Notes under the pieces: model-generated | What the model was told of the DNA's origin: nothing | The model's input: the letters and a program-made list of their open reading frames with translations, nothing else | The model's database searches: none | IMG/VR virus record: IMGVR_UViG_3300024264_000011 | Coordinates: 1 to 64,000 of that record | Reading direction: 5' to 3' (one strand) | Origin: a virus | Length of the DNA stretch: 64,000 nucleotides | Made by a program: the position numbers and the translations under genes | Shown: positions 1 through 64,000 of the stretch, piece by piece | Numbering within the stretch: the first letter of the stretch is position 1 | How the letters are laid out: each line of letters opens with the position of its first letter

Positions 1-457
1 CAGTAGTTACTGTTAAATCAACTAATCCTTGACTAGCATTAAAACTGGTAGATCCTCCAGTTACAGTTGCCGTGCTCCAAAGATTATTGTCGGCAAATCT
101 GTGTGAAGAATCAAATAAAGTTAATGGTATAGATACTCGGTTTCTTCCAAAAGCATCAGTATTTCCTTGAGTGACTATTCCAGCAACAGGAAGGGGATTT
201 GATGCTGTGTATTCATTATCATTTTCATCAAATATATGAGCATGAGTTGGTATTGGATTACCTTCTTCGTTTGAAATTTCTACAGTAGTTCCAATATTTA
301 CATCACCAGTAATGGTAACATTTTCGGAACCAAGAGTAACATGAAGTGGGTTGTTTTCATCACAAACTGTGCCATCTTTATTGGCAAGCATCATCACTTC
401 AAAAAGTGATTTACTTTGTCCGTTTAATTCTTGAGCAACTTTATTAAACTGTGCCAT
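1..457 (-). CDS. Conserved cyanophage virion structural protein, N-terminal part (runs off window start)
   Basis: Hand-translated, not in ORF track: ATG at 457, MAQFNKVAQELNGQSKSLFEVMML...TDAFGRNRVSIPLTLFDSSHRFADNNLW; open to position 1. The DAFGRxRVSxPxTLFDS motif is typical of the cyanomyovirus gene found between gp16 and gp17. Confidence 0.7.
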   Translation of the reverse strand, partial: MAQFNKVAQELNGQSKSLFEVMMLANKDGTVCDENNPLHVTLGSENVTITGDVNIGTTVEISNEEGNPIPTHAHIFDENDNEYTASNPLPVAGIVTQGNTDAFGRNRVSIPLTLFDSSHRFADNNLWSTATVTGGSTSFNASQGLVDLTVTT

Positions 458-461
458 TTTA

Positions 462-719
462 TTATCCTGTTATTGGAGTATTGTCTTTGTCATGTCTCTG
501 GTAAACAGATGGTGTTCTGGTGGTGTTATCAGAATTTCTTGCTTGATATGCAGCTGGTGTTCTAGTTGTGTTATCAGAATTTCTTGCTTGATAGTCTGCG
601 TTCCAATTTTTATAATCTATTTGAGTCCACCCTTCATCTCCATCAAATACAGAAATATCAATAGCTGATGGTTGTGGATCTACCTGAACATTATCTTTAT
701 CGTATCTAATATATGACAT
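462..719 (-). CDS. Small hypothetical protein with internal 15-aa repeat
   Basis: Likely start MSYIRYD at 719, in TGATG overlap with the upstream stop; YQARNSDNTTRTP repeated. Confidence 0.7.
   Translation of the reverse strand: MSYIRYDKDNVQVDPQPSAIDISVFDGDEGWTQIDYKNWNADYQARNSDNTTRTPAAYQARNSDNTTRTPSVYQRHDKDNTPITG
466..600 (-). repeat. 45-bp tandem repeat (2 good copies + 1 degenerate)
   Basis: ggtgttct..gtgttatcagaatttcttgcttgata at 511 and 556. Confidence 0.85.
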
Positions 720-1144
720 CAGCAGTTCCACGCTCTAAGAGATTTATTGATTCTGCTATCTGGATCTTTAGCAGTTTTCTTAGATGTTAGTTTCTTTTTC
801 ATACCTTTCATTCTAGCGCAAAAGGATGCGCGACGGGGATTTCCAACCTTCTTGCTTGGTGTCTTAAGGTCAGATCCTGGATTTTCTCTTTCGTAAGATT
901 TTCGTCCCTTTTCATTGAGACCTCCTTCTTTGTTTTTGCCTGACTTTTTTGTCCAGGCTGCTTCTGTGGTGAGTTCAAAACTTTCTTTGGCAGTCCTCGC
1001 CGCCTTTTGAAAAGCATCCTTAGCGGGGTAGTCCTTACTACCTGACTTCGCTGGTGCTTCTCCTCTCTTTCGTTTAGCGTGGATATTTGCGTAGAGACCG
1101 CGCTTTGCTTCACAGAGTTCTTTAAATTCTTTATAATCTCGCAT
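719..1144 (-). CDS. Basic conserved phage protein (DUF6321-like)
   Basis: AWTKKSGKNKEGGLNEKGR...RRASFCARMKGM...DSRINKSLRAWNC motif. Confidence 0.7.
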   Translation of the reverse strand: MRDYKEFKELCEAKRGLYANIHAKRKRGEAPAKSGSKDYPAKDAFQKAARTAKESFELTTEAAWTKKSGKNKEGGLNEKGRKSYERENPGSDLKTPSKKVGNPRRASFCARMKGMKKKLTSKKTAKDPDSRINKSLRAWNC

Positions 1145-1170
1145 GACAACCGACGAGGGTTTTTACTAAT

Positions 1171-1578
1171 CTATTTATCTGAATTCATCTGTTTTAACAT
1201 TTTTTGAAGTTCAGATGTACTACCAACAAACATTGCATTGGTAACATTTGTAGGACCAGTTTTTTTCTCCTCTGAAATGTCCTTCATTTTTTTCTGTAGG
1301 TCAATTAACTTATCTGATATGTCCGCAACGTTCTTAATGAGGTTGCCAGCGACCTCATACGCTCTTGGATGATCAGAGCTGGCCGCAACATCCAAGATAC
1401 CTTTTATGGCTTGTTGACCGTCTTCAATCAAATCATACAATTTTTCTCTGGTATATTCATAATCGTTAGACAAATCGTCTGTCGATATTTTTTTTATTTC
1501 CGATGTTGTATCTTCTGCCTTCTCTATCGCAGATTCGATATTAAAAGCTTTGTCTAGATTTTCAAATGGTTCTGACAT
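1171..1578 (-). CDS. gp16: Terminase small subunit
   Basis: DYEYTREKLYDLIEDGQQAI...HPRAYEVAGNLIKNVAD...FVGSTSELQKML; follows gp15; likely start MSEPFENL at 1578. Confidence 0.92.
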   Translation of the reverse strand: MSEPFENLDKAFNIESAIEKAEDTTSEIKKISTDDLSNDYEYTREKLYDLIEDGQQAIKGILDVAASSDHPRAYEVAGNLIKNVADISDKLIDLQKKMKDISEEKKTGPTNVTNAMFVGSTSELQKMLKQMNSDK

Positions 1579-1579
1579 A

Positions 1580-2644
1580 TCAATATTCTGTCCAAGTTTC
1601 ATTAAATCCGAAGTTGTCATCTTCCTCCACAAAGTTATCATCCAAAGAATTAATCACTGAGAACTTGTGAGAACCACCAGTACCAGGAGAAATGATATCT
1701 AAAGAGTAACCCCTTGTAGAATTATACTTAGTTGTAGCAAGTCTGAAGTTATCATTATCAATCTTAATGATATAATACTCTTGAAGATCCGTTAATCCTC
1801 CGATTGGTGTACCATTAGCATCTGATCTATAAGTAACAAAATCATTAGTTACAAATCCATGATTTGCTAATGTGATAGTATTACTATTTACATTAATAGC
1901 TGTACCAGAAATCAGTTCTCCGTCATTGTTATAATCTTGTAACGCCTTAGGAGTTGCACTGTACCTTACATATCTAGCTCCAGTTTCAATAGCAGCACCA
2001 ATATCAACGTTAACAGTTTTGATAACGTCTTGAGTTGTAACAGGACCGTATAGATATGTCTTTGCAGTGAATGTTAGTGTATGGATTAACGCCCTTCTAG
2101 TTCTAAAATCTCCTTCATAATCATCTTGAATTCCTACACTGTTTAATACAATAGGAATATCTTTTTTCTCACTAGTCTGACTTATTAAATTTATTGTGAT
2201 ACTAAACGATGGTTGAAAGTATGGAAGAATCTGTTCTAGAATTTGAACAGAATCATCGTTGTTTTTACTAATAATACTTAATTCAAACTCCAAATTATAT
2301 GGAACTGGACTATATTGAGTATAAACTTTTTTAGTATCATCACCAACAGGAGTCTTGCATATATTAACAGGACTCATTTTTCTGCTAGGGTCATATGTAA
2401 TGCCCTTTACCTCAAAAGACATTCTTGGTAGTTGAATCTGAACCTCAGATCTACCATCTAGAGATGGTTCAGCTTCAATTCTAGTTAAGAACTTTTCTCT
2501 TGGTCCATACGACAATGGAACTTTTTGTGTATTTACAATATTACCATCCCTGTCGGATCTCCTTAATTCAACATTGTTGAATAGAGTACCAAAACCAACG
2601 ATAGTCTTTCTTATAATTTCGTGATAAAAATGTGTTCCTAGCAT
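1580..2644 (-). CDS. gp15: Tail sheath stabilizer/terminator with C-terminal inserted domain
   Basis: MLGTHFYHEIIRKTIVGFGTLFN...VPLSYGPREKFL...QILEQILPYFQP; ends DDNFGFNE. Confidence 0.95.
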   Translation of the reverse strand: MLGTHFYHEIIRKTIVGFGTLFNNVELRRSDRDGNIVNTQKVPLSYGPREKFLTRIEAEPSLDGRSEVQIQLPRMSFEVKGITYDPSRKMSPVNICKTPVGDDTKKVYTQYSPVPYNLEFELSIISKNNDDSVQILEQILPYFQPSFSITINLISQTSEKKDIPIVLNSVGIQDDYEGDFRTRRALIHTLTFTAKTYLYGPVTTQDVIKTVNVDIGAAIETGARYVRYSATPKALQDYNNDGELISGTAINVNSNTITLANHGFVTNDFVTYRSDANGTPIGGLTDLQEYYIIKIDNDNFRLATTKYNSTRGYSLDIISPGTGGSHKFSVINSLDDNFVEEDDNFGFNETWTEY

Positions 2645-3978
2645 TAGAATACTCCCATGTCTCCATATTCACCGAAGGGATTAGTTTCAGTCCAATCAAT
2701 GATTGAATCTGCTTCTGTTTCAATATCTAGGCTATCAGAAAGTGGATCATTTTGTTGCTGAATTGTACTAAATTCATTGACTACCCACTCTGCACCACTA
2801 GACAATCCTCTCAGGGTTTCATTATCAGTAAATGTTCCGTTGATATTTATCAATTCAATTTGTCTATTTGAATAGTCAAATCTTATGACTTTACCCTGTG
2901 GTTCTGCGGGGGATGGTGATATCAATATTTCTGGAGCAGAAGTGTAACCACTACCAGCATCTGTTATAGTTACTCCAGACACTACACCATTTGTTAACGT
3001 AGCAGCTGCTGTTGCTTGTGTCCCACCAGAAGGTGGTGCAGAAATAGTAACTGTTGGGGTTGTAGTGTAACCACTACCTGATTTGTATATATTAGTATTT
3101 GATAATTCGCCATTATTCAAAATACCAATAACTTTAGCAGTTTTAGATGTACCAGAAACAGTCTCCTGAACTTCAAAGTTTTTATTGTTTGCCAATACTA
3201 TAGTAGCTGTAGCACCATTTCCAGTACCAGATATGAAAACATTGGAAGTAGTTTCAAAACCAATACCAGGTTCTATAACTGTAATATCTGAGATAACACC
3301 AGCAGTTGTAACTGCTGGTTTAATAACTGAACCAGAACCAGGAGTACTTACAGTTGTTGTTGTTGTTGCACCATATCCAGTACCTCCATTAGTTACAACC
3401 ACATCCGATAAACCACCCCTTTGTAAGTCGAAAGTGAGCGAATATCCAACTTCAGCAGGTATGAGATCAATTTCATCAATTTTAGTTTCAAGTCTTTCGT
3501 CACTAAATTCCATGAGTTCACATACCATCTGATAAGTTGGTAAATCACCCAACTGTCTCAGTGGTATTTCATTCTCTACAAACTTTATCTGAAATAACTG
3601 TTTAGTTAAGGGGAAGTAAATTGCATCTCCTTCATTTGGTCTTTCATCGCTAACTAAGTTAGAGGAAGAAGAAACCAAGTCATCCCATCTCCTTCTAGAG
3701 ACTACAAAAGTTGCTTCTTCTGCAATTCTAATTCCAAACTTAGTTAGTAATGTGCCATCACCTTCAAAACCTTCATAGTTTAACAAATAAACTTCAATTA
3801 AATAATTTTCATCAAATACAGAAACTGTATCTTCATTGAAAATTTGATCTCTATTTACAATTTCTCTAGGTAGATAATAGACATCATGTCCATAAATTTT
3901 TATAGACTCAATGATTAAATCTTCTACAAGTCTCTGTTCGGAGAATGTTCCGTGTGTAAAATAAACGTTTTTAGCCAT
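2644..3978 (-). CDS. gp14: Neck protein with G/T-rich insertion
   Basis: EQRLVEDLIIESIKIYGHDVYYLPRE...RPNEGDAIYFP...DWTETNPFG. Confidence 0.95.
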   Translation of the reverse strand: MAKNVYFTHGTFSEQRLVEDLIIESIKIYGHDVYYLPREIVNRDQIFNEDTVSVFDENYLIEVYLLNYEGFEGDGTLLTKFGIRIAEEATFVVSRRRWDDLVSSSSNLVSDERPNEGDAIYFPLTKQLFQIKFVENEIPLRQLGDLPTYQMVCELMEFSDERLETKIDEIDLIPAEVGYSLTFDLQRGGLSDVVVTNGGTGYGATTTTTVSTPGSGSVIKPAVTTAGVISDITVIEPGIGFETTSNVFISGTGNGATATIVLANNKNFEVQETVSGTSKTAKVIGILNNGELSNTNIYKSGSGYTTTPTVTISAPPSGGTQATAAATLTNGVVSGVTITDAGSGYTSAPEILISPSPAEPQGKVIRFDYSNRQIELININGTFTDNETLRGLSSGAEWVVNEFSTIQQQNDPLSDSLDIETEADSIIDWTETNPFGEYGDMGVF

Positions 3979-3979
3979 G

Positions 3980-4807
3980 TCATCCTACAAAATCAAGAGG
4001 TGGAAGTTCGTATGTACTCAGCATTTTACCTTCGAGTTTTTCCAACTCAGCAGCTGCATCATCATAAAGTTGTCGTCCATTAAATTCAACTCCCCCCGGC
4101 ATTTTAATGCCAGAAAATTTAATTAAATTTTGACCCCATTGTTTTTTAATTAATGATGTTAGATATTCTTTTACAAATCTTTCATTATAGAGTTTAGTAA
4201 AAGTTACTGGATCTAATGCTCTATAACAATCAATTACAATATATTCATTTACATAAATTCTACTCCAGTCAATATCCAAATATAATCTATTTTGTACTTT
4301 ATTATACCTAATAGGTTTTTGACCTTCAAGCAAAAACTCCAATGTCTGGATATGCTGCATAGTCATCTCTAAAGTTAAGATGTCATATGAGTTAAAATTA
4401 TAAAAATCATTTAAAAAGAATTGATATCTAAATCCAAACATGTTTCCAACATATGTGTTGGAAATTGGTAGAACACCTTGGACACCAATAATATGATCTG
4501 GTACGGTCAAATACCCTCTACCCTCATCAAAATCTAAAGTTCTAGAAGCAGGAGTGTCACCAGCATTAGTGTCGGTTTTTTGAGTAGTTACATTTCTACC
4601 CCTACCAGTATCAATATCATCTTGAGTAATTTTATACTTTAAGTATACACGCTCAACTCCATCATAAACCCTTTCATTAAAAAGTTGAATAGTATCGTCG
4701 ATAAGATCTTCTATTTGATCATCATCGACGTTAACTTCGACAACTGGTTTACCAAGTTTACGTAAACAATATTCTTTAAGTTGAGACCTGCTGCTTGGTT
4801 TTGCCAT
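3980..4807 (-). CDS. gp13: Neck protein
   Basis: LKEYCLRKLGKPVVEVNVDDDQIEDLID...KKQWGQNLIKF...PGGVEFNG...PPLDFVG. Confidence 0.95.
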   Translation of the reverse strand: MAKPSSRSQLKEYCLRKLGKPVVEVNVDDDQIEDLIDDTIQLFNERVYDGVERVYLKYKITQDDIDTGRGRNVTTQKTDTNAGDTPASRTLDFDEGRGYLTVPDHIIGVQGVLPISNTYVGNMFGFRYQFFLNDFYNFNSYDILTLEMTMQHIQTLEFLLEGQKPIRYNKVQNRLYLDIDWSRIYVNEYIVIDCYRALDPVTFTKLYNERFVKEYLTSLIKKQWGQNLIKFSGIKMPGGVEFNGRQLYDDAAAELEKLEGKMLSTYELPPLDFVG

Positions 4808-5000
4808 TATTTCGTCTTAAGGGTTTAGTTTCTTCATCACCAAAAGTCCCACCATCATTTTTTTCACCAGCTTCCTGAATTTGTGCCAAAACAGAATTAA
4901 GGTATGTTACCTTAGATTCCAGCATTATATTTTGTTGAGTCAGCTGATTAATCTTATTACTCATGGTTTGCATTAATATATTCGCTTCATCAGGATTCAT
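4776..5000 (-). CDS. Small coiled-coil hypothetical protein
   Basis: KINQLTQQNIMLESKVTYL; typical gene upstream of gp13 in cyanomyoviruses. Confidence 0.65.
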   Translation of the reverse strand: MNPDEANILMQTMSNKINQLTQQNIMLESKVTYLNSVLAQIQEAGEKNDGGTFGDEETKPLRRNNGKTKQQVST

Positions 5001-5026
5001 AATTACCTCATTGTTTTAATTATTTA

Positions 5027-7750
5027 TCAGTAAGAACCACCATCGATTGTTGTTGACCAAACAGGAACTCCATTTGAGTCAACAGTCAGGATTTGATTTG
5101 ATGTTGTAACATCAGAAGTACCAGCAGCAACTGTTGTAGTTAATCTTTGATATGCATCAAAGTATGGTACACCATTTTCAATACCAATTTCTAGTTTAGT
5201 AGTATTGAAGTATGCACTACCAACAGTTCCAGAGAACACATTACCAGTAGTAGTTGCATCTGGAATATATGTAAAGTAGTAAGTTGTGTCAACTCCTTCT
5301 GAAACTGCAGTTTGATCGTAACCAAAGAAACCAGTTTTAGCACTACCATTGTAGTAACCAAACTGAACACCACGATCCATGCTGTCATCAGCACCTCTTA
5401 CAATAGAAAGTTCTACTTCAGCAGGAACAATACCATTTAGAGGTTGGTTGATTGTAATCTCTTTTGATGCAGTATCAATAGCACTAATTGTACTATTAGC
5501 TTGAATATTGGCGTGACCAGTTACATCATCTCCAACATATAGACCATCAACACTATCAACAGTTAACACACCATTTGATGAACTGGTAGTAATACCGTTT
5601 ACATCAACAGTAATGTCTGTTGCGCCACCAAAGTTAGTGCTTGCAGAGAGAGTTAAAGTTTCATCATTTAAGTAGTTAGCACCACCATCATCCAGTACAA
5701 TCGTTGCATCACCATTTTCATCTACAGTAACAGTAAACGTAGCACCAGTACCAGAACCACCAGTTGCAACGATTTGATATGAACCATCCGTTCTGTCATT
5801 TGGAGATGGCGCTGTAGTACCAGTTGCATTATCAAATCCTAAGACCTGACCAGCTGGAGGTGATGCAACAGTTGTAGTTGCAGTAGAGGAAGCATCACCA
5901 ACAGCAATAACTGGATCATTGATTGTCATTACTGTAGAATCTACAGTAGTTGTAGTACCAGTGACTGTGAAGTTACCTCTTACAACAACATCACCACCCT
6001 GATCACCAGCAACTGGGTATGGGTCAATTACGATAGTACCTGCATTTGACTCACTGTATAAAGTATTACCTTTAATTAGTAAATCACCAAAGTCAATAGT
6101 GGTGGAAGCAGTACCAATATTTAAATTAGTTGTAGCTGCAAAAGCAGTGATTGTTGTAGGACTATCAAGTAAAGAGAATGTTGTAGAAGTTGAATCTAAA
6201 GTAGTACCAGCGATATCGACATCAATACCAATATCTAAATTGTTTCTGATAACGGTAGTACCAGTGGTTGCAGCCATTATAATGGTATCTGCATCACTAC
6301 CAAAATTTACAATTGTCGCATTTGCATTAAGTAAATTAAATGTTGTTGCGGTAGTACTAAGATCACCACCATCAACATTCAAATCGTTATCAATTTGTAC
6401 ATTACCTGTACCGAATGTAGATAGTACAGCACCTTCAGAAGTATCAATCTTAAATACAGTTTCTGCACTATTAGCATTATCAGTATCTACAAAGTGTATC
6501 TTATACGCTTCGGTAGCATTATCTAAAGTTTGAATATGAGTTTTAGTTAAATTATTACCAATATCAATTTGCTCTGCAGCATCAGCAGTACTAATCTTTA
6601 AATATTGATTAGTTCCTTCTAGAACTGTTAATGCACCAGTTTGATTATCTTCTACATTTACTTCTAAAACTGATAGAGTGTTACCTAGGGTAACCTTTTC
6701 GGAACCATCAGTTGTTGCAACATGAATGTAATTGTTAGCACCTTCAGATACCTTAAATGCATCTGCTTTATTGTCAGCAACAACTGTTGATATTTGACTT
6801 AAATTATTACCAAAAGTGATTTGTTCAGAAGCATTCGTAGTATCTACTAACAAATAGTTATTAGTAGATTCTTTTAATACAAAAGCAGTGGAATCATTAT
6901 CTTCTACTACAACTGCAACTCTAGTTAAATTATTACCAAGTGTTGTTGTCTCATCATCATTTGTGGTATCAATTTTTAAATAACTATCAGCACCCTGTTG
7001 AATGTCTAGTGCGCCAGCAGTGTTATCTATTAAGTTTAAATTTGTAGCAACTGATGTGAAGTTTACATCTCCACCATTAACAGTTAAATCACCTGAAATT
7101 GTTAAATCTGTAGGGGTTCCGACAGATCCAACGTTAAATGATCCACCTACATATAAATCACCACCAATACCAACACCACCAGTTACTGTTAATGCGCCAT
7201 TAGTTGAATCTGTTGATGCTGTACTATCGCTAATTGCGATCTGGACTCCATTAGTATATTCCCAATCAGCACCTTCTACCTTTACCTTATCATTGGTAGT
7301 TTCGTCGTATTTAATTTTAGCGTCTTTATCACTACCAAAAGTTAAATATGTATCATCTACAACTATTACTTCACCTGTACCATTAGGATCAAAAAGAATA
7401 TCACCATCGGTATTTGTAGAAGATAGTGTATTTAAATCTAAAGTAAGGTTATCTACATTTAAGATATTTAACTTACTATCTGAGTCTGTAATTAGAGCAC
7501 TGTTTGCGTTTAATTGACCGTGTTGGTGATCTAATAAATCAGTAAAATACTTACCGCCGATAACTTCTAGGTTTGCAGCAACACCTGCACTTTCTGTTCC
7601 AGTACCTAAGTATAACTTACCGTGAGAGGTAACTGTACCTCCTGCTTGATCTGCATACGTACTAGTACCCCAAGAATAACCCAATTCACCCTGGGCTAGA
7701 CTTGGAGTATTAGTCGTACTAGACCTTTTAATTTTGATTATAGTTGACAT
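5027..7750 (-). CDS. Fibre-like virion protein (Mtd-N-like N-terminus)
   Basis: IKIKRSS...LAQGELGY N-terminus, beta-rich repeats, ends TTIDGGSY; lies in the wac/fibritin position upstream of gp13. Confidence 0.75.
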   Translation of the reverse strand: MSTIIKIKRSSTTNTPSLAQGELGYSWGTSTYADQAGGTVTSHGKLYLGTGTESAGVAANLEVIGGKYFTDLLDHQHGQLNANSALITDSDSKLNILNVDNLTLDLNTLSSTNTDGDILFDPNGTGEVIVVDDTYLTFGSDKDAKIKYDETTNDKVKVEGADWEYTNGVQIAISDSTASTDSTNGALTVTGGVGIGGDLYVGGSFNVGSVGTPTDLTISGDLTVNGGDVNFTSVATNLNLIDNTAGALDIQQGADSYLKIDTTNDDETTTLGNNLTRVAVVVEDNDSTAFVLKESTNNYLLVDTTNASEQITFGNNLSQISTVVADNKADAFKVSEGANNYIHVATTDGSEKVTLGNTLSVLEVNVEDNQTGALTVLEGTNQYLKISTADAAEQIDIGNNLTKTHIQTLDNATEAYKIHFVDTDNANSAETVFKIDTSEGAVLSTFGTGNVQIDNDLNVDGGDLSTTATTFNLLNANATIVNFGSDADTIIMAATTGTTVIRNNLDIGIDVDIAGTTLDSTSTTFSLLDSPTTITAFAATTNLNIGTASTTIDFGDLLIKGNTLYSESNAGTIVIDPYPVAGDQGGDVVVRGNFTVTGTTTTVDSTVMTINDPVIAVGDASSTATTTVASPPAGQVLGFDNATGTTAPSPNDRTDGSYQIVATGGSGTGATFTVTVDENGDATIVLDDGGANYLNDETLTLSASTNFGGATDITVDVNGITTSSSNGVLTVDSVDGLYVGDDVTGHANIQANSTISAIDTASKEITINQPLNGIVPAEVELSIVRGADDSMDRGVQFGYYNGSAKTGFFGYDQTAVSEGVDTTYYFTYIPDATTTGNVFSGTVGSAYFNTTKLEIGIENGVPYFDAYQRLTTTVAAGTSDVTTSNQILTVDSNGVPVWSTTIDGGSY

Positions 7751-7768
7751 GGGTGTTTTCCTTGAGAA

Positions 7769-7984
7769 TTAGTATGAACCACAGTTTATGGTAATACCAC
7801 GGTCAATTATATTAGTTGAAGTCCAAGAACCAGTGGCAGTATCATATTGTAACAACGCCGCATCAGGTACGCCCCCATCAGGGATAGAAACGTCCGTTAG
7901 CTTACTCAAAGAATTTACATTGCCAGAACTAACAGTAATTACTTTAGGCGTGTTTGCTACAGTGACTTTTACATTATTTATCAT
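7769..7984 (-). CDS. Small virion protein
   Basis: LSKLTDVS...LLQYDTATGSW...INCGSY. Confidence 0.65.
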   Translation of the reverse strand: MINNVKVTVANTPKVITVSSGNVNSLSKLTDVSIPDGGVPDAALLQYDTATGSWTSTNIIDRGITINCGSY

Positions 7985-8307
7985 ATCGTGACTCCTGGAT
8001 TAATTGTTACTATTCCTTCCAGAACTCTAGTTCTTTTTCCATCACCTGCAGTGATAACTACATCATATAAGTATCTACCTTGTTCTAGAGAAGAAGTTTG
8101 GGATGATGATAAAGACAACTGAACAATGCCACTCGCAAGTGCAGTTGCTGTAAAATCTGTAGAAGTAGCACTATAATAGGATTTTTTAATTTTAGCATCA
8201 GCAGTGTAGCCAGTCAAATCCCAGGACTGGTTTACACCATCATATACCTGGATATTGGCATCAAATGATGCTCCCTGGTCTACATATAGATTGTGAACTG
8301 CTGCCAT
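7981..8307 (-). CDS. Conserved Ig-like virion protein
   Basis: NLYVDQGASF...DLTGYTADAKIKKSY...GRYLYDVVIT...RVLEGIVTINPGVT. Confidence 0.75.
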   Translation of the reverse strand: MAAVHNLYVDQGASFDANIQVYDGVNQSWDLTGYTADAKIKKSYYSATSTDFTATALASGIVQLSLSSSQTSSLEQGRYLYDVVITAGDGKRTRVLEGIVTINPGVTI

Positions 8308-8330
8308 TTTACTTCAATTCCTCTAAGTAT

Positions 8331-8558
8331 TTATGTTTTATTGTTGGACAAATTAATTAACAAATTTTTTATTTCATTAATTTCTTGCTTTAGATTAGAC
8401 AAATCTTTCTCAATGTTATTCATTTTATATCTTTCGTTTTGTTTCATCTTCGCAAGTTTCATGTAATTATCATAATCACTTTGACTTGTGTTTATAATAG
8501 CACCAGAACTTGAATCTCTATTCAGTTCTGGGTGCCCTTCAACTTTTATCTTTTTCAT
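8331..8558 (-). CDS. Conserved small cyanophage protein (coiled coil)
   Basis: MKKIKVEGHPELNRDSSSGAIINT...LKQEINEIKNLL; start at 8558. Confidence 0.75.
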   Translation of the reverse strand: MKKIKVEGHPELNRDSSSGAIINTSQSDYDNYMKLAKMKQNERYKMNNIEKDLSNLKQEINEIKNLLINLSNNKT

Positions 8559-8559
8559 A

Positions 8560-11500
8560 TCATAAAGCGAGAGCAATTGCTCTGAAGTTTCTAATTTTTG
8601 GAGGTTCACTTTGATCATTTCCAGTCATTACTAATTTGATGGAAAACTCTTGGAATTCCTCAAGACCTTTGATATCAAAATCAAAGGCTCTGAATTGATT
8701 TTTATTATCAGAAACTGGATTATTCGTGACAGGAACTTCAATATAGTTCATATCATCAAATTCTCCAGAAGAAGAATCATATTTAATTTTAGCAAATACT
8801 TTAAGTTCTACACTAGGCATTCTGATTGCATCAAATAATACTTTGATGGATGTTGATGCAGTCTCCAAAATGACTCTCTTTGTTATATAAGAAGAATGTT
8901 TTCCTCCGAATGGAGTCAATTCACTACTGATGTCTAAATCACCATCATCGTCAACCACTTTATTTAATCTATTGGAAATGGTAACTATAGAAGAACCAGT
9001 AACGTCAACTACAGGACTTACTCTGTCAATAGGAGTAGACATTGTAATGTAAGTTTTCAACGTCGAAGTTTGAGAATTCTGGAATGCTTTTCTATTTGGT
9101 TCTGATAAAACTAACTTTGGTTCATTCATTACATTTTCAATTCCATTTTCAATGTTTTCTGCTGGTCTTGATAAGAATGATTTTTGTTTATCATTTCCGA
9201 TACTAGTTCCGCTAGTGGATACCAAAGAAATTGCTTTTGTTGATTCTACTGGAGTGAAAAGATTAATGAATGGTTCAATGCTTTCATATTGAATATTTCT
9301 TGTTGCAGTTGCAACAGTACCACCAGTTTGTTTAGTAGAATTAGCAGCAGAAGTCACAGTAATTTCATATTCATCCATACTAATGATATTCGTAATTATA
9401 TGTTCTGTATTAATTTCATTTGATGGTATGCCATTTATATTGAAGCATCTAACTACAGATCCCGCATCATGAGCAGTTGCTGTAGTTCCTAATTCGCCTC
9501 TATTAATACCAGATAATTGTCCATTATTAGTTACTCCAATATAAGAAATAATTTCATCATCTATCTTAATAAATCCTTTGTTGGCACCAGAAACTGACGC
9601 ATTACTTACATTATTCCACCCCTCAATAGAAGATAAATCAAATCCAGTATTAGTTCCAGATATGTCCAACATCAGAATATTTGAAACACTATTTGAACTT
9701 AAAGCAGTACTTATAGTGGCATTAGTAGTATCCGATGCAATTAAATTAATCGCTACTTTGTTCCCAGACTGATGCATACCATGATTAGGCTGGAAAACCT
9801 TAATAACAGAAGATCCTTCTGTAAATGTTAATGGATTCTTTGGTAATTTTTGTGGTTCTAGTGGTTTGTTTTCAAGTACGCATGTATATGTAGTATTAGT
9901 ATCAAATTGTGCTCTATTTAAAGTAAATTTAATATCCTCAAATTGGTCAGGCGTCCAAATACTTTGGTTGGATGACTTATACAATACACCAACAAATGGT
10001 TGTTTATCAATAAACAAACCAGTAGTAACATCTTCTTCACCTAATCTAGAAACCCACATATTATACTTATCAGTAACTGTTCTAACAATGAAAGCATAAT
10101 CATTGTTAGGTGATAAGTATAGAGGATTTGGGAATGTAAATCTAGTTGCTGCAGTTGCATCATTTGATAGTTTGACATCCGCAGATTCAACTGTTACCAC
10201 AGAACCAGGTAAAATTTGACCAGAAATTGCGCCATTCTCTACAGTTCTAATATCAATAGTAACTGGAGCAGAAGGGTCCTTTGTCAAGAAATATAAATCA
10301 ATAGAAGTTGCAAAAACGCCACTAATTTGACTTACAAAGAAAGATTGTGCAATAGGATCGTGGCGACCTGGTGGTGGAGGTGGGTTAGGAATAAATCTTA
10401 CTTTTTCATCCGTAATTGTAGTAGCAGTTAACTCTGGTGCTTCTAAAGTAGTAATGCTGGATGTTACTGTTAATTCAGTTCCTTGTGAATAATACGAAGA
10501 AGTCGCATATGTATCAGTAAGTCCTTTAATCTGAGTATTTTGATCCTGACTGGAGAGATTGAATTGCATCTCTCCAGTTTCATATTGTAGAGGTGGAATC
10601 AAAACAAAAGCATTAACTACACCATTTTCATTTGAAATAATATCTGTGTTATTAACTTGAGCATATGCATTAGAAGTAACACCAGTTATAAAGAACTTAG
10701 ATCCTAATTGTGTTGGATTAATGTCACTACCTGCTAGAGTACGGATGTCGTCAATACCAAGTTTCAGGTGACCTGATAGATAATTACCATTAGCAAAATC
10801 ACTACTAACTTCCTGAGAATAGTTTGTAGCAGCAACAACAGTAGCAACCAATGGCAATGGTATCATTTGTATGGTAACTTCATCGCCTTCATACATTGGA
10901 TATATGTAAACAGTTTCACCAACTGCAAAAGTTCCGTTTCTAGTAGATGATTCTAAACTCAATAACTTTGGATAAATAATGTTACCAGAATCAGTATCAT
11001 TAATGTAAAAGTACATTTTTGTGGATGGTTTCAGACTCGAAACACCCATCGTCACAACTCTAGATCGGCTATATCTCAAGTCTTGGATATCTTGAATAGT
11101 ATCACCAGATTCAATTTCAAAGTTAAGACTTCCGACATCATATTGAACACCTTCCCTAATATCTGTAATAGTTCTTCCACCACCACCAAAAACAGTTCCA
11201 CCGGCACCTAGTTGCCAGTCGTCCCAAATTTGACCAGTTGGAAGAACCAAATCAAACAGTGCTGTATATGCATCAACTAAATTAATACTTTGATTTTCAA
11301 CAATTGTTCTGTCGGTATCATACCAAATATCTTTCTGTGGGAATAATGACATGTTACCCACCCAAGAGAATACCTCATATGGAAACAAGTTTTCTACCCT
11401 ACTAGCATAAGGTTGTTCTGCATATGGAATTTCCGTATATGGAATAGTAACATAAGTAGAAGCTAAATTAGCGTCACTAAGGTCATCATTATATTGGAGG

Positions 11501-14500
11501 TCTGCATTATTTACAGCTGGATATGGTCTAACAATATTTTTTGTTAGATCTAAAGATGCAGTGTAGTCTGGATTTTGTAAATCCGATACATTTTTTGTAG
11601 TGAAATTATCAACAACAAATCCGTTCTTGAATCTATTATTACCGTTCTCATCAAGGATATTTAAATTATTTGTATTTACTTCCAGCAAAGAAAGAGTCGT
11701 ATATTCTTCTACTTTATTGAGTCTTTCATCTAACTTACCAATGTCTTGCATTGTATAATTTCTAGTCTTCTCCAAATTAATTTTTGCTTGACTTACATCC
11801 TTTAGATATGGAGGTAAATCAATAGTAGCTAAAAGTAGTCCAGCACCTGCATCTTGTTTTGATACAGGTTCAACAGAATCTGCACCTTGTACTACATTTA
11901 CTTTTCCTGTAATATATCCATACTTTTCATTACTTACAGTTAGATAAACTTTATCCTTTCTGCCCATATAAAATTCATAATCAAGACTGAATACACTTTG
12001 TGGGAAAGGTACTTTAGACGATGATGGTAAAGTACTTAAAGCAATATCAAATGCAGAACCAGTTGTTTTAGTTTCTTTGTATGGTGCGGTAGCAGTACCA
12101 GATCCAGCTGATCCACCAGTAGCAGAAGGTGTTACATAATATCTGAAGTCAATCAAATCAGCCATTGAAGACTGATTAAAAGCCAATGGAATATCTCCAT
12201 ATTCTAATGGAGAATATGATTCCGCAGTATAAAAATCATTACTCAAATTTGTATGATTAAAGTAATCAAATACGATAACAATTTTATTTTGTGGTTCTGC
12301 AGCTGATGACTTTCTTACAAGTTTTGATACTCTATAATAATCTTTAGTGTCATTCCTTACAAACTTATAATCATCTGTTAAATCAATATATCTACCATAA
12401 GTAGATGATTTAACATATAAACCAGAAATGAGCTCATTTGTAGGTACTTTGACTTTAATAACTAAATTAGTGCCACTTTGGAATTTATTTGTAGATAGAT
12501 ACTGAACCCAAACCGTATTAGAACTTCTAGAAATTACTCTACATCTGATAGTGCCAGATGTAATAATGTCACCAATAGTTATATCTGATGCGTCATTTAA
12601 TTCCAAACTATCAAACATGTTCTGAGATGTATCACTTTCTCTAACAGCTTCATGAATGGCATGAATTTTAATTACGTCAGGGAATTTTAAAGATATCTCT
12701 TTATCTGTATATCTAGTACCATACATATTGTTACTAGAATTCTTTTCTTTATCTACAATTAAAAATTGATATGATTGTTTTGTTTTAGTTCTTTTTGATG
12801 GATTTGATAATCTTAGTGAATAATATGCATATACATTAGTTCCAGCTGTTTGTCCTGTACCTAATGTGACAATATGATTAGCTTCAACAGTCCTAGAATT
12901 AATCGTTACATTTCCAGTAGAAGATAATAATGTAATTGAATAAGGATCAATTAAAGTACCATCTTGAGACTGAATTGTAATAGAACCACCAGCACCAACA
13001 GTAATGGTTTCTACAATTTGTCTGTGGTGAATGTAATCACTCTCCTCATCACCATTTACAGTAATAGTAGTTTTCTTTATTGGGTTGAGTGAAGCTTTTG
13101 TTGTGAGACCATTAGCACCAGAATATAATTTACAAATTAATTTGTCGATAGAATAATATGTACCATCTGCACTTGGATTAGATTCTAAAGTTACTGAGGT
13201 CCCACTAACAGAACCTACTTCTAGAGTGTTAGTAATTCCTGGAATAGAAATAGTTGATTTAGAACTAAGATCAAAATTAAATTCTGTTCCAATACCAGTA
13301 ATACTAGTACCACTTAATTGAAAAGATGACCCAGTTATCGCAACTCTATCTAATTCAATTGCAGCATCAAAGTCACCGCCAGATGACTGATCTATCGTTC
13401 TTACATTTTCTATTATATATTCCAGGATGGATGATACAGTTGGATTTGTATCGGTAGTATATCTACTAGAAAGAATTGAATCTGATACTAAGAACGTTCC
13501 AGTGACTTGTCTGAGAGTTAGTGTGGAACCATTCACAGCATCAACAAATGCTGTGGCGCCAGAAACATTGCCGGTAATGAAATCACCAGACGCAATATTG
13601 TTCGCGGAACTTAAAGTTAATTTCTTATAAATGTTTACATTAGTAACATATAAGAAAGATCTAACCAATCCAAGCGCAGTAGCACTACCTATAACAGTAC
13701 CATCAACATCCTTCAATTGAAGATCTTCACCAAAAGTAATAGTTCCTGAAGTTGGTGTCCCAGTATTATCTAAATCAAGTTTAAAATATGAACCAATATT
13801 TAAATAAACACCTTGGTTATTTCTTTGTTGTGTTTTTCTTGGTTTTGGTACTATTGTATATTGTTTTCTTTCATTAATTACTTCAAAACCTTCTACATAT
13901 GCTCTACCTTCAGATAGTTCTAGAGCATAATAATCTTTACCTAAAACAAACTGACTAGTTCCATCAGTATATGCATTTTCGCCAATAACTGGGGCATCTG
14001 CTCCAGCAGGAATTTCTGTTACTACAGTCTTACCATCCCAAGTAACTTCATTTGGTAAATAGACACCACCATTAACTCCATCATTTAATGCTTCTCTGAT
14101 CTTTATTGTATATGGTTTTGTGGTAAAACTACCATGGTTACTATATGTTCTTCTTGCTAAATTTTTCTCTAATTGATTATAAGCAGATGTATATGCAGCA
14201 GCCTCTTCAGTAATATTACCATCTTCAAATCTCAATAATTCAATAAAGTTTGCTTTATCTGTGAATGTGAGATCTTGTTTTGAAAATACTAATTTAAATT
14301 GTAATCTATCAGCTCCAGGAGAAGCATAGTTCGTAGAACCAATTGAATTATCGAATAAAGTACTGTCATCTTCTGAGTTGATAATAGCTTCTTCTATAGC
14401 TAGTCCAACTTTATATGATGGTCTATTACTATATTGTTCAAGAATAATGAGTTGTGGAGAAACCTCCACAAAATATCCCCTGACATAATAAACGCCAGCT

Positions 14501-15033
14501 TTAATATTACAAGTAGAACCAATATATGAACTAGCGTTCTGAACTGTTGTGAGTGCTACTGCGTCTCCATTAGCATCAATTAATGCTTCATTATTAATAA
14601 ATTCTAAATATTGAACAGTATCTACAATATTTCCACCAGAATTATATCTCAAGTATAGTGTAATAGTATCTTTTTCAGACTCCTCAGCACTGAGAGTGTC
14701 GATGACTTCAGCTTTAACACCAGAAACAAGACCAGTTAAAGTTTTACCAACTAATCCGGCTCTATAACTTTCTACAGAAACTCCATTAATAGTGTCTTGT
14801 ACCAAGACACATTTTGCACTCATATTATAATGAACGTTTCCTGGTATTACTACCGATCCATCCTTAAAAATATGAGAACCAAATCGCTCAATTTGATTCT
14901 GGAAAGTAGACTGGAGTGTATTTAACTCTCTAGTCTGTACAGAATACCCTGGTTTAAAAAGTATTTTTTGATAATTCTTTGACGAATCAAAGTCATCAAA
15001 ATACGGCGATACTGTTAAATTAGTGTCCTGCAT
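8560..15033 (-). CDS. Large virion/baseplate protein (VrlC / DUF4815-like)
   Basis: NLTVSPYFDDFD...LFKPGYSVQTRELNTLQS; LARRTY; RYTMQDIGKLDERL; DPIAQSFFV; ends NFRAIALA. Confidence 0.88.
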   Translation of the reverse strand: MQDTNLTVSPYFDDFDSSKNYQKILFKPGYSVQTRELNTLQSTFQNQIERFGSHIFKDGSVVIPGNVHYNMSAKCVLVQDTINGVSVESYRAGLVGKTLTGLVSGVKAEVIDTLSAEESEKDTITLYLRYNSGGNIVDTVQYLEFINNEALIDANGDAVALTTVQNASSYIGSTCNIKAGVYYVRGYFVEVSPQLIILEQYSNRPSYKVGLAIEEAIINSEDDSTLFDNSIGSTNYASPGADRLQFKLVFSKQDLTFTDKANFIELLRFEDGNITEEAAAYTSAYNQLEKNLARRTYSNHGSFTTKPYTIKIREALNDGVNGGVYLPNEVTWDGKTVVTEIPAGADAPVIGENAYTDGTSQFVLGKDYYALELSEGRAYVEGFEVINERKQYTIVPKPRKTQQRNNQGVYLNIGSYFKLDLDNTGTPTSGTITFGEDLQLKDVDGTVIGSATALGLVRSFLYVTNVNIYKKLTLSSANNIASGDFITGNVSGATAFVDAVNGSTLTLRQVTGTFLVSDSILSSRYTTDTNPTVSSILEYIIENVRTIDQSSGGDFDAAIELDRVAITGSSFQLSGTSITGIGTEFNFDLSSKSTISIPGITNTLEVGSVSGTSVTLESNPSADGTYYSIDKLICKLYSGANGLTTKASLNPIKKTTITVNGDEESDYIHHRQIVETITVGAGGSITIQSQDGTLIDPYSITLLSSTGNVTINSRTVEANHIVTLGTGQTAGTNVYAYYSLRLSNPSKRTKTKQSYQFLIVDKEKNSSNNMYGTRYTDKEISLKFPDVIKIHAIHEAVRESDTSQNMFDSLELNDASDITIGDIITSGTIRCRVISRSSNTVWVQYLSTNKFQSGTNLVIKVKVPTNELISGLYVKSSTYGRYIDLTDDYKFVRNDTKDYYRVSKLVRKSSAAEPQNKIVIVFDYFNHTNLSNDFYTAESYSPLEYGDIPLAFNQSSMADLIDFRYYVTPSATGGSAGSGTATAPYKETKTTGSAFDIALSTLPSSSKVPFPQSVFSLDYEFYMGRKDKVYLTVSNEKYGYITGKVNVVQGADSVEPVSKQDAGAGLLLATIDLPPYLKDVSQAKINLEKTRNYTMQDIGKLDERLNKVEEYTTLSLLEVNTNNLNILDENGNNRFKNGFVVDNFTTKNVSDLQNPDYTASLDLTKNIVRPYPAVNNADLQYNDDLSDANLASTYVTIPYTEIPYAEQPYASRVENLFPYEVFSWVGNMSLFPQKDIWYDTDRTIVENQSINLVDAYTALFDLVLPTGQIWDDWQLGAGGTVFGGGGRTITDIREGVQYDVGSLNFEIESGDTIQDIQDLRYSRSRVVTMGVSSLKPSTKMYFYINDTDSGNIIYPKLLSLESSTRNGTFAVGETVYIYPMYEGDEVTIQMIPLPLVATVVAATNYSQEVSSDFANGNYLSGHLKLGIDDIRTLAGSDINPTQLGSKFFITGVTSNAYAQVNNTDIISNENGVVNAFVLIPPLQYETGEMQFNLSSQDQNTQIKGLTDTYATSSYYSQGTELTVTSSITTLEAPELTATTITDEKVRFIPNPPPPPGRHDPIAQSFFVSQISGVFATSIDLYFLTKDPSAPVTIDIRTVENGAISGQILPGSVVTVESADVKLSNDATAATRFTFPNPLYLSPNNDYAFIVRTVTDKYNMWVSRLGEEDVTTGLFIDKQPFVGVLYKSSNQSIWTPDQFEDIKFTLNRAQFDTNTTYTCVLENKPLEPQKLPKNPLTFTEGSSVIKVFQPNHGMHQSGNKVAINLIASDTTNATISTALSSNSVSNILMLDISGTNTGFDLSSIEGWNNVSNASVSGANKGFIKIDDEIISYIGVTNNGQLSGINRGELGTTATAHDAGSVVRCFNINGIPSNEINTEHIITNIISMDEYEITVTSAANSTKQTGGTVATATRNIQYESIEPFINLFTPVESTKAISLVSTSGTSIGNDKQKSFLSRPAENIENGIENVMNEPKLVLSEPNRKAFQNSQTSTLKTYITMSTPIDRVSPVVDVTGSSIVTISNRLNKVVDDDGDLDISSELTPFGGKHSSYITKRVILETASTSIKVLFDAIRMPSVELKVFAKIKYDSSSGEFDDMNYIEVPVTNNPVSDNKNQFRAFDFDIKGLEEFQEFSIKLVMTGNDQSEPPKIRNFRAIALAL

Positions 15034-15078
15034 TTATTAGAACCTTCAGGTTGTTTTGTTTTCTTTTGACTATTTAGT

Positions 15079-16650
15079 TCAGAATTCAATGACCAATTTA
15101 ATATCTTCAATTTGGTCATTGGATCTATTAACTGCTTTTCTGTTTTCAACGTAAATAATATTTCCACTATTTTTCTTGATCTCTGGTGTAGAGTATCCAT
15201 TAGTGAAAGTAACTCCAAAATAATCGCCAGAAGTACCTGTATCTGGAGTCATTGTAACACTACCTTGGGAAGTTGTAGCAGTAATAGAGTTTGCGCCACT
15301 AAACAATACTAATTGATCTGCATTAGGTGAAGCTTGATCTTCATCAATAAACTCATTTTGATAATATCTCAATACTTTGGTAACAGAGTCCCAATGTATA
15401 ACTCTACCTTTTGCCTCAGTAGTAGATTGTGTGATTATATTACCAGGTTCAAAGTTGTCAGTTGTTGAAGATGGGAACTTAATTGCATAACATGCTGTAG
15501 CTGTATTTGCAGTCAAATCAGTATTACTTGTATTCTGTGGATCAGCAATCAATCCAAATCTCCTAAACTGAGAATCTACTGGAATATCACCATCACCATC
15601 AAGGAAATCTAGACTCTTGTTAATCATAACTCTATAACCACCCAATTCCAATGCAGCATCAGAACCATGTCCACCTGGAGGAGAAATAATTGCCTCTACA
15701 GTAGCAGAACTTAAGTCTGTGGTTGTTCCAGATCTACTCTTAGCATTTGCAATAGTTGTATAACCTTCAGTTAGGACTAATTTTGCTCTAGTATAACCAG
15801 TACCAACAATTTGCATTGTAGCTGTATCAATTTTATTTGCATTAGTTCCAGTAGAAGGAACAATTATTTGTGCAATTGCTCTATTTGTTTCTGTTCCATA
15901 ATCATTATCACCAACAATTGGTACATAATAAGTATTTGCAGCAATACCAGATCCTCTGTTATCAACTATCAATTGTTCAATAGAACCATCAATTGCAGCA
16001 TTTTTTACATCAGTATCATCTTTAACTGGAATGAAATCAGTTGATACAAACTTAATATATTCTGGAATTGTAATCGTATACATATACTTCCATCTATACC
16101 CATCAGATAAGGTTTCGATCTGGGTACTGGTGCTTGTTGGTTCTAATGTAGATGTAACACCATTTGGATATGTTGCACTTTCACCATTATAAATGCACTT
16201 ATACACATTAAAATTTTTATTAATCACATAAAACTGTGCATCATATAATTTTTGGTGACCATTAATAGATTGATTTAAATTTGTATAATCATTCTTGTAC
16301 ATGTCATACTTGACACCAGTCGTCCAAGTATTTCTTCTAATAACCTTTGATAAATCAGATCTAGTGACTCTCTTAACAGAGATCATATCATCATAAATTT
16401 CATTCATATCATTGAATGAATCATACTGATCGGGTGGTTCAAATTCACTCACACCTGTTTGACCATCATATCTTTCCAACGTCCATTGTTGGGATCTACC
16501 AGTAAATAGATAGATCTTACTTCTATAATTTTGTGCAGCTGAAGAACTATCAGCTTCTGGCTGGTCACTGGAATTATAGGGTTCTTCCAACGACTCAATA
16601 AACTGCTCAGCAGCAAACACCCTAAAATTATCAGTTACTAGTGAAGGCAT
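15079..16650 (-). CDS. gp8: Baseplate wedge subunit
   Basis: LVTDNFRVFAAEQFIESL...VYKCIYNG...DGYRWKYMYTI...ISPPGGHG...IEDIKLVIEF. Confidence 0.93.
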   Translation of the reverse strand: MPSLVTDNFRVFAAEQFIESLEEPYNSSDQPEADSSSAAQNYRSKIYLFTGRSQQWTLERYDGQTGVSEFEPPDQYDSFNDMNEIYDDMISVKRVTRSDLSKVIRRNTWTTGVKYDMYKNDYTNLNQSINGHQKLYDAQFYVINKNFNVYKCIYNGESATYPNGVTSTLEPTSTSTQIETLSDGYRWKYMYTITIPEYIKFVSTDFIPVKDDTDVKNAAIDGSIEQLIVDNRGSGIAANTYYVPIVGDNDYGTETNRAIAQIIVPSTGTNANKIDTATMQIVGTGYTRAKLVLTEGYTTIANAKSRSGTTTDLSSATVEAIISPPGGHGSDAALELGGYRVMINKSLDFLDGDGDIPVDSQFRRFGLIADPQNTSNTDLTANTATACYAIKFPSSTTDNFEPGNIITQSTTEAKGRVIHWDSVTKVLRYYQNEFIDEDQASPNADQLVLFSGANSITATTSQGSVTMTPDTGTSGDYFGVTFTNGYSTPEIKKNSGNIIYVENRKAVNRSNDQIEDIKLVIEF

Positions 16651-16684
16651 TCTTCTAATTTCGTTTTATTTGTACTTTTATTTA

Positions 16685-19600
16685 TCAGAGATAACTGTCG
16701 AAATATACAAGATCCGAACTTGTGTGTGATCTTGCAGTTCCTACAGCACCTCTAGTGCAACCATCCAGTGTATATGTTGGATATCCAAGGAAGGAAATAC
16801 TCAAAATACCATAATGGTCATAATCTGATCCACTATTATCATCCTGAATTAACCTGAAATACACATGTTCACCCTGAACTGCAGTTGGAAGGTTGAAATC
16901 ATAATTGTCTAGAACACCAGTGCCAGATCCATTAGGAACTGCATCAATTACAATACCAAGATCCACCCAAGAATTACCATCTGGTGCTGCACCAGATGAT
17001 GTAGATTGATATTGTATTCTAAGATCTTCATCACCAACAACATCTGGTGTCTCACCACCATTAGAATCGTTACCTCTAACAGCATAAACACGAACAGAAT
17101 TTACACCTCTAGAATCAATGGGGTCAAAAGTGACAAATCTAGTTCCACTAGTATCACCAAATCTCAAGTGAGTACCAATATCAAAACCACCAGTTGAACC
17201 AACTCCAGTTCCCCCACTAACAATTGCTGTGCCATTACCAAATTCATAAATTCCATCTGAATTTGTTGTATCAAAACCAACTGAAGAAATTGAATTTTCA
17301 GTTACATATGTATATTCAACACCTTCAGCTTCAACTTCGCCAGATACTTCTTTATAGAAGAATACTCTATTGGTATCATAACCAACACCAGGATTTTGAA
17401 TAATGACACTAGTAATTGTACCAGAACTGTTTAATACACCCTCAAGAACACAACCATCTCCACCGCCACCAGTAATTCCGATAGTAAAGTCACGGTCATC
17501 ATAACCACTACCACCATTCAAGAGATCAATCTTTCTTATTTCACCACCAGATACATAAACTTTAAAGTTTGCTCCAGACCCACTAGAAGAAGTAACTGTA
17601 ACTGTTGGTGGATTTGATGGCAAACCAGTTCCATTACCAACATCAAAAGTCTCTACAGAATTATTAATATTCTGAAGTAACTTTGTAGCTTTTCTAATTT
17701 CCGACTTATTAAGTGGTTGTAATTTATAAACACTTGCATATTGAGTTGCAACTACAGTTGGATTTGTATAAATGTTATACCCACCATATTGAATATCAAT
17801 AGAACTTTCCTCTACTCTATTTCCATAGATAGTCTCAACCAAAGCGGTTGCTTTAGCACCAGTACCAGTTCCTTTTGTTCTAATTACCACTGGGGTATCA
17901 TAACCACCACCTTTATTAGATACCGTAAATCCAGTAACTTTACCACTAGAGTAAGTTGCTGTTGCAGCAAATCCTGAAGGACCGTCACCACTGTAAGATG
18001 CAGTGGTTAATATTGTTGGTGAAAGAACCGCAGTGACAGTTCTTTCTTCTTCCTCACCAGGAATCTGTATCTTATCACCAGTGTTAACTTCACTTATTCT
18101 ATTGAATACTCTTACATCACCATAAGTTCCCCTGAAGTCCATGATGAATAATCTACTGAAGGAAACAGAACTAGTAAATCTAATTTTTTCATTATCAATA
18201 TAATAGTCATATAGAGGACTTTGTACTTCACCATCTTTAACAACCAATAATTGATTTTCTAGTTTTCTTGGTCTATCAATATCATAATTTGGATAGTAGA
18301 CGTTTCCACTCTTTGTTAACTCAAATACTGTTCCAGATGAACTGGTCTTAGTATCAAGTTTATCGAAAGATCCAACACTTCTTACCGAAATCACATCCGA
18401 AGCAACTGGTGCTGTAGTGAATACAATCTGAGTTTCGTTATCAGTAATTGGTTCAATATCAAAATCATGACCAGGTTCTAGTATATCTCCATTTTTGACA
18501 ACCAATAGACTTGTTGGATCTGGAGTGTCGTCATCAGATACTGTTCCGACAGGAACAAAGTTTTCTTCACCATCAAACAAATTGAATCTGGTGATAGAAC
18601 CATTGAAAGGAGTATTGATTTGATCTAGCAAATTGAATACACCGAAGAACTTAATAGCAAATAAAGTTCCTGTAGTATGATTTTCTGATAAAGTAACAGT
18701 ATTATCATTATTCCATGTGAAGTGTCCAAGTTCAGCAAATCTCCACTTATTATTGGAGAATATTACAACATTTTCCCTCTGTAAAGATTCGGAATAACTA
18801 TTACCAAAATTGTATCTTCTAGTATTACTGCTACCTGGATCATCCACAAGAGTTAATGCAGTATTCTCACTCATTCTAATCAACATAATAGTATCATTGT
18901 GAGCAGGAGCGTCAGTGAACGTTATGAGACCTCTGCTGGTTGATATACTATACTCCGTGGAAGGATCTAGTACAATTCCATTTTTAACTGCTAAAATATC
19001 AGCATCGGTAAGAATATTTGCAGCAATAAGATTTGCTTGATTGTAGAATAACTTAAATATAGTTCTCTCACCATTTGGACAATACTGAAACTCATCAATT
19101 AACTGTACATTTGGATACTTAACAACAAATACTTGAGTTGGAGCAAATCCATCTGAGTGAGTTAGTCTAATTGTATTATTATTGTATACAGTGAAATCAC
19201 CTCTTCTCTTAAATCTAGGAACACCATCTGCATAAATTATAATCTTATCTTCATCACTAGAAGAAATAGTTGATGAAACCACGTAATCAGTTTGGTTTGT
19301 AGATACAGTTGAACCACCAGTAATAGTTAATTCGTCTCTTCCATGGGCATGTAAAACGTAAATATCTTCTGTTTCTTCAACATTAGTTGTAAATTCAATA
19401 TAACCAGGTCCTACAACATAATCTTGAGTTGGATTCTGGACTACACCAGCCCTAATAATAAGTAAATCTGCAGGATCACTTATAGAGGGATTGAAACTCT
19501 GGAAACCATTTCCAGCAGTATATACTAGTTTATATCTAGTTGGGAGAATAGAAACTCCATTTTCTGTTCTAGTTACCTTAGTATAATTATCATCAATGAA

Positions 19601-22600
19601 GTCTAAGTATTCTACTGGATTTGAAACACCTGGTATATCATCACCAATTCTAATAATTGTAATTTTAGCACCAACAGATGTTAATGCGGTTGAATTGAAT
19701 ATAATTCTGTCTGTTACACTATTAACACTATATGGAGAAACTGTGTATGCAAAACCTGCTTTTTGTACAACACCATCAATTGCCACCATAATTTCATTTG
19801 CATCACTTAATGCATCAGTTGCACTACCACTAAATCGTAAGTCATATGTTAATGTTGATGTATTAGAAACTGTCAATACATCATACTCTTGACCTAGAGT
19901 TGTTTGATCAGCAAATGCAATAATATAAAGATCACTAATATCTACATCTTCAGCGAAAGTGAATGTAAATGTCTGTGAACCAGATCCAGAAGGAACATTT
20001 ACACTGTATGCACTAGATAATCTTGTTTGTAAAATACCATTATTAAATACAAGGAATTTATTAGATGTTGTAGCATCCGCAGTAGCAGTTATTGTGGTAG
20101 AATTAGTTTGAGATAATGTAGATGTAATATTAACTAAATTAGAATCACCACTACCAATAATATTCAACATGAAGATGTCTTCTGTTGTTTGTGGTGCAGT
20201 AGTAAATCTAATGAATGGGAATGTGTTATTATCTTGGATCGAATAGTCAACACCAACTTCTTGAAAGACACCATTTCTGAGTACAAGAACATTTACATCA
20301 TTATCTACAGTAGTATTAGTGTAATTTGTAGTTAATGCAAAATCTGTTTGTGTGCCATTTATATAATTAGCAAACTCTAATGTTTCATTCTGATTAATTC
20401 CATCATATGCATAGAAAGCGAATATAGTACCATCTTCATCTGGTGATGGAGCATCAGAGAAAGTTATATTACCACTAGTAATAGTATAATCTATACTTGG
20501 TTTTTGTAGTACTCCGTTTCTAACAACAAAGAAGTTATTTGTGACAAAACTAGACTGTAATATGCCATCAATCGTGATTGGGAAAGTTGTTCTTGAATCA
20601 TCAAAACATACAAATGGATCCAATACAACATTCTTTGTTGATAATGGTGATAACTGTCTATTAAAGAATACAAGATTAATATCATCAGAAGCTTCTGGAG
20701 CATCTACAAAAGTAATTTTATTGTCATTTACCGTATGACCATTAAAAGTTCTAACTTTATGGTCTGTGTAAGAAGATACAGGATATTGTAGTTCATCATT
20801 TTTTATAACAAAAATATCACCGACATTATTAACATACTTTGGAACACCTCTATCAGAAAGATTAAACTTAGTTCTAGTACCATTCTGGACTACTCCTAAT
20901 CTATCAATAATAGTACCATTTTCATTATTTGTATTTGATAAAAATTCACTCACATAATCAATCAACGTACAATTAATAGACGAGGCGTAAGCTGTAGAGA
21001 AAGTGATATTAGAACCACTAACACTATATTGATCATGGTCTAGTACTTGATTATCAATGTATACTACAAGACTTTCTTCTCCATTGCTTGGAGTGTAATT
21101 TTTACCATCTCTCTTAATAGAGAAGGTAGTAGTTGAACCATTGAAAGATAACTTATCCAGGACTTCTACATAACTGCTGGAATATCTTGGACTTGTATAT
21201 GTAAATCTAGTATCAAAACCTTCAACTCTTGTAGCAGAAGCTGGGTAGACAGTACCATCTATAAGTTCATTTCTTGATTCATAAAATGATTGTGCATTTT
21301 TAACTGCATTTGACTCAATAAATTGTTGTTTCTCATTAGCAGAAGTACAATGTAAGATCGATTGGATTCTGTTTTGATTTAATAAAGCAGTATCAATACT
21401 TTCACAAGTGATAGTTTCATTTTGAATATACCAACCAAATACCAAACTTGGATCTACAGAAGACTCAAAAGTTATCTGGTTTCCACTGATAGTAAAATCT
21501 TGTGCAGGGACTAATTGAGTTTGGAATACTCCCAAATAGAAAATTAAAAGCTCGCAATGATCAGAAGGAGTATGATTTAAAGTAAATACAGTATTATTTG
21601 TTTGTGGGTTTGTGAATGATAATTTTCTAAGATTCTCATGTCTTACTGCACAGACTTTGGTATTGTCAAATCCAATATTAACACCTAAACCAACTGTATT
21701 ATTGGATACAGTTAATAAATTAGGATTTTGTACTACTCCAGCAACAGATATAATAAATTGTTCCAGTGTGGAAGATGTCACAGAATAAGAAACACTATCT
21801 TTAGTGAATGAAATAGCGTTACTATTTGTAGATAATGTACTGGTATCCAATACATCAAAATTATTAATTATATTTGTTGGATCTGTAGAATCATATCTTG
21901 GTGAAATTCTATAGAGATAAATTTCATCTGTGGATAAGAAATCAAAATTTGGTACAAAATAATATTCATTATTGTTTGTAGTTGACGCTGCTACTTCAAA
22001 GGAAGTATCATGTTCCTGGTATATTCCACTAAAGAAAGCCAGAGATAAATCTGTAGAATCAAAATTAGCAAAAGCAAAATCTTGAGTAATTCTTACAATA
22101 ATTTCACGAAGTTGGAATTCTTTTTTACTTCTAATTTCTACATATATGAAGTACTCAGTAACTTTAACAACTTGTGCAATAGCACCACTAATAGTTCCAT
22201 AAATGTAATTGCCAACAGAATATAGAGAAGTATCTTGTAAAAGAAGTCTTCTCTGATAACATGGAGATAACTTGACATTCAAGTTAATATCACTAGAAAT
22301 TGCTGCGGTGAAGATGACACTGCTCTTGAAAACCTGATCCGAGAAGAATTTCTTTCTTCTCTCAATAACTTTTTTACCAAACTGTTTGAATCCAGCTGGG
22401 TGTGTATTAATATCTTGTGTTTTTTTCCACTCCTTAGTGTCTCTGGAAGAGACTATAGAATATGACCAATTTTGATAATAATTACTATCAGTTACTCTTT
22501 GGGAGTAGTCACTAACGTTACCTCTAGTATCAGTAATTTTTCTAGGAAGATCAACTTTAGATTCTATTCCAGCAGACACTTTAGATCTCTTTGTAGAAAC

Positions 22601-25600
22601 TAAATTGCCATAAATTTGACCATTAGATGTTTTAATTACGTCATTATCAATAAAGAATCCAGAAGTTTCATTTATTTGAATAGTAGATGATAATGGATCA
22701 AATCCAGTAACAAGTCCTTCAATTGCAACTGGATATTTCTTGGATACTCTATCTGTAGTGATAGGAGCATTTGGGAGAAGATTCTTTCTCTTAATATTTA
22801 CTTTAAAAGATGCACCACTACCTTCCTGAGAAGATACTGTTATAATTGGTACTTCAGAAAAATTTGAACCACCATCAATTACTTCCACTTTAGTAATAGT
22901 ACCGACACTAACGGTTGCTTTTAAGTTTGCTCTTGCAGAATCTCCATTAACTAAAAGAGTGACAACATTATCATACAAAGAACCACCCGATAAAACTTCG
23001 ACACTATCAATTTCAAAATTATTGGTAACTTTTGCAGTTACTGGAGTTTTTACTTTATGTCTTACATTAATATTTTCAGTAAAAGAAGATACTGCAGAAT
23101 AGTTGAAATTTTTTAATTTTCCAATACTTGTAGAATCTAATTGAACAATTGCCTTACCGTCTCCTGCTATTTGATTGTCTGAAGCAATAGTACCTTTCTT
23201 TACAATAGAGGAAATTGATGGAAGTCGTCTATAACCAGAACCCTTATTGGATATAGTAATATCAACTATCGGTCCAGTAGCACCTGCAGATTTTGCAGAA
23301 TATCTTAATCTTTCATCATAATAATTTTCTACAGATTCAATAAAATTAATTACAAATTTTGTTGGACTTACATATCTGGCGACTCTATATTTACCAGAAT
23401 AATCTCTAGTTTTTTGAACAATAAAGACTTTTGTAATAGTACTACTGTGTACAAAGAAAGTATCTGGTAATTTTCTTGGATCGATTATAATATAATTAGA
23501 TTCAACTTCACTTATTTCAAATAGAGGTTGTTGCTTCTCTAAATCTGCATATAATTCAATATTATCACCAACAATTTTATAGATTAAAAATGCATTTATA
23601 TTAATATTTTCCAATTTTGTTCCAGATAATCCAGCACTGGTTACAGCGACAAACTGAGATTCTGATCCACTTGGTGATGACAAATTAATTGTTTCATTAA
23701 AATAACCATCACCTATTAAAGATTCATTTACTTTATCATATTCAAAAAATACATAATCTCCATATATTAATCCATGAGAAGAGTCTGTTGTAAACTCTAC
23801 TGATTTATTATCAGTATTTGGTAAAATTTTGATATTTGTTATTTTTTTACCACCAACTCTAGAAACAAAAGCAGAAGCTCCAGATCCTCCAGTTAAATTA
23901 TTATCAAAAATTAATTTATCACCAACTTTGTAATTATTACCAGCATTTTCAATTATGCATGAATCAACAGAACCACTCGATAAACTATATCCACCATAAG
24001 ATGAAGTAAATGATTTATCAAATTGAGAATTTGGAATCCTTTGTGATATAACACTCTTTGTTCTTGATGTATCTTCTGATGGATAATAATCATTACCCTC
24101 ATAACCAGAATAATTCAGATCATCAGATTTAGACTGTGGTCCTTCGTAGGCTCTTTCAAATACTTTTGGAATTCTATCGGAAGTTCTACACTTATTATTG
24201 TTATAGTCGTCGTAAGTAGAAGCAAATTCGTCACCAACAACAAATGGGAAGCCAGTTGGTATAGATGCACTACTTGGATTTCCAGCAGTACTATTGGTCA
24301 AGAGAGAATTTGTTACACTATCGTATGAAGATGTAGTAGCTACATAATAATATTTTCCATCTGGGAATTCTGGTGTAACAGCATACCTACCATTGAATTT
24401 ATCTAACGAACCTAAAGTAGTATCAGCAGAATATTCGTAATCCTCAATAAAACTACCAATTGGATAATCACTTATATCTGGTCCACCATCTCTACTTACC
24501 CAATATGTTGTACTACTAATAGATACAGATAATCTATTTGTTGTGCTGGGTTGAGATGTACTATACTTTAATTTATATCTTGATTTAACTTCCTCGAGCG
24601 AAGAATTACCTCTAGGATCACTATAGTGTTTATTTGATGCATAAATTGGAATACCGTCACAACTAAAACCAACTACAGGTGAATGGTATTCAGCAGATAC
24701 GATGTTATTTACATTTGAGTTTAAATTTGGATATGTTGATCTAATTGCAGAGTTTCTCTGATGTATATCATATGCAACCAACTTATCAGCAAATGTTAAA
24801 ATATAATATTCTTTTGAATCTAATGATTTAGCAAAATCAAGATTCTGATCAACTACTTTAAAAGTTGCTTCATTATTTGCAGAAGGTACTACATCATCTG
24901 TATTAAAAACATAACCACCATATTCATCAATTCTACCATTCCTAGACAACATGGAAGGTAAGTTAAATGTCCACTCTTTTAATTTTACAGATACTACTGC
25001 TTTCCTCTTCTCTGCAGATTTAAAAGTTAATCTAGGAGATGCAGTATAACCTTCACCACCATTTTCTATAATAACTTCTTTCAACCCTGATTTACTATTT
25101 CCAGTAATATCCAACACTGATGTTAGTGTAGCCTTTTCAGTACCGCCGGCGCCAACTTCAATAATAGGAGGTACACTATAGTTTTGTCCAATATTTGTAA
25201 TCGACACAGAAGAAACTTCACCATCAGAAACATAAGCAACACCTTCTACATTACTACCAAAATCTAGTATTGCTGATGGTCTACTATCATACGTAGTAGA
25301 TACATTAGGATTTTCAATTTCATTATAATTTGACTTATAAAAATTCTTGTTGGAAACTAAAGGACCTTCTGCTTCAATATATCTATCAGTACCTTTTCCA
25401 AATGGAATTTTAAATTCTGTAGTTTTTCCACCACCTCTAATATAAATTGATGGTAACGCAACATACCCAAAACCTTCGTCTAAAACAATTATATTATCAA
25501 TATTACCATTAACATAACTAATGTCCAATACAGCATCTCTATGATTTGGGTGTAGAAGAGGATCAGCAACTAGTTTGAAGTTTACCGAAGAATATCCAGC

Positions 25601-28600
25601 AGAAAGAGTTAAAGTAATAGGATCCTTTGATAATAAAGCATCAGACTTTGTTGTATGTAACTTAATTACAATAGGATCTGTAGTGGAATTTACTACACTG
25701 ACATAATAATATGTGCCATTTGATAAGTTATCAAATGATTGTAAATTATTGGTATAATTAAATAAAACTCTATCACCAGAATTTAGACTCTCTACGTCAT
25801 CAGCATCAATATTTAATGAATCTACTCCTGACCCAAAAATATCGTTCTCATCTAAAACAAACTTTTGTGTGATAGAAGGTGAGTCATTTACCAATTCGAT
25901 AGTTGGTTTTGATGTAAATCCAGTTAATTCGGATTGGTAATCTTCGTATAATGTTGTAAAATTAACTTTTTTAATTGATGCAGCAATTCTTAATAATGAT
26001 CCAGTATTTCTATTAGTAACAGATCCACTTTGGGATGTTATCTGGAATCTGGGCATACCACCAGCCCAAACATCGTATCTAGCTGCTGTACCATCTAATC
26101 GTAATGGTACTGGATAAATTCCTCCATCAGCTATAACAATTTTAGATATTTCACCGTATTCTATAGTATTTCCTCTATATGAATTAATTTGAATACCATT
26201 TACATCTAGACCAACAGATTTTTTGTTTTTTCTACCAGTACCAACAAAATTTGCTCCACCAGGTCTTAAAGATCTTTTGTTGATCCTATAAACGGAGTTT
26301 TGGTTTGTAAAATTAACTAATTTTCCAGCAGCATTACTTGGATTTTTGTTGGAATCGAAAAGATTTCCAGATTGTGTGGTAATATCATTCCACCAAGGTG
26401 GAATTGCTGTAGATGCAACATATACATGATCACCAAATTCATATTTTGATTGAATACCAGTTGTATGATAATATATGTTGACAAATCTAGAATCATCAAC
26501 ATAATTTACTTGTGGATTTGGAAATATTGTTGTAAATATATCTGAAGTTTCGGAATCTGATTGATTAAATGTTGATATATTTTTATCATCATTATCAATG
26601 AATCTGTATGTGGAATCAAAATTTAAAGCTCCACCGTCTTCTACAGATAGAGTAGAAGGAACTCCTAATATTCTGAATGATGGGTCAATTACAGTAGAAT
26701 CACTGTTTTTTATATAAAAAGAATAGTTGTATCTATTTTTGACTACATATTTCCATTCTACTGGGGTCGAATTTATGATTGTACCATCATAAGCACTACC
26801 AGAAGTATGTGTTGGAGCAGTAGATCCAGAAGTACCAGAATTTAATGCACGATATAGTGAAATTCCATTATATCTTAAATCATCTTTAGTAATAGATTCC
26901 CCACTAGTCCACTTATTTAAAGTTTCCATTCTTCCATAGGAAACAACTTCATTTTCAACATCAAGTGTTATATTTTCAGTCTGAATTCCAGCAATTTGTG
27001 GATATTCACAACCAAAGAACTGTTTCATAGTTCTTGATTTATAATATATTTCTACACCATCAACAAATATAACTCCATTGTTTAGTGGAAATCTACTAGC
27101 GTCATCCACAGAGATAATAAAATCTGTATCACCGATTATAATCGATTGTTCTCTTATGATAATTGTTGTTGGTTGTAAATAGATATGATTTATATCAGTT
27201 TCTCTACTAATATCTACCTGATATACATTATTTTCTAATGAGAATGATGTATCAATACCAATAGTAGCTCCTGGTATTTTATACTTCCTATCTGCATCTT
27301 GTACGAGAGTAACTACTTGAGGTAAAAAACCACCTTCCAAATCGCCAGTTAAGTACTTAAACTTTGTAATTACTGGACTTATACTGGAAGCACTAGAAGG
27401 ACTGAATGTATAGTTTCTAGGGAATTCTATATTTTGTTCTTCACCATCAACCTGGAATCCATTTCTACTAGCTACGGGAGATGTAAATGACTTTGCAACG
27501 AAAGCTCTTGCTTTTTCTCCATCATCGGTAAATAATTCATCATTTGGAGCAAAATAACCAACTACATCATAAAGTAATAATTCATCAGTAAAAGAATCAT
27601 AATACTCTACTCTACCACTTCCAGTTCTTGATTCATTATAAACAACTTGGTCTTCTAAAAATTTTCTATTTCTTACAACTGCACTGATTGGTCCTCTATA
27701 ATTTTCTCCTTCATCACTAACAGTAATAGAAGTTATAACTCCATCAGAATTTATTCCACTTACGTCAATAACTGCAGTAGTATTTTCTCTAATACCATTA
27801 GATACTACACCAGTACCACTACCAATAATTGATATTATTGGTGGATTGACTAATGTCCCATTTTCAATTCTATTATCATAGTTAACACCACCAGAAACAA
27901 TTTGAGGTGGTGGTGAAGAATCTACTTTACCTCTGGTATTATTAATCTTTAATTTAGCACCAAAACCTCTTCTTTTTAGAATAATATTAAATCTTCTATC
28001 GTTAAAAAGAATTCTGAATAAAATTCTATGAGAATTTAAACTTCCTTTAGAAGCATAAAAAGATCTAATTCTGCTAATGAAAGAACCAAGATCAATGTCA
28101 TCTACTAAAACTTCTGGTAATAATGGAACTAACTCAGATTTAATTCTACTAAAGAATTCATTAGCATAAAAATAAGCAATATTAACTACTTCTGATTTGT
28201 CAAGATGTTCCGCAGTTTTACTAGAAGTTAAGACTATATCAGTAGTAACTTCTCTATCAAGAACTAAAGCTGTTGTGCCCCTTACACAATCCTCAAAAGT
28301 AGTTTTTGTTGTTGTTCTATAAAATATAATTTCATCATTTATCTTGATATATCCATCCTTCTCTGGAAATCCATCAGTGCTATCAACAGTAATAACCTCA
28401 GCAGTTTTGCTAAGGTTTGAAGACATATTTAACTTAGTTTTTTGAACTAAGTTATTTGGTCTAAAATAAGATATATTATAGTACTCCGTTAAATTGGAGG
28501 CTATATCAAGAGGTTTAAATTTTAACTCTTGAGACTGATAGTAGCTAGTTACGAAGTTTACGAACCGTTCATTATTTTCCTGAACAAAATCAGGAAACTG

Positions 28601-28651
28601 ATTCTCAATTAAAGTGGAGAGAATTGAGTCTTTTTGATCGAGGTATATCAT
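16685..28651 (-). CDS. gp7: Giant baseplate wedge initiator (3988 aa) with YHYH-like, CBM-like, repeat and reelin-like regions
   Basis: Lies between gp6 and gp8; IENQFPDFVQE...SFYASKGSLNSHRILFRILF; HSPVVGFSCDGIPIY...FIEDYEY...TPEFPDGKYYY; DSNYYQNWSYSI...HPAGFKQF. Confidence 0.88.
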   Translation of the reverse strand: MIYLDQKDSILSTLIENQFPDFVQENNERFVNFVTSYYQSQELKFKPLDIASNLTEYYNISYFRPNNLVQKTKLNMSSNLSKTAEVITVDSTDGFPEKDGYIKINDEIIFYRTTTKTTFEDCVRGTTALVLDREVTTDIVLTSSKTAEHLDKSEVVNIAYFYANEFFSRIKSELVPLLPEVLVDDIDLGSFISRIRSFYASKGSLNSHRILFRILFNDRRFNIILKRRGFGAKLKINNTRGKVDSSPPPQIVSGGVNYDNRIENGTLVNPPIISIIGSGTGVVSNGIRENTTAVIDVSGINSDGVITSITVSDEGENYRGPISAVVRNRKFLEDQVVYNESRTGSGRVEYYDSFTDELLLYDVVGYFAPNDELFTDDGEKARAFVAKSFTSPVASRNGFQVDGEEQNIEFPRNYTFSPSSASSISPVITKFKYLTGDLEGGFLPQVVTLVQDADRKYKIPGATIGIDTSFSLENNVYQVDISRETDINHIYLQPTTIIIREQSIIIGDTDFIISVDDASRFPLNNGVIFVDGVEIYYKSRTMKQFFGCEYPQIAGIQTENITLDVENEVVSYGRMETLNKWTSGESITKDDLRYNGISLYRALNSGTSGSTAPTHTSGSAYDGTIINSTPVEWKYVVKNRYNYSFYIKNSDSTVIDPSFRILGVPSTLSVEDGGALNFDSTYRFIDNDDKNISTFNQSDSETSDIFTTIFPNPQVNYVDDSRFVNIYYHTTGIQSKYEFGDHVYVASTAIPPWWNDITTQSGNLFDSNKNPSNAAGKLVNFTNQNSVYRINKRSLRPGGANFVGTGRKNKKSVGLDVNGIQINSYRGNTIEYGEISKIVIADGGIYPVPLRLDGTAARYDVWAGGMPRFQITSQSGSVTNRNTGSLLRIAASIKKVNFTTLYEDYQSELTGFTSKPTIELVNDSPSITQKFVLDENDIFGSGVDSLNIDADDVESLNSGDRVLFNYTNNLQSFDNLSNGTYYYVSVVNSTTDPIVIKLHTTKSDALLSKDPITLTLSAGYSSVNFKLVADPLLHPNHRDAVLDISYVNGNIDNIIVLDEGFGYVALPSIYIRGGGKTTEFKIPFGKGTDRYIEAEGPLVSNKNFYKSNYNEIENPNVSTTYDSRPSAILDFGSNVEGVAYVSDGEVSSVSITNIGQNYSVPPIIEVGAGGTEKATLTSVLDITGNSKSGLKEVIIENGGEGYTASPRLTFKSAEKRKAVVSVKLKEWTFNLPSMLSRNGRIDEYGGYVFNTDDVVPSANNEATFKVVDQNLDFAKSLDSKEYYILTFADKLVAYDIHQRNSAIRSTYPNLNSNVNNIVSAEYHSPVVGFSCDGIPIYASNKHYSDPRGNSSLEEVKSRYKLKYSTSQPSTTNRLSVSISSTTYWVSRDGGPDISDYPIGSFIEDYEYSADTTLGSLDKFNGRYAVTPEFPDGKYYYVATTSSYDSVTNSLLTNSTAGNPSSASIPTGFPFVVGDEFASTYDDYNNNKCRTSDRIPKVFERAYEGPQSKSDDLNYSGYEGNDYYPSEDTSRTKSVISQRIPNSQFDKSFTSSYGGYSLSSGSVDSCIIENAGNNYKVGDKLIFDNNLTGGSGASAFVSRVGGKKITNIKILPNTDNKSVEFTTDSSHGLIYGDYVFFEYDKVNESLIGDGYFNETINLSSPSGSESQFVAVTSAGLSGTKLENININAFLIYKIVGDNIELYADLEKQQPLFEISEVESNYIIIDPRKLPDTFFVHSSTITKVFIVQKTRDYSGKYRVARYVSPTKFVINFIESVENYYDERLRYSAKSAGATGPIVDITISNKGSGYRRLPSISSIVKKGTIASDNQIAGDGKAIVQLDSTSIGKLKNFNYSAVSSFTENINVRHKVKTPVTAKVTNNFEIDSVEVLSGGSLYDNVVTLLVNGDSARANLKATVSVGTITKVEVIDGGSNFSEVPIITVSSQEGSGASFKVNIKRKNLLPNAPITTDRVSKKYPVAIEGLVTGFDPLSSTIQINETSGFFIDNDVIKTSNGQIYGNLVSTKRSKVSAGIESKVDLPRKITDTRGNVSDYSQRVTDSNYYQNWSYSIVSSRDTKEWKKTQDINTHPAGFKQFGKKVIERRKKFFSDQVFKSSVIFTAAISSDINLNVKLSPCYQRRLLLQDTSLYSVGNYIYGTISGAIAQVVKVTEYFIYVEIRSKKEFQLREIIVRITQDFAFANFDSTDLSLAFFSGIYQEHDTSFEVAASTTNNNEYYFVPNFDFLSTDEIYLYRISPRYDSTDPTNIINNFDVLDTSTLSTNSNAISFTKDSVSYSVTSSTLEQFIISVAGVVQNPNLLTVSNNTVGLGVNIGFDNTKVCAVRHENLRKLSFTNPQTNNTVFTLNHTPSDHCELLIFYLGVFQTQLVPAQDFTISGNQITFESSVDPSLVFGWYIQNETITCESIDTALLNQNRIQSILHCTSANEKQQFIESNAVKNAQSFYESRNELIDGTVYPASATRVEGFDTRFTYTSPRYSSSYVEVLDKLSFNGSTTTFSIKRDGKNYTPSNGEESLVVYIDNQVLDHDQYSVSGSNITFSTAYASSINCTLIDYVSEFLSNTNNENGTIIDRLGVVQNGTRTKFNLSDRGVPKYVNNVGDIFVIKNDELQYPVSSYTDHKVRTFNGHTVNDNKITFVDAPEASDDINLVFFNRQLSPLSTKNVVLDPFVCFDDSRTTFPITIDGILQSSFVTNNFFVVRNGVLQKPSIDYTITSGNITFSDAPSPDEDGTIFAFYAYDGINQNETLEFANYINGTQTDFALTTNYTNTTVDNDVNVLVLRNGVFQEVGVDYSIQDNNTFPFIRFTTAPQTTEDIFMLNIIGSGDSNLVNITSTLSQTNSTTITATADATTSNKFLVFNNGILQTRLSSAYSVNVPSGSGSQTFTFTFAEDVDISDLYIIAFADQTTLGQEYDVLTVSNTSTLTYDLRFSGSATDALSDANEIMVAIDGVVQKAGFAYTVSPYSVNSVTDRIIFNSTALTSVGAKITIIRIGDDIPGVSNPVEYLDFIDDNYTKVTRTENGVSILPTRYKLVYTAGNGFQSFNPSISDPADLLIIRAGVVQNPTQDYVVGPGYIEFTTNVEETEDIYVLHAHGRDELTITGGSTVSTNQTDYVVSSTISSSDEDKIIIYADGVPRFKRRGDFTVYNNNTIRLTHSDGFAPTQVFVVKYPNVQLIDEFQYCPNGERTIFKLFYNQANLIAANILTDADILAVKNGIVLDPSTEYSISTSRGLITFTDAPAHNDTIMLIRMSENTALTLVDDPGSSNTRRYNFGNSYSESLQRENVVIFSNNKWRFAELGHFTWNNDNTVTLSENHTTGTLFAIKFFGVFNLLDQINTPFNGSITRFNLFDGEENFVPVGTVSDDDTPDPTSLLVVKNGDILEPGHDFDIEPITDNETQIVFTTAPVASDVISVRSVGSFDKLDTKTSSSGTVFELTKSGNVYYPNYDIDRPRKLENQLLVVKDGEVQSPLYDYYIDNEKIRFTSSVSFSRLFIMDFRGTYGDVRVFNRISEVNTGDKIQIPGEEEERTVTAVLSPTILTTASYSGDGPSGFAATATYSSGKVTGFTVSNKGGGYDTPVVIRTKGTGTGAKATALVETIYGNRVEESSIDIQYGGYNIYTNPTVVATQYASVYKLQPLNKSEIRKATKLLQNINNSVETFDVGNGTGLPSNPPTVTVTSSSGSGANFKVYVSGGEIRKIDLLNGGSGYDDRDFTIGITGGGGDGCVLEGVLNSSGTITSVIIQNPGVGYDTNRVFFYKEVSGEVEAEGVEYTYVTENSISSVGFDTTNSDGIYEFGNGTAIVSGGTGVGSTGGFDIGTHLRFGDTSGTRFVTFDPIDSRGVNSVRVYAVRGNDSNGGETPDVVGDEDLRIQYQSTSSGAAPDGNSWVDLGIVIDAVPNGSGTGVLDNYDFNLPTAVQGEHVYFRLIQDDNSGSDYDHYGILSISFLGYPTYTLDGCTRGAVGTARSHTSSDLVYFDSYL

Positions 28652-30741
28652 GAGCAGCTGTATGGATCTTCTTCTGGTACAAAGTCATCTAAATCAATTG
28701 GTGGTCCGATAATACCTTCACCGTCTCCGTCACCTGGAGTATCAATATCTGGTGGTATTGCTGGGATGTCGGGAACACCGCCGCCAGGACCCTGAGTAAT
28801 TGGTGGAGTTCCTGGTGGGTCTATAGTACCACCACTGTCATCACCTGGTGGTGGATCACTAGTTATAAGACCAGGATATTCGTATCTTGGTTCATCATCA
28901 GAACCTGGTGGTGGATCACCATCATCACCTTCATTAATAGATGGAGGTAATACTGTAATTTCTGGTATTGTCCCAGGACCTGTTGGTATCTCTATAACTT
29001 CAGGGATAACTATAGTATTTATTGTAACATTATCACAGGCCTGAACTTGGAATTCTACCTCTCCTGTTAACGGATCAACAGAGCCGACTTCTTTGATTGG
29101 TTGCAACGTGTCTGCATTATACAGATAAAGAATATTGTCTGTATCACAACCAGATAGAGCTCCAACAAATACTGGACTTGGTATACCAACATGACAAAAA
29201 GGATCCGTGATAACATAAAATGGATCTTTTGTATCAGTTTTTAATTTTGTATAGAAATTTGGATCATAGTTTCTGTTAATTAATCCTTGTAAATCAACAG
29301 GTTGCTGCAAATAGACTGGTAATTCTACATACTGAATTGCATCATCAAGTCCTTTAATTTTACATCTCAATGAAAGATCAGAGTAAATACCACCAAACTT
29401 ATTAAAGTCTGTAGAATTTACATATTCACCAACTACACCATTTATTAAACTTACTAAATCAGAAGATCTATTTCTAGTTTTATCTGGATCGTATTGAATT
29501 ACAGGTTTAACTACAAAATTCAAGTATTCAGGATCAACAACACTGACTTTTACAGAACCAACTTTATACTTATCCATTTCACCAGCAATTCTGTCTTTTT
29601 CATAATCACTGACAAATTGACCAACTGTAGGTTTAATTGCAATAAAAACTTCTCCAAATCTTGGTGGTTTTAAGTTTTCGCCACCGATAACACGTACTAA
29701 GTCAGCATTTGGGTAAATCTGTTGAATAATTGATTCATAATCAGAAAGTGTTACTGCTCTTTCTTGAGATGCATAATATCTTGGAGCTCTATATTTAATT
29801 GACTTAATTGTCTCATAGTCAGATCCACCATCAGATCTATCCACACCATCACTTAGTTCAAAATCAATTTTTGATAAATTTAGAAGTGTACCTTCAGTTG
29901 TTGTACTAGAATCTGCAGGACTGCCGGTATATCCTCTTATCTTTCCGTTATATTTGAATTCTTTAATACCGTTCGCTTGACCACCACCAGTTACTACGTA
30001 AGATATTCTTATAATTTCACCATCTCGTACTTTTCTACCGATTACATCATCACCAAATACAATTTCATATTTTTGATCTTGTACTTCTTCGACAAAGAAA
30101 ACAGTATCAGCGTTATTTACATCTACAATAGTATCTTTTTTGGTATATTCAATTTCAATATTATTTGTAGGATCTGGAATAACAAATACTCTAAAAGTTT
30201 CTGAATCTACAAAATTATTAGGCACAAAGAATCTTTGGTGTTCATTTGAACTATCTACAACATAAGAAATACTATATTCAGTACCTTCAACTAATGCAAT
30301 ATCACGTAATGTTGTTTTGGACTTACCTTTTACATTTGCTTCAATATCATTTCTCGTCAAAAAGGTATAATTTTTACCATTATTATTCGCTGTAAGAACA
30401 GAACCTGCTGTTAATAAAATATAATCGTAATCTTCAATACCAGTTACAGTCAAATTTACAGATACCTTAGAAGAGGTATAGGAATTTGCAGTATATCCTA
30501 GTCTCTTTGCAATAGAAACAACATTGTCTCTGAGTACAGCAGTATCGAGATTTAACTCGTTAGATGCCATATTCAAATTATAGTTAGTATATAATGTATT
30601 ATATGCTAGTACATCAACCAGCATAGAAAGGTTAGAACCTTCAAAGTCATAGTCTTTGAAGTCTGTTTTTGTTTTTATATACTCTTTGATCGAACTTTTT
30701 ACCTGATCAAATTCTAACGCTGATACTATTGGTAATTCCAT
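28648..30741 (-). CDS. gp6: Baseplate wedge subunit with Pro/Asp/Gly-rich C-terminal tail
   Basis: LEFDQVKSSIKEYI...DYDFEGSNLSMLVDVLAYNT...YEIVFGDDVIG...QERAVTLSDY. Confidence 0.95.
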   Translation of the reverse strand: MELPIVSALEFDQVKSSIKEYIKTKTDFKDYDFEGSNLSMLVDVLAYNTLYTNYNLNMASNELNLDTAVLRDNVVSIAKRLGYTANSYTSSKVSVNLTVTGIEDYDYILLTAGSVLTANNNGKNYTFLTRNDIEANVKGKSKTTLRDIALVEGTEYSISYVVDSSNEHQRFFVPNNFVDSETFRVFVIPDPTNNIEIEYTKKDTIVDVNNADTVFFVEEVQDQKYEIVFGDDVIGRKVRDGEIIRISYVVTGGGQANGIKEFKYNGKIRGYTGSPADSSTTTEGTLLNLSKIDFELSDGVDRSDGGSDYETIKSIKYRAPRYYASQERAVTLSDYESIIQQIYPNADLVRVIGGENLKPPRFGEVFIAIKPTVGQFVSDYEKDRIAGEMDKYKVGSVKVSVVDPEYLNFVVKPVIQYDPDKTRNRSSDLVSLINGVVGEYVNSTDFNKFGGIYSDLSLRCKIKGLDDAIQYVELPVYLQQPVDLQGLINRNYDPNFYTKLKTDTKDPFYVITDPFCHVGIPSPVFVGALSGCDTDNILYLYNADTLQPIKEVGSVDPLTGEVEFQVQACDNVTINTIVIPEVIEIPTGPGTIPEITVLPPSINEGDDGDPPPGSDDEPRYEYPGLITSDPPPGDDSGGTIDPPGTPPITQGPGGGVPDIPAIPPDIDTPGDGDGEGIIGPPIDLDDFVPEEDPYSCS

Positions 30742-31203
30742 TTAACTTTCTCTTACTAGTATGAATGATAGATTTTGAACTTCTGGTGGTGAACCAACTA
30801 TTTCATACTCAATAATTACCTCAAATCCAGAGTCAATTGTAGCATCTGGTGTTGGTGGATTTACTTCAATAGCTACCAGTTTGATTCTTGGTTCATAGGT
30901 TACAAGTACCTTTTCAATTTGTTCAATTAATGCATTTGATGAGACCCCAGTATTTAATTCAAACAAATATGAAGTAGTATCAGTTCCTACAAGTGGATTA
31001 AATGGTCGTTCATTTACTTTGGTCAAAACTAAATTTTTGACCGACTGTTTTATCGATTCTTCATTCTTTAACACAACAATATCACCAGTCACAGGATTAC
31101 GAGCAAAATTTAAACTAAGGTCTTTAAAGGCCCTAGAAATTTTGCCAAGGTAATTAGACTGTAAAGTCCTCTTTCCAGTTACTGAACCTAGATACTGCGG
31201 CAT
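30742..31203 (-). CDS. gp25: Baseplate wedge subunit
   Basis: SRAFKDLSLNFARNPVTGDI...IKQSVKNLVLT..NERPFNP...YEPRI. Confidence 0.93.
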   Translation of the reverse strand: MPQYLGSVTGKRTLQSNYLGKISRAFKDLSLNFARNPVTGDIVVLKNEESIKQSVKNLVLTKVNERPFNPLVGTDTTSYLFELNTGVSSNALIEQIEKVLVTYEPRIKLVAIEVNPPTPDATIDSGFEVIIEYEIVGSPPEVQNLSFILVRES

Positions 31204-31247
31204 TACCTATAAAAGAATCTTTATATACTATATATGTGACTTTTACT

Positions 31248-31388
31248 TCATTTTTTCGTATTCCGCAAAATAGGTTTATTTGCACTCTTCAGATAGTAAT
31301 CTGATTTCGGATTTGTGATGAGAATTACTGTTCCAAAGTCTTTTTTCATAAGTTCTGGTGCATAATCCGGGTTTGGTGAATTAGCCAT
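31248..31388 (-). CDS. Small hypothetical protein (46 aa)
   Basis: Hand-translated MANSPNPDYAPELMKKDFGTVILITNPKSDYYLKS...; GAGG RBS upstream. Confidence 0.6.
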   Translation of the reverse strand: MANSPNPDYAPELMKKDFGTVILITNPKSDYYLKSANKPILRNTKK

Positions 31389-31437
31389 TTTACCTCTAGA
31401 ATCATTTCCAGAACTTTTTTGGAGGTTCTATCTCCGA

Positions 31438-31707
31438 TATAGTCCATACAGTTCCAAAACTGTAGGTTAGGTAAGTCTAAATCAGGTTCAGGGGTCTCTG
31501 GGCGGTCCAGGAACGCACTGATTGGGAGTTTGTCATACATTGACCCATATTCAGGAAGATAAGTCTCAAAATAAAAGCGCGTCCAGGTATAGACTTTGCC
31601 GATACCCAGACGCCCTCAACAAATTCGCCAAAACCAGATTGATGATCAGTGAGATATTCTTTTCTCACATAGACTTTTCTTGCTGGTAAATTGACGACTA
31701 AACTCAT
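31438..31707 (-). pseudogene. Frameshifted, 3'-truncated copy of a conserved cyanophage hypothetical gene
   Basis: ORF 31477-31707 (..KSIPGRAF) and ORF 31346-31540 (MYDKLPISAF..LQFWNCMDY) join as GRAF-YFETYLPEYGSMYDKLP if one T is added to the T-run near 31575. Confidence 0.7.
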
Positions 31708-31850
31708 TTTCCTTGACCGCGATATGCTTTTCTAGCTTTGTTACGAGACGTTGCAGCGTACTTAGTAAATTTACCTTTACCCTGACGAGTCATTTTGGGC
31801 TTACCCTCAATGAAAGTACCACCAGACAATCCGATTCGTGATTTAGCCAT
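31704..31850 (-). CDS. Small, very basic conserved cyanophage protein (48 aa)
   Basis: MAKSRIGLSGGTFIEGKPKMTRQGKGKFTKYAATSRNKARKAYRGQGK; ATGA overlap with the next gene. Confidence 0.8.
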   Translation of the reverse strand: MAKSRIGLSGGTFIEGKPKMTRQGKGKFTKYAATSRNKARKAYRGQGK

Positions 31851-31873
31851 TTGATTTCTTAAGAACTGACGTA

Positions 31874-31902
31874 ATTATACCAGTGACAACTGGTGGTGTC
31901 AA
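31874..31902 (-). promoter_or_regulatory. Consensus sigma70 promoter
   Basis: TTGACA-17 bp-TATAAT exact on minus strand. Confidence 0.85.
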
Positions 31903-31908
31903 CAGATT

Positions 31909-32181
31909 CTAGAACAAAACTCTTGGAGCTCCAGTCACTCTGAAGTGAAAACAGGTATCTGGTGCGCCAACAGTTGTCACTGGAGTGCCAGTAATTAAAA
32001 CTGTTGGAGATATAGTAGTTGTTACTGATACGTGAGTTGGTTTTTCGTCGTGTGGTGCTACTGGACTTCCAGCAACTGCTACTGGACTTCCAGCAACAAT
32101 CACATTGACTGCTTTAGTACCAATAATTGGAGCTCCATAAGAGTTAATGTCTCCAATTCTTGCAACTGGTCTAAATGACAT
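31909..32181 (-). CDS. gp5.4: PAAR spike-tip protein
   Basis: RPVARIGD...PH...H...TVGAPDTCFH...GAPRVLF. Confidence 0.85.
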   Translation of the reverse strand: MSFRPVARIGDINSYGAPIIGTKAVNVIVAGSPVAVAGSPVAPHDEKPTHVSVTTTISPTVLITGTPVTTVGAPDTCFHFRVTGAPRVLF

Positions 32182-32183
32182 GA

Positions 32184-35100
32184 TTAAACCTCCCTGAGTC
32201 TATCGATCCAATATTGTGAAATACTGAATCCTTTGTCATAACTAGTTATAATAGTTTCTCTTGGATTATCTGACGCTCCAAACTTCTTATCTTCATCTGG
32301 AGTATTATCAGAGTTTGTTGCAAAAATTTCTACTTCACCACTACCATTACCACCATTCTTATTGGCAACAAAAACATCACCAACAGCAGGTGTACCTTTA
32401 ATGTCATCCGTTAACTTTTTCCAATCAGTCGTTCCGATGTGAATAATTTTATATCTAACATCTTTACTAATTTCTTTGGCGGAAATTATTTGAACCTGAT
32501 CTGAAGAAGAACTTACAGCTTCTCTAACACAATTTTGGAATTTTCTATCAGTTTTACTATCATAATAGATAATTTCTTCACCAGAATATGAGAAATAAAC
32601 AGTATTATTACCAGTTTGATCGGTAACTATTTTTTTCTGATATTTTAGAATAGAAAGATATCCAGACTCCAAGAACCCTGATGTACTTTCTACTAAAATT
32701 TCAGTATCAGAACTTCCAATACTTCTTCTAATCTTAGCTAAAACTGGTTTGTCCATATATGGATTACCAAAGTTGGCAAGAGTTTCACCAATTAACTCAG
32801 TGAGTTCATTTAGTCTAAACCAGAACATTTTATAAAAATCTTGTTGATAACTTACATTCCTTTCCCATAGAACTCTTGGATATACAGTTGGAATTGGTGG
32901 TAAGATATCATCATCACTGCTACGATCTTTATAATCAAGATCTCTTAATTGTGGTGGTAATGAATTGTTTGTAGCTTCATAATACGCACCATCACCATAC
33001 TGTTCTGCTCTCTCACCAAAGTAAATATTATTCTTTGCATCTTTTGGACCAATTCTCCATCCGGCACTATAGTTACATCCTGATGATGAAATTCCAGCAG
33101 TATAACCAGGTTGTCCTTCTGTTCCTGATGATGGAGTTCCTGCAACAAATGAAGATGCTTGTGCAGTTACAGCACCTGTAGATGAAGTAATGGTATCTAA
33201 GTAACCCTCAGAATCTAAATTCACAGTGATTATAATAGAAGATGTAGATCCTCCTGCTGTTACTGTAGTAGTTTGTGTGGTAGCTCCACCAGTCCAAGTC
33301 AAACGTGGTTTAGATCTAAACACAAGTCTTGGTTGATTAATTGTAGTCTCTGGTGATAGATCAAGAACTGGATTCACAAACTTATCATCTGTAATAACTA
33401 AGTCCTCAATAAAATACTTACATCTATCCATTGATGGGGGTAATTCTCTATAAGAATCAGAAATATTAATTCTACCAGAATTATCAGAACCTTCAACCTG
33501 AGGTGGTAGATTCTCAATTTTTGTATCTGGTGTAGAATTTTTAATATTTCCAGTTCCAGATTTAATTTTATTTAAAATTGAGTCTTCATCACCAACTAAT
33601 CTATTATAATAGTCTTCACTTAAAAATGAAGATTGTGAAATAGTATTTGTTATAATTTCTTCAAATCTATCAACTACCTTATCAAAATCATCATATTTAC
33701 CTTGTTTTTTTCGCTGTCGTTCAACTTCTTCAATAGTACGTCTAATACATGCATCTTTGACGCCTTCATCAATAGTATTACCACCTTCACCCAAATCATC
33801 AAGTTCAAGTTCAGGAATATATGATTGGAAATACTCTAACCTAACATCATTTCTACAAATAGAGTCAAAAGTTATTGCAGATTTCAATCCCTTAAGTTCT
33901 GTCTTACAAAAATCACCGACAACTCCATACATTCTGATTATGTTAGAATCTTTTTTGTAATCTCTGTAAAATTTTCTTAGAAGATATCTTGGAATAGGAG
34001 AATTCGTAAGTCCAAAATATAGAGAAGCAATCTGATATATGATTGGTATCTCAATACTTGGTTTTCTCAACACATATACATCTTCAAAATCATAACCAGA
34101 AATTATTTGATTGTCTCTCCATATAGTAGTTGCAAGTACATATTCTCCAAGTTCATCAACATCAGTTTCTTCTTGACACTGAGCATCTGCAGCATAGAAG
34201 ATTGGACTATACTGAAGTTTTTTCTTACCACTTGAATAATATGTACCAACAACAGCAGATCTATTAATGACACCTTTACCCGCTCTAACAGTAATTTGTA
34301 TACCATCACCACTTGTATAATCGCCATCTGCAGTAAAATCACTACCAGATCCATTAATCTCTGCATAACAAAGAGTATGTTTGCTAATTCTATTCACAGA
34401 GTTATCTGCAAATCTTACTGATTTTGGACGATCACCTACGAGAGGTTTAGTAATAAAAATTCTATTTCCTGCAGTATCAACGGCAGTTATTTTAGTACCT
34501 TCAGAAATACTGTCATCATCAACTGGACCAAAAACCTGCATATCTTCTGCTAGATCAGCAACAGTGTCTAACTTTAACCAACCTTGAGTTCTTGAATATC
34601 CATCATCACTACCACCATATACATCTTTAAATGTATCCTTACTGACACCAGGTTGACTTAGATTCTTTGGTGAAGATGATGCAACTGTTCTCTTGAGAGC
34701 AATATCAACAACATAGTTAACAATATTGGTGATGGTATGACCATTGATAGTATCACCAATCTTCATTGGTCTACTTGTAGAACCAGACTTACTATTTGAT
34801 TTTTCCCCTAAAGATATTTTCCAACTACGCATGTACGTGTTAACATTATTATCCGCCTTAAACCAAACTTTAAACTTACTGGTTGATAATAATTGTATTC
34901 TAGACACAACTACATTACCACTATCTCGTAATCCAGATGCACTTAAACCAGATAAAAAAGAGATATTGATATCTGCAGGAGTACGAATATTAAATCCACT
35001 TACAGTAACTTCATAATGTTTTCTTGCATTGGAATTATCCCCACCACCGAGATCAGCAGGTGAAATTTCTTGAATTGTAAAACTGGTAGAAGAACTAGTT

Positions 35101-36428
35101 AAACTATTAGTTACATTTGCTGGGTCATTAAAAACATGATTAACAGTAGTTTCTACTGGATTAGTACCTTGCAAATTTTCTGGTTGATAATTAAAGAAAA
35201 TTTTATTATCATCAGTGCCACCATGATAAATTATTGGATCACCAATCTTACTTGTCAAATAAGACGACTTATTACTTTGCGTAGATGTTGCACTATAATT
35301 AGTAGTACCTTTAACAACTAAATTACCTTTATCATCAAACTTTGCAGTTACGCTAGAACCATTGGTATTAGTAACATTTAAATCAACTTGTGCGTTTGTA
35401 TCTGATCCGCCGCCATCATATAATATAATTCGAGTTCCATTATTTGTTACATCAAATCCACCAGCATTTCGAGTCAAATTCAACAAATAATCACCATCAG
35501 ATAATGTTACTGATGAACTAGTACTACCTTTTTCTCCACTCTGTGTAAAACTTACACCACTTCCATTCCATCCAATCGTACCAACAGCAACACCTGCAGT
35601 ATCTGGATCATCATCCCACTCAAATGAAATATTGATAGATGCTGAAATATCAGAAGGAACAGCAGAACCTGCTCCTTCATCACCATTAATTCTTCCTGTA
35701 GTCGGACTAAAACTTAGTTTTCTGTAATTATAATTCTCATCAATCCATAAAATTTCACTCTCAACTTTATCAAGTTCCGTAGTGCCAGTAAAGGTGACAC
35801 ATGGAGTAGCTACTGTATAAGTAGTTGATTGACCAGCGCCTTCTCCACACTCACAAACTGCTTGTTCTTCAAAAAATCCACAGACTTTCCGTGTTACTAC
35901 AGTATGATCTGTCGGCCAATTGAAGACATGTTGAAAATATTCCTCATCATATGTAATAAAAGGTCTACATTGAATCTCCCATCGCGGAACTTGATTCTTT
36001 AATTTCTCTACTTCATCAACATCTTGTTCATAATAATACTGACCAGATGTAATTGAATTGATATATGATTTATCTTCATCATCAACATAGTCATCGACTT
36101 CATTGATGTAATTATATCGGAAATATAATGGTTCTCTTTCCGCAAAAGTAATTGCTTTTATATCGTTACCGTAACTGTCTGTACCAGAAAAAGAGCTATT
36201 TTGGTTGCCAACTTCATTATGGTTGTAACGAATCAACCCACTAATGGTTTTTTCAGTGCCAGGAGTTGATGTACCCGCTACTGCTGGTGTATAACCTGAT
36301 TGACCTGGTGTACCAGATGCAGGTGTACCACAAGAAAAGTTTGGTGGGGGCGTATACGATATCGTACGCTCCCTATACTTACGTGTAGGTTTACAATTAT
36401 GAATCCTTGCTTTATCTTTCTTCGCCAT
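32184..36428 (-). CDS. Large virion structural protein (1414 aa)
   Basis: Upstream of PAAR/gp25; FEWDDDPDTAGVAV module; C-terminal ILVESTSGFLESG...EEIIYYDSKT motif also seen in gp7. Confidence 0.65.
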   Translation of the reverse strand: MAKKDKARIHNCKPTRKYRERTISYTPPPNFSCGTPASGTPGQSGYTPAVAGTSTPGTEKTISGLIRYNHNEVGNQNSSFSGTDSYGNDIKAITFAEREPLYFRYNYINEVDDYVDDEDKSYINSITSGQYYYEQDVDEVEKLKNQVPRWEIQCRPFITYDEEYFQHVFNWPTDHTVVTRKVCGFFEEQAVCECGEGAGQSTTYTVATPCVTFTGTTELDKVESEILWIDENYNYRKLSFSPTTGRINGDEGAGSAVPSDISASINISFEWDDDPDTAGVAVGTIGWNGSGVSFTQSGEKGSTSSSVTLSDGDYLLNLTRNAGGFDVTNNGTRIILYDGGGSDTNAQVDLNVTNTNGSSVTAKFDDKGNLVVKGTTNYSATSTQSNKSSYLTSKIGDPIIYHGGTDDNKIFFNYQPENLQGTNPVETTVNHVFNDPANVTNSLTSSSTSFTIQEISPADLGGGDNSNARKHYEVTVSGFNIRTPADINISFLSGLSASGLRDSGNVVVSRIQLLSTSKFKVWFKADNNVNTYMRSWKISLGEKSNSKSGSTSRPMKIGDTINGHTITNIVNYVVDIALKRTVASSSPKNLSQPGVSKDTFKDVYGGSDDGYSRTQGWLKLDTVADLAEDMQVFGPVDDDSISEGTKITAVDTAGNRIFITKPLVGDRPKSVRFADNSVNRISKHTLCYAEINGSGSDFTADGDYTSGDGIQITVRAGKGVINRSAVVGTYYSSGKKKLQYSPIFYAADAQCQEETDVDELGEYVLATTIWRDNQIISGYDFEDVYVLRKPSIEIPIIYQIASLYFGLTNSPIPRYLLRKFYRDYKKDSNIIRMYGVVGDFCKTELKGLKSAITFDSICRNDVRLEYFQSYIPELELDDLGEGGNTIDEGVKDACIRRTIEEVERQRKKQGKYDDFDKVVDRFEEIITNTISQSSFLSEDYYNRLVGDEDSILNKIKSGTGNIKNSTPDTKIENLPPQVEGSDNSGRINISDSYRELPPSMDRCKYFIEDLVITDDKFVNPVLDLSPETTINQPRLVFRSKPRLTWTGGATTQTTTVTAGGSTSSIIITVNLDSEGYLDTITSSTGAVTAQASSFVAGTPSSGTEGQPGYTAGISSSGCNYSAGWRIGPKDAKNNIYFGERAEQYGDGAYYEATNNSLPPQLRDLDYKDRSSDDDILPPIPTVYPRVLWERNVSYQQDFYKMFWFRLNELTELIGETLANFGNPYMDKPVLAKIRRSIGSSDTEILVESTSGFLESGYLSILKYQKKIVTDQTGNNTVYFSYSGEEIIYYDSKTDRKFQNCVREAVSSSSDQVQIISAKEISKDVRYKIIHIGTTDWKKLTDDIKGTPAVGDVFVANKNGGNGSGEVEIFATNSDNTPDEDKKFGASDNPRETIITSYDKGFSISQYWIDRLREV

Positions 36429-36450
36429 ATTTCAGAGAAATTCGCGCTGT

Positions 36451-36654
36451 TTACTCACCTATCTTATGTAGGCGGAGGCCTGGAAGGCCATTGTAGTCAT
36501 GATATTCCCACTCTAAAACATCCCCTTCTTCCCACTGCAGTTCATCGACAAGTGACGGGGGGATTGTTATAAAATATTCATCCTTGTCTGAATCATACTG
36601 AACTTCAGTACTAAATTCATTGATATTCATTTGATTGGTATTACAAGTCTTCAT
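36451..36654 (-). CDS. AbrB/MazE/SpoVT-like DNA-binding small protein
   Basis: YFITIPPSLVDELQWEEGDVLEW pattern. Confidence 0.6.
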   Translation of the reverse strand: MKTCNTNQMNINEFSTEVQYDSDKDEYFITIPPSLVDELQWEEGDVLEWEYHDYNGLPGLRLHKIGE

Positions 36655-36660
36655 TATATA

Positions 36661-36828
36661 TCAGTTTTCATACGTAGGATCGTTATATTTTAGATATTCT
36701 CTGAATATATGTTTCATCTCCCTCTGAGTCATTCCACAGTGTTCTGCAGCTAATGGTAGATTCATTGTTGCACAAAATAATCCTTCATTCGCTTCTTTCA
36801 CATTCTCGGGAGTCGTCTTTTTCGTCAT
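36661..36828 (-). CDS. Conserved small cyanophage protein (55 aa, HTH-like)
   Basis: Hand-translated MTKKTTPENVKEANEGLFCATMNLPLAAEHCGMTQREMKHIFREYLKY. Confidence 0.7.
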   Translation of the reverse strand: MTKKTTPENVKEANEGLFCATMNLPLAAEHCGMTQREMKHIFREYLKYNDPTYEN

Positions 36829-36967
36829 ATGCATAAGTGTAAAGTTCGTTTAAAATTTCTCGGAGTTCTTCATATTCTTTCATATAATCACCACGAAGTC
36901 TGCCAAAACTTTCCTTCTGATGTTTACGTACAATTGAAAATACTTCCTGCCATTGTCTCTGTGTCAT
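36785..36967 (-). CDS. Hypothetical protein
   Basis: 60-aa ORF, TAATG coupled to the upstream ORF. Confidence 0.55.
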   Translation of the reverse strand: MTQRQWQEVFSIVRKHQKESFGRLRGDYMKEYEELREILNELYTYAYDEKDDSRECERSE

Positions 36968-37122
36968 TACGTTAGTCTCACTCTGTAAAATTTGAGTTTT
37001 TGTACAAGTTCTTCATGATCTCCTCCAACTCTGATTCCTTCCCTAATCTGTGATTGGTGATACGATGGTAGTTTTTCGAGTGCTAGTAAAAGATGGTCTA
37101 CTTCCTGAAGTGAAAATTTCAT
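36967..37122 (-). CDS. Hypothetical protein (51 aa)
   Basis: Hand-translated MKFSLQEVDHLLLALEKLP...; stop/start overlaps at both ends. Confidence 0.6.
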   Translation of the reverse strand: MKFSLQEVDHLLLALEKLPSYHQSQIREGIRVGGDHEELVQKLKFYRVRLT

Positions 37123-37328
37123 TTGATACTATCGATGTTTTTGTAAAAAATTCTTGTCAGATTGTCGAGTGAATTGGACATTTGTCTATATCCAGTCCCG
37201 ACATAAATCTGACCGACCAGTACAGTTAAAGTCGCGGCTCCCCAGAACCAGTAATACCATCTCGTCTTTATTTGATGTCCTCTGATGTCATCTGGACTAT
37301 CTGTGTATATGTCAATGGAGTTTTTCAT
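37119..37328 (-). CDS. Small single-TM membrane protein
   Basis: IKTRWYYWFWGAATLTVLVGQIYVGTGY. Confidence 0.7.
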   Translation of the reverse strand: MKNSIDIYTDSPDDIRGHQIKTRWYYWFWGAATLTVLVGQIYVGTGYRQMSNSLDNLTRIFYKNIDSIK

Positions 37329-37483
37329 GGCAAAAGGTCTCTGAAGAGTTTTTTGGCTTGAGAATTTTTTTATATATGAGATATTGAGAGGTCGGATTTG
37401 GTCCGTTATAGATTAGGGTAGTGACCCGTTTTCGCTCACGGACGGGGGACCAGAGGCCAGGCCCTCCCGTTTCCTCTCTTGAC

Positions 37484-37723
37484 TCAGCCGGATGTCTTGA
37501 AGTAAGATGAGGCGTTGCCGGCGACGACTGAACGGGTCGCTGTCACAGCAGAGGGCGATGTCTGTCCTCGGCGGTTGGTGTTGGAGCGACTGCCCTTTGT
37601 CATGCTCATGGGTGTCTCTCCCTTACGTGGTCCACGTTGCTTGAGCACTGTGACCTTGACTGTCTTGCCGTTTGCCTGTAGGGCAGTGGCGATGTCGAGC
37701 AGGTTTTGAGTGGAGCTTGTCAT
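37484..37723 (-). CDS. Basic early hypothetical protein
   Basis: 79-aa ORF directly downstream of a TTGACG-17-TACAAT promoter. Confidence 0.65.
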   Translation of the reverse strand: MTSSTQNLLDIATALQANGKTVKVTVLKQRGPRKGETPMSMTKGSRSNTNRRGQTSPSAVTATRSVVAGNASSYFKTSG

Positions 37724-37745
37724 GTGTTTGGTTTCGTATGTGGCT

Positions 37746-37774
37746 ATTGTACAGGGTCAGGAGTCAGGCGTCAA
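37746..37774 (-). promoter_or_regulatory. Early sigma70-type promoter
   Basis: TTGACG-17-TACAAT; its 21-bp -10/leader (37731-37751) is repeated exactly at 38001-38021. Confidence 0.75.
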
Positions 37775-37991
37775 CCCCAAAGAGCAGGTCAGCGATCTGC
37801 TCTACCTGATCCACACCAGCACGGCACCACTTGTAAGCAGCACCGTTGTGTGGCACACACCAGACGACACAGGGTTCGCCGAATGCATCAGCAAGGCGGT
37901 AAGCGTGGTTGATGTCGGTTGCCCACTCACAACCCCACTCATCAAAGGTGCCGTAGGAAGCAGGTTGAACGGCGAAGTTTGAAGTGAGCAT
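37764..37991 (-). CDS. Early hypothetical protein
   Basis: NFAVQPASYGTFDEWGCEWATDINHAYRLA; downstream of the -10 at 38016-38021. Confidence 0.65.
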   Translation of the reverse strand: MLTSNFAVQPASYGTFDEWGCEWATDINHAYRLADAFGEPCVVWCVPHNGAAYKWCRAGVDQVEQIADLLFGVDA

Positions 37992-38015
37992 GTGTCCTTT
38001 GTTTCGTATGTGGCT

Positions 38016-38070
38016 ATTGTAGTCTCTAGCCCCCTCCTCTGAGAGGGCCGTTGTGCCAGTTCAGAAATCG
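38016..38070 (-). promoter_or_regulatory. Early promoter module (degenerate dyad)
   Basis: -10 TACAAT at 38016-38021; half-site tgtgcca at 38052-38058. Confidence 0.55.
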
Positions 38071-38222
38071 ATCTCGTCTGAGCGTCCATAAGCAGCAAGT
38101 CCTGTAGTCTGGTCTGGCATAGCACCTAGTTGCTGCAGCATGCTGAGATCCTCCAAACGTGTCAGCAGTTCGCTGGTGTCGGTGGCGTCACGAAGCAGGG
38201 CGATGAGTTGTTCTTTGTTCAT
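38061..38222 (-). CDS. Hypothetical protein (53 aa)
   Basis: Hand-translated MNKEQLIALLRDATDTSELL...DEIDF. Confidence 0.6.
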   Translation of the reverse strand: MNKEQLIALLRDATDTSELLTRLEDLSMLQQLGAMPDQTTGLAAYGRSDEIDF

Positions 38223-38257
38223 GGTGTTGTGTGAGTGAGTGAGTGGATGAGTAAGGG

Positions 38258-38395
38258 TTAGAAATTATCGTCATAATCGTTCTCTCTGATGTCATCTTCA
38301 GAGAGTTTGGGAGCATCATCGTCCCATCGTGGTTCCTCTTGTAGGAACACATCGGCGCAGTCTAAGTATGCGATCTCGTTGATTTCGTCGTTCAT
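38258..38395 (-). CDS. Small, highly acidic protein (45 aa)
   Basis: MNDEINEIAYLDCADVFLQEEPRWDDDAPKLSEDDIRENDYDDNF. Confidence 0.55.
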   Translation of the reverse strand: MNDEINEIAYLDCADVFLQEEPRWDDDAPKLSEDDIRENDYDDNF

Positions 38396-38437
38396 GTGAT
38401 TTAAAAGGATGATGTGATTAAGTGGGGGGATTGACCC

Positions 38438-38764
38438 CTATGCGAGACGCATACCGGAACGAAACTCAGTGGTGAAAAACTCTGTACCGTTCCACAATCT
38501 GATGAACCACTCAAAGTTTTTCTGGAATACACCCTCTCCAGTGACACCGTGTTCTGAAAGAATTGCATTCAAACGTGACTTAGTGGTGTTTGACTGATAA
38601 CCCCCATCATACAGTTTGATCGAATCGTCTGTGATTTCTGCGATCAGATTGTTGTGAAGATAGACAGAGGAGACACCCTCGACGGTCTCAACGCGAGTGT
38701 TTGCAGTTCTCCAGTCTGTACCCTCTGAGATTGCATTGTTCATGAGGGTTTCGATTTTACGCAT
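38438..38764 (-). CDS. Conserved early cyanophage protein, paralog 1
   Basis: MRKIETLMNNAI...DGGYQSNTTKSRLNAI...GVFQKNFEWFI. Confidence 0.8.
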   Translation of the reverse strand: MRKIETLMNNAISEGTDWRTANTRVETVEGVSSVYLHNNLIAEITDDSIKLYDGGYQSNTTKSRLNAILSEHGVTGEGVFQKNFEWFIRLWNGTEFFTTEFRSGMRLA

Positions 38765-38823
38765 GATGAAAGAAGAGAGAAGGTCTGAGAGGTGTGGTGA
38801 GGTGTGATCCCCTCCACTCCTTT

Positions 38824-38882
38824 AATATACACGATTTTAGGGGTCTGTGGGGGTTTAGTGGACACTTTGGTGAACTGTCCAC
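38824..38882 (-). promoter_or_regulatory. Early promoter + perfect dyad
   Basis: -10 TATATT at 38824-38829; GTGGACA-N11-TGTCCAC at 38858-38882. Confidence 0.75.
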
Positions 38883-38920
38883 CTCAGGATCGATTTCGCT
38901 ACATTTTGTGCAATACTGAT

Positions 38921-39052
38921 TTACCTTGATTTTTGAATCGTTGAATCATAGTAATTCATCATCTTACTATCACGTTCCGCAAGGAATAACAGATAGCAAG
39001 TCATACCCATGATAACACAGATTCCACTCAGTAAGTATTGCGTAACTCTCAT
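38921..39052 (-). CDS. Small membrane protein (43 aa)
   Basis: MRVTQYLLSGICVIMGMTCYLLFLAERDSKMM; ATGA overlap. Confidence 0.55.
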   Translation of the reverse strand: MRVTQYLLSGICVIMGMTCYLLFLAERDSKMMNYYDSTIQKSR

Positions 39053-39339
39053 TGTACCTCTACTAATTCTTGTTGATATGACATGAATTGCTCCTCTGTA
39101 ACCTCATCCACACACTCTTGAATCACCTGATAGATGTAATCAATGTTTCCAACATCATCAAAGATACGTCTAATCAATGCAGTATTTTCTACCTGATGAT
39201 CATAATCAACCTCACCATTTTCATCCTTTACATGTATATCATTCTTGGTATAAATCCATGCGGCACATTCTGCATCCTCCCCCTGTTGTGCAATCATTTC
39301 ATTCACACGGTCTTGGAGTTGTTTGAGAGTGTAGTTCAT
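39049..39339 (-). CDS. Conserved early hypothetical protein
   Basis: MNYTLKQLQDRVNEMIAQQGEDAECAAWIYTK. Confidence 0.7.
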   Translation of the reverse strand: MNYTLKQLQDRVNEMIAQQGEDAECAAWIYTKNDIHVKDENGEVDYDHQVENTALIRRIFDDVGNIDYIYQVIQECVDEVTEEQFMSYQQELVEVQ

Positions 39340-39376
39340 GAGTTTGTGTTAGATAGTGTGAATGGGTGAGTGTAAC

Positions 39377-39703
39377 TTAAGCAAACTCAGCGAATGTGTA
39401 ACCATCAACGAAATCATGGATGACTTTGTTGTCACGAATGAACCACTGAAAATCCTTCTGAAAGACACCATCAGTGAACGCACAACAGAACTCGTTGATG
39501 ATAGCGTTGAGACGTGATTTAGTTGTGTTTGATTGATACCCACCATCAAAGATGGTAACAAAGTCATCACCAACCTTTGCAATCAAGTTACCATGCAAAC
39601 GCACCTCAGACACACCGTCTTCAGTGGTAACACTAGTGTTTGCGTTAGTCCAGTTCTTGTTTGACTTGATCGCGTTGTTCATCTGGGTTTCGATCTTACG
39701 CAT
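39377..39703 (-). CDS. Conserved early cyanophage protein, paralog 2
   Basis: MRKIETQMNNAI...DGGYQSNTTKSRLNAI...GVFQKDFQWFI; same length (108 aa) as paralog 1. Confidence 0.8.
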   Translation of the reverse strand: MRKIETQMNNAIKSNKNWTNANTSVTTEDGVSEVRLHGNLIAKVGDDFVTIFDGGYQSNTTKSRLNAIINEFCCAFTDGVFQKDFQWFIRDNKVIHDFVDGYTFAEFA

Positions 39704-39731
39704 GGTTTGACTCCGTTTGGTTGATGTAGCT

Positions 39732-39789
39732 ACAATACACGATTTTGAGGTCAGTGACGAAACCGTGTGACACTAGTCTGACTGTCACA
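39732..39789 (-). promoter_or_regulatory. Early promoter + perfect dyad
   Basis: -10 TATTGT at 39732-39737; TGTGACA-N10-TGTCACA at 39766-39789. Confidence 0.72.
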
Positions 39790-39973
39790 GACCGTTCAGA
39801 TAGTCTGCAAGTTCCTGATCATACTGTTCTTTCGTGTCAAAGGTGCGACCATAGATGACACAGGGGAACGTCTTGTCGAGACCTGCAGACGCGACCATCT
39901 CGCAGTCTTGTCGATCGTATCCCATCTCGACAAGGGTGTTCACGTAGGGGTTGTTTGAAAGGGTTTTGTTCAT
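39785..39973 (-). CDS. Hypothetical protein (possibly leaderless mRNA)
   Basis: NPYVNTLVEMGYDRQDC; ATG only 6 nt downstream of the -10 box. Confidence 0.7.
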   Translation of the reverse strand: MNKTLSNNPYVNTLVEMGYDRQDCEMVASAGLDKTFPCVIYGRTFDTKEQYDQELADYLNGL

Positions 39974-39979
39974 GTAGCT

Positions 39980-40037
39980 ACAATACAGGATCAGGGGACG
40001 AAATCAATTGATCGTGGACGGTTCACCGATTGTCCAT
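39980..40037 (-). promoter_or_regulatory. Early promoter + dyad
   Basis: -10 TATTGT at 39980-39985; GTGGACG-N10-TGTCCAT at 40014-40037. Confidence 0.7.
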
Positions 40038-40241
40038 TCGTTTTACTCCGTGATTAACAAACTTCCATCCATCTTCGATCGCATCGATGCGAGACACATA
40101 ACTTTCGTACCGATTCATCATTTTAAAATGGTGTCTGGGTTCTTGGTTCCTGTTGACGGTAGTTTTATCGAAAATCCAGACGTTGTACCCATACTTTCCT
40201 TTTCTGACTAGAACAGGTGAAACAGAACCTTTTTTAATCAT
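40023..40241 (-). CDS. Hypothetical protein
   Basis: 72-aa ORF, stop lies inside the dyad spacer. Confidence 0.6.
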   Translation of the reverse strand: MIKKGSVSPVLVRKGKYGYNVWIFDKTTVNRNQEPRHHFKMMNRYESYVSRIDAIEDGWKFVNHGVKRMDNR

Positions 40242-40249
40242 GAGAACAA

Positions 40250-40607
40250 TTCAGTGATTTTTGATTGGACTGACTGATGACTCATAGTATAACTGGAGGA
40301 GTAGAACAGATTAAATCCCAATCATATTCACCTCTACGATATAACATTGACTCACTACGTATACCATACTTACTGTCTTGTTCTTTATACACATTCTCTA
40401 GAGATGGGAGGACTTGATTATACATCCAGTCCTTAGCATTATCATTTTGACCTTTCTGAAGATAACCGATTGTTGTCAATAAATCACTAATAGTTTGACG
40501 AAGATGTTCCTCATGAGTCTCAGGACCGACACCCATTTTGATCATGTAGTCTGACATAGTTTGAAATTCAGTTAAACAGTTCAGTGATTTTTGATTGGAC
40601 TGACTGA
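40250..40607. repeat. 28-bp exact direct repeat flanking one gene
   Basis: ttcagtgatttttgattggactgactga at 40250-40277 and 40580-40607. Confidence 0.9.
40282..40557 (-). CDS. Hypothetical protein (91 aa) between direct repeats
   Basis: Likely start MSDYMIKMGV at 40557. Confidence 0.6.
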   Translation of the reverse strand: MSDYMIKMGVGPETHEEHLRQTISDLLTTIGYLQKGQNDNAKDWMYNQVLPSLENVYKEQDSKYGIRSESMLYRRGEYDWDLICSTPPVIL

Positions 40608-40717
40608 GACAATTCGGTCTCAGTCTCTCCATGATCTTGATAGTCTGCAAGTGCATCGTAGATCGCATTCCACTCATCTTCAGTGAAAAACTCTTTGATG
40701 ATGTTGTACATTGACAT
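40568..40717 (-). CDS. Small acidic hypothetical protein
   Basis: MSMYNIIKEFFTEDEWNAIYDALADYQDHG. Confidence 0.65.
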   Translation of the reverse strand: MSMYNIIKEFFTEDEWNAIYDALADYQDHGETETELSQSVQSKITELFN

Positions 40718-40727
40718 TGTGTTTGAT

Positions 40728-40922
40728 TCAGTCAAGGGTGAATGTTTTCTCAGAGATGACATTGAATTCATCGTCCATGGTCACATAATTCCATTCGTTG
40801 TCGTCCTCTCCCTCTTGGTAGAGGTGCAGAACACCCTCTGAATCGGTCTTGACGTAACAGTCATCAAAGTTCTCAGTGTCGAGAACGTAACCTGATGCGA
40901 TGAGTCCTTGAGTGAAATCCAT
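40728..40922 (-). CDS. Acidic hypothetical protein
   Basis: MDFTQGLIASGYVLDTENFDDCYVK...; start at 40922. Confidence 0.65.
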   Translation of the reverse strand: MDFTQGLIASGYVLDTENFDDCYVKTDSEGVLHLYQEGEDDNEWNYVTMDDEFNVISEKTFTLD

Positions 40923-40943
40923 GTGGTTTTTTGACTTGAAACT

Positions 40944-41001
40944 ACAATACACGATTTTGACCCCCATATGGGGGTCAGTGGACACCTTCTAGACTGTCAC
41001 A
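40944..41001 (-). promoter_or_regulatory. Early promoter + dyad, with a stem-loop over the -35 region
   Basis: -10 TATTGT at 40944-40949; palindrome tgacccccatatgggggtca; GTGGACA-N10-TGTCACA at 40978-41001. Confidence 0.72.
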
Positions 41002-41126
41002 GGACAAAGTGAATCAAATGCATCGCAAAGTTCATCGATCAAAATGTCATTTGGTTTCTTTGGAAAGTGAGAATCAACAATCTCATAGATTTTTTCAATC
41101 ATTTGATCCTTTTGAGTTTGTGTCAT
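40989..41126 (-). CDS. Hypothetical protein (45 aa)
   Basis: MTQTQKDQMIEKIYEIVDSHF...IDELCDAFD; stop lies inside the dyad. Confidence 0.55.
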   Translation of the reverse strand: MTQTQKDQMIEKIYEIVDSHFPKKPNDILIDELCDAFDSLCPVTV

Positions 41127-41153
41127 TTTGGTCCAAATCTTGACTACCAACTA

Positions 41154-41211
41154 ACAATACAGGATCTAGATCTAAAATCAAGTGATAATGGACAGTTCAT
41201 GAATTGGTTGC
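41154..41211 (-). promoter_or_regulatory. Early promoter + degenerate dyad
   Basis: -10 TATTGT at 41154-41159, TTGAtt -35, ATGGACA at 41188-41194. Confidence 0.6.
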
Positions 41212-41403
41212 AGGCCCACTGTCAATCTTCTGACTGTCACATAACTTCTTTACATTTTTGTATTCACAGTTGTATACTACTAGACGAGTTTGTTGTTGTT
41301 TAGGAAACTCATCACCTAAAAGTATACTTAATGACCATTCACAAATGAATATAACCTTTCCTGTATTGTTCTTGTAGTTTACTAGATCTCCAATTTTAAA
41401 CAT
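41197..41403 (-). CDS. Hypothetical protein (KOW/SH3-like)
   Basis: MFKIGDLVNYKNNTGKVIFIC. Confidence 0.6.
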   Translation of the reverse strand: MFKIGDLVNYKNNTGKVIFICEWSLSILLGDEFPKQQQTRLVVYNCEYKNVKKLCDSQKIDSGPATNS

Positions 41404-41647
41404 TATTGATCCTCTTATTATAGTGATTACGAATTATTTCCATTAATGATTGCTGTAACTTAGGATCAGATGTTTCATTATATGCTTGTATATACAATGC
41501 CATTGCATCATCTGGCCGTGGTATTGTCATACCTTTCTTTGACAAACTATACTTACTAAGTTCATATGTGCCTGGGCGTGTCTTTATCTTTTGTCTTCCA
41601 AAGTTGCCAGTGACAGCACCTTTCATCCTGGGCATCTTTGAAGCCAT
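41396..41647 (-). CDS. Basic hypothetical protein
   Basis: 83-aa ORF behind a consensus promoter. Confidence 0.65.
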   Translation of the reverse strand: MASKMPRMKGAVTGNFGRQKIKTRPGTYELSKYSLSKKGMTIPRPDDAMALYIQAYNETSDPKLQQSLMEIIRNHYNKRINNV

Positions 41648-41676
41648 AGAGCATCCTTTGAACGTCTGACAGAGCT

Positions 41677-41705
41677 ATTATACAGAGTTTCTGTCATGCT
41701 GTCAA
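41677..41705 (-). promoter_or_regulatory. Consensus sigma70 promoter
   Basis: TTGACA-17-TATAAT exact. Confidence 0.85.
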
Positions 41706-41710
41706 GGGGT

Positions 41711-42174
41711 TGTGGAAAAGTAGTTTTCCACACGTACATATTACATATGATAATAATTTCACATGTCATGTATATGCATATATCATATGTTAATAATTTA
41801 GTAAACTATCCAAGTATACTCAGAAGACCTTAGAGGGGTCTTAGAGGTCCTTCTAGGGGTCTCTGAGAGCACATATACACACATATCATATGTTAATAAT
41901 ATGCATACATATGATAATAATTTAAATCTCTGAGTTTTCCACAGGGCCTCGGAGGTTTTCTGAGCTTGGCGACCTTGACATTTTCATAGATTGCGGGTAA
42001 AGGTAACAACAACTCAGAGGATTACCAGAGGTTTATCATAGATTACCACACACATATGATAATAATCCCCTCTTACATACACATATGATAATAATTACAA
42101 AACTCTCAGCCACATTTAATTAACCATTCTTTTTCCACAGGTTTTTCCACAATTTATGCGGAACTTGTGGATAA
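41711..42174. other. Origin-like non-coding element: 6 DnaA boxes + 6 iteron-like repeats
   Basis: TT(T/A)TCCACA at 41711(-), 41724, 41935, 42131, 42143, 42166(-); CATATG(A/T)TAATAAT at 41744, 41784, 41887, 41908, 42053, 42082; longest ORF-free stretch in the window. Confidence 0.7.
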
Positions 42175-42177
42175 AGG

Positions 42178-42753
42178 TCAAGCATACCATCCAACTAATG
42201 TTATTCTCTGACCTTTCTTCAATGGTTTGACTCTATGTGGCACAGTCGATGGGAACACAATGAAATCACCATAGTTAAACTTATGAGTAAAGATTGAATC
42301 ATCTTGTTGTATTTGAAACTCTCCACCTACATAATCTTTCTTATGAGATAGACAATACACAATACTGATTCTTCTTATACCCATGTTATGTTTTTCATTT
42401 AGAGCAGTACACTCTGGGTAGTAATCTTTATGCCAACCATAGTGATGTCCTTTATCAGTATATCTTGTATATTGAATATGACTTTCCCATTTGTTATCTA
42501 ATGGCAGTTTCCATTGTTGATCATTACAATGGCGAATGATGTTAGCGAATCCTTCATTGATGAAATTAACTGAATCTGTTGGAATCCAGTTTGTATGACA
42601 CTTTCGGAGTTTACCATTGACACCATCAAGTAACGAACCTTCACCTGGTTGTTCATCTTTGAAACAGAGATTACATGTGTCTTGTACTTCATCAGTTGCT
42701 TTATCATTACCTAAGTTACCAATAATGAATTCAGGTCGGATGAGTTGTTTCAT
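42178..42753 (-). CDS. 2OG-Fe(II) oxygenase
   Basis: YGWHKD...RRISIV...YVGGEF...FPSTVPHRVKPLKKGQRITLVGW (HxD...H, R). Confidence 0.88.
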   Translation of the reverse strand: MKQLIRPEFIIGNLGNDKATDEVQDTCNLCFKDEQPGEGSLLDGVNGKLRKCHTNWIPTDSVNFINEGFANIIRHCNDQQWKLPLDNKWESHIQYTRYTDKGHHYGWHKDYYPECTALNEKHNMGIRRISIVYCLSHKKDYVGGEFQIQQDDSIFTHKFNYGDFIVFPSTVPHRVKPLKKGQRITLVGWYA

Positions 42754-43121
42754 TGTCTCCATTTAGGTTGTTTGTCCCATGATTGTTCAATCAGTTGTGA
42801 TACCAATTGATCACGCAAGTTGTTGATCTTATCTTCAGTGAATTGAGCGAAGTTATCTCTCTTGTCCACTTTCTTGTAATAATGCAAAGCATTCAGTATT
42901 ATTGTTTGTTCAGTCATTGTAAGTTGGTACTGATGTGTTTCATGAATCAAGAAACAATCAATTGGAAATAATCCTTCCTTATTCTTAACCTTAACTTTCT
43001 TTTCTTGAATGTTCTCAAGTGTGTAAGTATAACCAAGAATCAACGTCGATCGATTTGGTGCTGGTCCTGGTTGTTTAATGAGTTCAATACGATCGCCTGG
43101 TTTCATTTCTTTACGGGCCAA
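42750..43121 (-). CDS. Hypothetical protein
   Basis: 123-aa ORF (start may be ATG at 43106); ATGA coupled to the oxygenase. Confidence 0.55.
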   Translation of the reverse strand: MARKEMKPGDRIELIKQPGPAPNRSTLILGYTYTLENIQEKKVKVKNKEGLFPIDCFLIHETHQYQLTMTEQTIILNALHYYKKVDKRDNFAQFTEDKINNLRDQLVSQLIEQSWDKQPKWRQ

Positions 43122-43172
43122 CTAAATTCTAATGTGATTGTAAGTAGAATAATGAAGAAAAATATAAAAACA

Positions 43173-43436
43173 CTAGACATGTTCTTGTAACTTATACTCT
43201 TTCTTATCTAGTTGATATCGACGAATATACTTTTCTGCATGTTCATAACATTGAAAATGACATACTTTATTCTCTTTACGATCCTCTAATCTCCATGGAA
43301 ATGTAGAATACGGAAACAACTTAGTATCCTTTGATTTTGTCCATTTGATCTCCGTCTCTTTGACTTTACGTTTCCGTGTTGTCTTTTCTGTGAGTTTGGC
43401 AATATTACGTGCAAGAGCATTTTGTGTCTTAGACAT
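43173..43436 (-). CDS. Conserved cyanophage hypothetical protein
   Basis: LFPYSTFPWRLEDRKENKVCHFQCYEHAEKYIRRY. Confidence 0.7.
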   Translation of the reverse strand: MSKTQNALARNIAKLTEKTTRKRKVKETEIKWTKSKDTKLFPYSTFPWRLEDRKENKVCHFQCYEHAEKYIRRYQLDKKEYKLQEHV

Positions 43437-44043
43437 AAGGACCTTCCTTGATTGCATTCTTATCAAAGACATACTCATCATACATTACATAATCATCCTT
43501 ATCATAATCACATTGGAATACTGGATCTTGTTTAAACTCTTCCATCTCCTTGTAGAACTCATCTAGATCATCATACAATCCTTGATAGTATGAATCAAAG
43601 TGAACTAATTGATCAACTGGGAAGTGTTGAAGAAATACATTCACTGCATCATTAGAATATGTTGATGAATACCCTTGATAGTCATCATAATACTTTTGAA
43701 ACTGATCTAATGGTAGATTTTCTGTTGCTGCATCAAAGATATCATCAATGATCCAATTATGATTCTCTTTAAACGTTTGTAGATCAGTTAGATATATGAG
43801 AAGATCAGTTTCTTGTTTATCACATGATGCTTCTTCAGCAACTTCTTCAAACTTATTCTCTCCAACATCAGAAATAATACTATTCACAATCTCATGAAAG
43901 ATACTGATCTTTTCATATTCTTCAGTGAGATGTTCAAATAGAATTTCATTCTTTTCTGCATCAGACATATGTTCTAATCTATACCATGTTGCAGCGGAGA
44001 TGAGATCATACTCCTTAGAATCAATTTCAGAAAATACAGTCAT
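43429..44043 (-). CDS. Acidic ArdA-like antirestriction/DNA-mimic candidate
   Basis: Very D/E-rich; C-terminal FDSYYQGLYDDLDEFYKE...DY...YVF resembles the ArdA C-terminus. Confidence 0.55.
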   Translation of the reverse strand: MTVFSEIDSKEYDLISAATWYRLEHMSDAEKNEILFEHLTEEYEKISIFHEIVNSIISDVGENKFEEVAEEASCDKQETDLLIYLTDLQTFKENHNWIIDDIFDAATENLPLDQFQKYYDDYQGYSSTYSNDAVNVFLQHFPVDQLVHFDSYYQGLYDDLDEFYKEMEEFKQDPVFQCDYDKDDYVMYDEYVFDKNAIKEGPYV

Positions 44044-44342
44044 GAGTTCTCCCAATAAGGATTAAATACATACTTACCACAAATAAAGTAATCACATTCA
44101 AGTTCTTCTAGATTCACATCATTAATCTCATCAATGATTGCAAGATCAAAACAGTTGGCAAGATCACCAAATGCAGCATCATATGAATCTTCCGCACATA
44201 TGGTTTTCATATGATCTAAGAATTCATCAATTGTATTCTCATCATATGAATCAACATACCGTTCATACAAATCAAAATAGTAATCAGTCTCAAATGAACA
44301 TTCTCCATACAAAGAACGATAATGATCTAAAAGTTCAGTCAT
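44040..44342 (-). CDS. Acidic protein, divergent paralog of the adjacent ArdA-like gene
   Basis: About 26 D/E vs 4 K/R in 100 aa; YYFDLYERYVDSYDENTIDEFL...DY...YVF. Confidence 0.5.
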   Translation of the reverse strand: MTELLDHYRSLYGECSFETDYYFDLYERYVDSYDENTIDEFLDHMKTICAEDSYDAAFGDLANCFDLAIIDEINDVNLEELECDYFICGKYVFNPYWENS

Positions 44343-44539
44343 CAGTGAGTTACCTTGAAACAAACAGAATTGAATTTACCTGTGATACCTTCTAATGATA
44401 CCTTTGTGTGTTGTCGATGAACTTCTACATCAGTGAGAATGTATACTTCATTCAGTATACATGGTGGCCAATCATTGTTACCCCACTGTTGTTGTTCCTT
44501 GGTACAACCTATAAACTGTACACGATCACCTGGGTTCAT
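44342..44539 (-). CDS. Conserved hypothetical protein
   Basis: GDRVQFIGCTKEQQQWGNND...EVHRQHTKVSL..GKFNSVCF. Confidence 0.7.
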   Translation of the reverse strand: MNPGDRVQFIGCTKEQQQWGNNDWPPCILNEVYILTDVEVHRQHTKVSLEGITGKFNSVCFKVTH

Positions 44540-44717
44540 TTCGATATTCCTCTAATATATCTACGTCGTTTCCATACAGTCCCATGTTCATGTAAACACA
44601 ATCAAGAAATCTTAAATCATCAATCGATGCACCTAATGTAAACTCATCACAATAACGAATGATTGCTGGTGGAACTGGAATTTCTTGGTAATTCATTTCA
44701 ATAAAAAATGGAATCAT
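44526..44717 (-). CDS. Hypothetical protein
   Basis: EIPVPPAIIRYCDEFT...LRFLDCVYMNMGLYGND. Confidence 0.65.
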   Translation of the reverse strand: MIPFFIEMNYQEIPVPPAIIRYCDEFTLGASIDDLRFLDCVYMNMGLYGNDVDILEEYRNEPR

Positions 44718-44872
44718 TTCCCTCCTGTGTCATAGTTGAGTTTGTCATCATCTGATTTTAGATTTGCAATTTTAACTCGATTGTGCAATTGATTTAATGC
44801 TGCAATCACTTCTGGAGTTTCTTCCCATTCCCAAGTTTCTCCACCTTTCTTAGTAAATTCTTTCTTTGTCAT
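44714..44872 (-). CDS. Small hypothetical protein, paralog of 51819-51962
   Basis: MTKKEFTKKGGETWEWEETPEV...DTGGK. Confidence 0.65.
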   Translation of the reverse strand: MTKKEFTKKGGETWEWEETPEVIAALNQLHNRVKIANLKSDDDKLNYDTGGK

Positions 44873-45043
44873 TTGCGACTCTCCTGTAGTATTTGATTGA
44901 CTTGAGTTTTTTCCTCGAAAGTCATAGCCTTCCAAAGACTATCTATCTTATCATACAATGGTTGTTTATGTCGAGTGTCTGTCCAGAGTGTAAACCAGAT
45001 GTCCAAATACTCTTCCACCAATGATACTTTGAGTTTTTCTTGC
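44869..45043 (-). CDS. Small hypothetical protein
   Basis: MQEKLKVSLVEEYLDIWF...LWKAMTFEEK; ATGA overlap. Confidence 0.55.
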
Positions 45044-45130
45044 ATTTCTAGAGGTGAGCAGGGTGCAATGGGTCGGAAAGAGGGAAAATATGGAAAAAAC
45101 ACGTCTTCCCTCTAGTGGTGGACTGGGTTC

Positions 45131-46537
45131 TCAGTACGTCCCGATCCAAGACCGACCCCGTACCACCGATGAACAGTATTGTTTGGTGAATACTTCTGTT
45201 GCACATTTCCACGTAGAAGTATTGGGCAAATAAACATCAAAAGAGTTATTTGCAACCAACTGATTAATTAATGTAGGGTTATCTTTGATAGACCTTGCAT
45301 AATCAGTAAGATCATAATCATCAAGTTCAACACCAGGATTTAAACGCACAAGACGACCAAGTTGTTGAAGAAAACTGATGATGATTTCTTCACCACTAGA
45401 ATCACGTTTGATATTACTGCGGAATGACATATAAGATGACAAGTTCTTGATATCCATTCCACATTTACCTTTCTCAACTGTCAGTAGAAATGTCAGTGGA
45501 TGTTCTGGATCACGAAGATTTTCTTTGATTTCATCGTCACCATCATCACACACAATACGAGATCCATTGATAGAATACATTGCTTTTTCTTCAGCTGACA
45601 TAATTGCAAGAATAGGTTCATCACGATCAAACCAAGGATTCTGTTCCAGATAGTCTAGAATTTGTTTTTTTGTATATTCAATAGTCCAGGGATTTGCATT
45701 TTTACTGTCAATATTTGGAGCACACTGAATCATCATAGTTTGTTTTTTGTTTGCAAGTCCACGACGATTAGTGAATTTTGACAGTGCATTTTGCAGTGCA
45801 AAAACTGCATCTGACATGTCAAATAACTCACAATTATCTAACCATGCACTCCTACCAATCAAGAGTTCCTTTGGACAAAATTGATTTACAATACAGAACT
45901 CCATACCAGGAGCTGGGTTAATCTTATTCAGATGTTCTGCATTGGGTGTTGCAGTGATACCAAAAATCTTTGATGTAATTTTAGATACATTCATACACCA
46001 CTTAAACAAGACTGCATTATAGTCCGATGGAGTGTTACCAGTTACATTCTTGTAATTCTCAAAACAGGAAACAGTCCACAAATGTGCTTCGTCAATGATC
46101 ACTGCACAATCTGTATTGGTTTTAACCAACCATTCACCAAACTCTTTTCCTGCAGTTCCACCAGACAGAGAAGCATGATTAATTGTCAAAAGAACTGGAA
46201 TACCTTTGTTGATTTCTTTTTTTACTTTTGCAAACAAACGTTTGTTGTTTTTATGTCCACGAGTGCTTTCAAATTTTGCACCACACTCGAATGCAATATC
46301 TTCAAACAGATCATCCTCACGAACAGAATCTTCTGGTACTGAGTATATGGTTAACTTAGTTTTTTTGTTACGAATAAGTTCAGGAATCCAATCATATACA
46401 CAAGAGTGAGTTTTACCCTGACCAGTCACACCAGTGAAGATGTGCATTTTATTCCTGAGAGTATCAAAATTATTACGATCTACTAGTTCCATGAAAGGAT
46501 TAACTAGGTAGTCAATGCGTGGATCAGTCATGGACAT
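45131..46537 (-). CDS. Divergent superfamily-2 (ResIII-like) helicase/ATPase
   Basis: Walker A TGVTGQGKT, IIDEAH, TATP, motif VI QQLGRLVR. Confidence 0.8.
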   Translation of the reverse strand: MSMTDPRIDYLVNPFMELVDRNNFDTLRNKMHIFTGVTGQGKTHSCVYDWIPELIRNKKTKLTIYSVPEDSVREDDLFEDIAFECGAKFESTRGHKNNKRLFAKVKKEINKGIPVLLTINHASLSGGTAGKEFGEWLVKTNTDCAVIIDEAHLWTVSCFENYKNVTGNTPSDYNAVLFKWCMNVSKITSKIFGITATPNAEHLNKINPAPGMEFCIVNQFCPKELLIGRSAWLDNCELFDMSDAVFALQNALSKFTNRRGLANKKQTMMIQCAPNIDSKNANPWTIEYTKKQILDYLEQNPWFDRDEPILAIMSAEEKAMYSINGSRIVCDDGDDEIKENLRDPEHPLTFLLTVEKGKCGMDIKNLSSYMSFRSNIKRDSSGEEIIISFLQQLGRLVRLNPGVELDDYDLTDYARSIKDNPTLINQLVANNSFDVYLPNTSTWKCATEVFTKQYCSSVVRGRSWIGTY

Positions 46538-46555
46538 TTGATTGATTACTTGGCT

Positions 46556-46614
46556 AATATACAGGTTATGGGGTCGGAAGTCAAGGGGTTGTGACCAGTT
46601 CGTAAACTGGACTA
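46556..46614 (-). promoter_or_regulatory. Early promoter + degenerate dyad
   Basis: TTGACT-17-TATATT; GTGACCA-N10-TGGACTA at 46591-46614. Confidence 0.7.
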
Positions 46615-47850
46615 AGCAAATACCTCAACCGACTTACCTTCCTTAAAAATAGAGTCAACAACATACTGGAGACGTTTTGCAACAGCACCACCATGATTCT
46701 TATGAACTGGGACAGTCACAAACCCAGTAGATTTGCGATAGAGTTGACACTGACCTGCAGGAATCTTACCGGATTGAATATCTTTGATATCGTCAATATG
46801 CAGACGGATAACACGACCGATAGTCTGTGCCATCTCAATCAATGGAAGATTACGCAGCAAAATGCAGTGAGTCAAACCAGGTACGTTGATACCCTCAGAC
46901 AGAATGGAATAGTGAAACAACAGGAATTTCTTGTTGTCATCTTTACCATAACGAGTCAGAGTGTCAAAGAATACCTCACGACTCACTTTTGTTTTGTTGA
47001 CATATGCACCGTGTTTAGAGGTGATATGCATGATCTCAAAACCACGTTCTGTGAGTTGTTGAATCACATCAGATTGTGTCAACATGTTCCACAGAACGCG
47101 AGTCGATGGTGCAGCAACTAATACTTTGGATGCATTAGTTTCATCAAGTGTGTCAAGAATACTCAGGACAGTTTCACTATCAACCTGTGCAGCAGTATCC
47201 TTCTGACGTACAATGTCAGTCTCGTGAGTATGAATAGTGGGAGGAATGATCGAACCAGACTCAATCAGTTCTTGTGCAGGTACTTTTTCAATCACATCTC
47301 CGTACACAAAAGTATTATTCATACCGTTTGCATGTGGGTCGCGATTGTTACGCGGAGTCGCAGTGAAGTAATACGAACGACGCGCAATCATGGACGCAGA
47401 TGCAACAGACTTGAAGAAATCTCTGCGGGTAGAGTTATGTGCTTCATCACAATACATCACGTCAATGTCAATACCTGCACTCACAACCTTGTTCAAAGAG
47501 TTGTAAGTAGTGAAGATGATGCAGGACTCAGATGCAGCACGCGCAACGTTGTTGAACATTGCGATCTTGTCAGATTTGGTGGAAGAGAAATACTCAGTCT
47601 CACCACTGTGAACATGACAAACATGCACCCATGTGCGAGAGATTTGTTCCATGAACTCACTGCAAAGTTGGTTTGCAAGGAGAATACGTGGAGAAACAAC
47701 TACGATGGTCTTAGGACCACTCTTAAGAGCGTTGATTGCATCAACAATCATGCACAGAGTCTTACCACCACCAGTAGGAACAAAGATGCGACCTTTGTTG
47801 AATTCCTGCATCTTGTTAGTGATGCGGGTTTGGTGGGAACGAAGAATCAT
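46612..47850 (-). CDS. DEAD/DEAH-like (type III restriction Res-subunit family) helicase
   Basis: VPTGGGKT, YCDEAH, FTATP, ILSEGINVPGL, QTIGRVIR. Confidence 0.9.
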   Translation of the reverse strand: MILRSHQTRITNKMQEFNKGRIFVPTGGGKTLCMIVDAINALKSGPKTIVVVSPRILLANQLCSEFMEQISRTWVHVCHVHSGETEYFSSTKSDKIAMFNNVARAASESCIIFTTYNSLNKVVSAGIDIDVMYCDEAHNSTRRDFFKSVASASMIARRSYYFTATPRNNRDPHANGMNNTFVYGDVIEKVPAQELIESGSIIPPTIHTHETDIVRQKDTAAQVDSETVLSILDTLDETNASKVLVAAPSTRVLWNMLTQSDVIQQLTERGFEIMHITSKHGAYVNKTKVSREVFFDTLTRYGKDDNKKFLLFHYSILSEGINVPGLTHCILLRNLPLIEMAQTIGRVIRLHIDDIKDIQSGKIPAGQCQLYRKSTGFVTVPVHKNHGGAVAKRLQYVVDSIFKEGKSVEVFA

Positions 47851-47873
47851 GCAGTACGTCTCTCAATGTGGCT

Positions 47874-47902
47874 AATATACGCGAAAACCCCCTTGGGGTC
47901 AA
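47874..47902 (-). promoter_or_regulatory. Early sigma70-type promoter
   Basis: TTGACC-17-TATATT with the shared tagccacat leader. Confidence 0.72.
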
Positions 47903-47927
47903 GGGGGCGAACGATCAGTCTCTCTTA

Positions 47928-48170
47928 TCAGTCTACTTGTTCTGTATTAGATATTCTTTCCAACCACAAAAAGGCATAGTCGTCTCCTTCTTTTGCTGTT
48001 CCCCATTCTTTATACTCTTGCACCAAAGCGTATATGTCTCTCCACTTATTTTGTCTTTCTAGTTTGCACATCCGTTCTTCAACTATTTCTAGTTGAGTGT
48101 CAATGATTTCCTCTGCATTTGTATCAATGTCTTCAAACAGGATGAAGAACTTACTCAGTTGGTCACTCAT
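47928..48170 (-). CDS. Hypothetical protein
   Basis: 80-aa ORF, ATGA coupled. Confidence 0.65.
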   Translation of the reverse strand: MSDQLSKFFILFEDIDTNAEEIIDTQLEIVEERMCKLERQNKWRDIYALVQEYKEWGTAKEGDDYAFLWLERISNTEQVD

Positions 48171-48487
48171 TTTAGTTTCTTGAAGAATTTATAAGCACAG
48201 TATACTGCGCCGCCTACCAGAAGGAAAGGCCAGAAAGTTACAACCAGTAAAATTGTACCTCCTAGGACAATCCAGAAGAAAGTTACATCACTTGTGTTGT
48301 TTGAAACAAAGTTTACAGCGTTAGAAGCACCAGATCGGAATGAATCACTCACAGATCTGGTAGAAAGAACTTTGCCAGCATATTGTGCTGAACCTTGTTC
48401 ACGTGCTTCTTTGTGAGTGATACAATCATCTACAGGTTTCCAACTAAGTCTACCTGAAGGTGTCCTAACTAATACTTCAAATGCCAT
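48167..48487 (-). CDS. Membrane protein (C-terminal TM)
   Basis: FFWIVLGGTILLVVTFWPFLLVGGAVYCAYKFFKK. Confidence 0.65.
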   Translation of the reverse strand: MAFEVLVRTPSGRLSWKPVDDCITHKEAREQGSAQYAGKVLSTRSVSDSFRSGASNAVNFVSNNTSDVTFFWIVLGGTILLVVTFWPFLLVGGAVYCAYKFFKKLK

Positions 48488-48735
48488 TAAAGTGTGCCTG
48501 CGTTGTTGATGAACTCTTTAGCGTCACTTACAGTATTGAAATTCCCAACAAACTGATACTCAGGTCCGCTGTCTGTTTCAATAACTTTTTTGATCGAGAA
48601 ACCACCGTTCTCTTTATCTTCGTAGATAGCACCGATGATTTCACCATTGTTGTAGACGACCTCATTGTAAAGAACAAACTTGAGATTGCGGTGGTATTTA
48701 ATACCAGTAGTGTCTTCGATGTGCATCATAATCAA
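48487..48735 (-). CDS. Hypothetical protein
   Basis: 82-aa ORF coupled at both ends. Confidence 0.65.
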   Translation of the reverse strand: MIMMHIEDTTGIKYHRNLKFVLYNEVVYNNGEIIGAIYEDKENGGFSIKKVIETDSGPEYQFVGNFNTVSDAKEFINNAGTL

Positions 48736-49013
48736 ACGAATTGAAGATCGGGAACGTTAGTTACAGAGAAGTTATTGAGTTGTTTAGGATTCTGTCCCAC
48801 GGATACGTTAGGGGGCAAGATGCTGAATTGATCATACAGAACCCAGTCATCTTCATGTTCTGCAATAACAGCAAAACCGAAAACTCCTGCGGTTGGCAAC
48901 ATGTAAAGACCATGTTTTTCTGCCTGTTTGAGTGATGCAAACCCACGAGCAGTGATGGTCCAGGTGATACCTGACTGATCACCACCGAAGTAAGCGCAGA
49001 TGAAGTCGGTCAT
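48732..49013 (-). CDS. Conserved early hypothetical protein
   Basis: MTDFICAYFGG...ARGFASLKQAEKHGLYMLPTAGVFGFAVI. Confidence 0.65.
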   Translation of the reverse strand: MTDFICAYFGGDQSGITWTITARGFASLKQAEKHGLYMLPTAGVFGFAVIAEHEDDWVLYDQFSILPPNVSVGQNPKQLNNFSVTNVPDLQFV

Positions 49014-49035
49014 TCGTGTTCCTCTCAACATGGCT

Positions 49036-49093
49036 AATATACACCAGATCAGGGTCTGATGGGGAGATGGTGGACACTTCCCTGACTGTCACC
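49036..49093 (-). promoter_or_regulatory. Early promoter + dyad
   Basis: -10 TATATT at 49036-49041; GTGGACA-N10-TGTCACC at 49070-49093. Confidence 0.72.
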
Positions 49094-49256
49094 AGATCTC
49101 AGTCCATCGTTTGTGGTTTGATTTGCTGATTCTACCTTGATTAAGCATGTTATCACACACTCTCACGAACACTTGAAACTTTTCCTCGCGAGTGAGAGTA
49201 TCTGCACCGTCACATTTTGACATGACGTTGATCATTTGTGTTTTGGAAGTAATCAT
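49089..49256 (-). CDS. Conserved small cyanophage protein (55 aa)
   Basis: MITSKTQMINVMSKCDGADTLTREEKFQVFVRVCDNMLNQGRISKSNHKRWTEIW; stop lies inside the dyad. Confidence 0.7.
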   Translation of the reverse strand: MITSKTQMINVMSKCDGADTLTREEKFQVFVRVCDNMLNQGRISKSNHKRWTEIW

Positions 49257-49283
49257 CAGTCGAGAACAGAAATTAGCTAATAA

Positions 49284-49436
49284 TTAACCTCCAAACATGT
49301 CGTCGAATAGTTGTTGTCCAGAACGCTCATCATTTTCGTATTTCTTTGCATATTGCGCCATGCGTTCTAGTGCTTCATCGCGAGAGATTGACTCGGGGAA
49401 GAAATACTCACGGCCTGATGGAGTTGTGTAGCGCAT
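49284..49436 (-). CDS. Small hypothetical protein (50 aa)
   Basis: MRYTTPSGREYFFPESISRDEAL...LFDDMFGG. Confidence 0.65.
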   Translation of the reverse strand: MRYTTPSGREYFFPESISRDEALERMAQYAKKYENDERSGQQLFDDMFGG

Positions 49437-49463
49437 TGGGTTTGTTCCCTTGAGTACCTTGTA

Positions 49464-49523
49464 ATTATAAACCCTCCGACAACTCGCCGAGGGCCTCCTG
49501 TAGACAGTTCTGCAAGTGGTTGT
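49464..49523 (-). promoter_or_regulatory. Early promoter + degenerate dyad
   Basis: -10 TATAAT at 49464-49469; GTAGACA at 49500-49506. Confidence 0.6.
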
Positions 49524-49570
49524 AGAGACCACTGTCGTCAACGTCGTGATGGGCAGCAAGGTTTCTGGTG

Positions 49571-50122
49571 TCATTTAATGAAATGATGTGGATTATTTTT
49601 ATTATGTAGTGCATCAAACATGAGTGAAATGCCTACGGTATTACCAACATTTACAATACCATATGGTAAATGATGATTGAACCAATATAACACACCAGGA
49701 TCCAAACGGAGTAAGTTCCCACCAATAAGCATATGGTAGGTTGACTGTAATGGCAAAAAATATCTATCTCTCGTCTTATAATAATTACCGTCATCAACGT
49801 TTGGTTTGACAACAGCACCTGGGTTCATCTTAATAAAACCAGTTCTACATGGTTTTTTTACTTTTATATCTCTAAAGAAGTCTTTTACTTCACTATATTT
49901 TTCTAAAAACTCGGTACTTACTTGTTTGTCATTATCTTTTACATTACAACTAAATGAGTTTTTAACAGTAATTAAGGGTACAATTTTAGTTTGTTCTAAA
50001 TTGTGCCCAAATATAATACGATCTTGATCATTCATATAGTTCCAATCTTTCCAGTTATCATATAACTTAGAAACGAAAGGACTTACATCAATATTATTTT
50101 TTACTACTACTATACTATTCAT
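49571..50122 (-). CDS. Aspartyl/asparaginyl beta-hydroxylase-like protein lacking iron ligands
   Basis: PGAVVKPNVDDGNYYKTRDRY...PGVLYWFNHHLPYGIVNVG..GISLMFD; family fold motifs present but the His positions read N and Y. Confidence 0.7.
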   Translation of the reverse strand: MNSIVVVKNNIDVSPFVSKLYDNWKDWNYMNDQDRIIFGHNLEQTKIVPLITVKNSFSCNVKDNDKQVSTEFLEKYSEVKDFFRDIKVKKPCRTGFIKMNPGAVVKPNVDDGNYYKTRDRYFLPLQSTYHMLIGGNLLRLDPGVLYWFNHHLPYGIVNVGNTVGISLMFDALHNKNNPHHFIK

Positions 50123-50127
50123 TTGTG

Positions 50128-50289
50128 TTACGATGTCATAATTTTTTCGTAAAGTGAATCAAACATCTCTTTGTCGTAATTAGTGCGACCACCAGCAATT
50201 CCATGCTCCCACACATCCATCATAATTTCTTGCAACAAAACTATTTCCTCGTAAGAAAGATTTTCAATAGAAAGATTGTTAATTGACAT
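50128..50289 (-). CDS. Small hypothetical protein (53 aa)
   Basis: MSINNLSIENLSYEEIVLLQEIMMDVW...FDSLYEKIMTS. Confidence 0.6.
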   Translation of the reverse strand: MSINNLSIENLSYEEIVLLQEIMMDVWEHGIAGGRTNYDKEMFDSLYEKIMTS

Positions 50290-50291
50290 AA

Positions 50292-50543
50292 TTAGCATGA
50301 ACAAGCGAGGGCAGAGTTAAAAAATTGTGGATCTGTGTGAATGTCGGTCACTTCGTAACCATAACCATAAACACGGGAATCAATCTCACGTTGCATATCT
50401 TTTTTGTTGATGTAACGCATGGATTGTTTATCTTTCATGAAAGTAACAATTTTGAGCATGTGACGGTTGTTGGTAGTTCCATCAGCATATTTGACGGGAT
50501 AGAAATCAACAACCATGGAAGAATCTTTAGATGTGAGTTGCAT
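50292..50543 (-). CDS. Conserved early hypothetical protein
   Basis: MQLTSKDSSMVVDFYPVK...EIDSRVYGYGYEVTD. Confidence 0.7.
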   Translation of the reverse strand: MQLTSKDSSMVVDFYPVKYADGTTNNRHMLKIVTFMKDKQSMRYINKKDMQREIDSRVYGYGYEVTDIHTDPQFFNSALACSC

Positions 50544-50571
50544 CGTTTGGGGTGTTTCTCTTAACATGGCT

Positions 50572-50631
50572 AATATACATCACATGAGAGGGGTCTACAA
50601 GCGTCTGTGGGACACTTCAACCACCGTCTAC
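50572..50631 (-). promoter_or_regulatory. Early promoter + dyad
   Basis: TTGTAG-17-TATATT; TGGGACA-N10-CGTCTAC at 50608-50631. Confidence 0.62.
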
Positions 50632-51021
50632 CTGACAACCTACCATAGCACCACTAACTACACCTAAAGGAATCGACCAGATCCAATTCTTTTTAGTAGC
50701 AAGAGTGCCACCTGCTGCACCACCTAGAATACCACCAACAACAGTACCCTCAACGCAAGAATTGTCATCAACATGTTTCTTAGAGTTATGATTATGGTGT
50801 GGGTGTGGATGAATAAACTTCACCTTTTTCTTACAAGGAATTTCTTTTTTGTCTGTATATGTGCGAACATAACCAGGATTTCTTCTAGTTCCTGGGATAT
50901 ATTCCTCACGATATACAGTCTTGTAACACTTCACATCTCTAGAATAGCCAGAACGTGATCCAGCAATGACATTAGTCGGGAGTAAGAGAATCGTTAGCAA
51001 TAATAGAATCGATTTTTTCAT
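50617..51021 (-). CDS. Signal-peptide glycine-zipper membrane protein
   Basis: MKKSILLLLTILLLPTNVIAG; YREEYIPGT; DDNSCVEGTVVGGILGGAAG...GAMVGCQVDGG. Confidence 0.78.
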   Translation of the reverse strand: MKKSILLLLTILLLPTNVIAGSRSGYSRDVKCYKTVYREEYIPGTRRNPGYVRTYTDKKEIPCKKKVKFIHPHPHHNHNSKKHVDDNSCVEGTVVGGILGGAAGGTLATKKNWIWSIPLGVVSGAMVGCQVDGG

Positions 51022-51202
51022 TTTGGAGTACCTTGTCGGTATAGTTGTGAATAATTTCAGTAATTTCATCCTCTGTCATTGTATTTAACCATGACCACAC
51101 TGGATCATCTGGATCCCACTCCATTGTAAAAGATCCATCATCATTCTCACTAACTTTCAGAGTATCAATCGGTGGGGATTCTGGGGTTTCTGAATGTTCC
51201 AT
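50972..51202 (-). CDS. Conserved small hypothetical protein
   Basis: LKVSENDDGSFTMEWDPDDPVWSWLN. Confidence 0.7.
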   Translation of the reverse strand: MEHSETPESPPIDTLKVSENDDGSFTMEWDPDDPVWSWLNTMTEDEITEIIHNYTDKVLQNEKIDSIIANDSLTPD

Positions 51203-51323
51203 AATAATTTACATATGCTAAAAATCTATTGATGTTTGGTGTTACTCCCAACGAAAGACAACACTCATACCAGGATTGAAAATCTTCATTGACATCCTCC
51301 CCCAATTTAAAGTTGATGATCAT
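51165..51323 (-). CDS. Small hypothetical protein (52 aa)
   Basis: MIINFKLGEDVNEDFQSWYECCLSLGVTPNINRFLAY. Confidence 0.55.
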   Translation of the reverse strand: MIINFKLGEDVNEDFQSWYECCLSLGVTPNINRFLAYVNYYGTFRNPRIPTD

Positions 51324-51613
51324 AATTTACCATCAACAATAGCAGATCCTACTACTCTACTATATTGTTCTAATGTACCATCTTGTTCACACTTAAGATG
51401 CCATCGTGTCATATTGATAACAATTTCTTTTGTTAATCCAAACAGGAAATCTTTTCCTGTATCTTTTCTGACACTTTTCCATAGAAACCTAGTTTCTTCT
51501 ACATAAAAAGCATCATCAATCCAATCAACTTCAGCAATCTTGGGATGTTCGTTTGTTTTTTCTCTACGTTGTGCTTCGTCAAACATTTCGTCTGGATAAG
51601 GTTCGATGTCCAT
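51320..51613 (-). CDS. Conserved cyanophage hypothetical protein
   Basis: WIDDAFYVEETRFLWKS...TRWHLKCEQDG...VDGKL. Confidence 0.75.
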   Translation of the reverse strand: MDIEPYPDEMFDEAQRREKTNEHPKIAEVDWIDDAFYVEETRFLWKSVRKDTGKDFLFGLTKEIVINMTRWHLKCEQDGTLEQYSRVVGSAIVDGKL

Positions 51614-51822
51614 TATTCTTTGTTTTTATTAAATCCAAAAGGTCCTACTTTGTTCTTTACCCTATCTTTCATTACAGCACCAGTCATTGCTTCCATGACT
51701 TTTAAAACATCTTCTGCTTTGGGTGGAACAGGACCAAGTCTTTCAGAAACAAAATTATATTTCTTAAAGAATTCATCTGCTACTAGTTTGTAGTCTTCAA
51801 CTGTAATTGGTTCATTACTCAT
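51613..51822 (-). CDS. Conserved small hypothetical protein
   Basis: EPITVEDYKLVADEFFKKY...KAEDVLKVME...GPFGF. Confidence 0.7.
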   Translation of the reverse strand: MSNEPITVEDYKLVADEFFKKYNFVSERLGPVPPKAEDVLKVMEAMTGAVMKDRVKNKVGPFGFNKNKE

Positions 51823-51962
51823 TTACCTACTCCATAATCAGGTGCTTTCTTTTCAAGATCTCGAATAGTTTGATGCAGTCGTTCAACTGACTTACGAACC
51901 TCGTCGGTTTCTTCCCACTCAAAAATGTCACCAGACTTAGTTACATGTGTTTTTTTAGTCAT
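51819..51962 (-). CDS. Small hypothetical protein (47 aa)
   Basis: MTKKTHVTKSGDIFEWEETDEVRKSVERLH...DYGVGK. Confidence 0.65.
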   Translation of the reverse strand: MTKKTHVTKSGDIFEWEETDEVRKSVERLHQTIRDLEKKAPDYGVGK

Positions 51963-51963
51963 G

Positions 51964-52197
51964 TTAATCTCCAGGTAGATTTTGTTCTTTACGATATTTT
52001 TTGATAAATCGTTTTATCTTCCACTGATCATACTTTATCCTTGGCCACATTGTCAAGATCATCCATCTACGACGAATCCCAATCATTAGTTCTAAGAATC
52101 TTACATTAACTAATCTTGCGGCATTTTCATCAGTAACAATAAAATAAACTGCGATTGAAAAGATTACTAATACTGTGTAGTAAGATCCTGTATACAT
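51964..52197 (-). CDS. Small membrane protein
   Basis: YYTVLVIFSIAVYFIVTDEN; basic C-terminus. Confidence 0.65.
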   Translation of the reverse strand: MYTGSYYTVLVIFSIAVYFIVTDENAARLVNVRFLELMIGIRRRWMILTMWPRIKYDQWKIKRFIKKYRKEQNLPGD

Positions 52198-52199
52198 TC

Positions 52200-52376
52200 T
52201 CAGAACTCCTGATTTCTTTTAAAGTCTAGGTAAGCAAGAATTTCACTTCTCCACTCCATTAATTCATTAAAACAGAGTTGTTCATGAGCATCTCTCCTAA
52301 GATCTGGATCTGGTTTCAAAACACTCTCATAAAATAAATTAAATGCGTCTTTACGTTTAAGATGTTTTTCATCCAT
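52200..52376 (-). CDS. Conserved small cyanophage protein (58 aa)
   Basis: KRKDAFNLFYESVLKPDPDLRRDAHEQLCFNELMEWR. Confidence 0.7.
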   Translation of the reverse strand: MDEKHLKRKDAFNLFYESVLKPDPDLRRDAHEQLCFNELMEWRSEILAYLDFKRNQEF

Positions 52377-52407
52377 GATAGTCTTGCGAATATGGTGATA
52401 TCATAAC

Positions 52408-52584
52408 CTATGTAGGATCATTTTTGTGTTTTTTACGGTATTTTTTAAGAATTCCGTACCCTTCCTTTATCCGTTGATAAGCTTCTTCACTTGATAGTTT
52501 ATCAGCAATTTCCATATTTACTGCATTAGTTACTACCATTTCAAATTGTCTCAGTTGTAAATCATAATTATCAAAATTATACAT
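52408..52584 (-). CDS. Small hypothetical protein (58 aa)
   Basis: LRQFEMVVTNAVNMEIADKLSSEEAYQRIK; GGAGG RBS upstream. Confidence 0.65.
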   Translation of the reverse strand: MYNFDNYDLQLRQFEMVVTNAVNMEIADKLSSEEAYQRIKEGYGILKKYRKKHKNDPT

Positions 52585-52615
52585 AATTATCCTCCTTATA
52601 CTACACAGTAGCTAT

Positions 52616-52641
52616 AAAAAAACCACCCCAAAGGGTGGTTT
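52616..52641 (-). terminator. Rho-independent terminator
   Basis: AAACCACCC-4 nt loop-GGGTGGTTT stem followed by a U-tract on the minus strand. Confidence 0.8.
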
Positions 52642-52730
52642 AATCGTTATTGGGGATAATTTAATCTCAAAGACCAATTAATATAGAACGTTCATGCGAA
52701 CATTTTAGGTAATTAAACCACTCGCAGGAT

Positions 52731-52916
52731 TTATCCCCAATCATCTTTAGTATCAAAATCTGGATCAGATTTTCGATTCCACCTCTTTTTACCTGAGATT
52801 TTATATCCACTAGCAAGTTCGTCATATTCATAGTCAGTGTTCATTGCATAATTAAGTTTTTCTTCCTTAGAAGTATTGTACTTTTTAGCGGAATACTTGC
52901 GATGAGTTCGTGCCAT
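52731..52916 (-). CDS. Small hypothetical protein
   Basis: 61-aa ORF with GGAG RBS. Confidence 0.6.
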   Translation of the reverse strand: MARTHRKYSAKKYNTSKEEKLNYAMNTDYEYDELASGYKISGKKRWNRKSDPDFDTKDDWG

Positions 52917-52945
52917 TGTAGTTTAGTTTCTCCGTTAATAAAAAA

Positions 52946-53113
52946 TTACTCGTAATAAGAGTCGAAAGCGAATTCGTATTCAGATTGTGGATCATCATAG
53001 AAATCACAATCTTCTTTATCATTTATTTCAAACTTGCGATAATATTCGTCAAGTTGAATTTCATCCCTAATTTCGTCAATGATTGAACGTTTGTGGATGG
53101 GTGTTGAGAACAT
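52946..53113 (-). CDS. Small acidic protein (55 aa)
   Basis: MFSTPIHKRSIIDEIRDEIQLDEYY...DFYDDPQSEYEFAFDSYYE; behind a promoter. Confidence 0.6.
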   Translation of the reverse strand: MFSTPIHKRSIIDEIRDEIQLDEYYRKFEINDKEDCDFYDDPQSEYEFAFDSYYE

Positions 53114-53140
53114 TGTCAGATTCCTCTGATGTACCTGGCT

Positions 53141-53169
53141 ATAATATAGGCAAGTTCCCTCCTTGTCAA
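53141..53169 (-). promoter_or_regulatory. Sigma70-type promoter
   Basis: TTGACA-17-TATTAT. Confidence 0.75.
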
Positions 53170-53187
53170 GGGCCGGAACGAAAAAAA

Positions 53188-53334
53188 TTATTTATCTATC
53201 AATAGAGTACGAATCCACTCATCAAATTCTTCTCCGATGGAGATTGCATCTTCAAATTGTCCCTGATTTATCAGGGACTCAAGTCTCTCCATTCTCTCCT
53301 TGAGAATAAGTTTGATGTTTTCTTCAGTGATCAT
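53188..53334 (-). CDS. Small hypothetical protein (48 aa)
   Basis: MITEENIKLILKERMERLESLINQGQFEDAISIGEEFDEW; ATGA overlap. Confidence 0.6.
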   Translation of the reverse strand: MITEENIKLILKERMERLESLINQGQFEDAISIGEEFDEWIRTLLIDK

Positions 53335-53612
53335 ATTTCTTTAGACCATTTTCCAATTGGACATGAGGAGTGTTTCAATCTTGTTTTAGCTGACATAAAG
53401 CACCCACAACGTTTACATTGTGTAGTAGATGAATTAAATTCATCACATGATCTACAAATTCTTAATCTGTTATCTACAGTTTCTTTCGGGACAAATGCAG
53501 ATCTACCTTTAGATATTTCACCAATAGAATCTGTAATATTTTCAGAGAGACCTTTCATTTTGTTGATAAGGTCTCTCTTCATTTTGTCCCTAATTTCTCG
53601 GGACTTAGACAT
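53331..53612 (-). CDS. Cys-rich putative Zn-binding protein (DUF6171-like)
   Basis: RLRICRSC...QCKRCGCFMSAKTRL..SSCPIGKW. Confidence 0.75.
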   Translation of the reverse strand: MSKSREIRDKMKRDLINKMKGLSENITDSIGEISKGRSAFVPKETVDNRLRICRSCDEFNSSTTQCKRCGCFMSAKTRLKHSSCPIGKWSKEI

Positions 53613-53848
53613 TATTCTTCAACAGTTCCAGAAGCGTCAGAAGTGGTTTCTGGAAGAGTTACTTGTTCACCTTCAGTAGGTGGTTCCAAGATATTCATGC
53701 TTTCAATAGCACCTTGGAGTTTCAGGAAAAGTTCTTTCCTCCTTGCAAGTTCAGCATCGAGTTGTTGAATTTCCTCTGCACACTTTTTCTGTTGTTCGAG
53801 GAAGTTTGCACGAAGTTCTGCGGGAGTTTGTGTAGGAGTTGCTGTCAT
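53612..53848 (-). CDS. Coiled-coil hypothetical protein
   Basis: ELARRKELFLKLQGAIESM. Confidence 0.7.
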   Translation of the reverse strand: MTATPTQTPAELRANFLEQQKKCAEEIQQLDAELARRKELFLKLQGAIESMNILEPPTEGEQVTLPETTSDASGTVEE

Positions 53849-53875
53849 TGTTGATAAAAGTTGATTACGATAACA

Positions 53876-53938
53876 ATCATAGATTATTTAGACGTGTTTG
53901 TCAAGGGTATTGACACGGTTAACCGAACTCAGTAGAAT
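53876..53938. promoter_or_regulatory. Back-to-back divergent sigma70 promoters
   Basis: Minus: TTGACA(53899-53904)-17-TATGAT; plus: TTGACA(53910-53915)-17-TAGAAT(53933-53938); late-type TAAATA on minus at 53885-53890. Confidence 0.72.
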
Positions 53939-53969
53939 AACTCTGTCAGGGTTCAAAAGAGAAGCTATA

Positions 53970-54668
53970 TTACTTATCAAATGCATGGTGTGATTTTAAT
54001 CCATTAGCTCTTACATAATGAAAGAATATTTGGTGATGATATTCTGGTTCTCGTATTAATTTTCTTAGATTACTAAAGACAAAGTTATATTTGGATTTTA
54101 AAGGAGTTCTCCAGTGTTCAACATCACAACCCATATAGACAATACCATCACCATCTTTTAAATTAGCATAAACTTCTTTTCCACCTAAAGTTTTTAAACA
54201 AAAACTCCATGGTTTATGAGAAGCTTTGCTAATTTGTATTGATACTGAAATTTCACAAGCATCTCTATCTACATGTCTCTCTAGTTTTTGACCTAAAAAA
54301 TAAAATCGTTCATAGTAATAGGTATTATATAATTCGTCATTCAATATTTTTTCTAAAATAGTTTTTACTTTAGAATGAGTTGTTTTATATTTTGGATAAC
54401 CATATCTTGCTAAAGAACCAGATACTTGAACTTCATCTGGTTCATGCGAGTATTTGTCATATGAACCATAATAACTAAGTTTACCTCTTTCTCTTGGAAC
54501 TTTAGTATAAAGTTCTTCTGGATCTACTAAATTACGAATAATTAGAAACCCATGTCTTTTTAAAAATTGTTGAGCACCAATAGGCACAGTATCATCTCCT
54601 GGGTCTATTGATATACTCATATCTCTGTATTCTCTATAATCTTCAAAGATACGTGCTGCAATTTCCAT
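53970..54668 (-). CDS. 2OG-Fe(II) oxygenase
   Basis: LERHVDRDACEISVS...GDGIVYMGCDVEHWR...HQIFFHYV. Confidence 0.82.
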   Translation of the reverse strand: MEIAARIFEDYREYRDMSISIDPGDDTVPIGAQQFLKRHGFLIIRNLVDPEELYTKVPRERGKLSYYGSYDKYSHEPDEVQVSGSLARYGYPKYKTTHSKVKTILEKILNDELYNTYYYERFYFLGQKLERHVDRDACEISVSIQISKASHKPWSFCLKTLGGKEVYANLKDGDGIVYMGCDVEHWRTPLKSKYNFVFSNLRKLIREPEYHHQIFFHYVRANGLKSHHAFDK

Positions 54669-54670
54669 AA

Positions 54671-55294
54671 TTACCTCCAACGGGGTCCTACAACCCAACC
54701 AACTAATGATTTACGTAAACCAGATTTAACTTTTAAAACTCTATGTTTTGTTCTAGAATCAAATATAATTATTGTTCCTTTCTTTCTAGGGGCAAAATAA
54801 CTTTGATCAGTTTCGTCGAGTAACTGGAGATTACCACCAGTATAATTTTCCGAATCAGATAACTGCAAGACAAAAGATAACTTTCTTACCATTTCACATT
54901 TTTCACTTACATAGTCTTCATTAGATTTAAATTTACCGTCTTCCAAAATATTAGTTGGAGAATAACAAGAAGCAATACCAGCATCTATATGCCATTTATA
55001 GAACTCACCTGGATTATAATGTGTATACTGAATATTTTCTCCATCTACATTAGATATATCATAGAGAAAATTTTCTCTATTTGCTTTTTGTACATAGTGC
55101 CACAAAAAACCAGAAACCCAATGCGTAGTTGGTATCCACGCATTGTATGAGTTTCTTTTAGATTCATCTATTACATCATTCTGTAGTTTTGATTTCTGCA
55201 CGTGCTCATCAAAATTCTTAGATAAATCTTTTCCTAATACATCTACAATATCTTCTGGTAGGTTGGTATCAAACCAAATACTTTGATATGACAT
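54671..55294 (-). CDS. 2OG-Fe(II) oxygenase (prolyl-hydroxylase-like)
   Basis: YKWHID...RKLSFVLQLS...YTGG...FDSRTKHRV..VKSGLRKSLVGW. Confidence 0.9.
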   Translation of the reverse strand: MSYQSIWFDTNLPEDIVDVLGKDLSKNFDEHVQKSKLQNDVIDESKRNSYNAWIPTTHWVSGFLWHYVQKANRENFLYDISNVDGENIQYTHYNPGEFYKWHIDAGIASCYSPTNILEDGKFKSNEDYVSEKCEMVRKLSFVLQLSDSENYTGGNLQLLDETDQSYFAPRKKGTIIIFDSRTKHRVLKVKSGLRKSLVGWVVGPRWR

Positions 55295-55314
55295 AAACAA
55301 ACATCAAATGTACA

Positions 55315-55695
55315 TTATATATGCTCAAACTTTAACCACGAATCAGTATCCTCATCCCAAAAATAGTTATATTCATTATAATCATCTGGATATGGTATTG
55401 GAGGTTCCCATACCAAAGATTCCATATTTAATGTCCAAGATTCGTGTGGTTTGTTTTCAATGAAACAATCTCTATCTGGTACGTATAAATTACCTATACC
55501 AGCAAATTTACTTCTAATATTTGAATTAAATGATGTCTGTAACCATGTAGAATTTGGATCACTTACAATTTGTCTACAAAGTTCAATACCCGTAGATTCA
55601 CTTTCATTACCATTCTCATCTAAAATTTCTTCATTTGCAATAACTATAGTTTTAATAACTATGTTATTTTCATCCAATTGTGTAAAATGTGCCAT
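55315..55695 (-). CDS. Conserved protein accompanying glycine-rich fibre-tip genes
   Basis: MAHFTQLDENNIV...WLQTSFN...FAGIG...WEPPIPYP...WDED. Confidence 0.72.
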   Translation of the reverse strand: MAHFTQLDENNIVIKTIVIANEEILDENGNESESTGIELCRQIVSDPNSTWLQTSFNSNIRSKFAGIGNLYVPDRDCFIENKPHESWTLNMESLVWEPPIPYPDDYNEYNYFWDEDTDSWLKFEHI

Positions 55696-55701
55696 AATAG
55701 T

Positions 55702-56772
55702 TTACTGATACTTGTAAATAAATCTAACTAAACCTGATCCACCGTTACCACCAGCGCCTCTATATTGTGGGGCATCTCTTTGACCTCCTCCACCTCCACC
55801 TGCTCCTCTATTAGCACTTCCAGCACCAGCATTAGCGGTATTAATGGATCCAGCACCACCTCCACCCGATCCACCCGATCCTGCTTGAGTTTGCGCTGGT
55901 GCATAAGCACCACCAGGTCTAGAACAACCTCCGCCACCTCCAGCTCCATATCTTATCGTTACCTGCATATTAGTTTGTTCAACTGACCACACAAGGCCAT
56001 TGCCACCAGGGCCTCCTCTAAAAACACGTCCATCCTGAGTTGGATAAGGACCAGGGCAATTTCTTCCAGTTTGTTCAGCACCTCCGCCTCCACCTCCAGC
56101 GCCATTTCCTGGAATTGTATAAGATCCTGTACCACCATTTTTTCCTTGTGGTGGAGAAACAGCAGGAGTATTACCATTTCCACCAGGCCAACCGCTAACT
56201 GGATTTCCTCTTACAGATCCACCTCCACCAGATCCTCCAGCATTACCAGCAGAAAATCTTCCACCTCTTCCACCACCAGCAGATGTAATTCCATTAAAAG
56301 ATGATGAACTTCCATTAGATCCATTACCAGAGTTTGGTCCTCCTGGACCACCAGATCCTCCAGCACCTACAACAACTGGATAACTACCAGGTGATATATT
56401 CATAGTGCCGGTTCTCATACCACCTCCGCCTCCACCTCCAGAGATTCCGCCGCCTCCTCCACCGCCGCCACCGACGACGCAATAATATAATTCGGGTGCA
56501 TCATCAGGTGCATGATTTATAGTTAACGTACCACTACTACTAAATTCAACTCTTCTCCAATTACCATTAGTAGCATTTGGTGAATTTCCAGGATATGATA
56601 CTGACATATAAGTCCTATTAAGACCCCTAAAACTATTCATAGATATTGCACCTGTTGCAATTCCAATAGCTGCTCTCATTGCAGCATCACCAAGACTACG
56701 AGTTGCACCACTAGCATGTCCCACGTATGATTGAATTTGGTTTATACTAATAGATCCAGTAGGTAAAGGCAT
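55702..56772 (-). CDS. Glycine-rich virion protein (gp38-like adhesin candidate)
   Basis: LPTGSISINQIQ N-terminus; repeated GGGGGG loops; ends GGSGLVRFIY. Confidence 0.7.
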   Translation of the reverse strand: MPLPTGSISINQIQSYVGHASGATRSLGDAAMRAAIGIATGAISMNSFRGLNRTYMSVSYPGNSPNATNGNWRRVEFSSSGTLTINHAPDDAPELYYCVVGGGGGGGGGISGGGGGGGMRTGTMNISPGSYPVVVGAGGSGGPGGPNSGNGSNGSSSSFNGITSAGGGRGGRFSAGNAGGSGGGGSVRGNPVSGWPGGNGNTPAVSPPQGKNGGTGSYTIPGNGAGGGGGGAEQTGRNCPGPYPTQDGRVFRGGPGGNGLVWSVEQTNMQVTIRYGAGGGGGCSRPGGAYAPAQTQAGSGGSGGGGAGSINTANAGAGSANRGAGGGGGGQRDAPQYRGAGGNGGSGLVRFIYKYQ

Positions 56773-59700
56773 TAGTTATCTCCTTTAAGTAATTTAATTT
56801 CTTCTTTGAGTATATTTATTTGTTCTTGTTGGTCTTTAATTGCTTCAATTAGCAGACCCACCATGTTGCCATAAGCAACAGATTTAGTTCCCTCCTCATC
56901 GGTAGAAACAAGTTCGGGGCAGACTTTTTCGACATCTTGAGCGATAACTCCCATCTGTCTTCCGAGTTCTGGAGTATCTATTCTGTCAAATGTTACGCCA
57001 TTGATCTGATTGACCTTATCAAGAGGGTTTGCAATAGGTTCAATGTTCTCTTTTAATTTAATGTCAGAGTATGCAGTAACGTTTCCAGTTGCTGTAAAGC
57101 TTCCATTGTCATCGAATGTGTATCTAGTTGTTGAACCATCACGGATGTAGAAGTTACCGATTCCGCTGTTAAGGTCCATATACATATGTGAACCATTACA
57201 GAAAAACTCAACATCATCACCACTTCCAAAATAGAGATATTCGTTATCTGGTAAATCTAGATGATTATTGATAGTTACTCGACCATTAAATGTCGAGGCT
57301 TTCGCAAAAGTAAGTGTACTAGCTGTCCATGAGGCAACTTCGGCGTTGTTACACCAAAACTTCAAATTACCGTCAGAGGGGCATTGAAATCCAGTATCGT
57401 TATCAGCACCTAAACAAATATCTACGTTAGTTCCTGGGTTAGAAGCTGTTCCAGCAGCAAGTTTTGTGCAATGGATGTTTCCGTTGACATCTAATTTTGC
57501 AACTGGGGCAGTCGAGCCAATTCCCACATTGCCAGAGAAATAATTCTTTGTCTCGCCGGTAATATATGTACCCCATTTAGTACCTACAGTTCCAGCATAT
57601 GATCCGAAGAATAAGTATCCGGTTGTCACAGTACCAGCATTACGGTCAATGTGTGAATAAACTCCTTTTGCATCTCCAATAGTATCTTCATCACACTGAA
57701 CCTCAAAATATCCACCAACGGCATTACCAGACTTACCAGAACCATTATCTGTGTTCTGTGCTCTACCATATACTGCGTATAAAGTACCTCCTGATGTATT
57801 GCCGCCTCTATATGCTATAGAGTGGATACCATAAGCATTAACCGCACCGCCTGCAGCATATGCTTGTGCATATGTATATGCACCAAAGACGCTTTGCGTG
57901 CCTATTCCAGATCCATTACCTGTAACTTTGGCAAAACTATAAAGACCTCGATTGTCGTGAGTATATCCAGTAGAGTCTGAAGAAGTGTAAATGCCGTACA
58001 TATTATGACGGTTGCCGTTAGTGCTTGTAGTGTTTGACTTTGAATTATCCACATCGACTCTAAGGCCAACTTGGGCTCTATTAGCAGTAAAAGCGGCAGT
58101 ACCAGACCAGTCCGCATCGATATATACGGTGTTATAACTACTATTTTGTCCTGTTTGCCAAGTATTATCTACGTGCAATGGATGATCATGCCATCCAGTA
58201 TCGGTTTCACCAGTACCTGTGTTAATACCTCTCGATACTGCAAGACCACCATCAGTTGATAGTGACATAGCACCACCAGACGCATCATGAGCAGTATCTC
58301 TCCACAAGAATCCACGATCAGATTCATTATTGAATGTAAATGTCATTGCATAATCATTCAATCTACCATGAGTTCTGCCTGACATCATACCAATAGTATA
58401 TGAACTACTATCCCAAACTCTTATTTTGTCTGCCGTATTAGTAGTATGGTGATTGATAATAGAACTACCCGTTAAAGTAATAGTACCACTTGTTGATAAC
58501 CCACCAGCAATAGTTTGACCATTGTTTGAATGGAGTCTTCCAGTTCCAGTGTTAATATAGAATGGTCTTAAACCATTCCAAGTATCACTAGCAGCTGCAC
58601 CTGTATTAGATAAAAGAATATAATAATTAGTACCATCATTTCTATGAATAACAGTTTCATCTGCATCGTTGTATAAAAGAAGTTGATTGTTACTGCCGCT
58701 AATTTTACAAGATGTACTTCCAACAGTGAGATTAAATGCAGGTCCAATTAAACTACCATCTCCATTAATACCTTTAGACGTTCCATCAACAAAGAAACCG
58801 CCATCTGCACGAATATATCGCGGGGTGTAAATGTTTTTAGCAGTGTTCTGATTAATTCTCAGCCAAGTAGTATCAGATGTGGTAATCTCACCCATCGCGG
58901 TTGTATTACGGTGGAAGAAAATACCACCACCTGTGATATTTGTTCGTTGCTCTACATAACCGCTGCCCCAGTTAGAGACTGATGGTGTGGATATGCGAAG
59001 ACCTCCCTCAGCGTTTACATAGACCAATTCACCAGTTTGGCTTGCGATCTTCCCAGCAGACTCGCCAGCATTTAAGACCAACTCAGTACCATTAGAGGTT
59101 CTAATTTCTTTGGTTTCTACACGAGTTGCTGGAGTAATTGTGTCAGGTATGCGGGCATCATTAATTGTTCCAGTTAGGTTAGCAGAATTAAGATTAGTCA
59201 AACCAGAACCATTACCACTAAACGAAATTCCAGATTCAGCAGTAATTGCCGAAGTTGTCAGCGTCATTATTGTGGAAAGTGATCTGGCTGTATTTGCAGT
59301 TGAACTATTACCTAGTTCAAAATACATATTAGCAGTAGTGCTATCAACAGAACATTCAATTCTTCCAGAAGAACCAGTTACATCTGGTACACCACCAAGA
59401 TGATTAAATGCTAGGTTTGCATTACCATAACCATCATTAATTGTTAATGCAACACTTCCACTACCTTTTCCGGCTTCAATATAAGAGGCACTAGTTCTAA
59501 AGGTTCCAGTTGCGCTATCATTGTTTGCATTTGATCTCAGATATGCAGAACCCTGTTGACCATCAAGTAAATCAGCATTTAGATTAGTAACTACTTGAGT
59601 ACTATCTACAGTAAATGGTGACGATGTTCCAGATGCACCACCATCAAATGCAGGTCTATTGCTAAATGTTAATGTACTTCCAGATGCACTATTAACAATA

Positions 59701-62363
59701 CAAGTACCAAATGTAACCATTTCGTTATTGTCAAAAGACCATCCAAGTGATGAAGTTCCAATTCTTAAATAACCATTCGCAAAATTTGATCCAGCAATTG
59801 TTCCAGGACTGCCAGTAATTGCAATACCGTTAGTTGACAACAATGTATCTGTTTCAGTTTGTCCAGTAACATTAACACCACCAGATGTTGTTGCTATTTT
59901 TGCGGCATCATCATAATAAAGAGTAGTTGCGGCATTGTGAGTTACTCTAACACCTAGTGTACCACTATTATTTGCATATAATAGTAGATCCTCATTATAT
60001 GAGCTAACAATTCCTTCATCAACAATAATTCTTTTATTGAAGTAAAATCTACTACGGTCAGTTTCAACGTGAGCATACGTAGTATTACTTGGACCAATTT
60101 TAATCCACCCATTTCCAGTATTTGCAGTTACATGTCCAGCTGTAGTATTAATACCACCAGTTCCAGTAACTGTTAAGTTACTCTGGACTTCAGTACCACC
60201 AACAAAATCACCAGCATAGTTAACGACTAGTTTAGCACCAGCATTTTTTACAAGAGCTCTTGAAGTACCAGAGTTTCCTCTAGATGTCTGGTTTGATGCA
60301 CCAAGTCTAAAATCAAATCCACCATTATTGACATTTCCTGTTACAAATGCTTCTCCAGAAACATGTAATTTATACGTTGGTGTAACACCGATACCAAAAT
60401 TACCATCTTTATCTAATGTTACTTTTGTGGAATATCCACTACCATTGTAAGTTCTGAAAAATACGCCACCTGCAGCTGCACCATATGTAAGATAAGTACT
60501 ATACTGCGTACCATGATGGAAATGAGTGTTTCCATATCTGGTTATGTTAATCTCATTACTAAAAGTAATTGCGCCAGTAGCAGTATCAGTAGCGTCAGAT
60601 CTTAAAAATGAAGATGCATGTAATCCATCAACTTGGTCCACATTTAGAGAACTTTCGTCGTTTGTGTTTAATACTCTGTACTTAGTTGAACTACTATATC
60701 TACCACCAGTGTATAAATCTCCAGTAACATAAACATTAGTATCACCACGAACATCAAAAATCGTATCTGCGCTATTACTTGTAGCACTTAAGTCTGCTGT
60801 ACTTTGAGCTGTTCTTCCCCTAACATCAAAAATACTTTCAGTTCCACTATCTGCATCACTAGAAATAATGACTGCAGGAACATCATTTGCATCATCATTT
60901 TTGTAAAATACTGCAACTGGATCAGCATTTTGAGAATTATTAGTTACAAATAATCCTACACCAGCATCTCCATCTACTCTAAGTGCAGCAGTACTATCAT
61001 AGGTTGCGTGACCACCATTATCATCATTACCAATAACAAGATCTTTATTGAATTTCCAGTTATCTCCAGCAGAAACATAAGTCAATGTTGCACTAGCACC
61101 ATCAATAGTAATACCAGCACCATTTGCAGCTGCAGCATTAGCAGCACCAGATGCTAGAGTAATATTGAGATCATCTACATTTACTGTAGTTGAATTGATT
61201 GTAGTTGTAGTACCATCAACCTGTAAATCACCAGCGATGACAAGAGTTCCTGTATTGTTGCCAACTCCTGCTGGATCGATTGTAAGAGTTGCTGGACCAC
61301 TAATTGTATTAGTTGAAATATTAATACCTGTACCAGAAGCACCTGTTGATAGTGTTGTTGCTGATGCAGTTCCAGTTACAGTAACACCACTACCATTTGT
61401 CTGGAGTTTTATATTATCTGATGTGCCAGAGTGATGTAATTTTACAGCACCAGTATTACCAGGTTTTAACTCAATATCAGTAATTAGTGCTGTATTATGT
61501 TGACCAATGGTAATGTCATCACCGTTTTTACCAATTAAAACTCTTAAATATCCACCATCATCAGTATAGATGGTACTTGATTCTGGAATTACAAGAGCAG
61601 CATTGGTTACAGTATGTGATGCTGCTGCATAAGTACCACCGTCAGACTGGAAAACATCTGCGTTTGATAGTCCAGTTGTACTTGTTCCTAAAGTGGTAGT
61701 ATTAAATTTTTGTACATTATCATAGTAGAGTTGAACATCAGCATTTGTGTTAAACACCGCCATATTTTCGGCATTAAATCTCACAACAACTTGATTACCT
61801 ACAAGTCTTAGAGCTCCATCTCCAGTATCATTAATGTAACTATTACTGCCATCATGATAAATTTGTAAGTCGTTACCAGTTCCAAAATTGGCAGTTTGGT
61901 TATCACCAAAATATTGATTACCAGATAGTGTAATATTACCAGTGAAAGATGCACCAGTTGTTGTGGTCTCAAATTTCTTGGAGTTGTTGTAGTAGAGTTC
62001 TACTGATCCATTTGGATTTGCGGCAACCATTTGATCGCCAGTAGTTTTAGTTATGAAAACTCCACCAACACTTGATCTCAAATAAAGTTTTCCAACTCCA
62101 TTATCATCAATAAAACTATTAGATCCATTATGGTAAAGTTTTAAATCTTCACTATCACCAATACTCAAATGATCATTGTCACCTAAATTGACATTACTAT
62201 CAAATATAACATCGCCAGTAAATCTACCAGTACCACCAACATCCAAATCATAAGAAGGGGTGGAATCTTTAATTCCAACCCTATTATTTGTGGGGTCAAC
62301 AAACAGTGTATCGCCATCAACTTCTAAACCGTTTTTGACAATAAAATTTCTATTAGTTGCCAT
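56772..62363 (-). CDS. Long tail fibre with C-terminal peptidase S74 intramolecular chaperone
   Basis: MATNRNFIVKNGL; DLQIYHDGSNSYI / LYYNNSKKFETT repeats; TAYSDIKLKENI...GVIAQDVE...VAYGNMVGLLIEAIK. Confidence 0.9.
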   Translation of the reverse strand: MATNRNFIVKNGLEVDGDTLFVDPTNNRVGIKDSTPSYDLDVGGTGRFTGDVIFDSNVNLGDNDHLSIGDSEDLKLYHNGSNSFIDDNGVGKLYLRSSVGGVFITKTTGDQMVAANPNGSVELYYNNSKKFETTTTGASFTGNITLSGNQYFGDNQTANFGTGNDLQIYHDGSNSYINDTGDGALRLVGNQVVVRFNAENMAVFNTNADVQLYYDNVQKFNTTTLGTSTTGLSNADVFQSDGGTYAAASHTVTNAALVIPESSTIYTDDGGYLRVLIGKNGDDITIGQHNTALITDIELKPGNTGAVKLHHSGTSDNIKLQTNGSGVTVTGTASATTLSTGASGTGINISTNTISGPATLTIDPAGVGNNTGTLVIAGDLQVDGTTTTINSTTVNVDDLNITLASGAANAAAANGAGITIDGASATLTYVSAGDNWKFNKDLVIGNDDNGGHATYDSTAALRVDGDAGVGLFVTNNSQNADPVAVFYKNDDANDVPAVIISSDADSGTESIFDVRGRTAQSTADLSATSNSADTIFDVRGDTNVYVTGDLYTGGRYSSSTKYRVLNTNDESSLNVDQVDGLHASSFLRSDATDTATGAITFSNEINITRYGNTHFHHGTQYSTYLTYGAAAGGVFFRTYNGSGYSTKVTLDKDGNFGIGVTPTYKLHVSGEAFVTGNVNNGGFDFRLGASNQTSRGNSGTSRALVKNAGAKLVVNYAGDFVGGTEVQSNLTVTGTGGINTTAGHVTANTGNGWIKIGPSNTTYAHVETDRSRFYFNKRIIVDEGIVSSYNEDLLLYANNSGTLGVRVTHNAATTLYYDDAAKIATTSGGVNVTGQTETDTLLSTNGIAITGSPGTIAGSNFANGYLRIGTSSLGWSFDNNEMVTFGTCIVNSASGSTLTFSNRPAFDGGASGTSSPFTVDSTQVVTNLNADLLDGQQGSAYLRSNANNDSATGTFRTSASYIEAGKGSGSVALTINDGYGNANLAFNHLGGVPDVTGSSGRIECSVDSTTANMYFELGNSSTANTARSLSTIMTLTTSAITAESGISFSGNGSGLTNLNSANLTGTINDARIPDTITPATRVETKEIRTSNGTELVLNAGESAGKIASQTGELVYVNAEGGLRISTPSVSNWGSGYVEQRTNITGGGIFFHRNTTAMGEITTSDTTWLRINQNTAKNIYTPRYIRADGGFFVDGTSKGINGDGSLIGPAFNLTVGSTSCKISGSNNQLLLYNDADETVIHRNDGTNYYILLSNTGAAASDTWNGLRPFYINTGTGRLHSNNGQTIAGGLSTSGTITLTGSSIINHHTTNTADKIRVWDSSSYTIGMMSGRTHGRLNDYAMTFTFNNESDRGFLWRDTAHDASGGAMSLSTDGGLAVSRGINTGTGETDTGWHDHPLHVDNTWQTGQNSSYNTVYIDADWSGTAAFTANRAQVGLRVDVDNSKSNTTSTNGNRHNMYGIYTSSDSTGYTHDNRGLYSFAKVTGNGSGIGTQSVFGAYTYAQAYAAGGAVNAYGIHSIAYRGGNTSGGTLYAVYGRAQNTDNGSGKSGNAVGGYFEVQCDEDTIGDAKGVYSHIDRNAGTVTTGYLFFGSYAGTVGTKWGTYITGETKNYFSGNVGIGSTAPVAKLDVNGNIHCTKLAAGTASNPGTNVDICLGADNDTGFQCPSDGNLKFWCNNAEVASWTASTLTFAKASTFNGRVTINNHLDLPDNEYLYFGSGDDVEFFCNGSHMYMDLNSGIGNFYIRDGSTTRYTFDDNGSFTATGNVTAYSDIKLKENIEPIANPLDKVNQINGVTFDRIDTPELGRQMGVIAQDVEKVCPELVSTDEEGTKSVAYGNMVGLLIEAIKDQQEQINILKEEIKLLKGDN

Positions 62364-62404
62364 AAGACTCCTTGGGGTTCACTTTCCCCCCATATTTGTC
62401 TAAT

Positions 62405-62412
62405 TATTTATA
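62405..62412 (-). promoter_or_regulatory. T4-type late promoter
   Basis: TATAAATA on minus strand upstream of the fibre gene; TAAATA cores also at 16679, 15071, 8328, 5021 and 1172, each just upstream of a structural gene. Confidence 0.75.
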
Positions 62413-62414
62413 AA

Positions 62415-64000
62415 TCAATACTTGATTGCAGTAGCAACAACTTTATAGGTAGTGGTGTTAGTAGACGATGCAGTTGCAAGCAGTCTGATTACGTTAGAAA
62501 CAATATTAGTGTCAAATGTAGCAAGAACAGAACCAGAATGAACAGTACCATATGCAGTCATGTATGCAGTTGTTCCATCATGAACTACCAATACTTTTTC
62601 CATATGGAAGTTTGCATTTTCTGATACTTGAATCAAGAATTCGACAGATCTGTAAGTAGAACCATTAATAGAAGCAATTAGTGTTGCAGAAGTTGATGTT
62701 GTTGTAGCAGTGAATGACTTTTGTAGTGAATTTGCATCTGCAATTTCAGTTCCAGTAGTAACTATATCCCCAGTTACAGTAACACCAGATGTAGTGGTTT
62801 CAAATTTCTTAGAATCGTCATAATAAAGATCAACTGAACCATTAGTAGTAAATGTTGCTTTTACTTCATTTCCAGATGAATCATATACAACAATATTGTC
62901 ACCCCAAATATTTAAGTCACCAGTTCCATTTTCTCTAATATTAGATGAGGAACCTGAATGATAAATCTGCAAATCATTACTAGATCCAAAATTTATTCCA
63001 ATAGAATCTGGTAAACTAATGTTATTTTGGAATTCTGAAGTGCCACTGACTTTAATACTACCAGAAACATCCAGAGCAACAGTAGGAGCAGAAACACCAA
63101 TACCAACTCTATTGTTATCACCATCTACATATAAAGTATCTCTACCAAGAATATTTTTATAATATTTGATATCATCTGTACCAATAGTATGCCCAGTGGT
63201 TTCAATATTAGATCTCCAGAGAGTTGTATTTGATGGGAGACCGTTTGAAACTAGAACATAACCAAGAGACATCTCAGCAACAGTATCATAATCACTAACT
63301 CTTGTCGCTGTAAATGCAGAGTTTGCACTACCTACAGTGGTAATTTGATACAGACCATTCTCTTCTGCATTTGTCTGACCATTGACCAGAACAATATCAT
63401 TATTTCCGAATGTGACTCCATCTGCTGATGGGAATACACCATTTACAGAACCAGTTAGTGTAGCACCTACACCAGCAGTACCATTATTATAAGTTGCAGA
63501 AATATTAGATGTATGAATACCTTTAGCAATTGCAATACCAAAATTTACCCATGAAGGAACACCATTACTTACTGCAAGTACATTAGATTGATTACCAATA
63601 CCCAACTTAGAAATGGTTGCACTACTGTTACCATATAAAATATCACCTTGAGCGTAAGTTGTGATATTAGTACCACCTTTACCGACAGGTACAGTAGCAA
63701 CAAGATTACCTGGGTTTAGATAATATTGATCGTTATTACCATTTAAAGTTAGAGCATCAACAGTACCACCAGAAGATGCTGCCTTAATTGTAACATCACC
63801 AATAGAAGAAACATCAAATTGTTGATGGTTGTAAGCAGAAACACCTAATCTAGTATAACCAGAAGTACCAGTACTGCTACCAGTTACTGTTTGAATACCT
63901 ATTTTAACTCTATTATAGTGTACAGTTTCATTCGGATTTACTGTGTTATCTACAAAACTATCACCAACTAAAGTAAGAGGAGAATCACCATCTTCCACAA
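62415..64000 (-). CDS. Tail fibre protein, C-terminal part (5' end outside window)
   Basis: VLVNGQTNAEENGLY; DLQIYHSGSSSNI; LYYDDSKKFETT; YRSVEFLIQV...VVHDGTTAYMTAYG. Confidence 0.82.
   Translation of the reverse strand, partial: VEDGDSPLTLVGDSFVDNTVNPNETVHYNRVKIGIQTVTGSSTGTSGYTRLGVSAYNHQQFDVSSIGDVTIKAASSGGTVDALTLNGNNDQYYLNPGNLVATVPVGKGGTNITTYAQGDILYGNSSATISKLGIGNQSNVLAVSNGVPSWVNFGIAIAKGIHTSNISATYNNGTAGVGATLTGSVNGVFPSADGVTFGNNDIVLVNGQTNAEENGLYQITTVGSANSAFTATRVSDYDTVAEMSLGYVLVSNGLPSNTTLWRSNIETTGHTIGTDDIKYYKNILGRDTLYVDGDNNRVGIGVSAPTVALDVSGSIKVSGTSEFQNNISLPDSIGINFGSSNDLQIYHSGSSSNIRENGTGDLNIWGDNIVVYDSSGNEVKATFTTNGSVDLYYDDSKKFETTTSGVTVTGDIVTTGTEIADANSLQKSFTATTTSTSATLIASINGSTYRSVEFLIQVSENANFHMEKVLVVHDGTTAYMTAYGTVHSGSVLATFDTNIVSNVIRLLATASSTNTTTYKVVATAIKY

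Follow-up and report, generated by a model that had tools for sequence, protein, structure and literature searches.

Repeated early-type promoter units with a putative protein-binding palindrome at small genes of a T4-like cyanophage

Ten small genes of the viral contig IMGVR_UViG_3300024264_000011, the first 64,000 nucleotides of which form the window described here, are each headed by one copy of a repeated promoter unit. We think it reasonably probable that these units are early-type promoter cassettes with a palindromic site for a protein, likely an activator and with a PlmA-type regulator as candidate, and that they double as recombination patches. The cassettes would belong to a T4-like cyanophage of the family Kyanoviridae, and each would be a -10-driven promoter for the unmodified host RNA polymerase, with a -35 element that is weak or absent in many copies. 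Upstream lies a rigid 24-bp palindrome, centered some 52 nt 5' of the presumed start site, which would be occupied by a dimeric or oligomeric protein acting on the promoter. Its likeliest role would be that of an activator site compensating for the missing -35, and a host PlmA-type regulator would be the best candidate binder. As the unit of about 85 bp recurs at many gene boundaries, it would also offer short patches of homology at which general T4-type recombination may swap or drop small genes without a site-specific recombinase.

Architecture and recovery of the units

All genes within 36–54 kb are encoded on the minus strand, and the units are therefore read 5' to 3' on this strand. Read in this way, a unit consists of the left half GTG(G)(A/C)CAGTT, 4 nt, the right half AACTG(T/G)C(C)AC, a spacer of 28–30 nt and a -10 box (TATATT, TATTGT, TACAAT or TATAAT), followed by a leader (AGCCA(C/T)(A/G)T or AGCTACAT), a Shine-Dalgarno sequence and ATG (Table 1). 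Each of the ten units contains the palindrome, or its promoter-proximal half alone, 28–30 nt 5' of the -10 box. While no unit lacks a -10 box, a -35 element (at least 4/6 matches at 16–18 nt) was observed only in some (46561, 47879, 39985, and 50577). An earlier note on this DNA had described ten repeated modules, and this description was borne out with regard to the common strand, the dyad or proximal half at 28–30 nt from the -10 box, and the conserved leader.

The contig was searched with a weight matrix of the right half combined with a TAnnnT box at 34–36 nt, trained on units from other phages only. This model recovered all ten sites at exactly the positions given in the earlier note. At a score of at least 8, 12 matches were detected in the 107-kb contig vs. 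a shuffle mean of 2.2, and 10 of the 12 fall in 38–51 kb on a single strand. By dyad sequence alone, only four sites (38858, 39766, 40978, and 49070) stand above chance; a dyad-only scan gave 3 hits with up to one mismatch vs. 0.57 expected, and 63 with up to three mismatches vs. 72 expected. We nevertheless consider the six "degenerate" copies valid, because their position is fixed and better copies occur at equivalent places in relatives. At 50608, 41188, and 38052 and in the 47879 type, the right half stands alone or the site is decayed, and a proper dyad is absent at the 47879, 41682, 37751, and 53146 promoters.

Table 1. Promoter units and nearby promoters, all on the minus strand. The lowest coordinate of each dyad or right half is the right-half position of the unit.
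Feature	Coordinates	Palindrome	-35	-10 box	Leader; start codon	Upstream stop and remarks
Unit 1	50547–50631	right half only, 50608–50617		TATATT, 50572–50577	AGCCATGT; likely 50549	TGA of glycine-zipper gene adjoins right half; better dyad at equivalent place in relatives
Unit 2	49434–49523	weak left half, 49514–49523; right half AACTGTCTAC, 49500–49509		TATAAT, 49464–49469	49436	GC hairpin in spacer
Unit 3	49011–49093	full dyad, 49070–49093		TATATT, 49036–49041	AGCCATGTTGAGAGGAACAC; 49013	TGA within left half
Unit 4	46535–46614	dyad TCCAGTT-N4-AACTGGTCAC, 46591–46614	TTGACT	TATATT, 46556–46561		TAG within left half; downstream of UvsW-like helicase
Unit 5	41124–41211	right half AACTGTCCAT, 41188–41197		TATTGT, 41154–41159	41126	TGA immediately precedes right half
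Unit 6	40920–41001	full dyad, 40978–41001		TATTGT, 40944–40949	40922	TAG in 4-nt gap; GC hairpin in spacer
Unit 7	39971–40037	degenerate dyad ATGGACAAT-N4/5-AACCGTCCAC, 40014–40037		TATTGT, 39980–39985	39973	TGA in gap between halves
Unit 8	39701–39789	perfect dyad TGTGACAGT..AGTGTCACA, 39766–39789		TATTGT, 39732–39737	39703 (Kyano_Gp96 copy 1)	TGA within left half; unit identical in relative L013
Unit 9	38762–38881	perfect dyad GTGGACAGTT-N4-AAAGTGTCCAC, 38858–38881		TATATT, 38824–38829	long leader; 38764 (Kyano_Gp96 copy 2)	
Unit 10	37989–38075	right half AACTGGCACA, 38052–38061		TACAAT, 38016–38021	AGCCACAT; 37991	TGA immediately precedes right half; L013 equivalent is AACTGTCACA
Helicase-gene promoter	47851–47911	right half decayed; intact (AACTGTCACA) in relatives	TTGACC, in hairpin loop	TATATT, 47874–47879		terminator-like GC hairpin with T-run
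Dyad-less promoter	37724–37775		TTGACG, 17 nt to -10	TACAAT	AGCCACATACGAAAC, as in unit 10	
Dyad-less consensus sigma-70-type promoter	41648–41710		TTGACA, 17 nt to -10	TATAAT		

Eight of the 10 units have the stop codon of the upstream gene inside the dyad footprint, as listed in the earlier note, and so do 31/46 units elsewhere; in the 38858 and 49500 units the stop is located 40–50 nt upstream instead. The stop occurs in the palindrome in at least eight registers. It lies there because packing brings the coding sequence right up to where the functional bases of the unit begin, and the "swallowing" of stop codons is therefore real, but follows from gene packing and does not need a special mechanism.

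Rigid geometry and spread among cyanophages

For comparison, 68 non-redundant cyanophage units from dozens of IMG/VR contigs were collected by their -10 box and leader alone, and distances were measured from the TG preceding the -10 box. The right half starts 34–36 nt 5' of this anchor in 50/68 units but in none of 34 chance-hit controls, and the left-half core is found at 45–47 nt in 38/68. The gap between the halves is 4 nt in 50 of 51 units. While the sequence of the spacer between dyad and -10 box is variable, its length is fixed, and units with a right half only retain the same distance. With 50 of the 68 units showing this arrangement, the element is conserved across T4-like cyanophages; isolates carrying it include S-T4, S-CAM9, S-8S53/55/56, and S-PRM1.

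Doron et al. (2016, ISME J 10:1437; working on Syn9 and P-TIM40) reportedly described a "novel regulatory element" that precedes the early genes of T4-like cyanophages, which is said to be distinct from host-like -35/-10 promoters and to be abundant and conserved among these phages and in metagenomes. To our knowledge, no binding protein was named. By this description, the conservation of that element in T4-like cyanophages and metagenomes matches the spread of our unit; however, only one unit of the exact type was present in the approximately 51 kb of Syn9 scanned.

A host half-site and candidate binding proteins

The phage units share their 9-bp half-site GTG(A/C)CAGTT, and its complement, with the host element CGRE1 (Lambrecht et al., 2018, PMC6191309), which serves as operator at the Yfr2 small-RNA promoters of Prochlorococcus and marine Synechococcus. 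The GntR regulator PMM1637/PlmA binds CGRE1 according to pull-down, gel shift, and reporter assays, and the proximal end of CGRE1 lies about 55–57 nt upstream of the start site (PMC6191309). The phage-derived 9-mer was perfect in 16/41 regions upstream of picocyanobacterial Cyano-1/Yfr2 genes vs. about 0.07 expected. The end of the left half is 42–44 nt from the -10 hexamer in phages and 43–44 nt in hosts, and host Yfr2 promoters also have, at the +4 offset of the phage units, a weak element resembling the right half. Moreover, both elements are palindromic and reside in promoters with a -10 box but a poor -35.

The arrangement of the halves differs. In the host the right half is followed by 1 nt and the left half (21 nt), in the phage the left half by 4 nt and the right half (24 nt), two arrangements that one rigid PlmA dimer would not be expected to fit. 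The CGRE1 palindrome CAACTG(G/T)CAC-N-GTG(A/C)CAGTTG (21–22 nt) was not found among the phage units, the best of which has at least 3/16 mismatches, and sites in host order are absent among them. Because the half-site is shared and the left half is located at equal distance from the -10 box in phage and host, we nevertheless regard a PlmA-type regulator as the best candidate binder.

Alternatively, the dyad might be the operator of a phage-encoded protein, either a repressor of early promoters at the middle/late switch or a protein carried in with the DNA, which seems unlikely on balance. Such a binder would have adopted the host half-site or copied it. The arrangement of the halves unlike that of CGRE1 would suit this alternative, as would the lack of enrichment of phage-type dyads in five host genomes and the presence of 10 or more sites in 13 kb of phage DNA vs. 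1–3 per host genome, a density suggestive of a regulon across the phage. In addition, the contig is only about 58% complete, and the gene for the binder could therefore lie elsewhere. However, no GntR-type domain was found in the 107 kb, and early genes need a factor that is already present on entry. The left half at 43–44 nt from the -10 box as in host Yfr2 promoters, together with the host +4 element, likewise fits reuse of a host promoter type.

Stem-loop cassettes and gene exchange at the units

Promoter-early stem-loop cassettes (PeSLs) are known from RB49/phi1, T4/PST, and KVP40/nt-1 (Arbiol 2010, PMC2839356; Comeau 2014, PMC4122927) as composite terminator/promoter units that recur between the small genes of hyperplastic regions; they are linked to indels and replacements between close relatives, and homology-driven exchange has been proposed for them. 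In the cyanophage S-PM2 the density of PeSLs was judged low (Puxty et al., 2015, PMC4503421). The region described here resembles such arrays in that ten indel-associated units lie within 13 kb of a hyperplastic region. In contrast to PeSLs, which have near-consensus -35 boxes, the upstream dyad appears to be a sequence-specific site instead of a variable stem-loop, and the terminator hairpin, where present, is located between dyad and -10 box with the -35 in its loop.

It is very improbable that the dyad itself acts as a stem-loop, in RNA or DNA, of a PeSL-type terminator/promoter that would end or stabilize the upstream transcript. In favor of this reading are the palindromic form of the dyad and its place at the 3' end of the preceding ORF, a median folding energy of -4.8 kcal/mol for the 24-mer (z-score -1.7 vs. 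shuffles), and the stem-loop that PeSLs have just 5' of the promoter (PMC4122927). However, the two variable pairs show no compensatory changes: L5-R6 was 19 A-T, 11 C-G, 12 C-T, and 9 A-G, and L8-R3 was 28 G-C, 16 G-G, 4 C-C, and 1 C-G, with about 40% of cells mismatched. Furthermore, the dyad is not followed by a T-run, and the task of a terminator would be met by a separate GC hairpin inside the spacer in 22/51 units, several with a T-run, which overlaps the -35. Host promoters carry the same half-sites in a different order, and the search of Rfam gave no match, which also counts against a stem-loop. Because the distance to the -10 box and the 4-nt gap are rigid, compensatory changes are absent and units with a right half only exist, we infer from the sequences that the palindrome is bound as DNA by a protein and is not a hairpin. 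The proposal of the earlier note that the dyad is a regulator-binding site thus gains support in the form of a promoter-coupled protein site, as judged from rigid geometry and lack of covariation. Its suggestion that the dyad replaces the -35 holds in part: many units lack a -35, but some (46561, 47879) have a normal one, and the dyad is therefore not simply a -35 substitute.

Gene order in relatives was broken in 14/17 comparisons at dyad junctions vs. 36/73 at plain junctions (Fisher p = 0.016), although these counts are not independent owing to shared ancestry and because one lost gene breaks two junctions. Relative to the -10 box, break points were located at -50, -41, -35, -30, -10, and +27 to +82; they cover some 130 nt of the unit and extend past it. 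Some lie inside the unit, and some islands of homology are confined to it, such as unit 3 (-50 to +28) in the relatives L012/L013, where the flanking genes on both sides are unrelated. At unit 4, homology with seven relatives stops at -8 to -11, immediately 5' of the -10 box; at unit 5, homology with L008/L013 stops at -28 to -32; and at unit 6, homology with L013, which lacks the 45-aa gene flanked by units 5 and 6, begins at -35. Environmental contigs show swaps of single ORFs with units as boundaries, and at unit 7 they have, in place of the upstream ORF (40023–40238), 19 nt with which a better left half is regained. Further breaks in gene order make use of start codons, of a coding repeat of 35 bp or of paralogous genes.

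With its small ORFs next to promoters and the imperfect palindromes between them, the array recalls integron attC sites and gene cassettes; however, each phage unit has its own promoter, its palindrome is locked to the -10 box, and neither a fixed crossover point nor, in the 107 kb, a tyrosine integrase (Phage_integrase) was found, so that the statement of the earlier note that no integrase is visible holds for the whole contig. A dedicated integron-like system with crossover at the dyad is highly improbable, since the enrichment of breaks at dyad junctions, the two right halves flanking the 45-aa gene indel (40989–41126) and one environmental variant breaking exactly at the edge of a right half are set against scattered break points, breaks at half of the unit-less junctions, events at other repeats and genes, the missing integrase, a tight -10 distance that a recombination site does not need, and a half-site that also occurs in fixed, non-mobile host promoters. 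Of the recombination junctions claimed in the earlier note, the enrichment of gene gain and loss at the units stands, with break points scattered in position, while the dedicated cassette system does not. The units mark places of gene swaps between related viruses, which fits ordinary PeSL-like homologous exchange without a dedicated cassette machine.

PlmA is wired to the PII-PipX sensor of nitrogen and energy status. Tentatively, T4-like cyanophages may start infection by recruiting a host PlmA-type GntR regulator to a rearranged Yfr2 operator, in a unit that doubles as a homology patch. Half-sites and distance to the -10 box would be unchanged in this operator, but the partner half would have moved to the promoter side, and the site would therefore no longer lie inside the upstream gene. 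If this is true, the output of early genes would read the physiological state of the host, and the operator-promoter unit would also be the homology patch by which small early genes move between phages.

Composition of the promoter units

The window covers the opening 64 kb of an IMG/VR virus contig that measures 107,375 bp and is an estimated 58% complete. The 12.9-kb region with the units matched cyanophage records only (168 records, assigned to Synechococcus, Prochlorococcus or "Cyanophage"), the closest isolates being ACG-2014d genomes with ~84% identity across 5% of the region. Besides the two helicase-like proteins in the table, Pfam identified a 2OG-Fe(II) oxygenase, a glycine-zipper membrane protein and two copies of "Kyanoviridae Gp96" there. 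The cyanophage-only matches and the Pfam content mark it as the small-gene part of a T4-like cyanomyovirus. Every gene from 36 to 54 kb lies on the minus strand, and an Rfam search of this interval at E ≤ 1 returned no match.

Parts of the promoter unit, in order, and features of the surrounding region (window coordinates unless stated otherwise)
Feature	Position	Strand	Basis
Left half, GTG(G)(A/C)CAGTT	first part of unit	minus	
Gap between halves, 4 nt	second part of unit	minus	
Right half, AACTG(T/G)C(C)AC	third part of unit	minus	
Spacer, 28-30 nt	fourth part of unit	minus	
-10 box, mostly with G or TG just before it	fifth part of unit	minus	
Leader AGCCA(C/T)(A/G)T or AGCTACAT, then Shine-Dalgarno and ATG	sixth part of unit	minus	
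Overlapping terminator-promoters	47884-47908 (helicase promoter); ~53160-53185; contig ~106810-106853, outside the window		
UvsW-like helicase	46612-47850	minus	Pfam
Second DEAD/ResIII-like protein, 468 aa, directly after the UvsW-like helicase	45131-46537	minus	Pfam
Paralogous 108-aa "Kyanoviridae Gp96" genes	38438-38764; 39377-39703	minus	Pfam
~35-bp direct repeat	40575-40612; 40243-40280	minus	
92-aa gene between the repeat copies	40282-40557		
45-aa gene	40989-41126		

Searching with the bare dyad pattern gave just four copies above chance (38858, 39766, 40978 and 49070), and at three mismatches the count equaled that of shuffles. The weak copies were thus beyond validation by sequence alone, and therefore their position was tested. 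A weight matrix of the right half, trained solely on units of other contigs and used together with a TAnnnT box 34-36 nt further on, returned 50608, 49500, 49070, 46591, 41188, 40978, 40014, 39766, 38858 and 38052, exactly the ten places that the earlier note had named, and one further unit at 106,853, beyond the window. At scores of at least 8, 12 matches were found vs 2.2 in shuffles. At the places of the weak copies, relatives have better ones. In four other promoters of the region (53146, 47879, 41682 and 37751) the dyad was decayed or absent. A weight matrix of the -10 box and leader, trained on TATATTAGCC, missed the TATTGT/AGCTACAT class, and the plain TAnnnT test was used instead.

Naive ORF calling took an ATG within the conserved leader AGCCATGT as the start of two genes (49029-49031 and 50565-50567); translation probably begins instead at 49013 and 50549, where an ATG follows the Shine-Dalgarno sequence. 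Compact overlapping terminator-promoters were also observed, in which a GC hairpin with a T-run carries in its loop the -35 TTGAC(C/A) of the next promoter. In the one outside the window, a right half (AACTGTCCAC) also lies at the usual distance.

The dyad in related cyanophages

Units were fetched from IMG/VR by their -10/leader sequence alone, leaving the upstream region unbiased, and the set was enlarged with a small profile. After removal of near-duplicates 68 cyanophage-type units remained; 34 chance matches in unrelated contigs served as controls. Measured from the anchor, the TG ahead of the -10 box, the core of the right half began 34-36 nt upstream in 50 of the 68 units vs 0 of 34 controls, and that of the left half lay at 45-47 nt in 38 of the 68 vs none of the controls. 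Different units had unrelated sequences between dyad and -10 box, while the length of this spacer ranged over just 2 nt. The spacer contained a GC hairpin in 22 of 51 units, several of them with a T-run after it, and a TTGAC -35 in six units; in some of these the -35 lies in the hairpin loop, as in the helicase promoter.

A reading of the dyad as a hairpin or terminator was rejected for lack of covariation. The dyad does fold, with a median energy of -4.8 kcal/mol, as any palindrome must. Among the ten symmetric position pairs of the two halves, three were near-invariant, and the two variable ones, L5-R6 (19 A-T, 11 C-G, 12 C-T, 9 A-G) and L8-R3 (28 G-C, 16 G-G, 4 C-C, 1 C-G), showed no compensation, so that pairing within the dyad is apparently not under selection. 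The halves were separated by 4 nt in 50 of 51 units, and units with only a right half kept the same distance to the -10 box. Given this rigid gap, the rigid distance to the -10 box and the independent decay of the halves, the dyad behaves as the predicted DNA site of a protein held in register with RNA polymerase. This supports the activator site suggested in the earlier note, with the qualifications that some units have a usable -35 and that activation, as opposed to binding, is inferred.

Doron et al. in 2016 reportedly described a novel regulatory element of early genes, conserved among T4-like cyanophages, and the units are likely this element. The ~51 kb of Syn9 scanned contained one unit of exactly this type, and a loose pattern gave 97 matches vs 61 in the control; with one exact unit in the part scanned, the motif is therefore not tied to the published Syn9 early genes. 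Contigs of related phages were present in the RNA-library runs X15 and X16; as contigs carry no start, strand or level, they speak neither for nor against expression.

Relation to the host Yfr2 promoters

Picocyanobacterial genomes were obtained with a 16S probe, Cyano-1/Yfr2 RNA genes were located in 5 and then in ~80 of them, and the host motif was derived from these genomes by reading 41 regions upstream of Yfr2. The phage-derived 9-mer GTG(A/C)CAGTT was perfect in 16 of the 41 regions vs ~0.07 expected by chance, starting mostly 57-63 nt ahead of the RNA. Its end lay 43-44 nt from the -10 box in the hosts; for the phage units the figure was 42-44 nt. Synechococcus and low-light Prochlorococcus have the 9-mer as part of CAACTG(G/T)CAC-N-GTG(A/C)CAGTTG, which is the 21-nt CGRE1, the operator of the Yfr2 small-RNA promoters. 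As described, CGRE1 is 21 nt long with GTTG flanks, and 55-57 nt separate its proximal end from the start site; the GntR regulator PMM1637 (PlmA) bound it in pull-down and gel-shift assays and in an E. coli reporter (Lambrecht et al., 2018; PMC6191309).

The left half thus lies at the same place in both, whereas its partner lies upstream of it in CGRE1 and downstream of it in the phage unit: the host site reads right half, 1 nt, left half, and the phage site has the left half first and the right half after 4 nt. The host order was seen in none of the phage units, and the phage-type dyad was not enriched over a reversed control in five picocyanobacterial genomes. At the phage offset, hosts show a weak element resembling the right half (mean matrix score -6.6 vs -18.7 for background), and the phage contig encodes no GntR domain. 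We take this as strong evidence that the phage unit is a variant form of the Yfr2-type promoter of the host, and as only moderate evidence that PlmA itself binds it. The CGRE1/PlmA link, testable and to our knowledge unpublished, fails at the arrangement of the halves.

A second class of Yfr2 promoters, without the upstream half of CGRE1, was observed at the host loci L296, L298, L299, L314, L319, L324, L326, L328 and L332. Here (A/G)GG(A/C)CAGTT is followed after 4 nt by (T/C/G)AGCG.CC, an order like that of the phage with a different second half. The phage leader ..ATGTTGAGAGGAAC.. (e.g., 49011-49035) resembles by eye the 5' end of the host Yfr2 RNA, ..TGTGTGAGGAG.. (L292-L332), at a similar distance from the -10 box, and the whole unit, beyond the operator, may derive from a yfr2 promoter region. 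The 22-nt GTGACCGTGAGGAGAGTGCCAC, which surfaced as a two-mismatch match to the dyad pattern, is conserved in four picocyanobacterial genomes, G001-G004 (e.g., G002:C3:256590-256611).

Stop codons and gene turnover at the units

As listed in the earlier note, the stop codon of the upstream gene falls inside the dyad footprint in eight of ten units, and across the broader collection of units 31 of the 46 stops lay at -21 to -4 relative to the start of the right half. The stops occupy at least eight registers, some ORFs traverse the whole dyad, TGA is not over-used (7 of 10 genes upstream of units vs 24 of 43 elsewhere, no real difference), and genes at plain junctions of the region overlap or lie a few nt apart. 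By a simple packing rule, the upstream gene therefore ends at or within the first functional element that it reaches. As this suffices, a stop built into a fixed cassette boundary is not indicated, and left halves are more degenerate because the upstream gene runs into them.

Nine related contigs, fetched via the helicase, were mosaics of the window, and 52 gene junctions were scored in four lineages. Breaks were seen at dyad junctions in 14 of 17 informative comparisons vs 36 of 73 at plain junctions (odds ratio 4.8, p = 0.016), an enrichment that is suggestive only, because the counts are not independent; at other promoters 4 of 15 were broken. The helicase, its dyad and its spacer were homologous in all seven relatives with DNA there, and homology ended 8-11 nt before the -10 box of the unit at 46561. 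The unit at 49041 is itself an 80-nt island of homology in two relatives, with unrelated genes on either side; further ends of homology lay at -41, +27 and +29 to +82. The right halves of units 5 and 6 mark the two edges of an indel that comprises the 45-aa gene. In environmental contigs single ORFs were replaced at 40023-40238, 48730-49012, 50305-50548 and 47907-48497, the first of these by 19 nt that give a better left half.

The DEAD/ResIII-like protein had no homolog in any of eight related loci, all of which lose homology shortly ahead of the -10 box of the unit at 46561. Each Gp96 gene lies behind its own perfect dyad unit; one chimeric copy in the related phage contig L013 and joints between the two paralogs in environmental contigs point to unequal recombination between them. 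The ~35-bp repeat, with one copy within the 3' end of each of two small genes, flanks the 92-aa gene, which is absent from L013 and replaced by 29 nt in environmental contigs.

The earlier note had proposed the dyad as the recombination junction of a cassette system and alignment of relatives for break points at the dyads. Break points are indeed frequent in units, with dyad junctions enriched for them, but they are scattered and also fall outside (repeats, paralogs, plain junctions), any other repeat being used too. The contig, moreover, has no integrase, as the note had already remarked for the window. This picture fits homology-driven exchange like that of PeSLs (promoter-early stem-loop cassettes; PMC2839356, PMC4122927), not an integron-like system.

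T4-like cyanophages lack the Alt, Mod, MotA and AsiA of T4 (PMC2984593). The window offers a clean ten-unit example bearing on how they turn on their first genes, and the dyad as a predicted protein site, not a hairpin, is one of three usable facts from it. The half-site and its position are those of the host Yfr2/CGRE1 operator, whose binder is known, which makes the link directly testable; the differing arrangement of the halves must be accounted for by any binding model. Judging from relatives and environmental contigs, turnover in a cyanophage early region is concentrated at the units, yet not limited to them, a pattern that favors shuffling by homology, as with PeSLs, in a phage group where these were deemed unimportant.

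Follow-up and report, generated by a model that had tools for sequence, protein, structure and literature searches.

A gene-free stretch with DnaA boxes, direct repeats, and two promoter elements

The window analyzed here comprises the first 64,000 nucleotides of a 107-kb virus record from IMG/VR (IMGVR_UViG_3300024264_000011). In this T4-like virus of marine cyanobacteria, positions 41648-42177 form a gene-free stretch of 530 bases, referred to below as the module, which carries six perfect DnaA 9-mers, six private 14-bp repeats, and two opposed promoter elements. The gene orientation of the module is the minus strand of the window. Read in this orientation, a trio of DnaA boxes directly follows the upstream stop codon and is succeeded by an AT-rich block and 14-bp repeats; then come a GC-richer core with a backward promoter element, more repeats, and a forward consensus promoter. 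An earlier note on this DNA had described it as free of ORFs, and this is essentially right: the only ORFs overlapping the region are mechanical ones of 39-48 aa, and relatives carry indels here whose lengths are not divisible by three. In an independent sample, a DNA contig covers 41180-43044 with a single difference, and the region is thus not an assembly artifact. No Rfam family or tRNA was found in the region or in the corresponding modules of Syn9, S-PM2, and S-SM1.

All six DnaA boxes claimed in the earlier note were recovered at their positions as exact 9-mers. Five are copies of TTTTCCACA (41711 on the minus strand; 41724, 41935, 42131, and 42143 on the plus strand) and one is TTATCCACA (42166, minus strand). 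As the note had recognized, TTTTCCACA is the cyanobacterial DnaA box consensus (PMC4674748). Tandem boxes bind DnaA domain IV in gel-shift assays with a Cyanothece box 2-3 probe (PMC4674748), and the tandem boxes of the phage modules, 2-3 bp apart, are spaced as in that probe. The distal trio (42131..42174, both strands) consists of two tandem TTTTCCACA boxes at 42131 and 42143, separated by 3 bp, and the convergent TTATCCACA box at 42166, 14 bp farther on. It ends 4 bp from the stop codon of the upstream gene, a 2OG-Fe(II) oxygenase (42178..42762, minus strand; Pfam PF13640, 2.5e-15) that lies outside the module and is replaced by different genes among relatives. The middle TTTTCCACA box (41935..41943, plus strand) falls within a segment absent from several close relatives and is found at -296 or -303 in the closest sublineage. 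The remaining two boxes form an inverted pair (41711..41732; 41711 minus, 41724 plus) in which the plus strand reads TGTGGAAAA-ctac... with a 4-bp spacer. This pair is confined to this sublineage and lies upstream of the early promoter, 5 bp from its -35 box; other sublineages carry other promoter-proximal boxes, at -85/-72, -129/-110/-97, -19, and -79.

The genome-wide count that the note had proposed as a check was consistent with a local cluster. Within 464 bp, six boxes were observed where about 0.02 were expected (Poisson P for at least six, ~5e-14), and elsewhere in the 64-kb window there were only two TTWTCCACA sites, against 2.5 per 64 kb in shuffled sequence. One other copy of TTTTCCACA was found in the 107-kb record. 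Spacers between convergent boxes fall into classes of 4-5, 13-16, and 25-27 bp, which lie approximately one helical turn apart. The box-trio arrangement of the phages also occurs in bacterial chromosomes, often near dnaA: a dnaA-type Walker motif was present within 8 kb at 33 of 120 bacterial trio loci among the matches listed, and a scan of genome contigs for the trio showed no cyanobacterium among 80 matches listed. No DnaA domain IV (Bac_DnaA_C) was detected in this record or in four complete box-bearing phages.

The six 14-bp repeats reported in the earlier note were likewise confirmed, as exact same-strand copies of CATATGWTAATAAT at 41744, 41784, 41887, 41908, 42053, and 42082; the repeat of this lineage may also be written ATTATTAWCATATG. 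Shuffled sequence yields 0.31 copies with one mismatch allowed, and the 107-kb record holds no further copy. Repeat group A (42053-42066 and 42082-42095, minus strand; ATTATTATCATATG in gene orientation) is a low-stability duplex that contains two copies here and 2-4 in relatives. The promoter-proximal part of group B (41744-41757 and 41784-41797, minus strand) is the least stable duplex of the module, with 30-mer dG values in group B of -28.0 to -29.7, and the repeat clusters rank within the least stable 1% of the 64-kb window. Two further repeats (41887-41900 and 41908-41921) are enclosed by a GC-richer variable segment (41818..41965), which contains the inverted repeats I1 and I5 and CTCWGAG-type palindromes at 41819, 41861, 41928, and 41958; a further copy lies at 42013. 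Three of the window's eight CTCWGAG copies fall in the module, where 0.04 were expected, and CTCWGAG-like motifs are present in other modules too. The AT content over the repeat clusters is 77-87%, versus 40-50% at 41820-41870 and 41930-41980, in agreement with the GC-richer spacer blocks that the note had described.

A search with a strict two-repeat pattern matched no other viral contig, and a relaxed pattern returned the known relatives, three more cyanophage contigs, and chance matches in AT-rich giant-virus contigs. In two related contigs, repeat copies also occur just upstream of later small ORFs. Compared by eye with the consensus sites of Fur, IHF, CRP, and NtcA, the repeats and boxes showed only a Fur half-site-like TGATAAT. 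The repeats could be either repeats of an unwinding element or binding sites for a phage protein.

Between group A and the trio lies the AT-rich block (42110..42129; plus strand CCACATTTAATTAACCATTC), which adjoins the tandem boxes and is the counterpart of a family-wide CCTATnTTTTTTAAnCATTT. In alignments of relatives it is conserved in primary sequence. An RNA gene in the conserved block was considered and rejected, as RNAalifold found 0 pairs across 15 diverse modules. The lack of conserved RNA structure between the backward promoter and the boxes indicates that this stretch is conserved as DNA. Both this block and the conserved backward promoter-like element had been overlooked in the earlier note.

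Promoters and the neighboring small gene

The perfect sigma70 promoter that the earlier note placed at 41677-41705 is real (TTGACA-N17-TATAAT, 12/12 consensus matches); its strand, however, is the minus strand, so that it reads away from the repeats and into an 83-aa ORF. It is predicted to drive this ORF and small downstream genes. In relatives the promoter is kept at -58 to -62 relative to the ORF, and equivalent forward promoters are found in Syn9, S-SM1, S-BM3, and P-SSM7.

The opposing element belongs to the GC-richer core (41975..42021, plus strand), where TTGACA (41975-41980)-N17-TAAAGG (41998-42003) is followed by TAACAACAAC and a CTCAGAG palindrome. The core is conserved among relatives, and its promoter-like element is directed toward repeat group A and, beyond it, the AT-rich block and the box trio. 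In this phage the element combines a perfect -35 box with a poor -10 box (TAAAGG, no TGn), and the -35 box of close relatives is weaker. Because of this poor -10 box, backward transcription from the element in the present window is putative. In 29 of 46 T4-like IMG/VR modules, a TTGAC(A/T)-N14-(TGn)-TAnnnn element occupies the same place and direction, with an extended -10 TG in 20 of the 29 and a distance of 66-240 nt to the boxes. Weak evidence against backward transcription comes from RNA-library contigs of one study, which are strandless and may include DNA carry-over; they cover 41544-41945 and not the stretch into which the backward promoter would read. The promoter elements of the module are of the sigma70 -35/-10 type and not MotA-dependent middle promoters; cyanomyoviruses are not known to encode MotA. 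A search of the module region for intrinsic terminators found none, and a terminator at the box hairpin was rejected, since the hairpin has no U-run.

The basic 83-aa ORF (41396..41647, minus strand) is the first gene after the module. It has 40 homologues with 57-93% identity and an invariant N-terminal MPRM.GA.TGNFG motif, and belongs to no Pfam or PHROG family. Its AlphaFold2 model (pLDDT 66) has a disordered N terminus and two C-terminal helices, and the ESM Atlas returned nothing for it. BLASTP against T4 RepEA and RepEB gave no alignment, and no Rep initiator family was found among the ORFs flanking the module. Modules with the same repeats exist without this ORF, which is thus not obligatory, and the protein is unlikely to be an obligatory iteron binder. 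The hybrid origin suggested in the earlier note, in which host DnaA would act with a phage iteron-binding protein, is partly supported: the boxes are conserved and phased, and no initiator-like protein was found next to the repeats.

Conservation of the module among T4-like cyanophages

Searched by blastn against cultured phages, the module region gave no match, as this phage is too divergent. The layout was recovered at metagenome loci. All of the approximately 40 loci with enough upstream DNA keep it, though identity of the 83-aa protein falls to 57%: the trio after the upstream stop, the AT-rich block, and 3-9 copies of ATTATTAWCATATR per module in two groups, together with the GC-richer core, its backward promoter-like element, and the forward consensus promoter. 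Across 27 distinct relatives, the conserved alignment columns coincide with the boxes, AT-rich block, repeats, core, and promoter. Judged by these alignments, the boxes are under selection, as they are unchanged in the ~27 relatives while their flanks vary.

A box pair or trio, the AT-rich block, and the backward promoter are also present in Syn9, S-SM1, S-PM2, S-BM3, and P-SSM7, where the convergent pair or trio lies at the syntenic early region (~52.6 kb in Syn9, ~19.2 kb in S-PM2, and ~46.0 kb in P-SSM7). The same three parts occur in IMG/VR, where 46 of 118 contigs with tandem boxes belong to T4-like cyanophages and have them in the same neighborhood. Sequences matching the Syn9 element are present in 147 records of cultured cyanophages, in most cases in DNA that carries no annotation. 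The conservation at the syntenic locus of Kyanoviridae that the earlier note had asked about is thus found for the boxes in several genera and for the repeats within this lineage. Rather than a peculiarity of one phage, the element is family-wide, and by sequence comparison 41648-42177 is this phage's version of a conserved noncoding control module of T4-like cyanophages (Kyanoviridae). A literature search found no paper on DnaA boxes in T4-like cyanophages or on such a module.

Perfect box clusters were missing in 7 of the 12 cultured cyanomyoviruses sampled, namely, P-SSM2, P-SSM4, P-HM1, S-SSM7, S-CRM01, S-RSM4, and P-TIM40. In P-SSM4 and P-HM1, the promoter plus AT-rich cassette is retained and only the boxes have decayed, which indicates that perfect boxes are not indispensable; the boxes of Syn9, S-PM2, and P-SSM7 are perfect. 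A degenerate pattern search returned noise, except that it pointed to these two cassettes. With perfect clusters absent from seven phages and decayed boxes in two of them, DnaA cannot be essential across the family.

The module as a candidate replication origin

The origins of T4 offer close parallels in architecture. T4 oriF and oriG each combine a promoter with an unwinding element (Kreuzer and Brister 2010, PMC3016281), and oriE, in the interval between genes 5 and 6, combines an early promoter with a cluster of 12-nt direct repeats (PMC3016281). T4 is thus not free of iterons, which corrects the contrast with T4 drawn in the earlier note. At the T4 origins a promoter fires into DNA that unwinds readily; oriE depends on a sigma70-type early promoter, carries its short direct repeats, runs counter to the transcription of its neighbors, and has small early ORFs alongside. 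An early promoter and a cluster of short direct repeats are both found in the module, which also resembles oriE in its AT-rich DNA, its small early ORF, and a backward promoter-like element of early type. It also lies between gp5 (83975-86401) and gp25/gp6 (28648-31203), an interval comparable to that of oriE; this interval is ~53 kb here, and the synteny is therefore loose. Unlike the module, the T4 origins have no DnaA boxes, and T4 replicates without DnaA; oriF/uvsY and oriG/gene 34 are R-loop origins with MotA-dependent middle promoters. Sequence similarity is lacking both between the T4 origins and the module and between the 83-aa ORF and RepEA or RepEB.

Iteron replicons such as P1 oriR, F oriS, RK2 oriV, and pSC101 combine same-orientation repeats with consensus DnaA boxes and AT-rich DNA; next to them lies the gene for a Rep initiator, which binds iterons of 17-22 bp. 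In P1 oriR, DnaA boxes lie at both ends of the origin, and the module likewise has box groups at both ends, the distal trio and the promoter-proximal pair. Several same-orientation direct repeats are present in the module and an adjacent Rep initiator gene is not; in addition, its repeats are shorter (14 bp), unevenly spaced, and AT-rich, and the neighboring ORF can be absent. Cyanobacterial oriC, in which boxes lie next to dnaN (PMC4674748), shares with the module a cluster of consensus boxes of the identical 9-mer beside AT-rich DNA. The resemblance to an oriC-type unwinding element beside the boxes is one of base composition only, and the module differs from oriC in belonging to a lytic phage, in having no dnaN or dnaA context, and in its flanking sigma70 promoters and private repeats.

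The conserved backward promoter-like element and the AT-rich block beside the trio make the core resemble a T4-type promoter-plus-unwinding-element origin. We consider the chances about even that the module is an origin of this type, as are T4 oriF, oriG, and oriE, that docks host DnaA and has been enlarged in this lineage by private repeats. It is the best candidate for the replication start of T4-like cyanophages. The module would then serve as the phage origin early in infection, before recombination-dependent replication. Host RNA polymerase would start at the backward promoter and transcribe into the AT-rich and repeat DNA, where host DnaA on the phased boxes may help to open this DNA or hold it open, may halt the polymerase there, or both. 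An RNA-DNA hybrid or bubble would form, onto which the phage primosome (gp59, gp41, and gp61) would load as at oriF, oriG, and oriE of T4, and the RNA of the hybrid would prime the leading strand. In this lineage, the module would have grown by 3-9 copies of the repeat and would also have gained DnaA boxes close to the forward promoter. PMC2984593 cites a prediction by others of a single theta origin in Syn9. Cumulative GC and AT skew did not turn at the module, whether in this record or in Syn9, and GC skew was monotonic in both; because nearly all genes lie on one strand, masking any replication signal, skew is weak evidence either way.

DnaA is also an established regulator and transcriptional roadblock in E. 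coli, and the boxes could act on transcription alone. The trio would then insulate the module, with bound DnaA stopping both read-through from upstream and the antisense run of the backward transcript into the upstream genes, while the promoter-proximal boxes would tune the early promoter to the DnaA-ATP state of the host. The position of the trio, always directly after the upstream stop codon and between that gene and the backward promoter, fits this account, as does the absence of an intrinsic terminator from the region. Boxes near the forward promoter, one to three of them within 20-130 bp, have also arisen independently in different sublineages, here as the inverted pair 5 bp from the -35 box. 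However, in most relatives 380-610 bp separate the trio from the forward promoter, a distance too great for direct control; the AT-rich block beside the boxes and the existence of a noncoding backward promoter are left unexplained, and there is no evident reason for a lytic phage to tie termination to the host initiator. We therefore regard a purely transcriptional role as unlikely. Boxes adjoining a -35 element and high-affinity boxes away from the chromosomal origin also recall DnaA-regulated promoters and datA of E. coli, and the latter raises the possibility of a DnaA sink, in which multiplying phage genomes would titrate host DnaA on their boxes and so shut down host initiation or free host replication resources. 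datA, acting with IHF, stimulates the hydrolysis of DnaA-ATP. In favor of a sink, the phage lacks a DnaA-like gene, and its consensus boxes, 3-9 in each genome, would increase in number with every phage copy. A sink, though, needs no fixed position, helical phasing, AT-rich neighbor, or backward promoter, all of which are conserved here and the last two of which datA does not have. Moreover, several relatives manage with decayed boxes, and it is doubtful that a phage which breaks down host DNA, as happens in T4-like infection, would benefit. A sink is therefore very improbable.

It is also conceivable, if improbable, that the 9-mers and 14-bp repeats are operators for phage early proteins such as the 83-aa product, forming a hub for the early-to-middle switch in which the likeness to DnaA boxes is mimicry or coincidence. 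The repeats are private to the lineage and surround a strong early promoter; the copies just upstream of later small ORFs in two related contigs are placed as operator or promoter elements would be; and the 83-aa ORF, with its invariant basic N terminus, co-occurs with the repeats at ~40 loci. For the 9-mer, in contrast, an exact match to the host consensus that is invariant over wide phage divergence, in an arrangement also seen in bacterial chromosomes near dnaA, argues against coincidence. Modules with these repeats but without the 83-aa ORF exist as well, and the predicted structure of its product has no recognizable DNA-binding fold. An operator role may nevertheless hold for the 14-bp repeats alone.

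Extending the origin interpretation to the family, we tentatively propose, at somewhat less than even probability, that the first replication round of T4-like cyanophages starts at a single promoter-plus-unwinding-element origin that recruits host DnaA. In the present lineage this origin would be a hybrid with 14-bp iterons read by a small phage protein, and the gain, loss, and decay of boxes would track dependence on the replication state of the host.

T4-like cyanophages belong to the most abundant viruses that infect the main primary producers of the ocean. A conserved, single-copy module with host DnaA sites shows exactly where to look for their replication start and which host factor to examine, and Syn9, S-PM2, and P-SSM7 are cultured, genetically tractable systems that bear it. 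The repeats private to this lineage form a natural series with which the protein that recognizes them could be sought. If the origin interpretation is true, the T4 superfamily would have its first DnaA-assisted origin, in an unexpected departure from the T4 paradigm of independence from the host initiator. Use of host DnaA would tie phage replication to the replication and energy state of the host, and such a tie would bear on the light- and nutrient-dependent dynamics of infection.

DnaA boxes, repeats and forward promoter in the window

The module occupies non-coding positions 41648-42177, with a 2OG-Fe(II) oxygenase gene (42178-42762) on its upstream flank and an 83-aa ORF (41396-41647) on its downstream flank, both on the minus strand. 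The six DnaA boxes described in the earlier note were recovered as five copies of TTTTCCACA (41711, inverted; 41724, 41935, 42131 and 42143) and one of the variant TTATCCACA (42166, inverted), the last three forming a trio (42131-42174). These counts exceeded expectation: two such sites were found in the rest of the window and four in the rest of the 107 kb, and the probability of six boxes in 464 bp by chance is ~5e-14. The six iterons reported between the boxes are six exact copies of the 14-bp repeat CATATGWTAATAAT, all on one strand, with no exact copy elsewhere in the 107 kb. The perfect sigma70 promoter proposed beside them (TTGACA-N17-TATAAT) is real; its strand must be given as minus (41705 to 41677) and its direction as out of the module into the 83-aa ORF. 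In this window, an inverted box pair lies 5 bp from the -35 box of this forward promoter. The palindrome CTCWGAG, missed earlier, forms a third repeat family, with 3 of its 8 window copies in the module versus 0.04 expected. A DNA contig from an independent sample spans the module with one difference.

The window is the first 64 kb of the 107-kb IMG/VR record (36% G+C; completeness estimate, 58%), and its minus strand carries almost all genes. The gene content includes a T4-like myovirus set (neck, sheath-stabiliser, and baseplate wedge gp6, gp8 and gp25 types); gp32, PhoH, ThyX and RNase H are also encoded, and a gp5-like hub lies at 83975-86401 of the record. An SF2 helicase is 58-64% identical to counterparts in cultured Synechococcus and Prochlorococcus myoviruses, with S-BM3 closest. 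Judged by this gene set and helicase identity, the virus belongs to the Kyanoviridae, in which it is uncultured and fairly divergent.

Several neighboring genes were also noted. Two paralogous 108-aa phrog_554 genes of unknown function (38438-38764 and 39377-39703, minus) lie 2-3 kb downstream of the module, and many further cyanophage contigs have a homologue 0.6-2 kb from their DnaA-box module. At 40934-41189, RNA-library contigs from a related strain (two runs, one study) omit 254 bases and have 44 different letters; this small gene cassette, flanked by two conserved ORFs, is swapped in natural relatives. At 43429-44363 (minus), a 208-aa ORF matches the anti-restriction PHROG phrog_36653 (E 4e-5), and the 107-aa ORF beside it had no family match. 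An adjacent SF2 helicase-like gene pair (45131-47850, minus) comprises a 412-aa gene, the common cyanomyovirus helicase phrog_16, and a 468-aa gene, whose DEAD and ResIII matches are only weak and which has no PHROG.

Conservation of the module among cyanophages

The module region was alignable at 75-90% identity in three IMG/VR relatives. The 83-aa ORF had 40 protein homologues, and a metagenome scan with their alignment yielded 56 loci; comparison of layout was limited to those whose upstream DNA reached 450 bp or more (~40 loci; protein identity, 57-94%). All ~40 carried a box pair or trio 380-610 bp upstream in gene orientation and 3-9 copies of the repeat ATTATTAWCATATR in two groups. Most had a consensus-type promoter, TTGAC[A/T]-N16-18-TA[T/G]AAT, 58-67 bp upstream; the strict pattern found no match in ~8 loci and one match at -152. 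When 27 distinct versions were aligned, conservation fell on the boxes, the AT-rich block beside them, the repeats, the GC-richer core and the promoter; the remaining columns were variable and indel-bearing. Relatives carry different genes upstream of the module, and the trio is therefore its edge. The extra promoter-proximal boxes vary by sublineage, with a second trio at -129/-110/-97 in another group and a single box at -19 or -79 in further ones. Such turnover with retention is the pattern expected if selection favored DnaA binding around the module.

Conservation in other Kyanoviridae, proposed as a check in the earlier note, was borne out for the core of the module. A scan of IMG/VR for two tandem copies of TTTTCCACA returned at least 118 contigs; among the matches listed, 46 of 118 were T4-like cyanophage contigs, with the boxes in the same neighborhood, from the gp25/gp6 baseplate genes to the helicase. 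An exact convergent pair or trio was present in the same early-gene region of 5 of 12 cultured cyanomyoviruses sampled: S-BM3 (6754/6778), S-SM1 (48835/48866), Syn9 (52565/52589), S-PM2 (19231/19244/19256) and P-SSM7 (45973/45996 and two more). Each of the five has, after its boxes, AT-rich DNA, then a conserved block around CTTAGCACG...TGTCAA and then a forward promoter, which is consensus-type in four and less clear in S-PM2. By blastn, the 241-bp Syn9 element matched 147 cultured cyanophage records, mostly in feature-less (unannotated) DNA. The T4 genome had no clustered DnaA boxes.

Tandem boxes were not found in 7 of the 12 cultured phages, even at three mismatches. In P-SSM4 and P-HM1, the backward-promoter block and AT-rich DNA are nevertheless retained at the corresponding position, where all that is left of the boxes is remnants with two mismatches. 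The DnaA boxes are not indispensable for the module, and the box array can in part be seen as an addition to a cassette of promoter plus AT-rich DNA.

Six IMG/VR contigs of T4-like cyanophages (L019, L028, L058, L089, L074 and L121) carry a different module subtype, with 4-8 boxes, mostly in one direction, at ~12-nt spacers, then a forward TTGACA-N17-TATAGT promoter; the backward promoter block was not found in them. In the RefSeq record of S-PM2 (NC_006820.1), tRNA-Asn and tRNA-Leu are annotated exactly on the trio (19177-19333), and several further tRNAs atop nearby protein-coding genes. An Rfam scan of 19177-19333 gave no tRNA at E up to 1, and the tRNA coordinates therefore look misplaced.

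Probable DnaA binding, a putative backward-facing promoter and the repeats

The 9-mer had been taken for the typical cyanobacterial DnaA box, and it matches the consensus of the study that describes TTTTCCACA as "species-specific" and in which DnaA domain IV bound tandem copies 2 bp apart in vitro (PMC4674748). Many bacterial chromosomes also have the phage-type arrangement of one box opposing two in tandem (at least 120 loci), with a dnaA-type Walker motif within 8 kb in 33 of 120 among the matches listed. The exact form TTTTCCACA-N4-16-TGTGGAAAA-N2-3-TGTGGAAAA was very common, among the matches listed, in Pyrinomonadaceae, other Acidobacteriota and Clostridia (bacterial contigs L174-L293). 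Convergent-box spacers were 4-5, 13-16 or 25-27 bp in phage loci, in steps of about one helical turn, and mostly 4-5 bp in bacteria among the matches listed; helical-turn spacing points to proteins that would lie on one helix face. A DnaA C-terminal domain was not found in the 107-kb record or in four complete box-bearing phages. Host DnaA probably binds these 9-mers.

On the strand opposite the genes, the conserved block that ends in TGTCAA in gene orientation reads TTGAC(A/T)-N14-(TGn)-TAnnnn, which is a putative sigma70-type promoter with an extended -10. Among the matches listed, it is aimed at the boxes from 66-240 nt away in 29 of 46 IMG/VR modules, 20 of these 29 having the TG. The downstream stretch showed no conserved RNA structure (consensus fold, 0 pairs) and a conserved primary sequence, CCTATnTTTTTTAAnCATTT, abutting the tandem boxes; conservation here is of the DNA and not of a folded RNA. 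The window's counterpart (TTGACA 41975-41980, N17, TAAAGG 41998-42003) has a perfect -35 and a poor -10, and the -35 is weaker in close relatives. Activity of this promoter in the window's phage is doubtful.

The 14-bp repeats, irregularly spaced (21, 29, 40 bp and more), fall where duplex stability is lowest in the whole window. Apart from chance hits in AT-rich giant-virus contigs, a relaxed two-copy pattern matched only the known relatives and three further cyanophage contigs; the repeats are private to the window's lineage. The 83-aa ORF encodes a real protein, in which 28 positions are invariant and the N-terminus is basic; it had no family match, a low-confidence structure model and no likeness to T4 RepEA or RepEB. 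Two related contigs have the same repeats with a different first gene, and the protein is therefore not an obligatory partner. These two contigs also have extra copies of the 13-bp repeat core 4-30 nt upstream of later small ORFs (L373:3030-3280; L375, reverse complement, ~3490-3540), a hint at a second role of the repeat in promoters or operators. Other cyanophages, among them S-PM2, S-BM3 and contigs L102, L066, L114 and L074, carry different private repeats at this position, which makes private repeats a general feature of the module. Those of S-PM2 include three GATTTCTTAAGATTTAA-type repeats in tandem, a short way downstream of the trio (~19466-19620; L152:2467-2620), where a ~110-nt palindrome was also detected via spurious microRNA hairpin matches. 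The 14-bp repeats may serve in unwinding or as binding sites for a protein.

A proposed early origin and its alternatives

With its putative backward promoter, the module core would have the design of T4 oriF and oriG, in which a promoter fires into an unwinding-prone stretch. T4 oriE combines an early promoter with small early ORFs and 12-nt iterons whose role is unknown, and is transcribed against local gene flow between genes 5 and 6 (PMC3016281); the cyanophage module lies in the corresponding gp5 to gp25/gp6 interval, much enlarged there. On this proposed design we read the module as an early origin, at roughly even confidence: transcription from the promoter would enter the unwinding-prone stretch, and host DnaA would help opening or fix the end of the priming RNA. 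A review (PMC2984593) records an earlier prediction of a single theta origin for Syn9. Skew analysis was uninformative for the module.

The same boxes could instead make DnaA a regulator or roadblock of both promoters, which we consider rather unlikely. Less probable still is that boxes and repeats are operators for phage proteins, and the titration of DnaA that the earlier note had also entertained seems the most improbable of these alternatives. In the full-text literature searched, no paper was found to describe DnaA boxes for T4-like cyanophages, and a prior mention elsewhere is possible.

The window contributes the most elaborate version of the module in this comparison, in which six boxes, two of them an inverted pair abutting the -35, are combined with six private repeats, and the series of ~40 relatives separates the parts of the module that are held from those that turn over.
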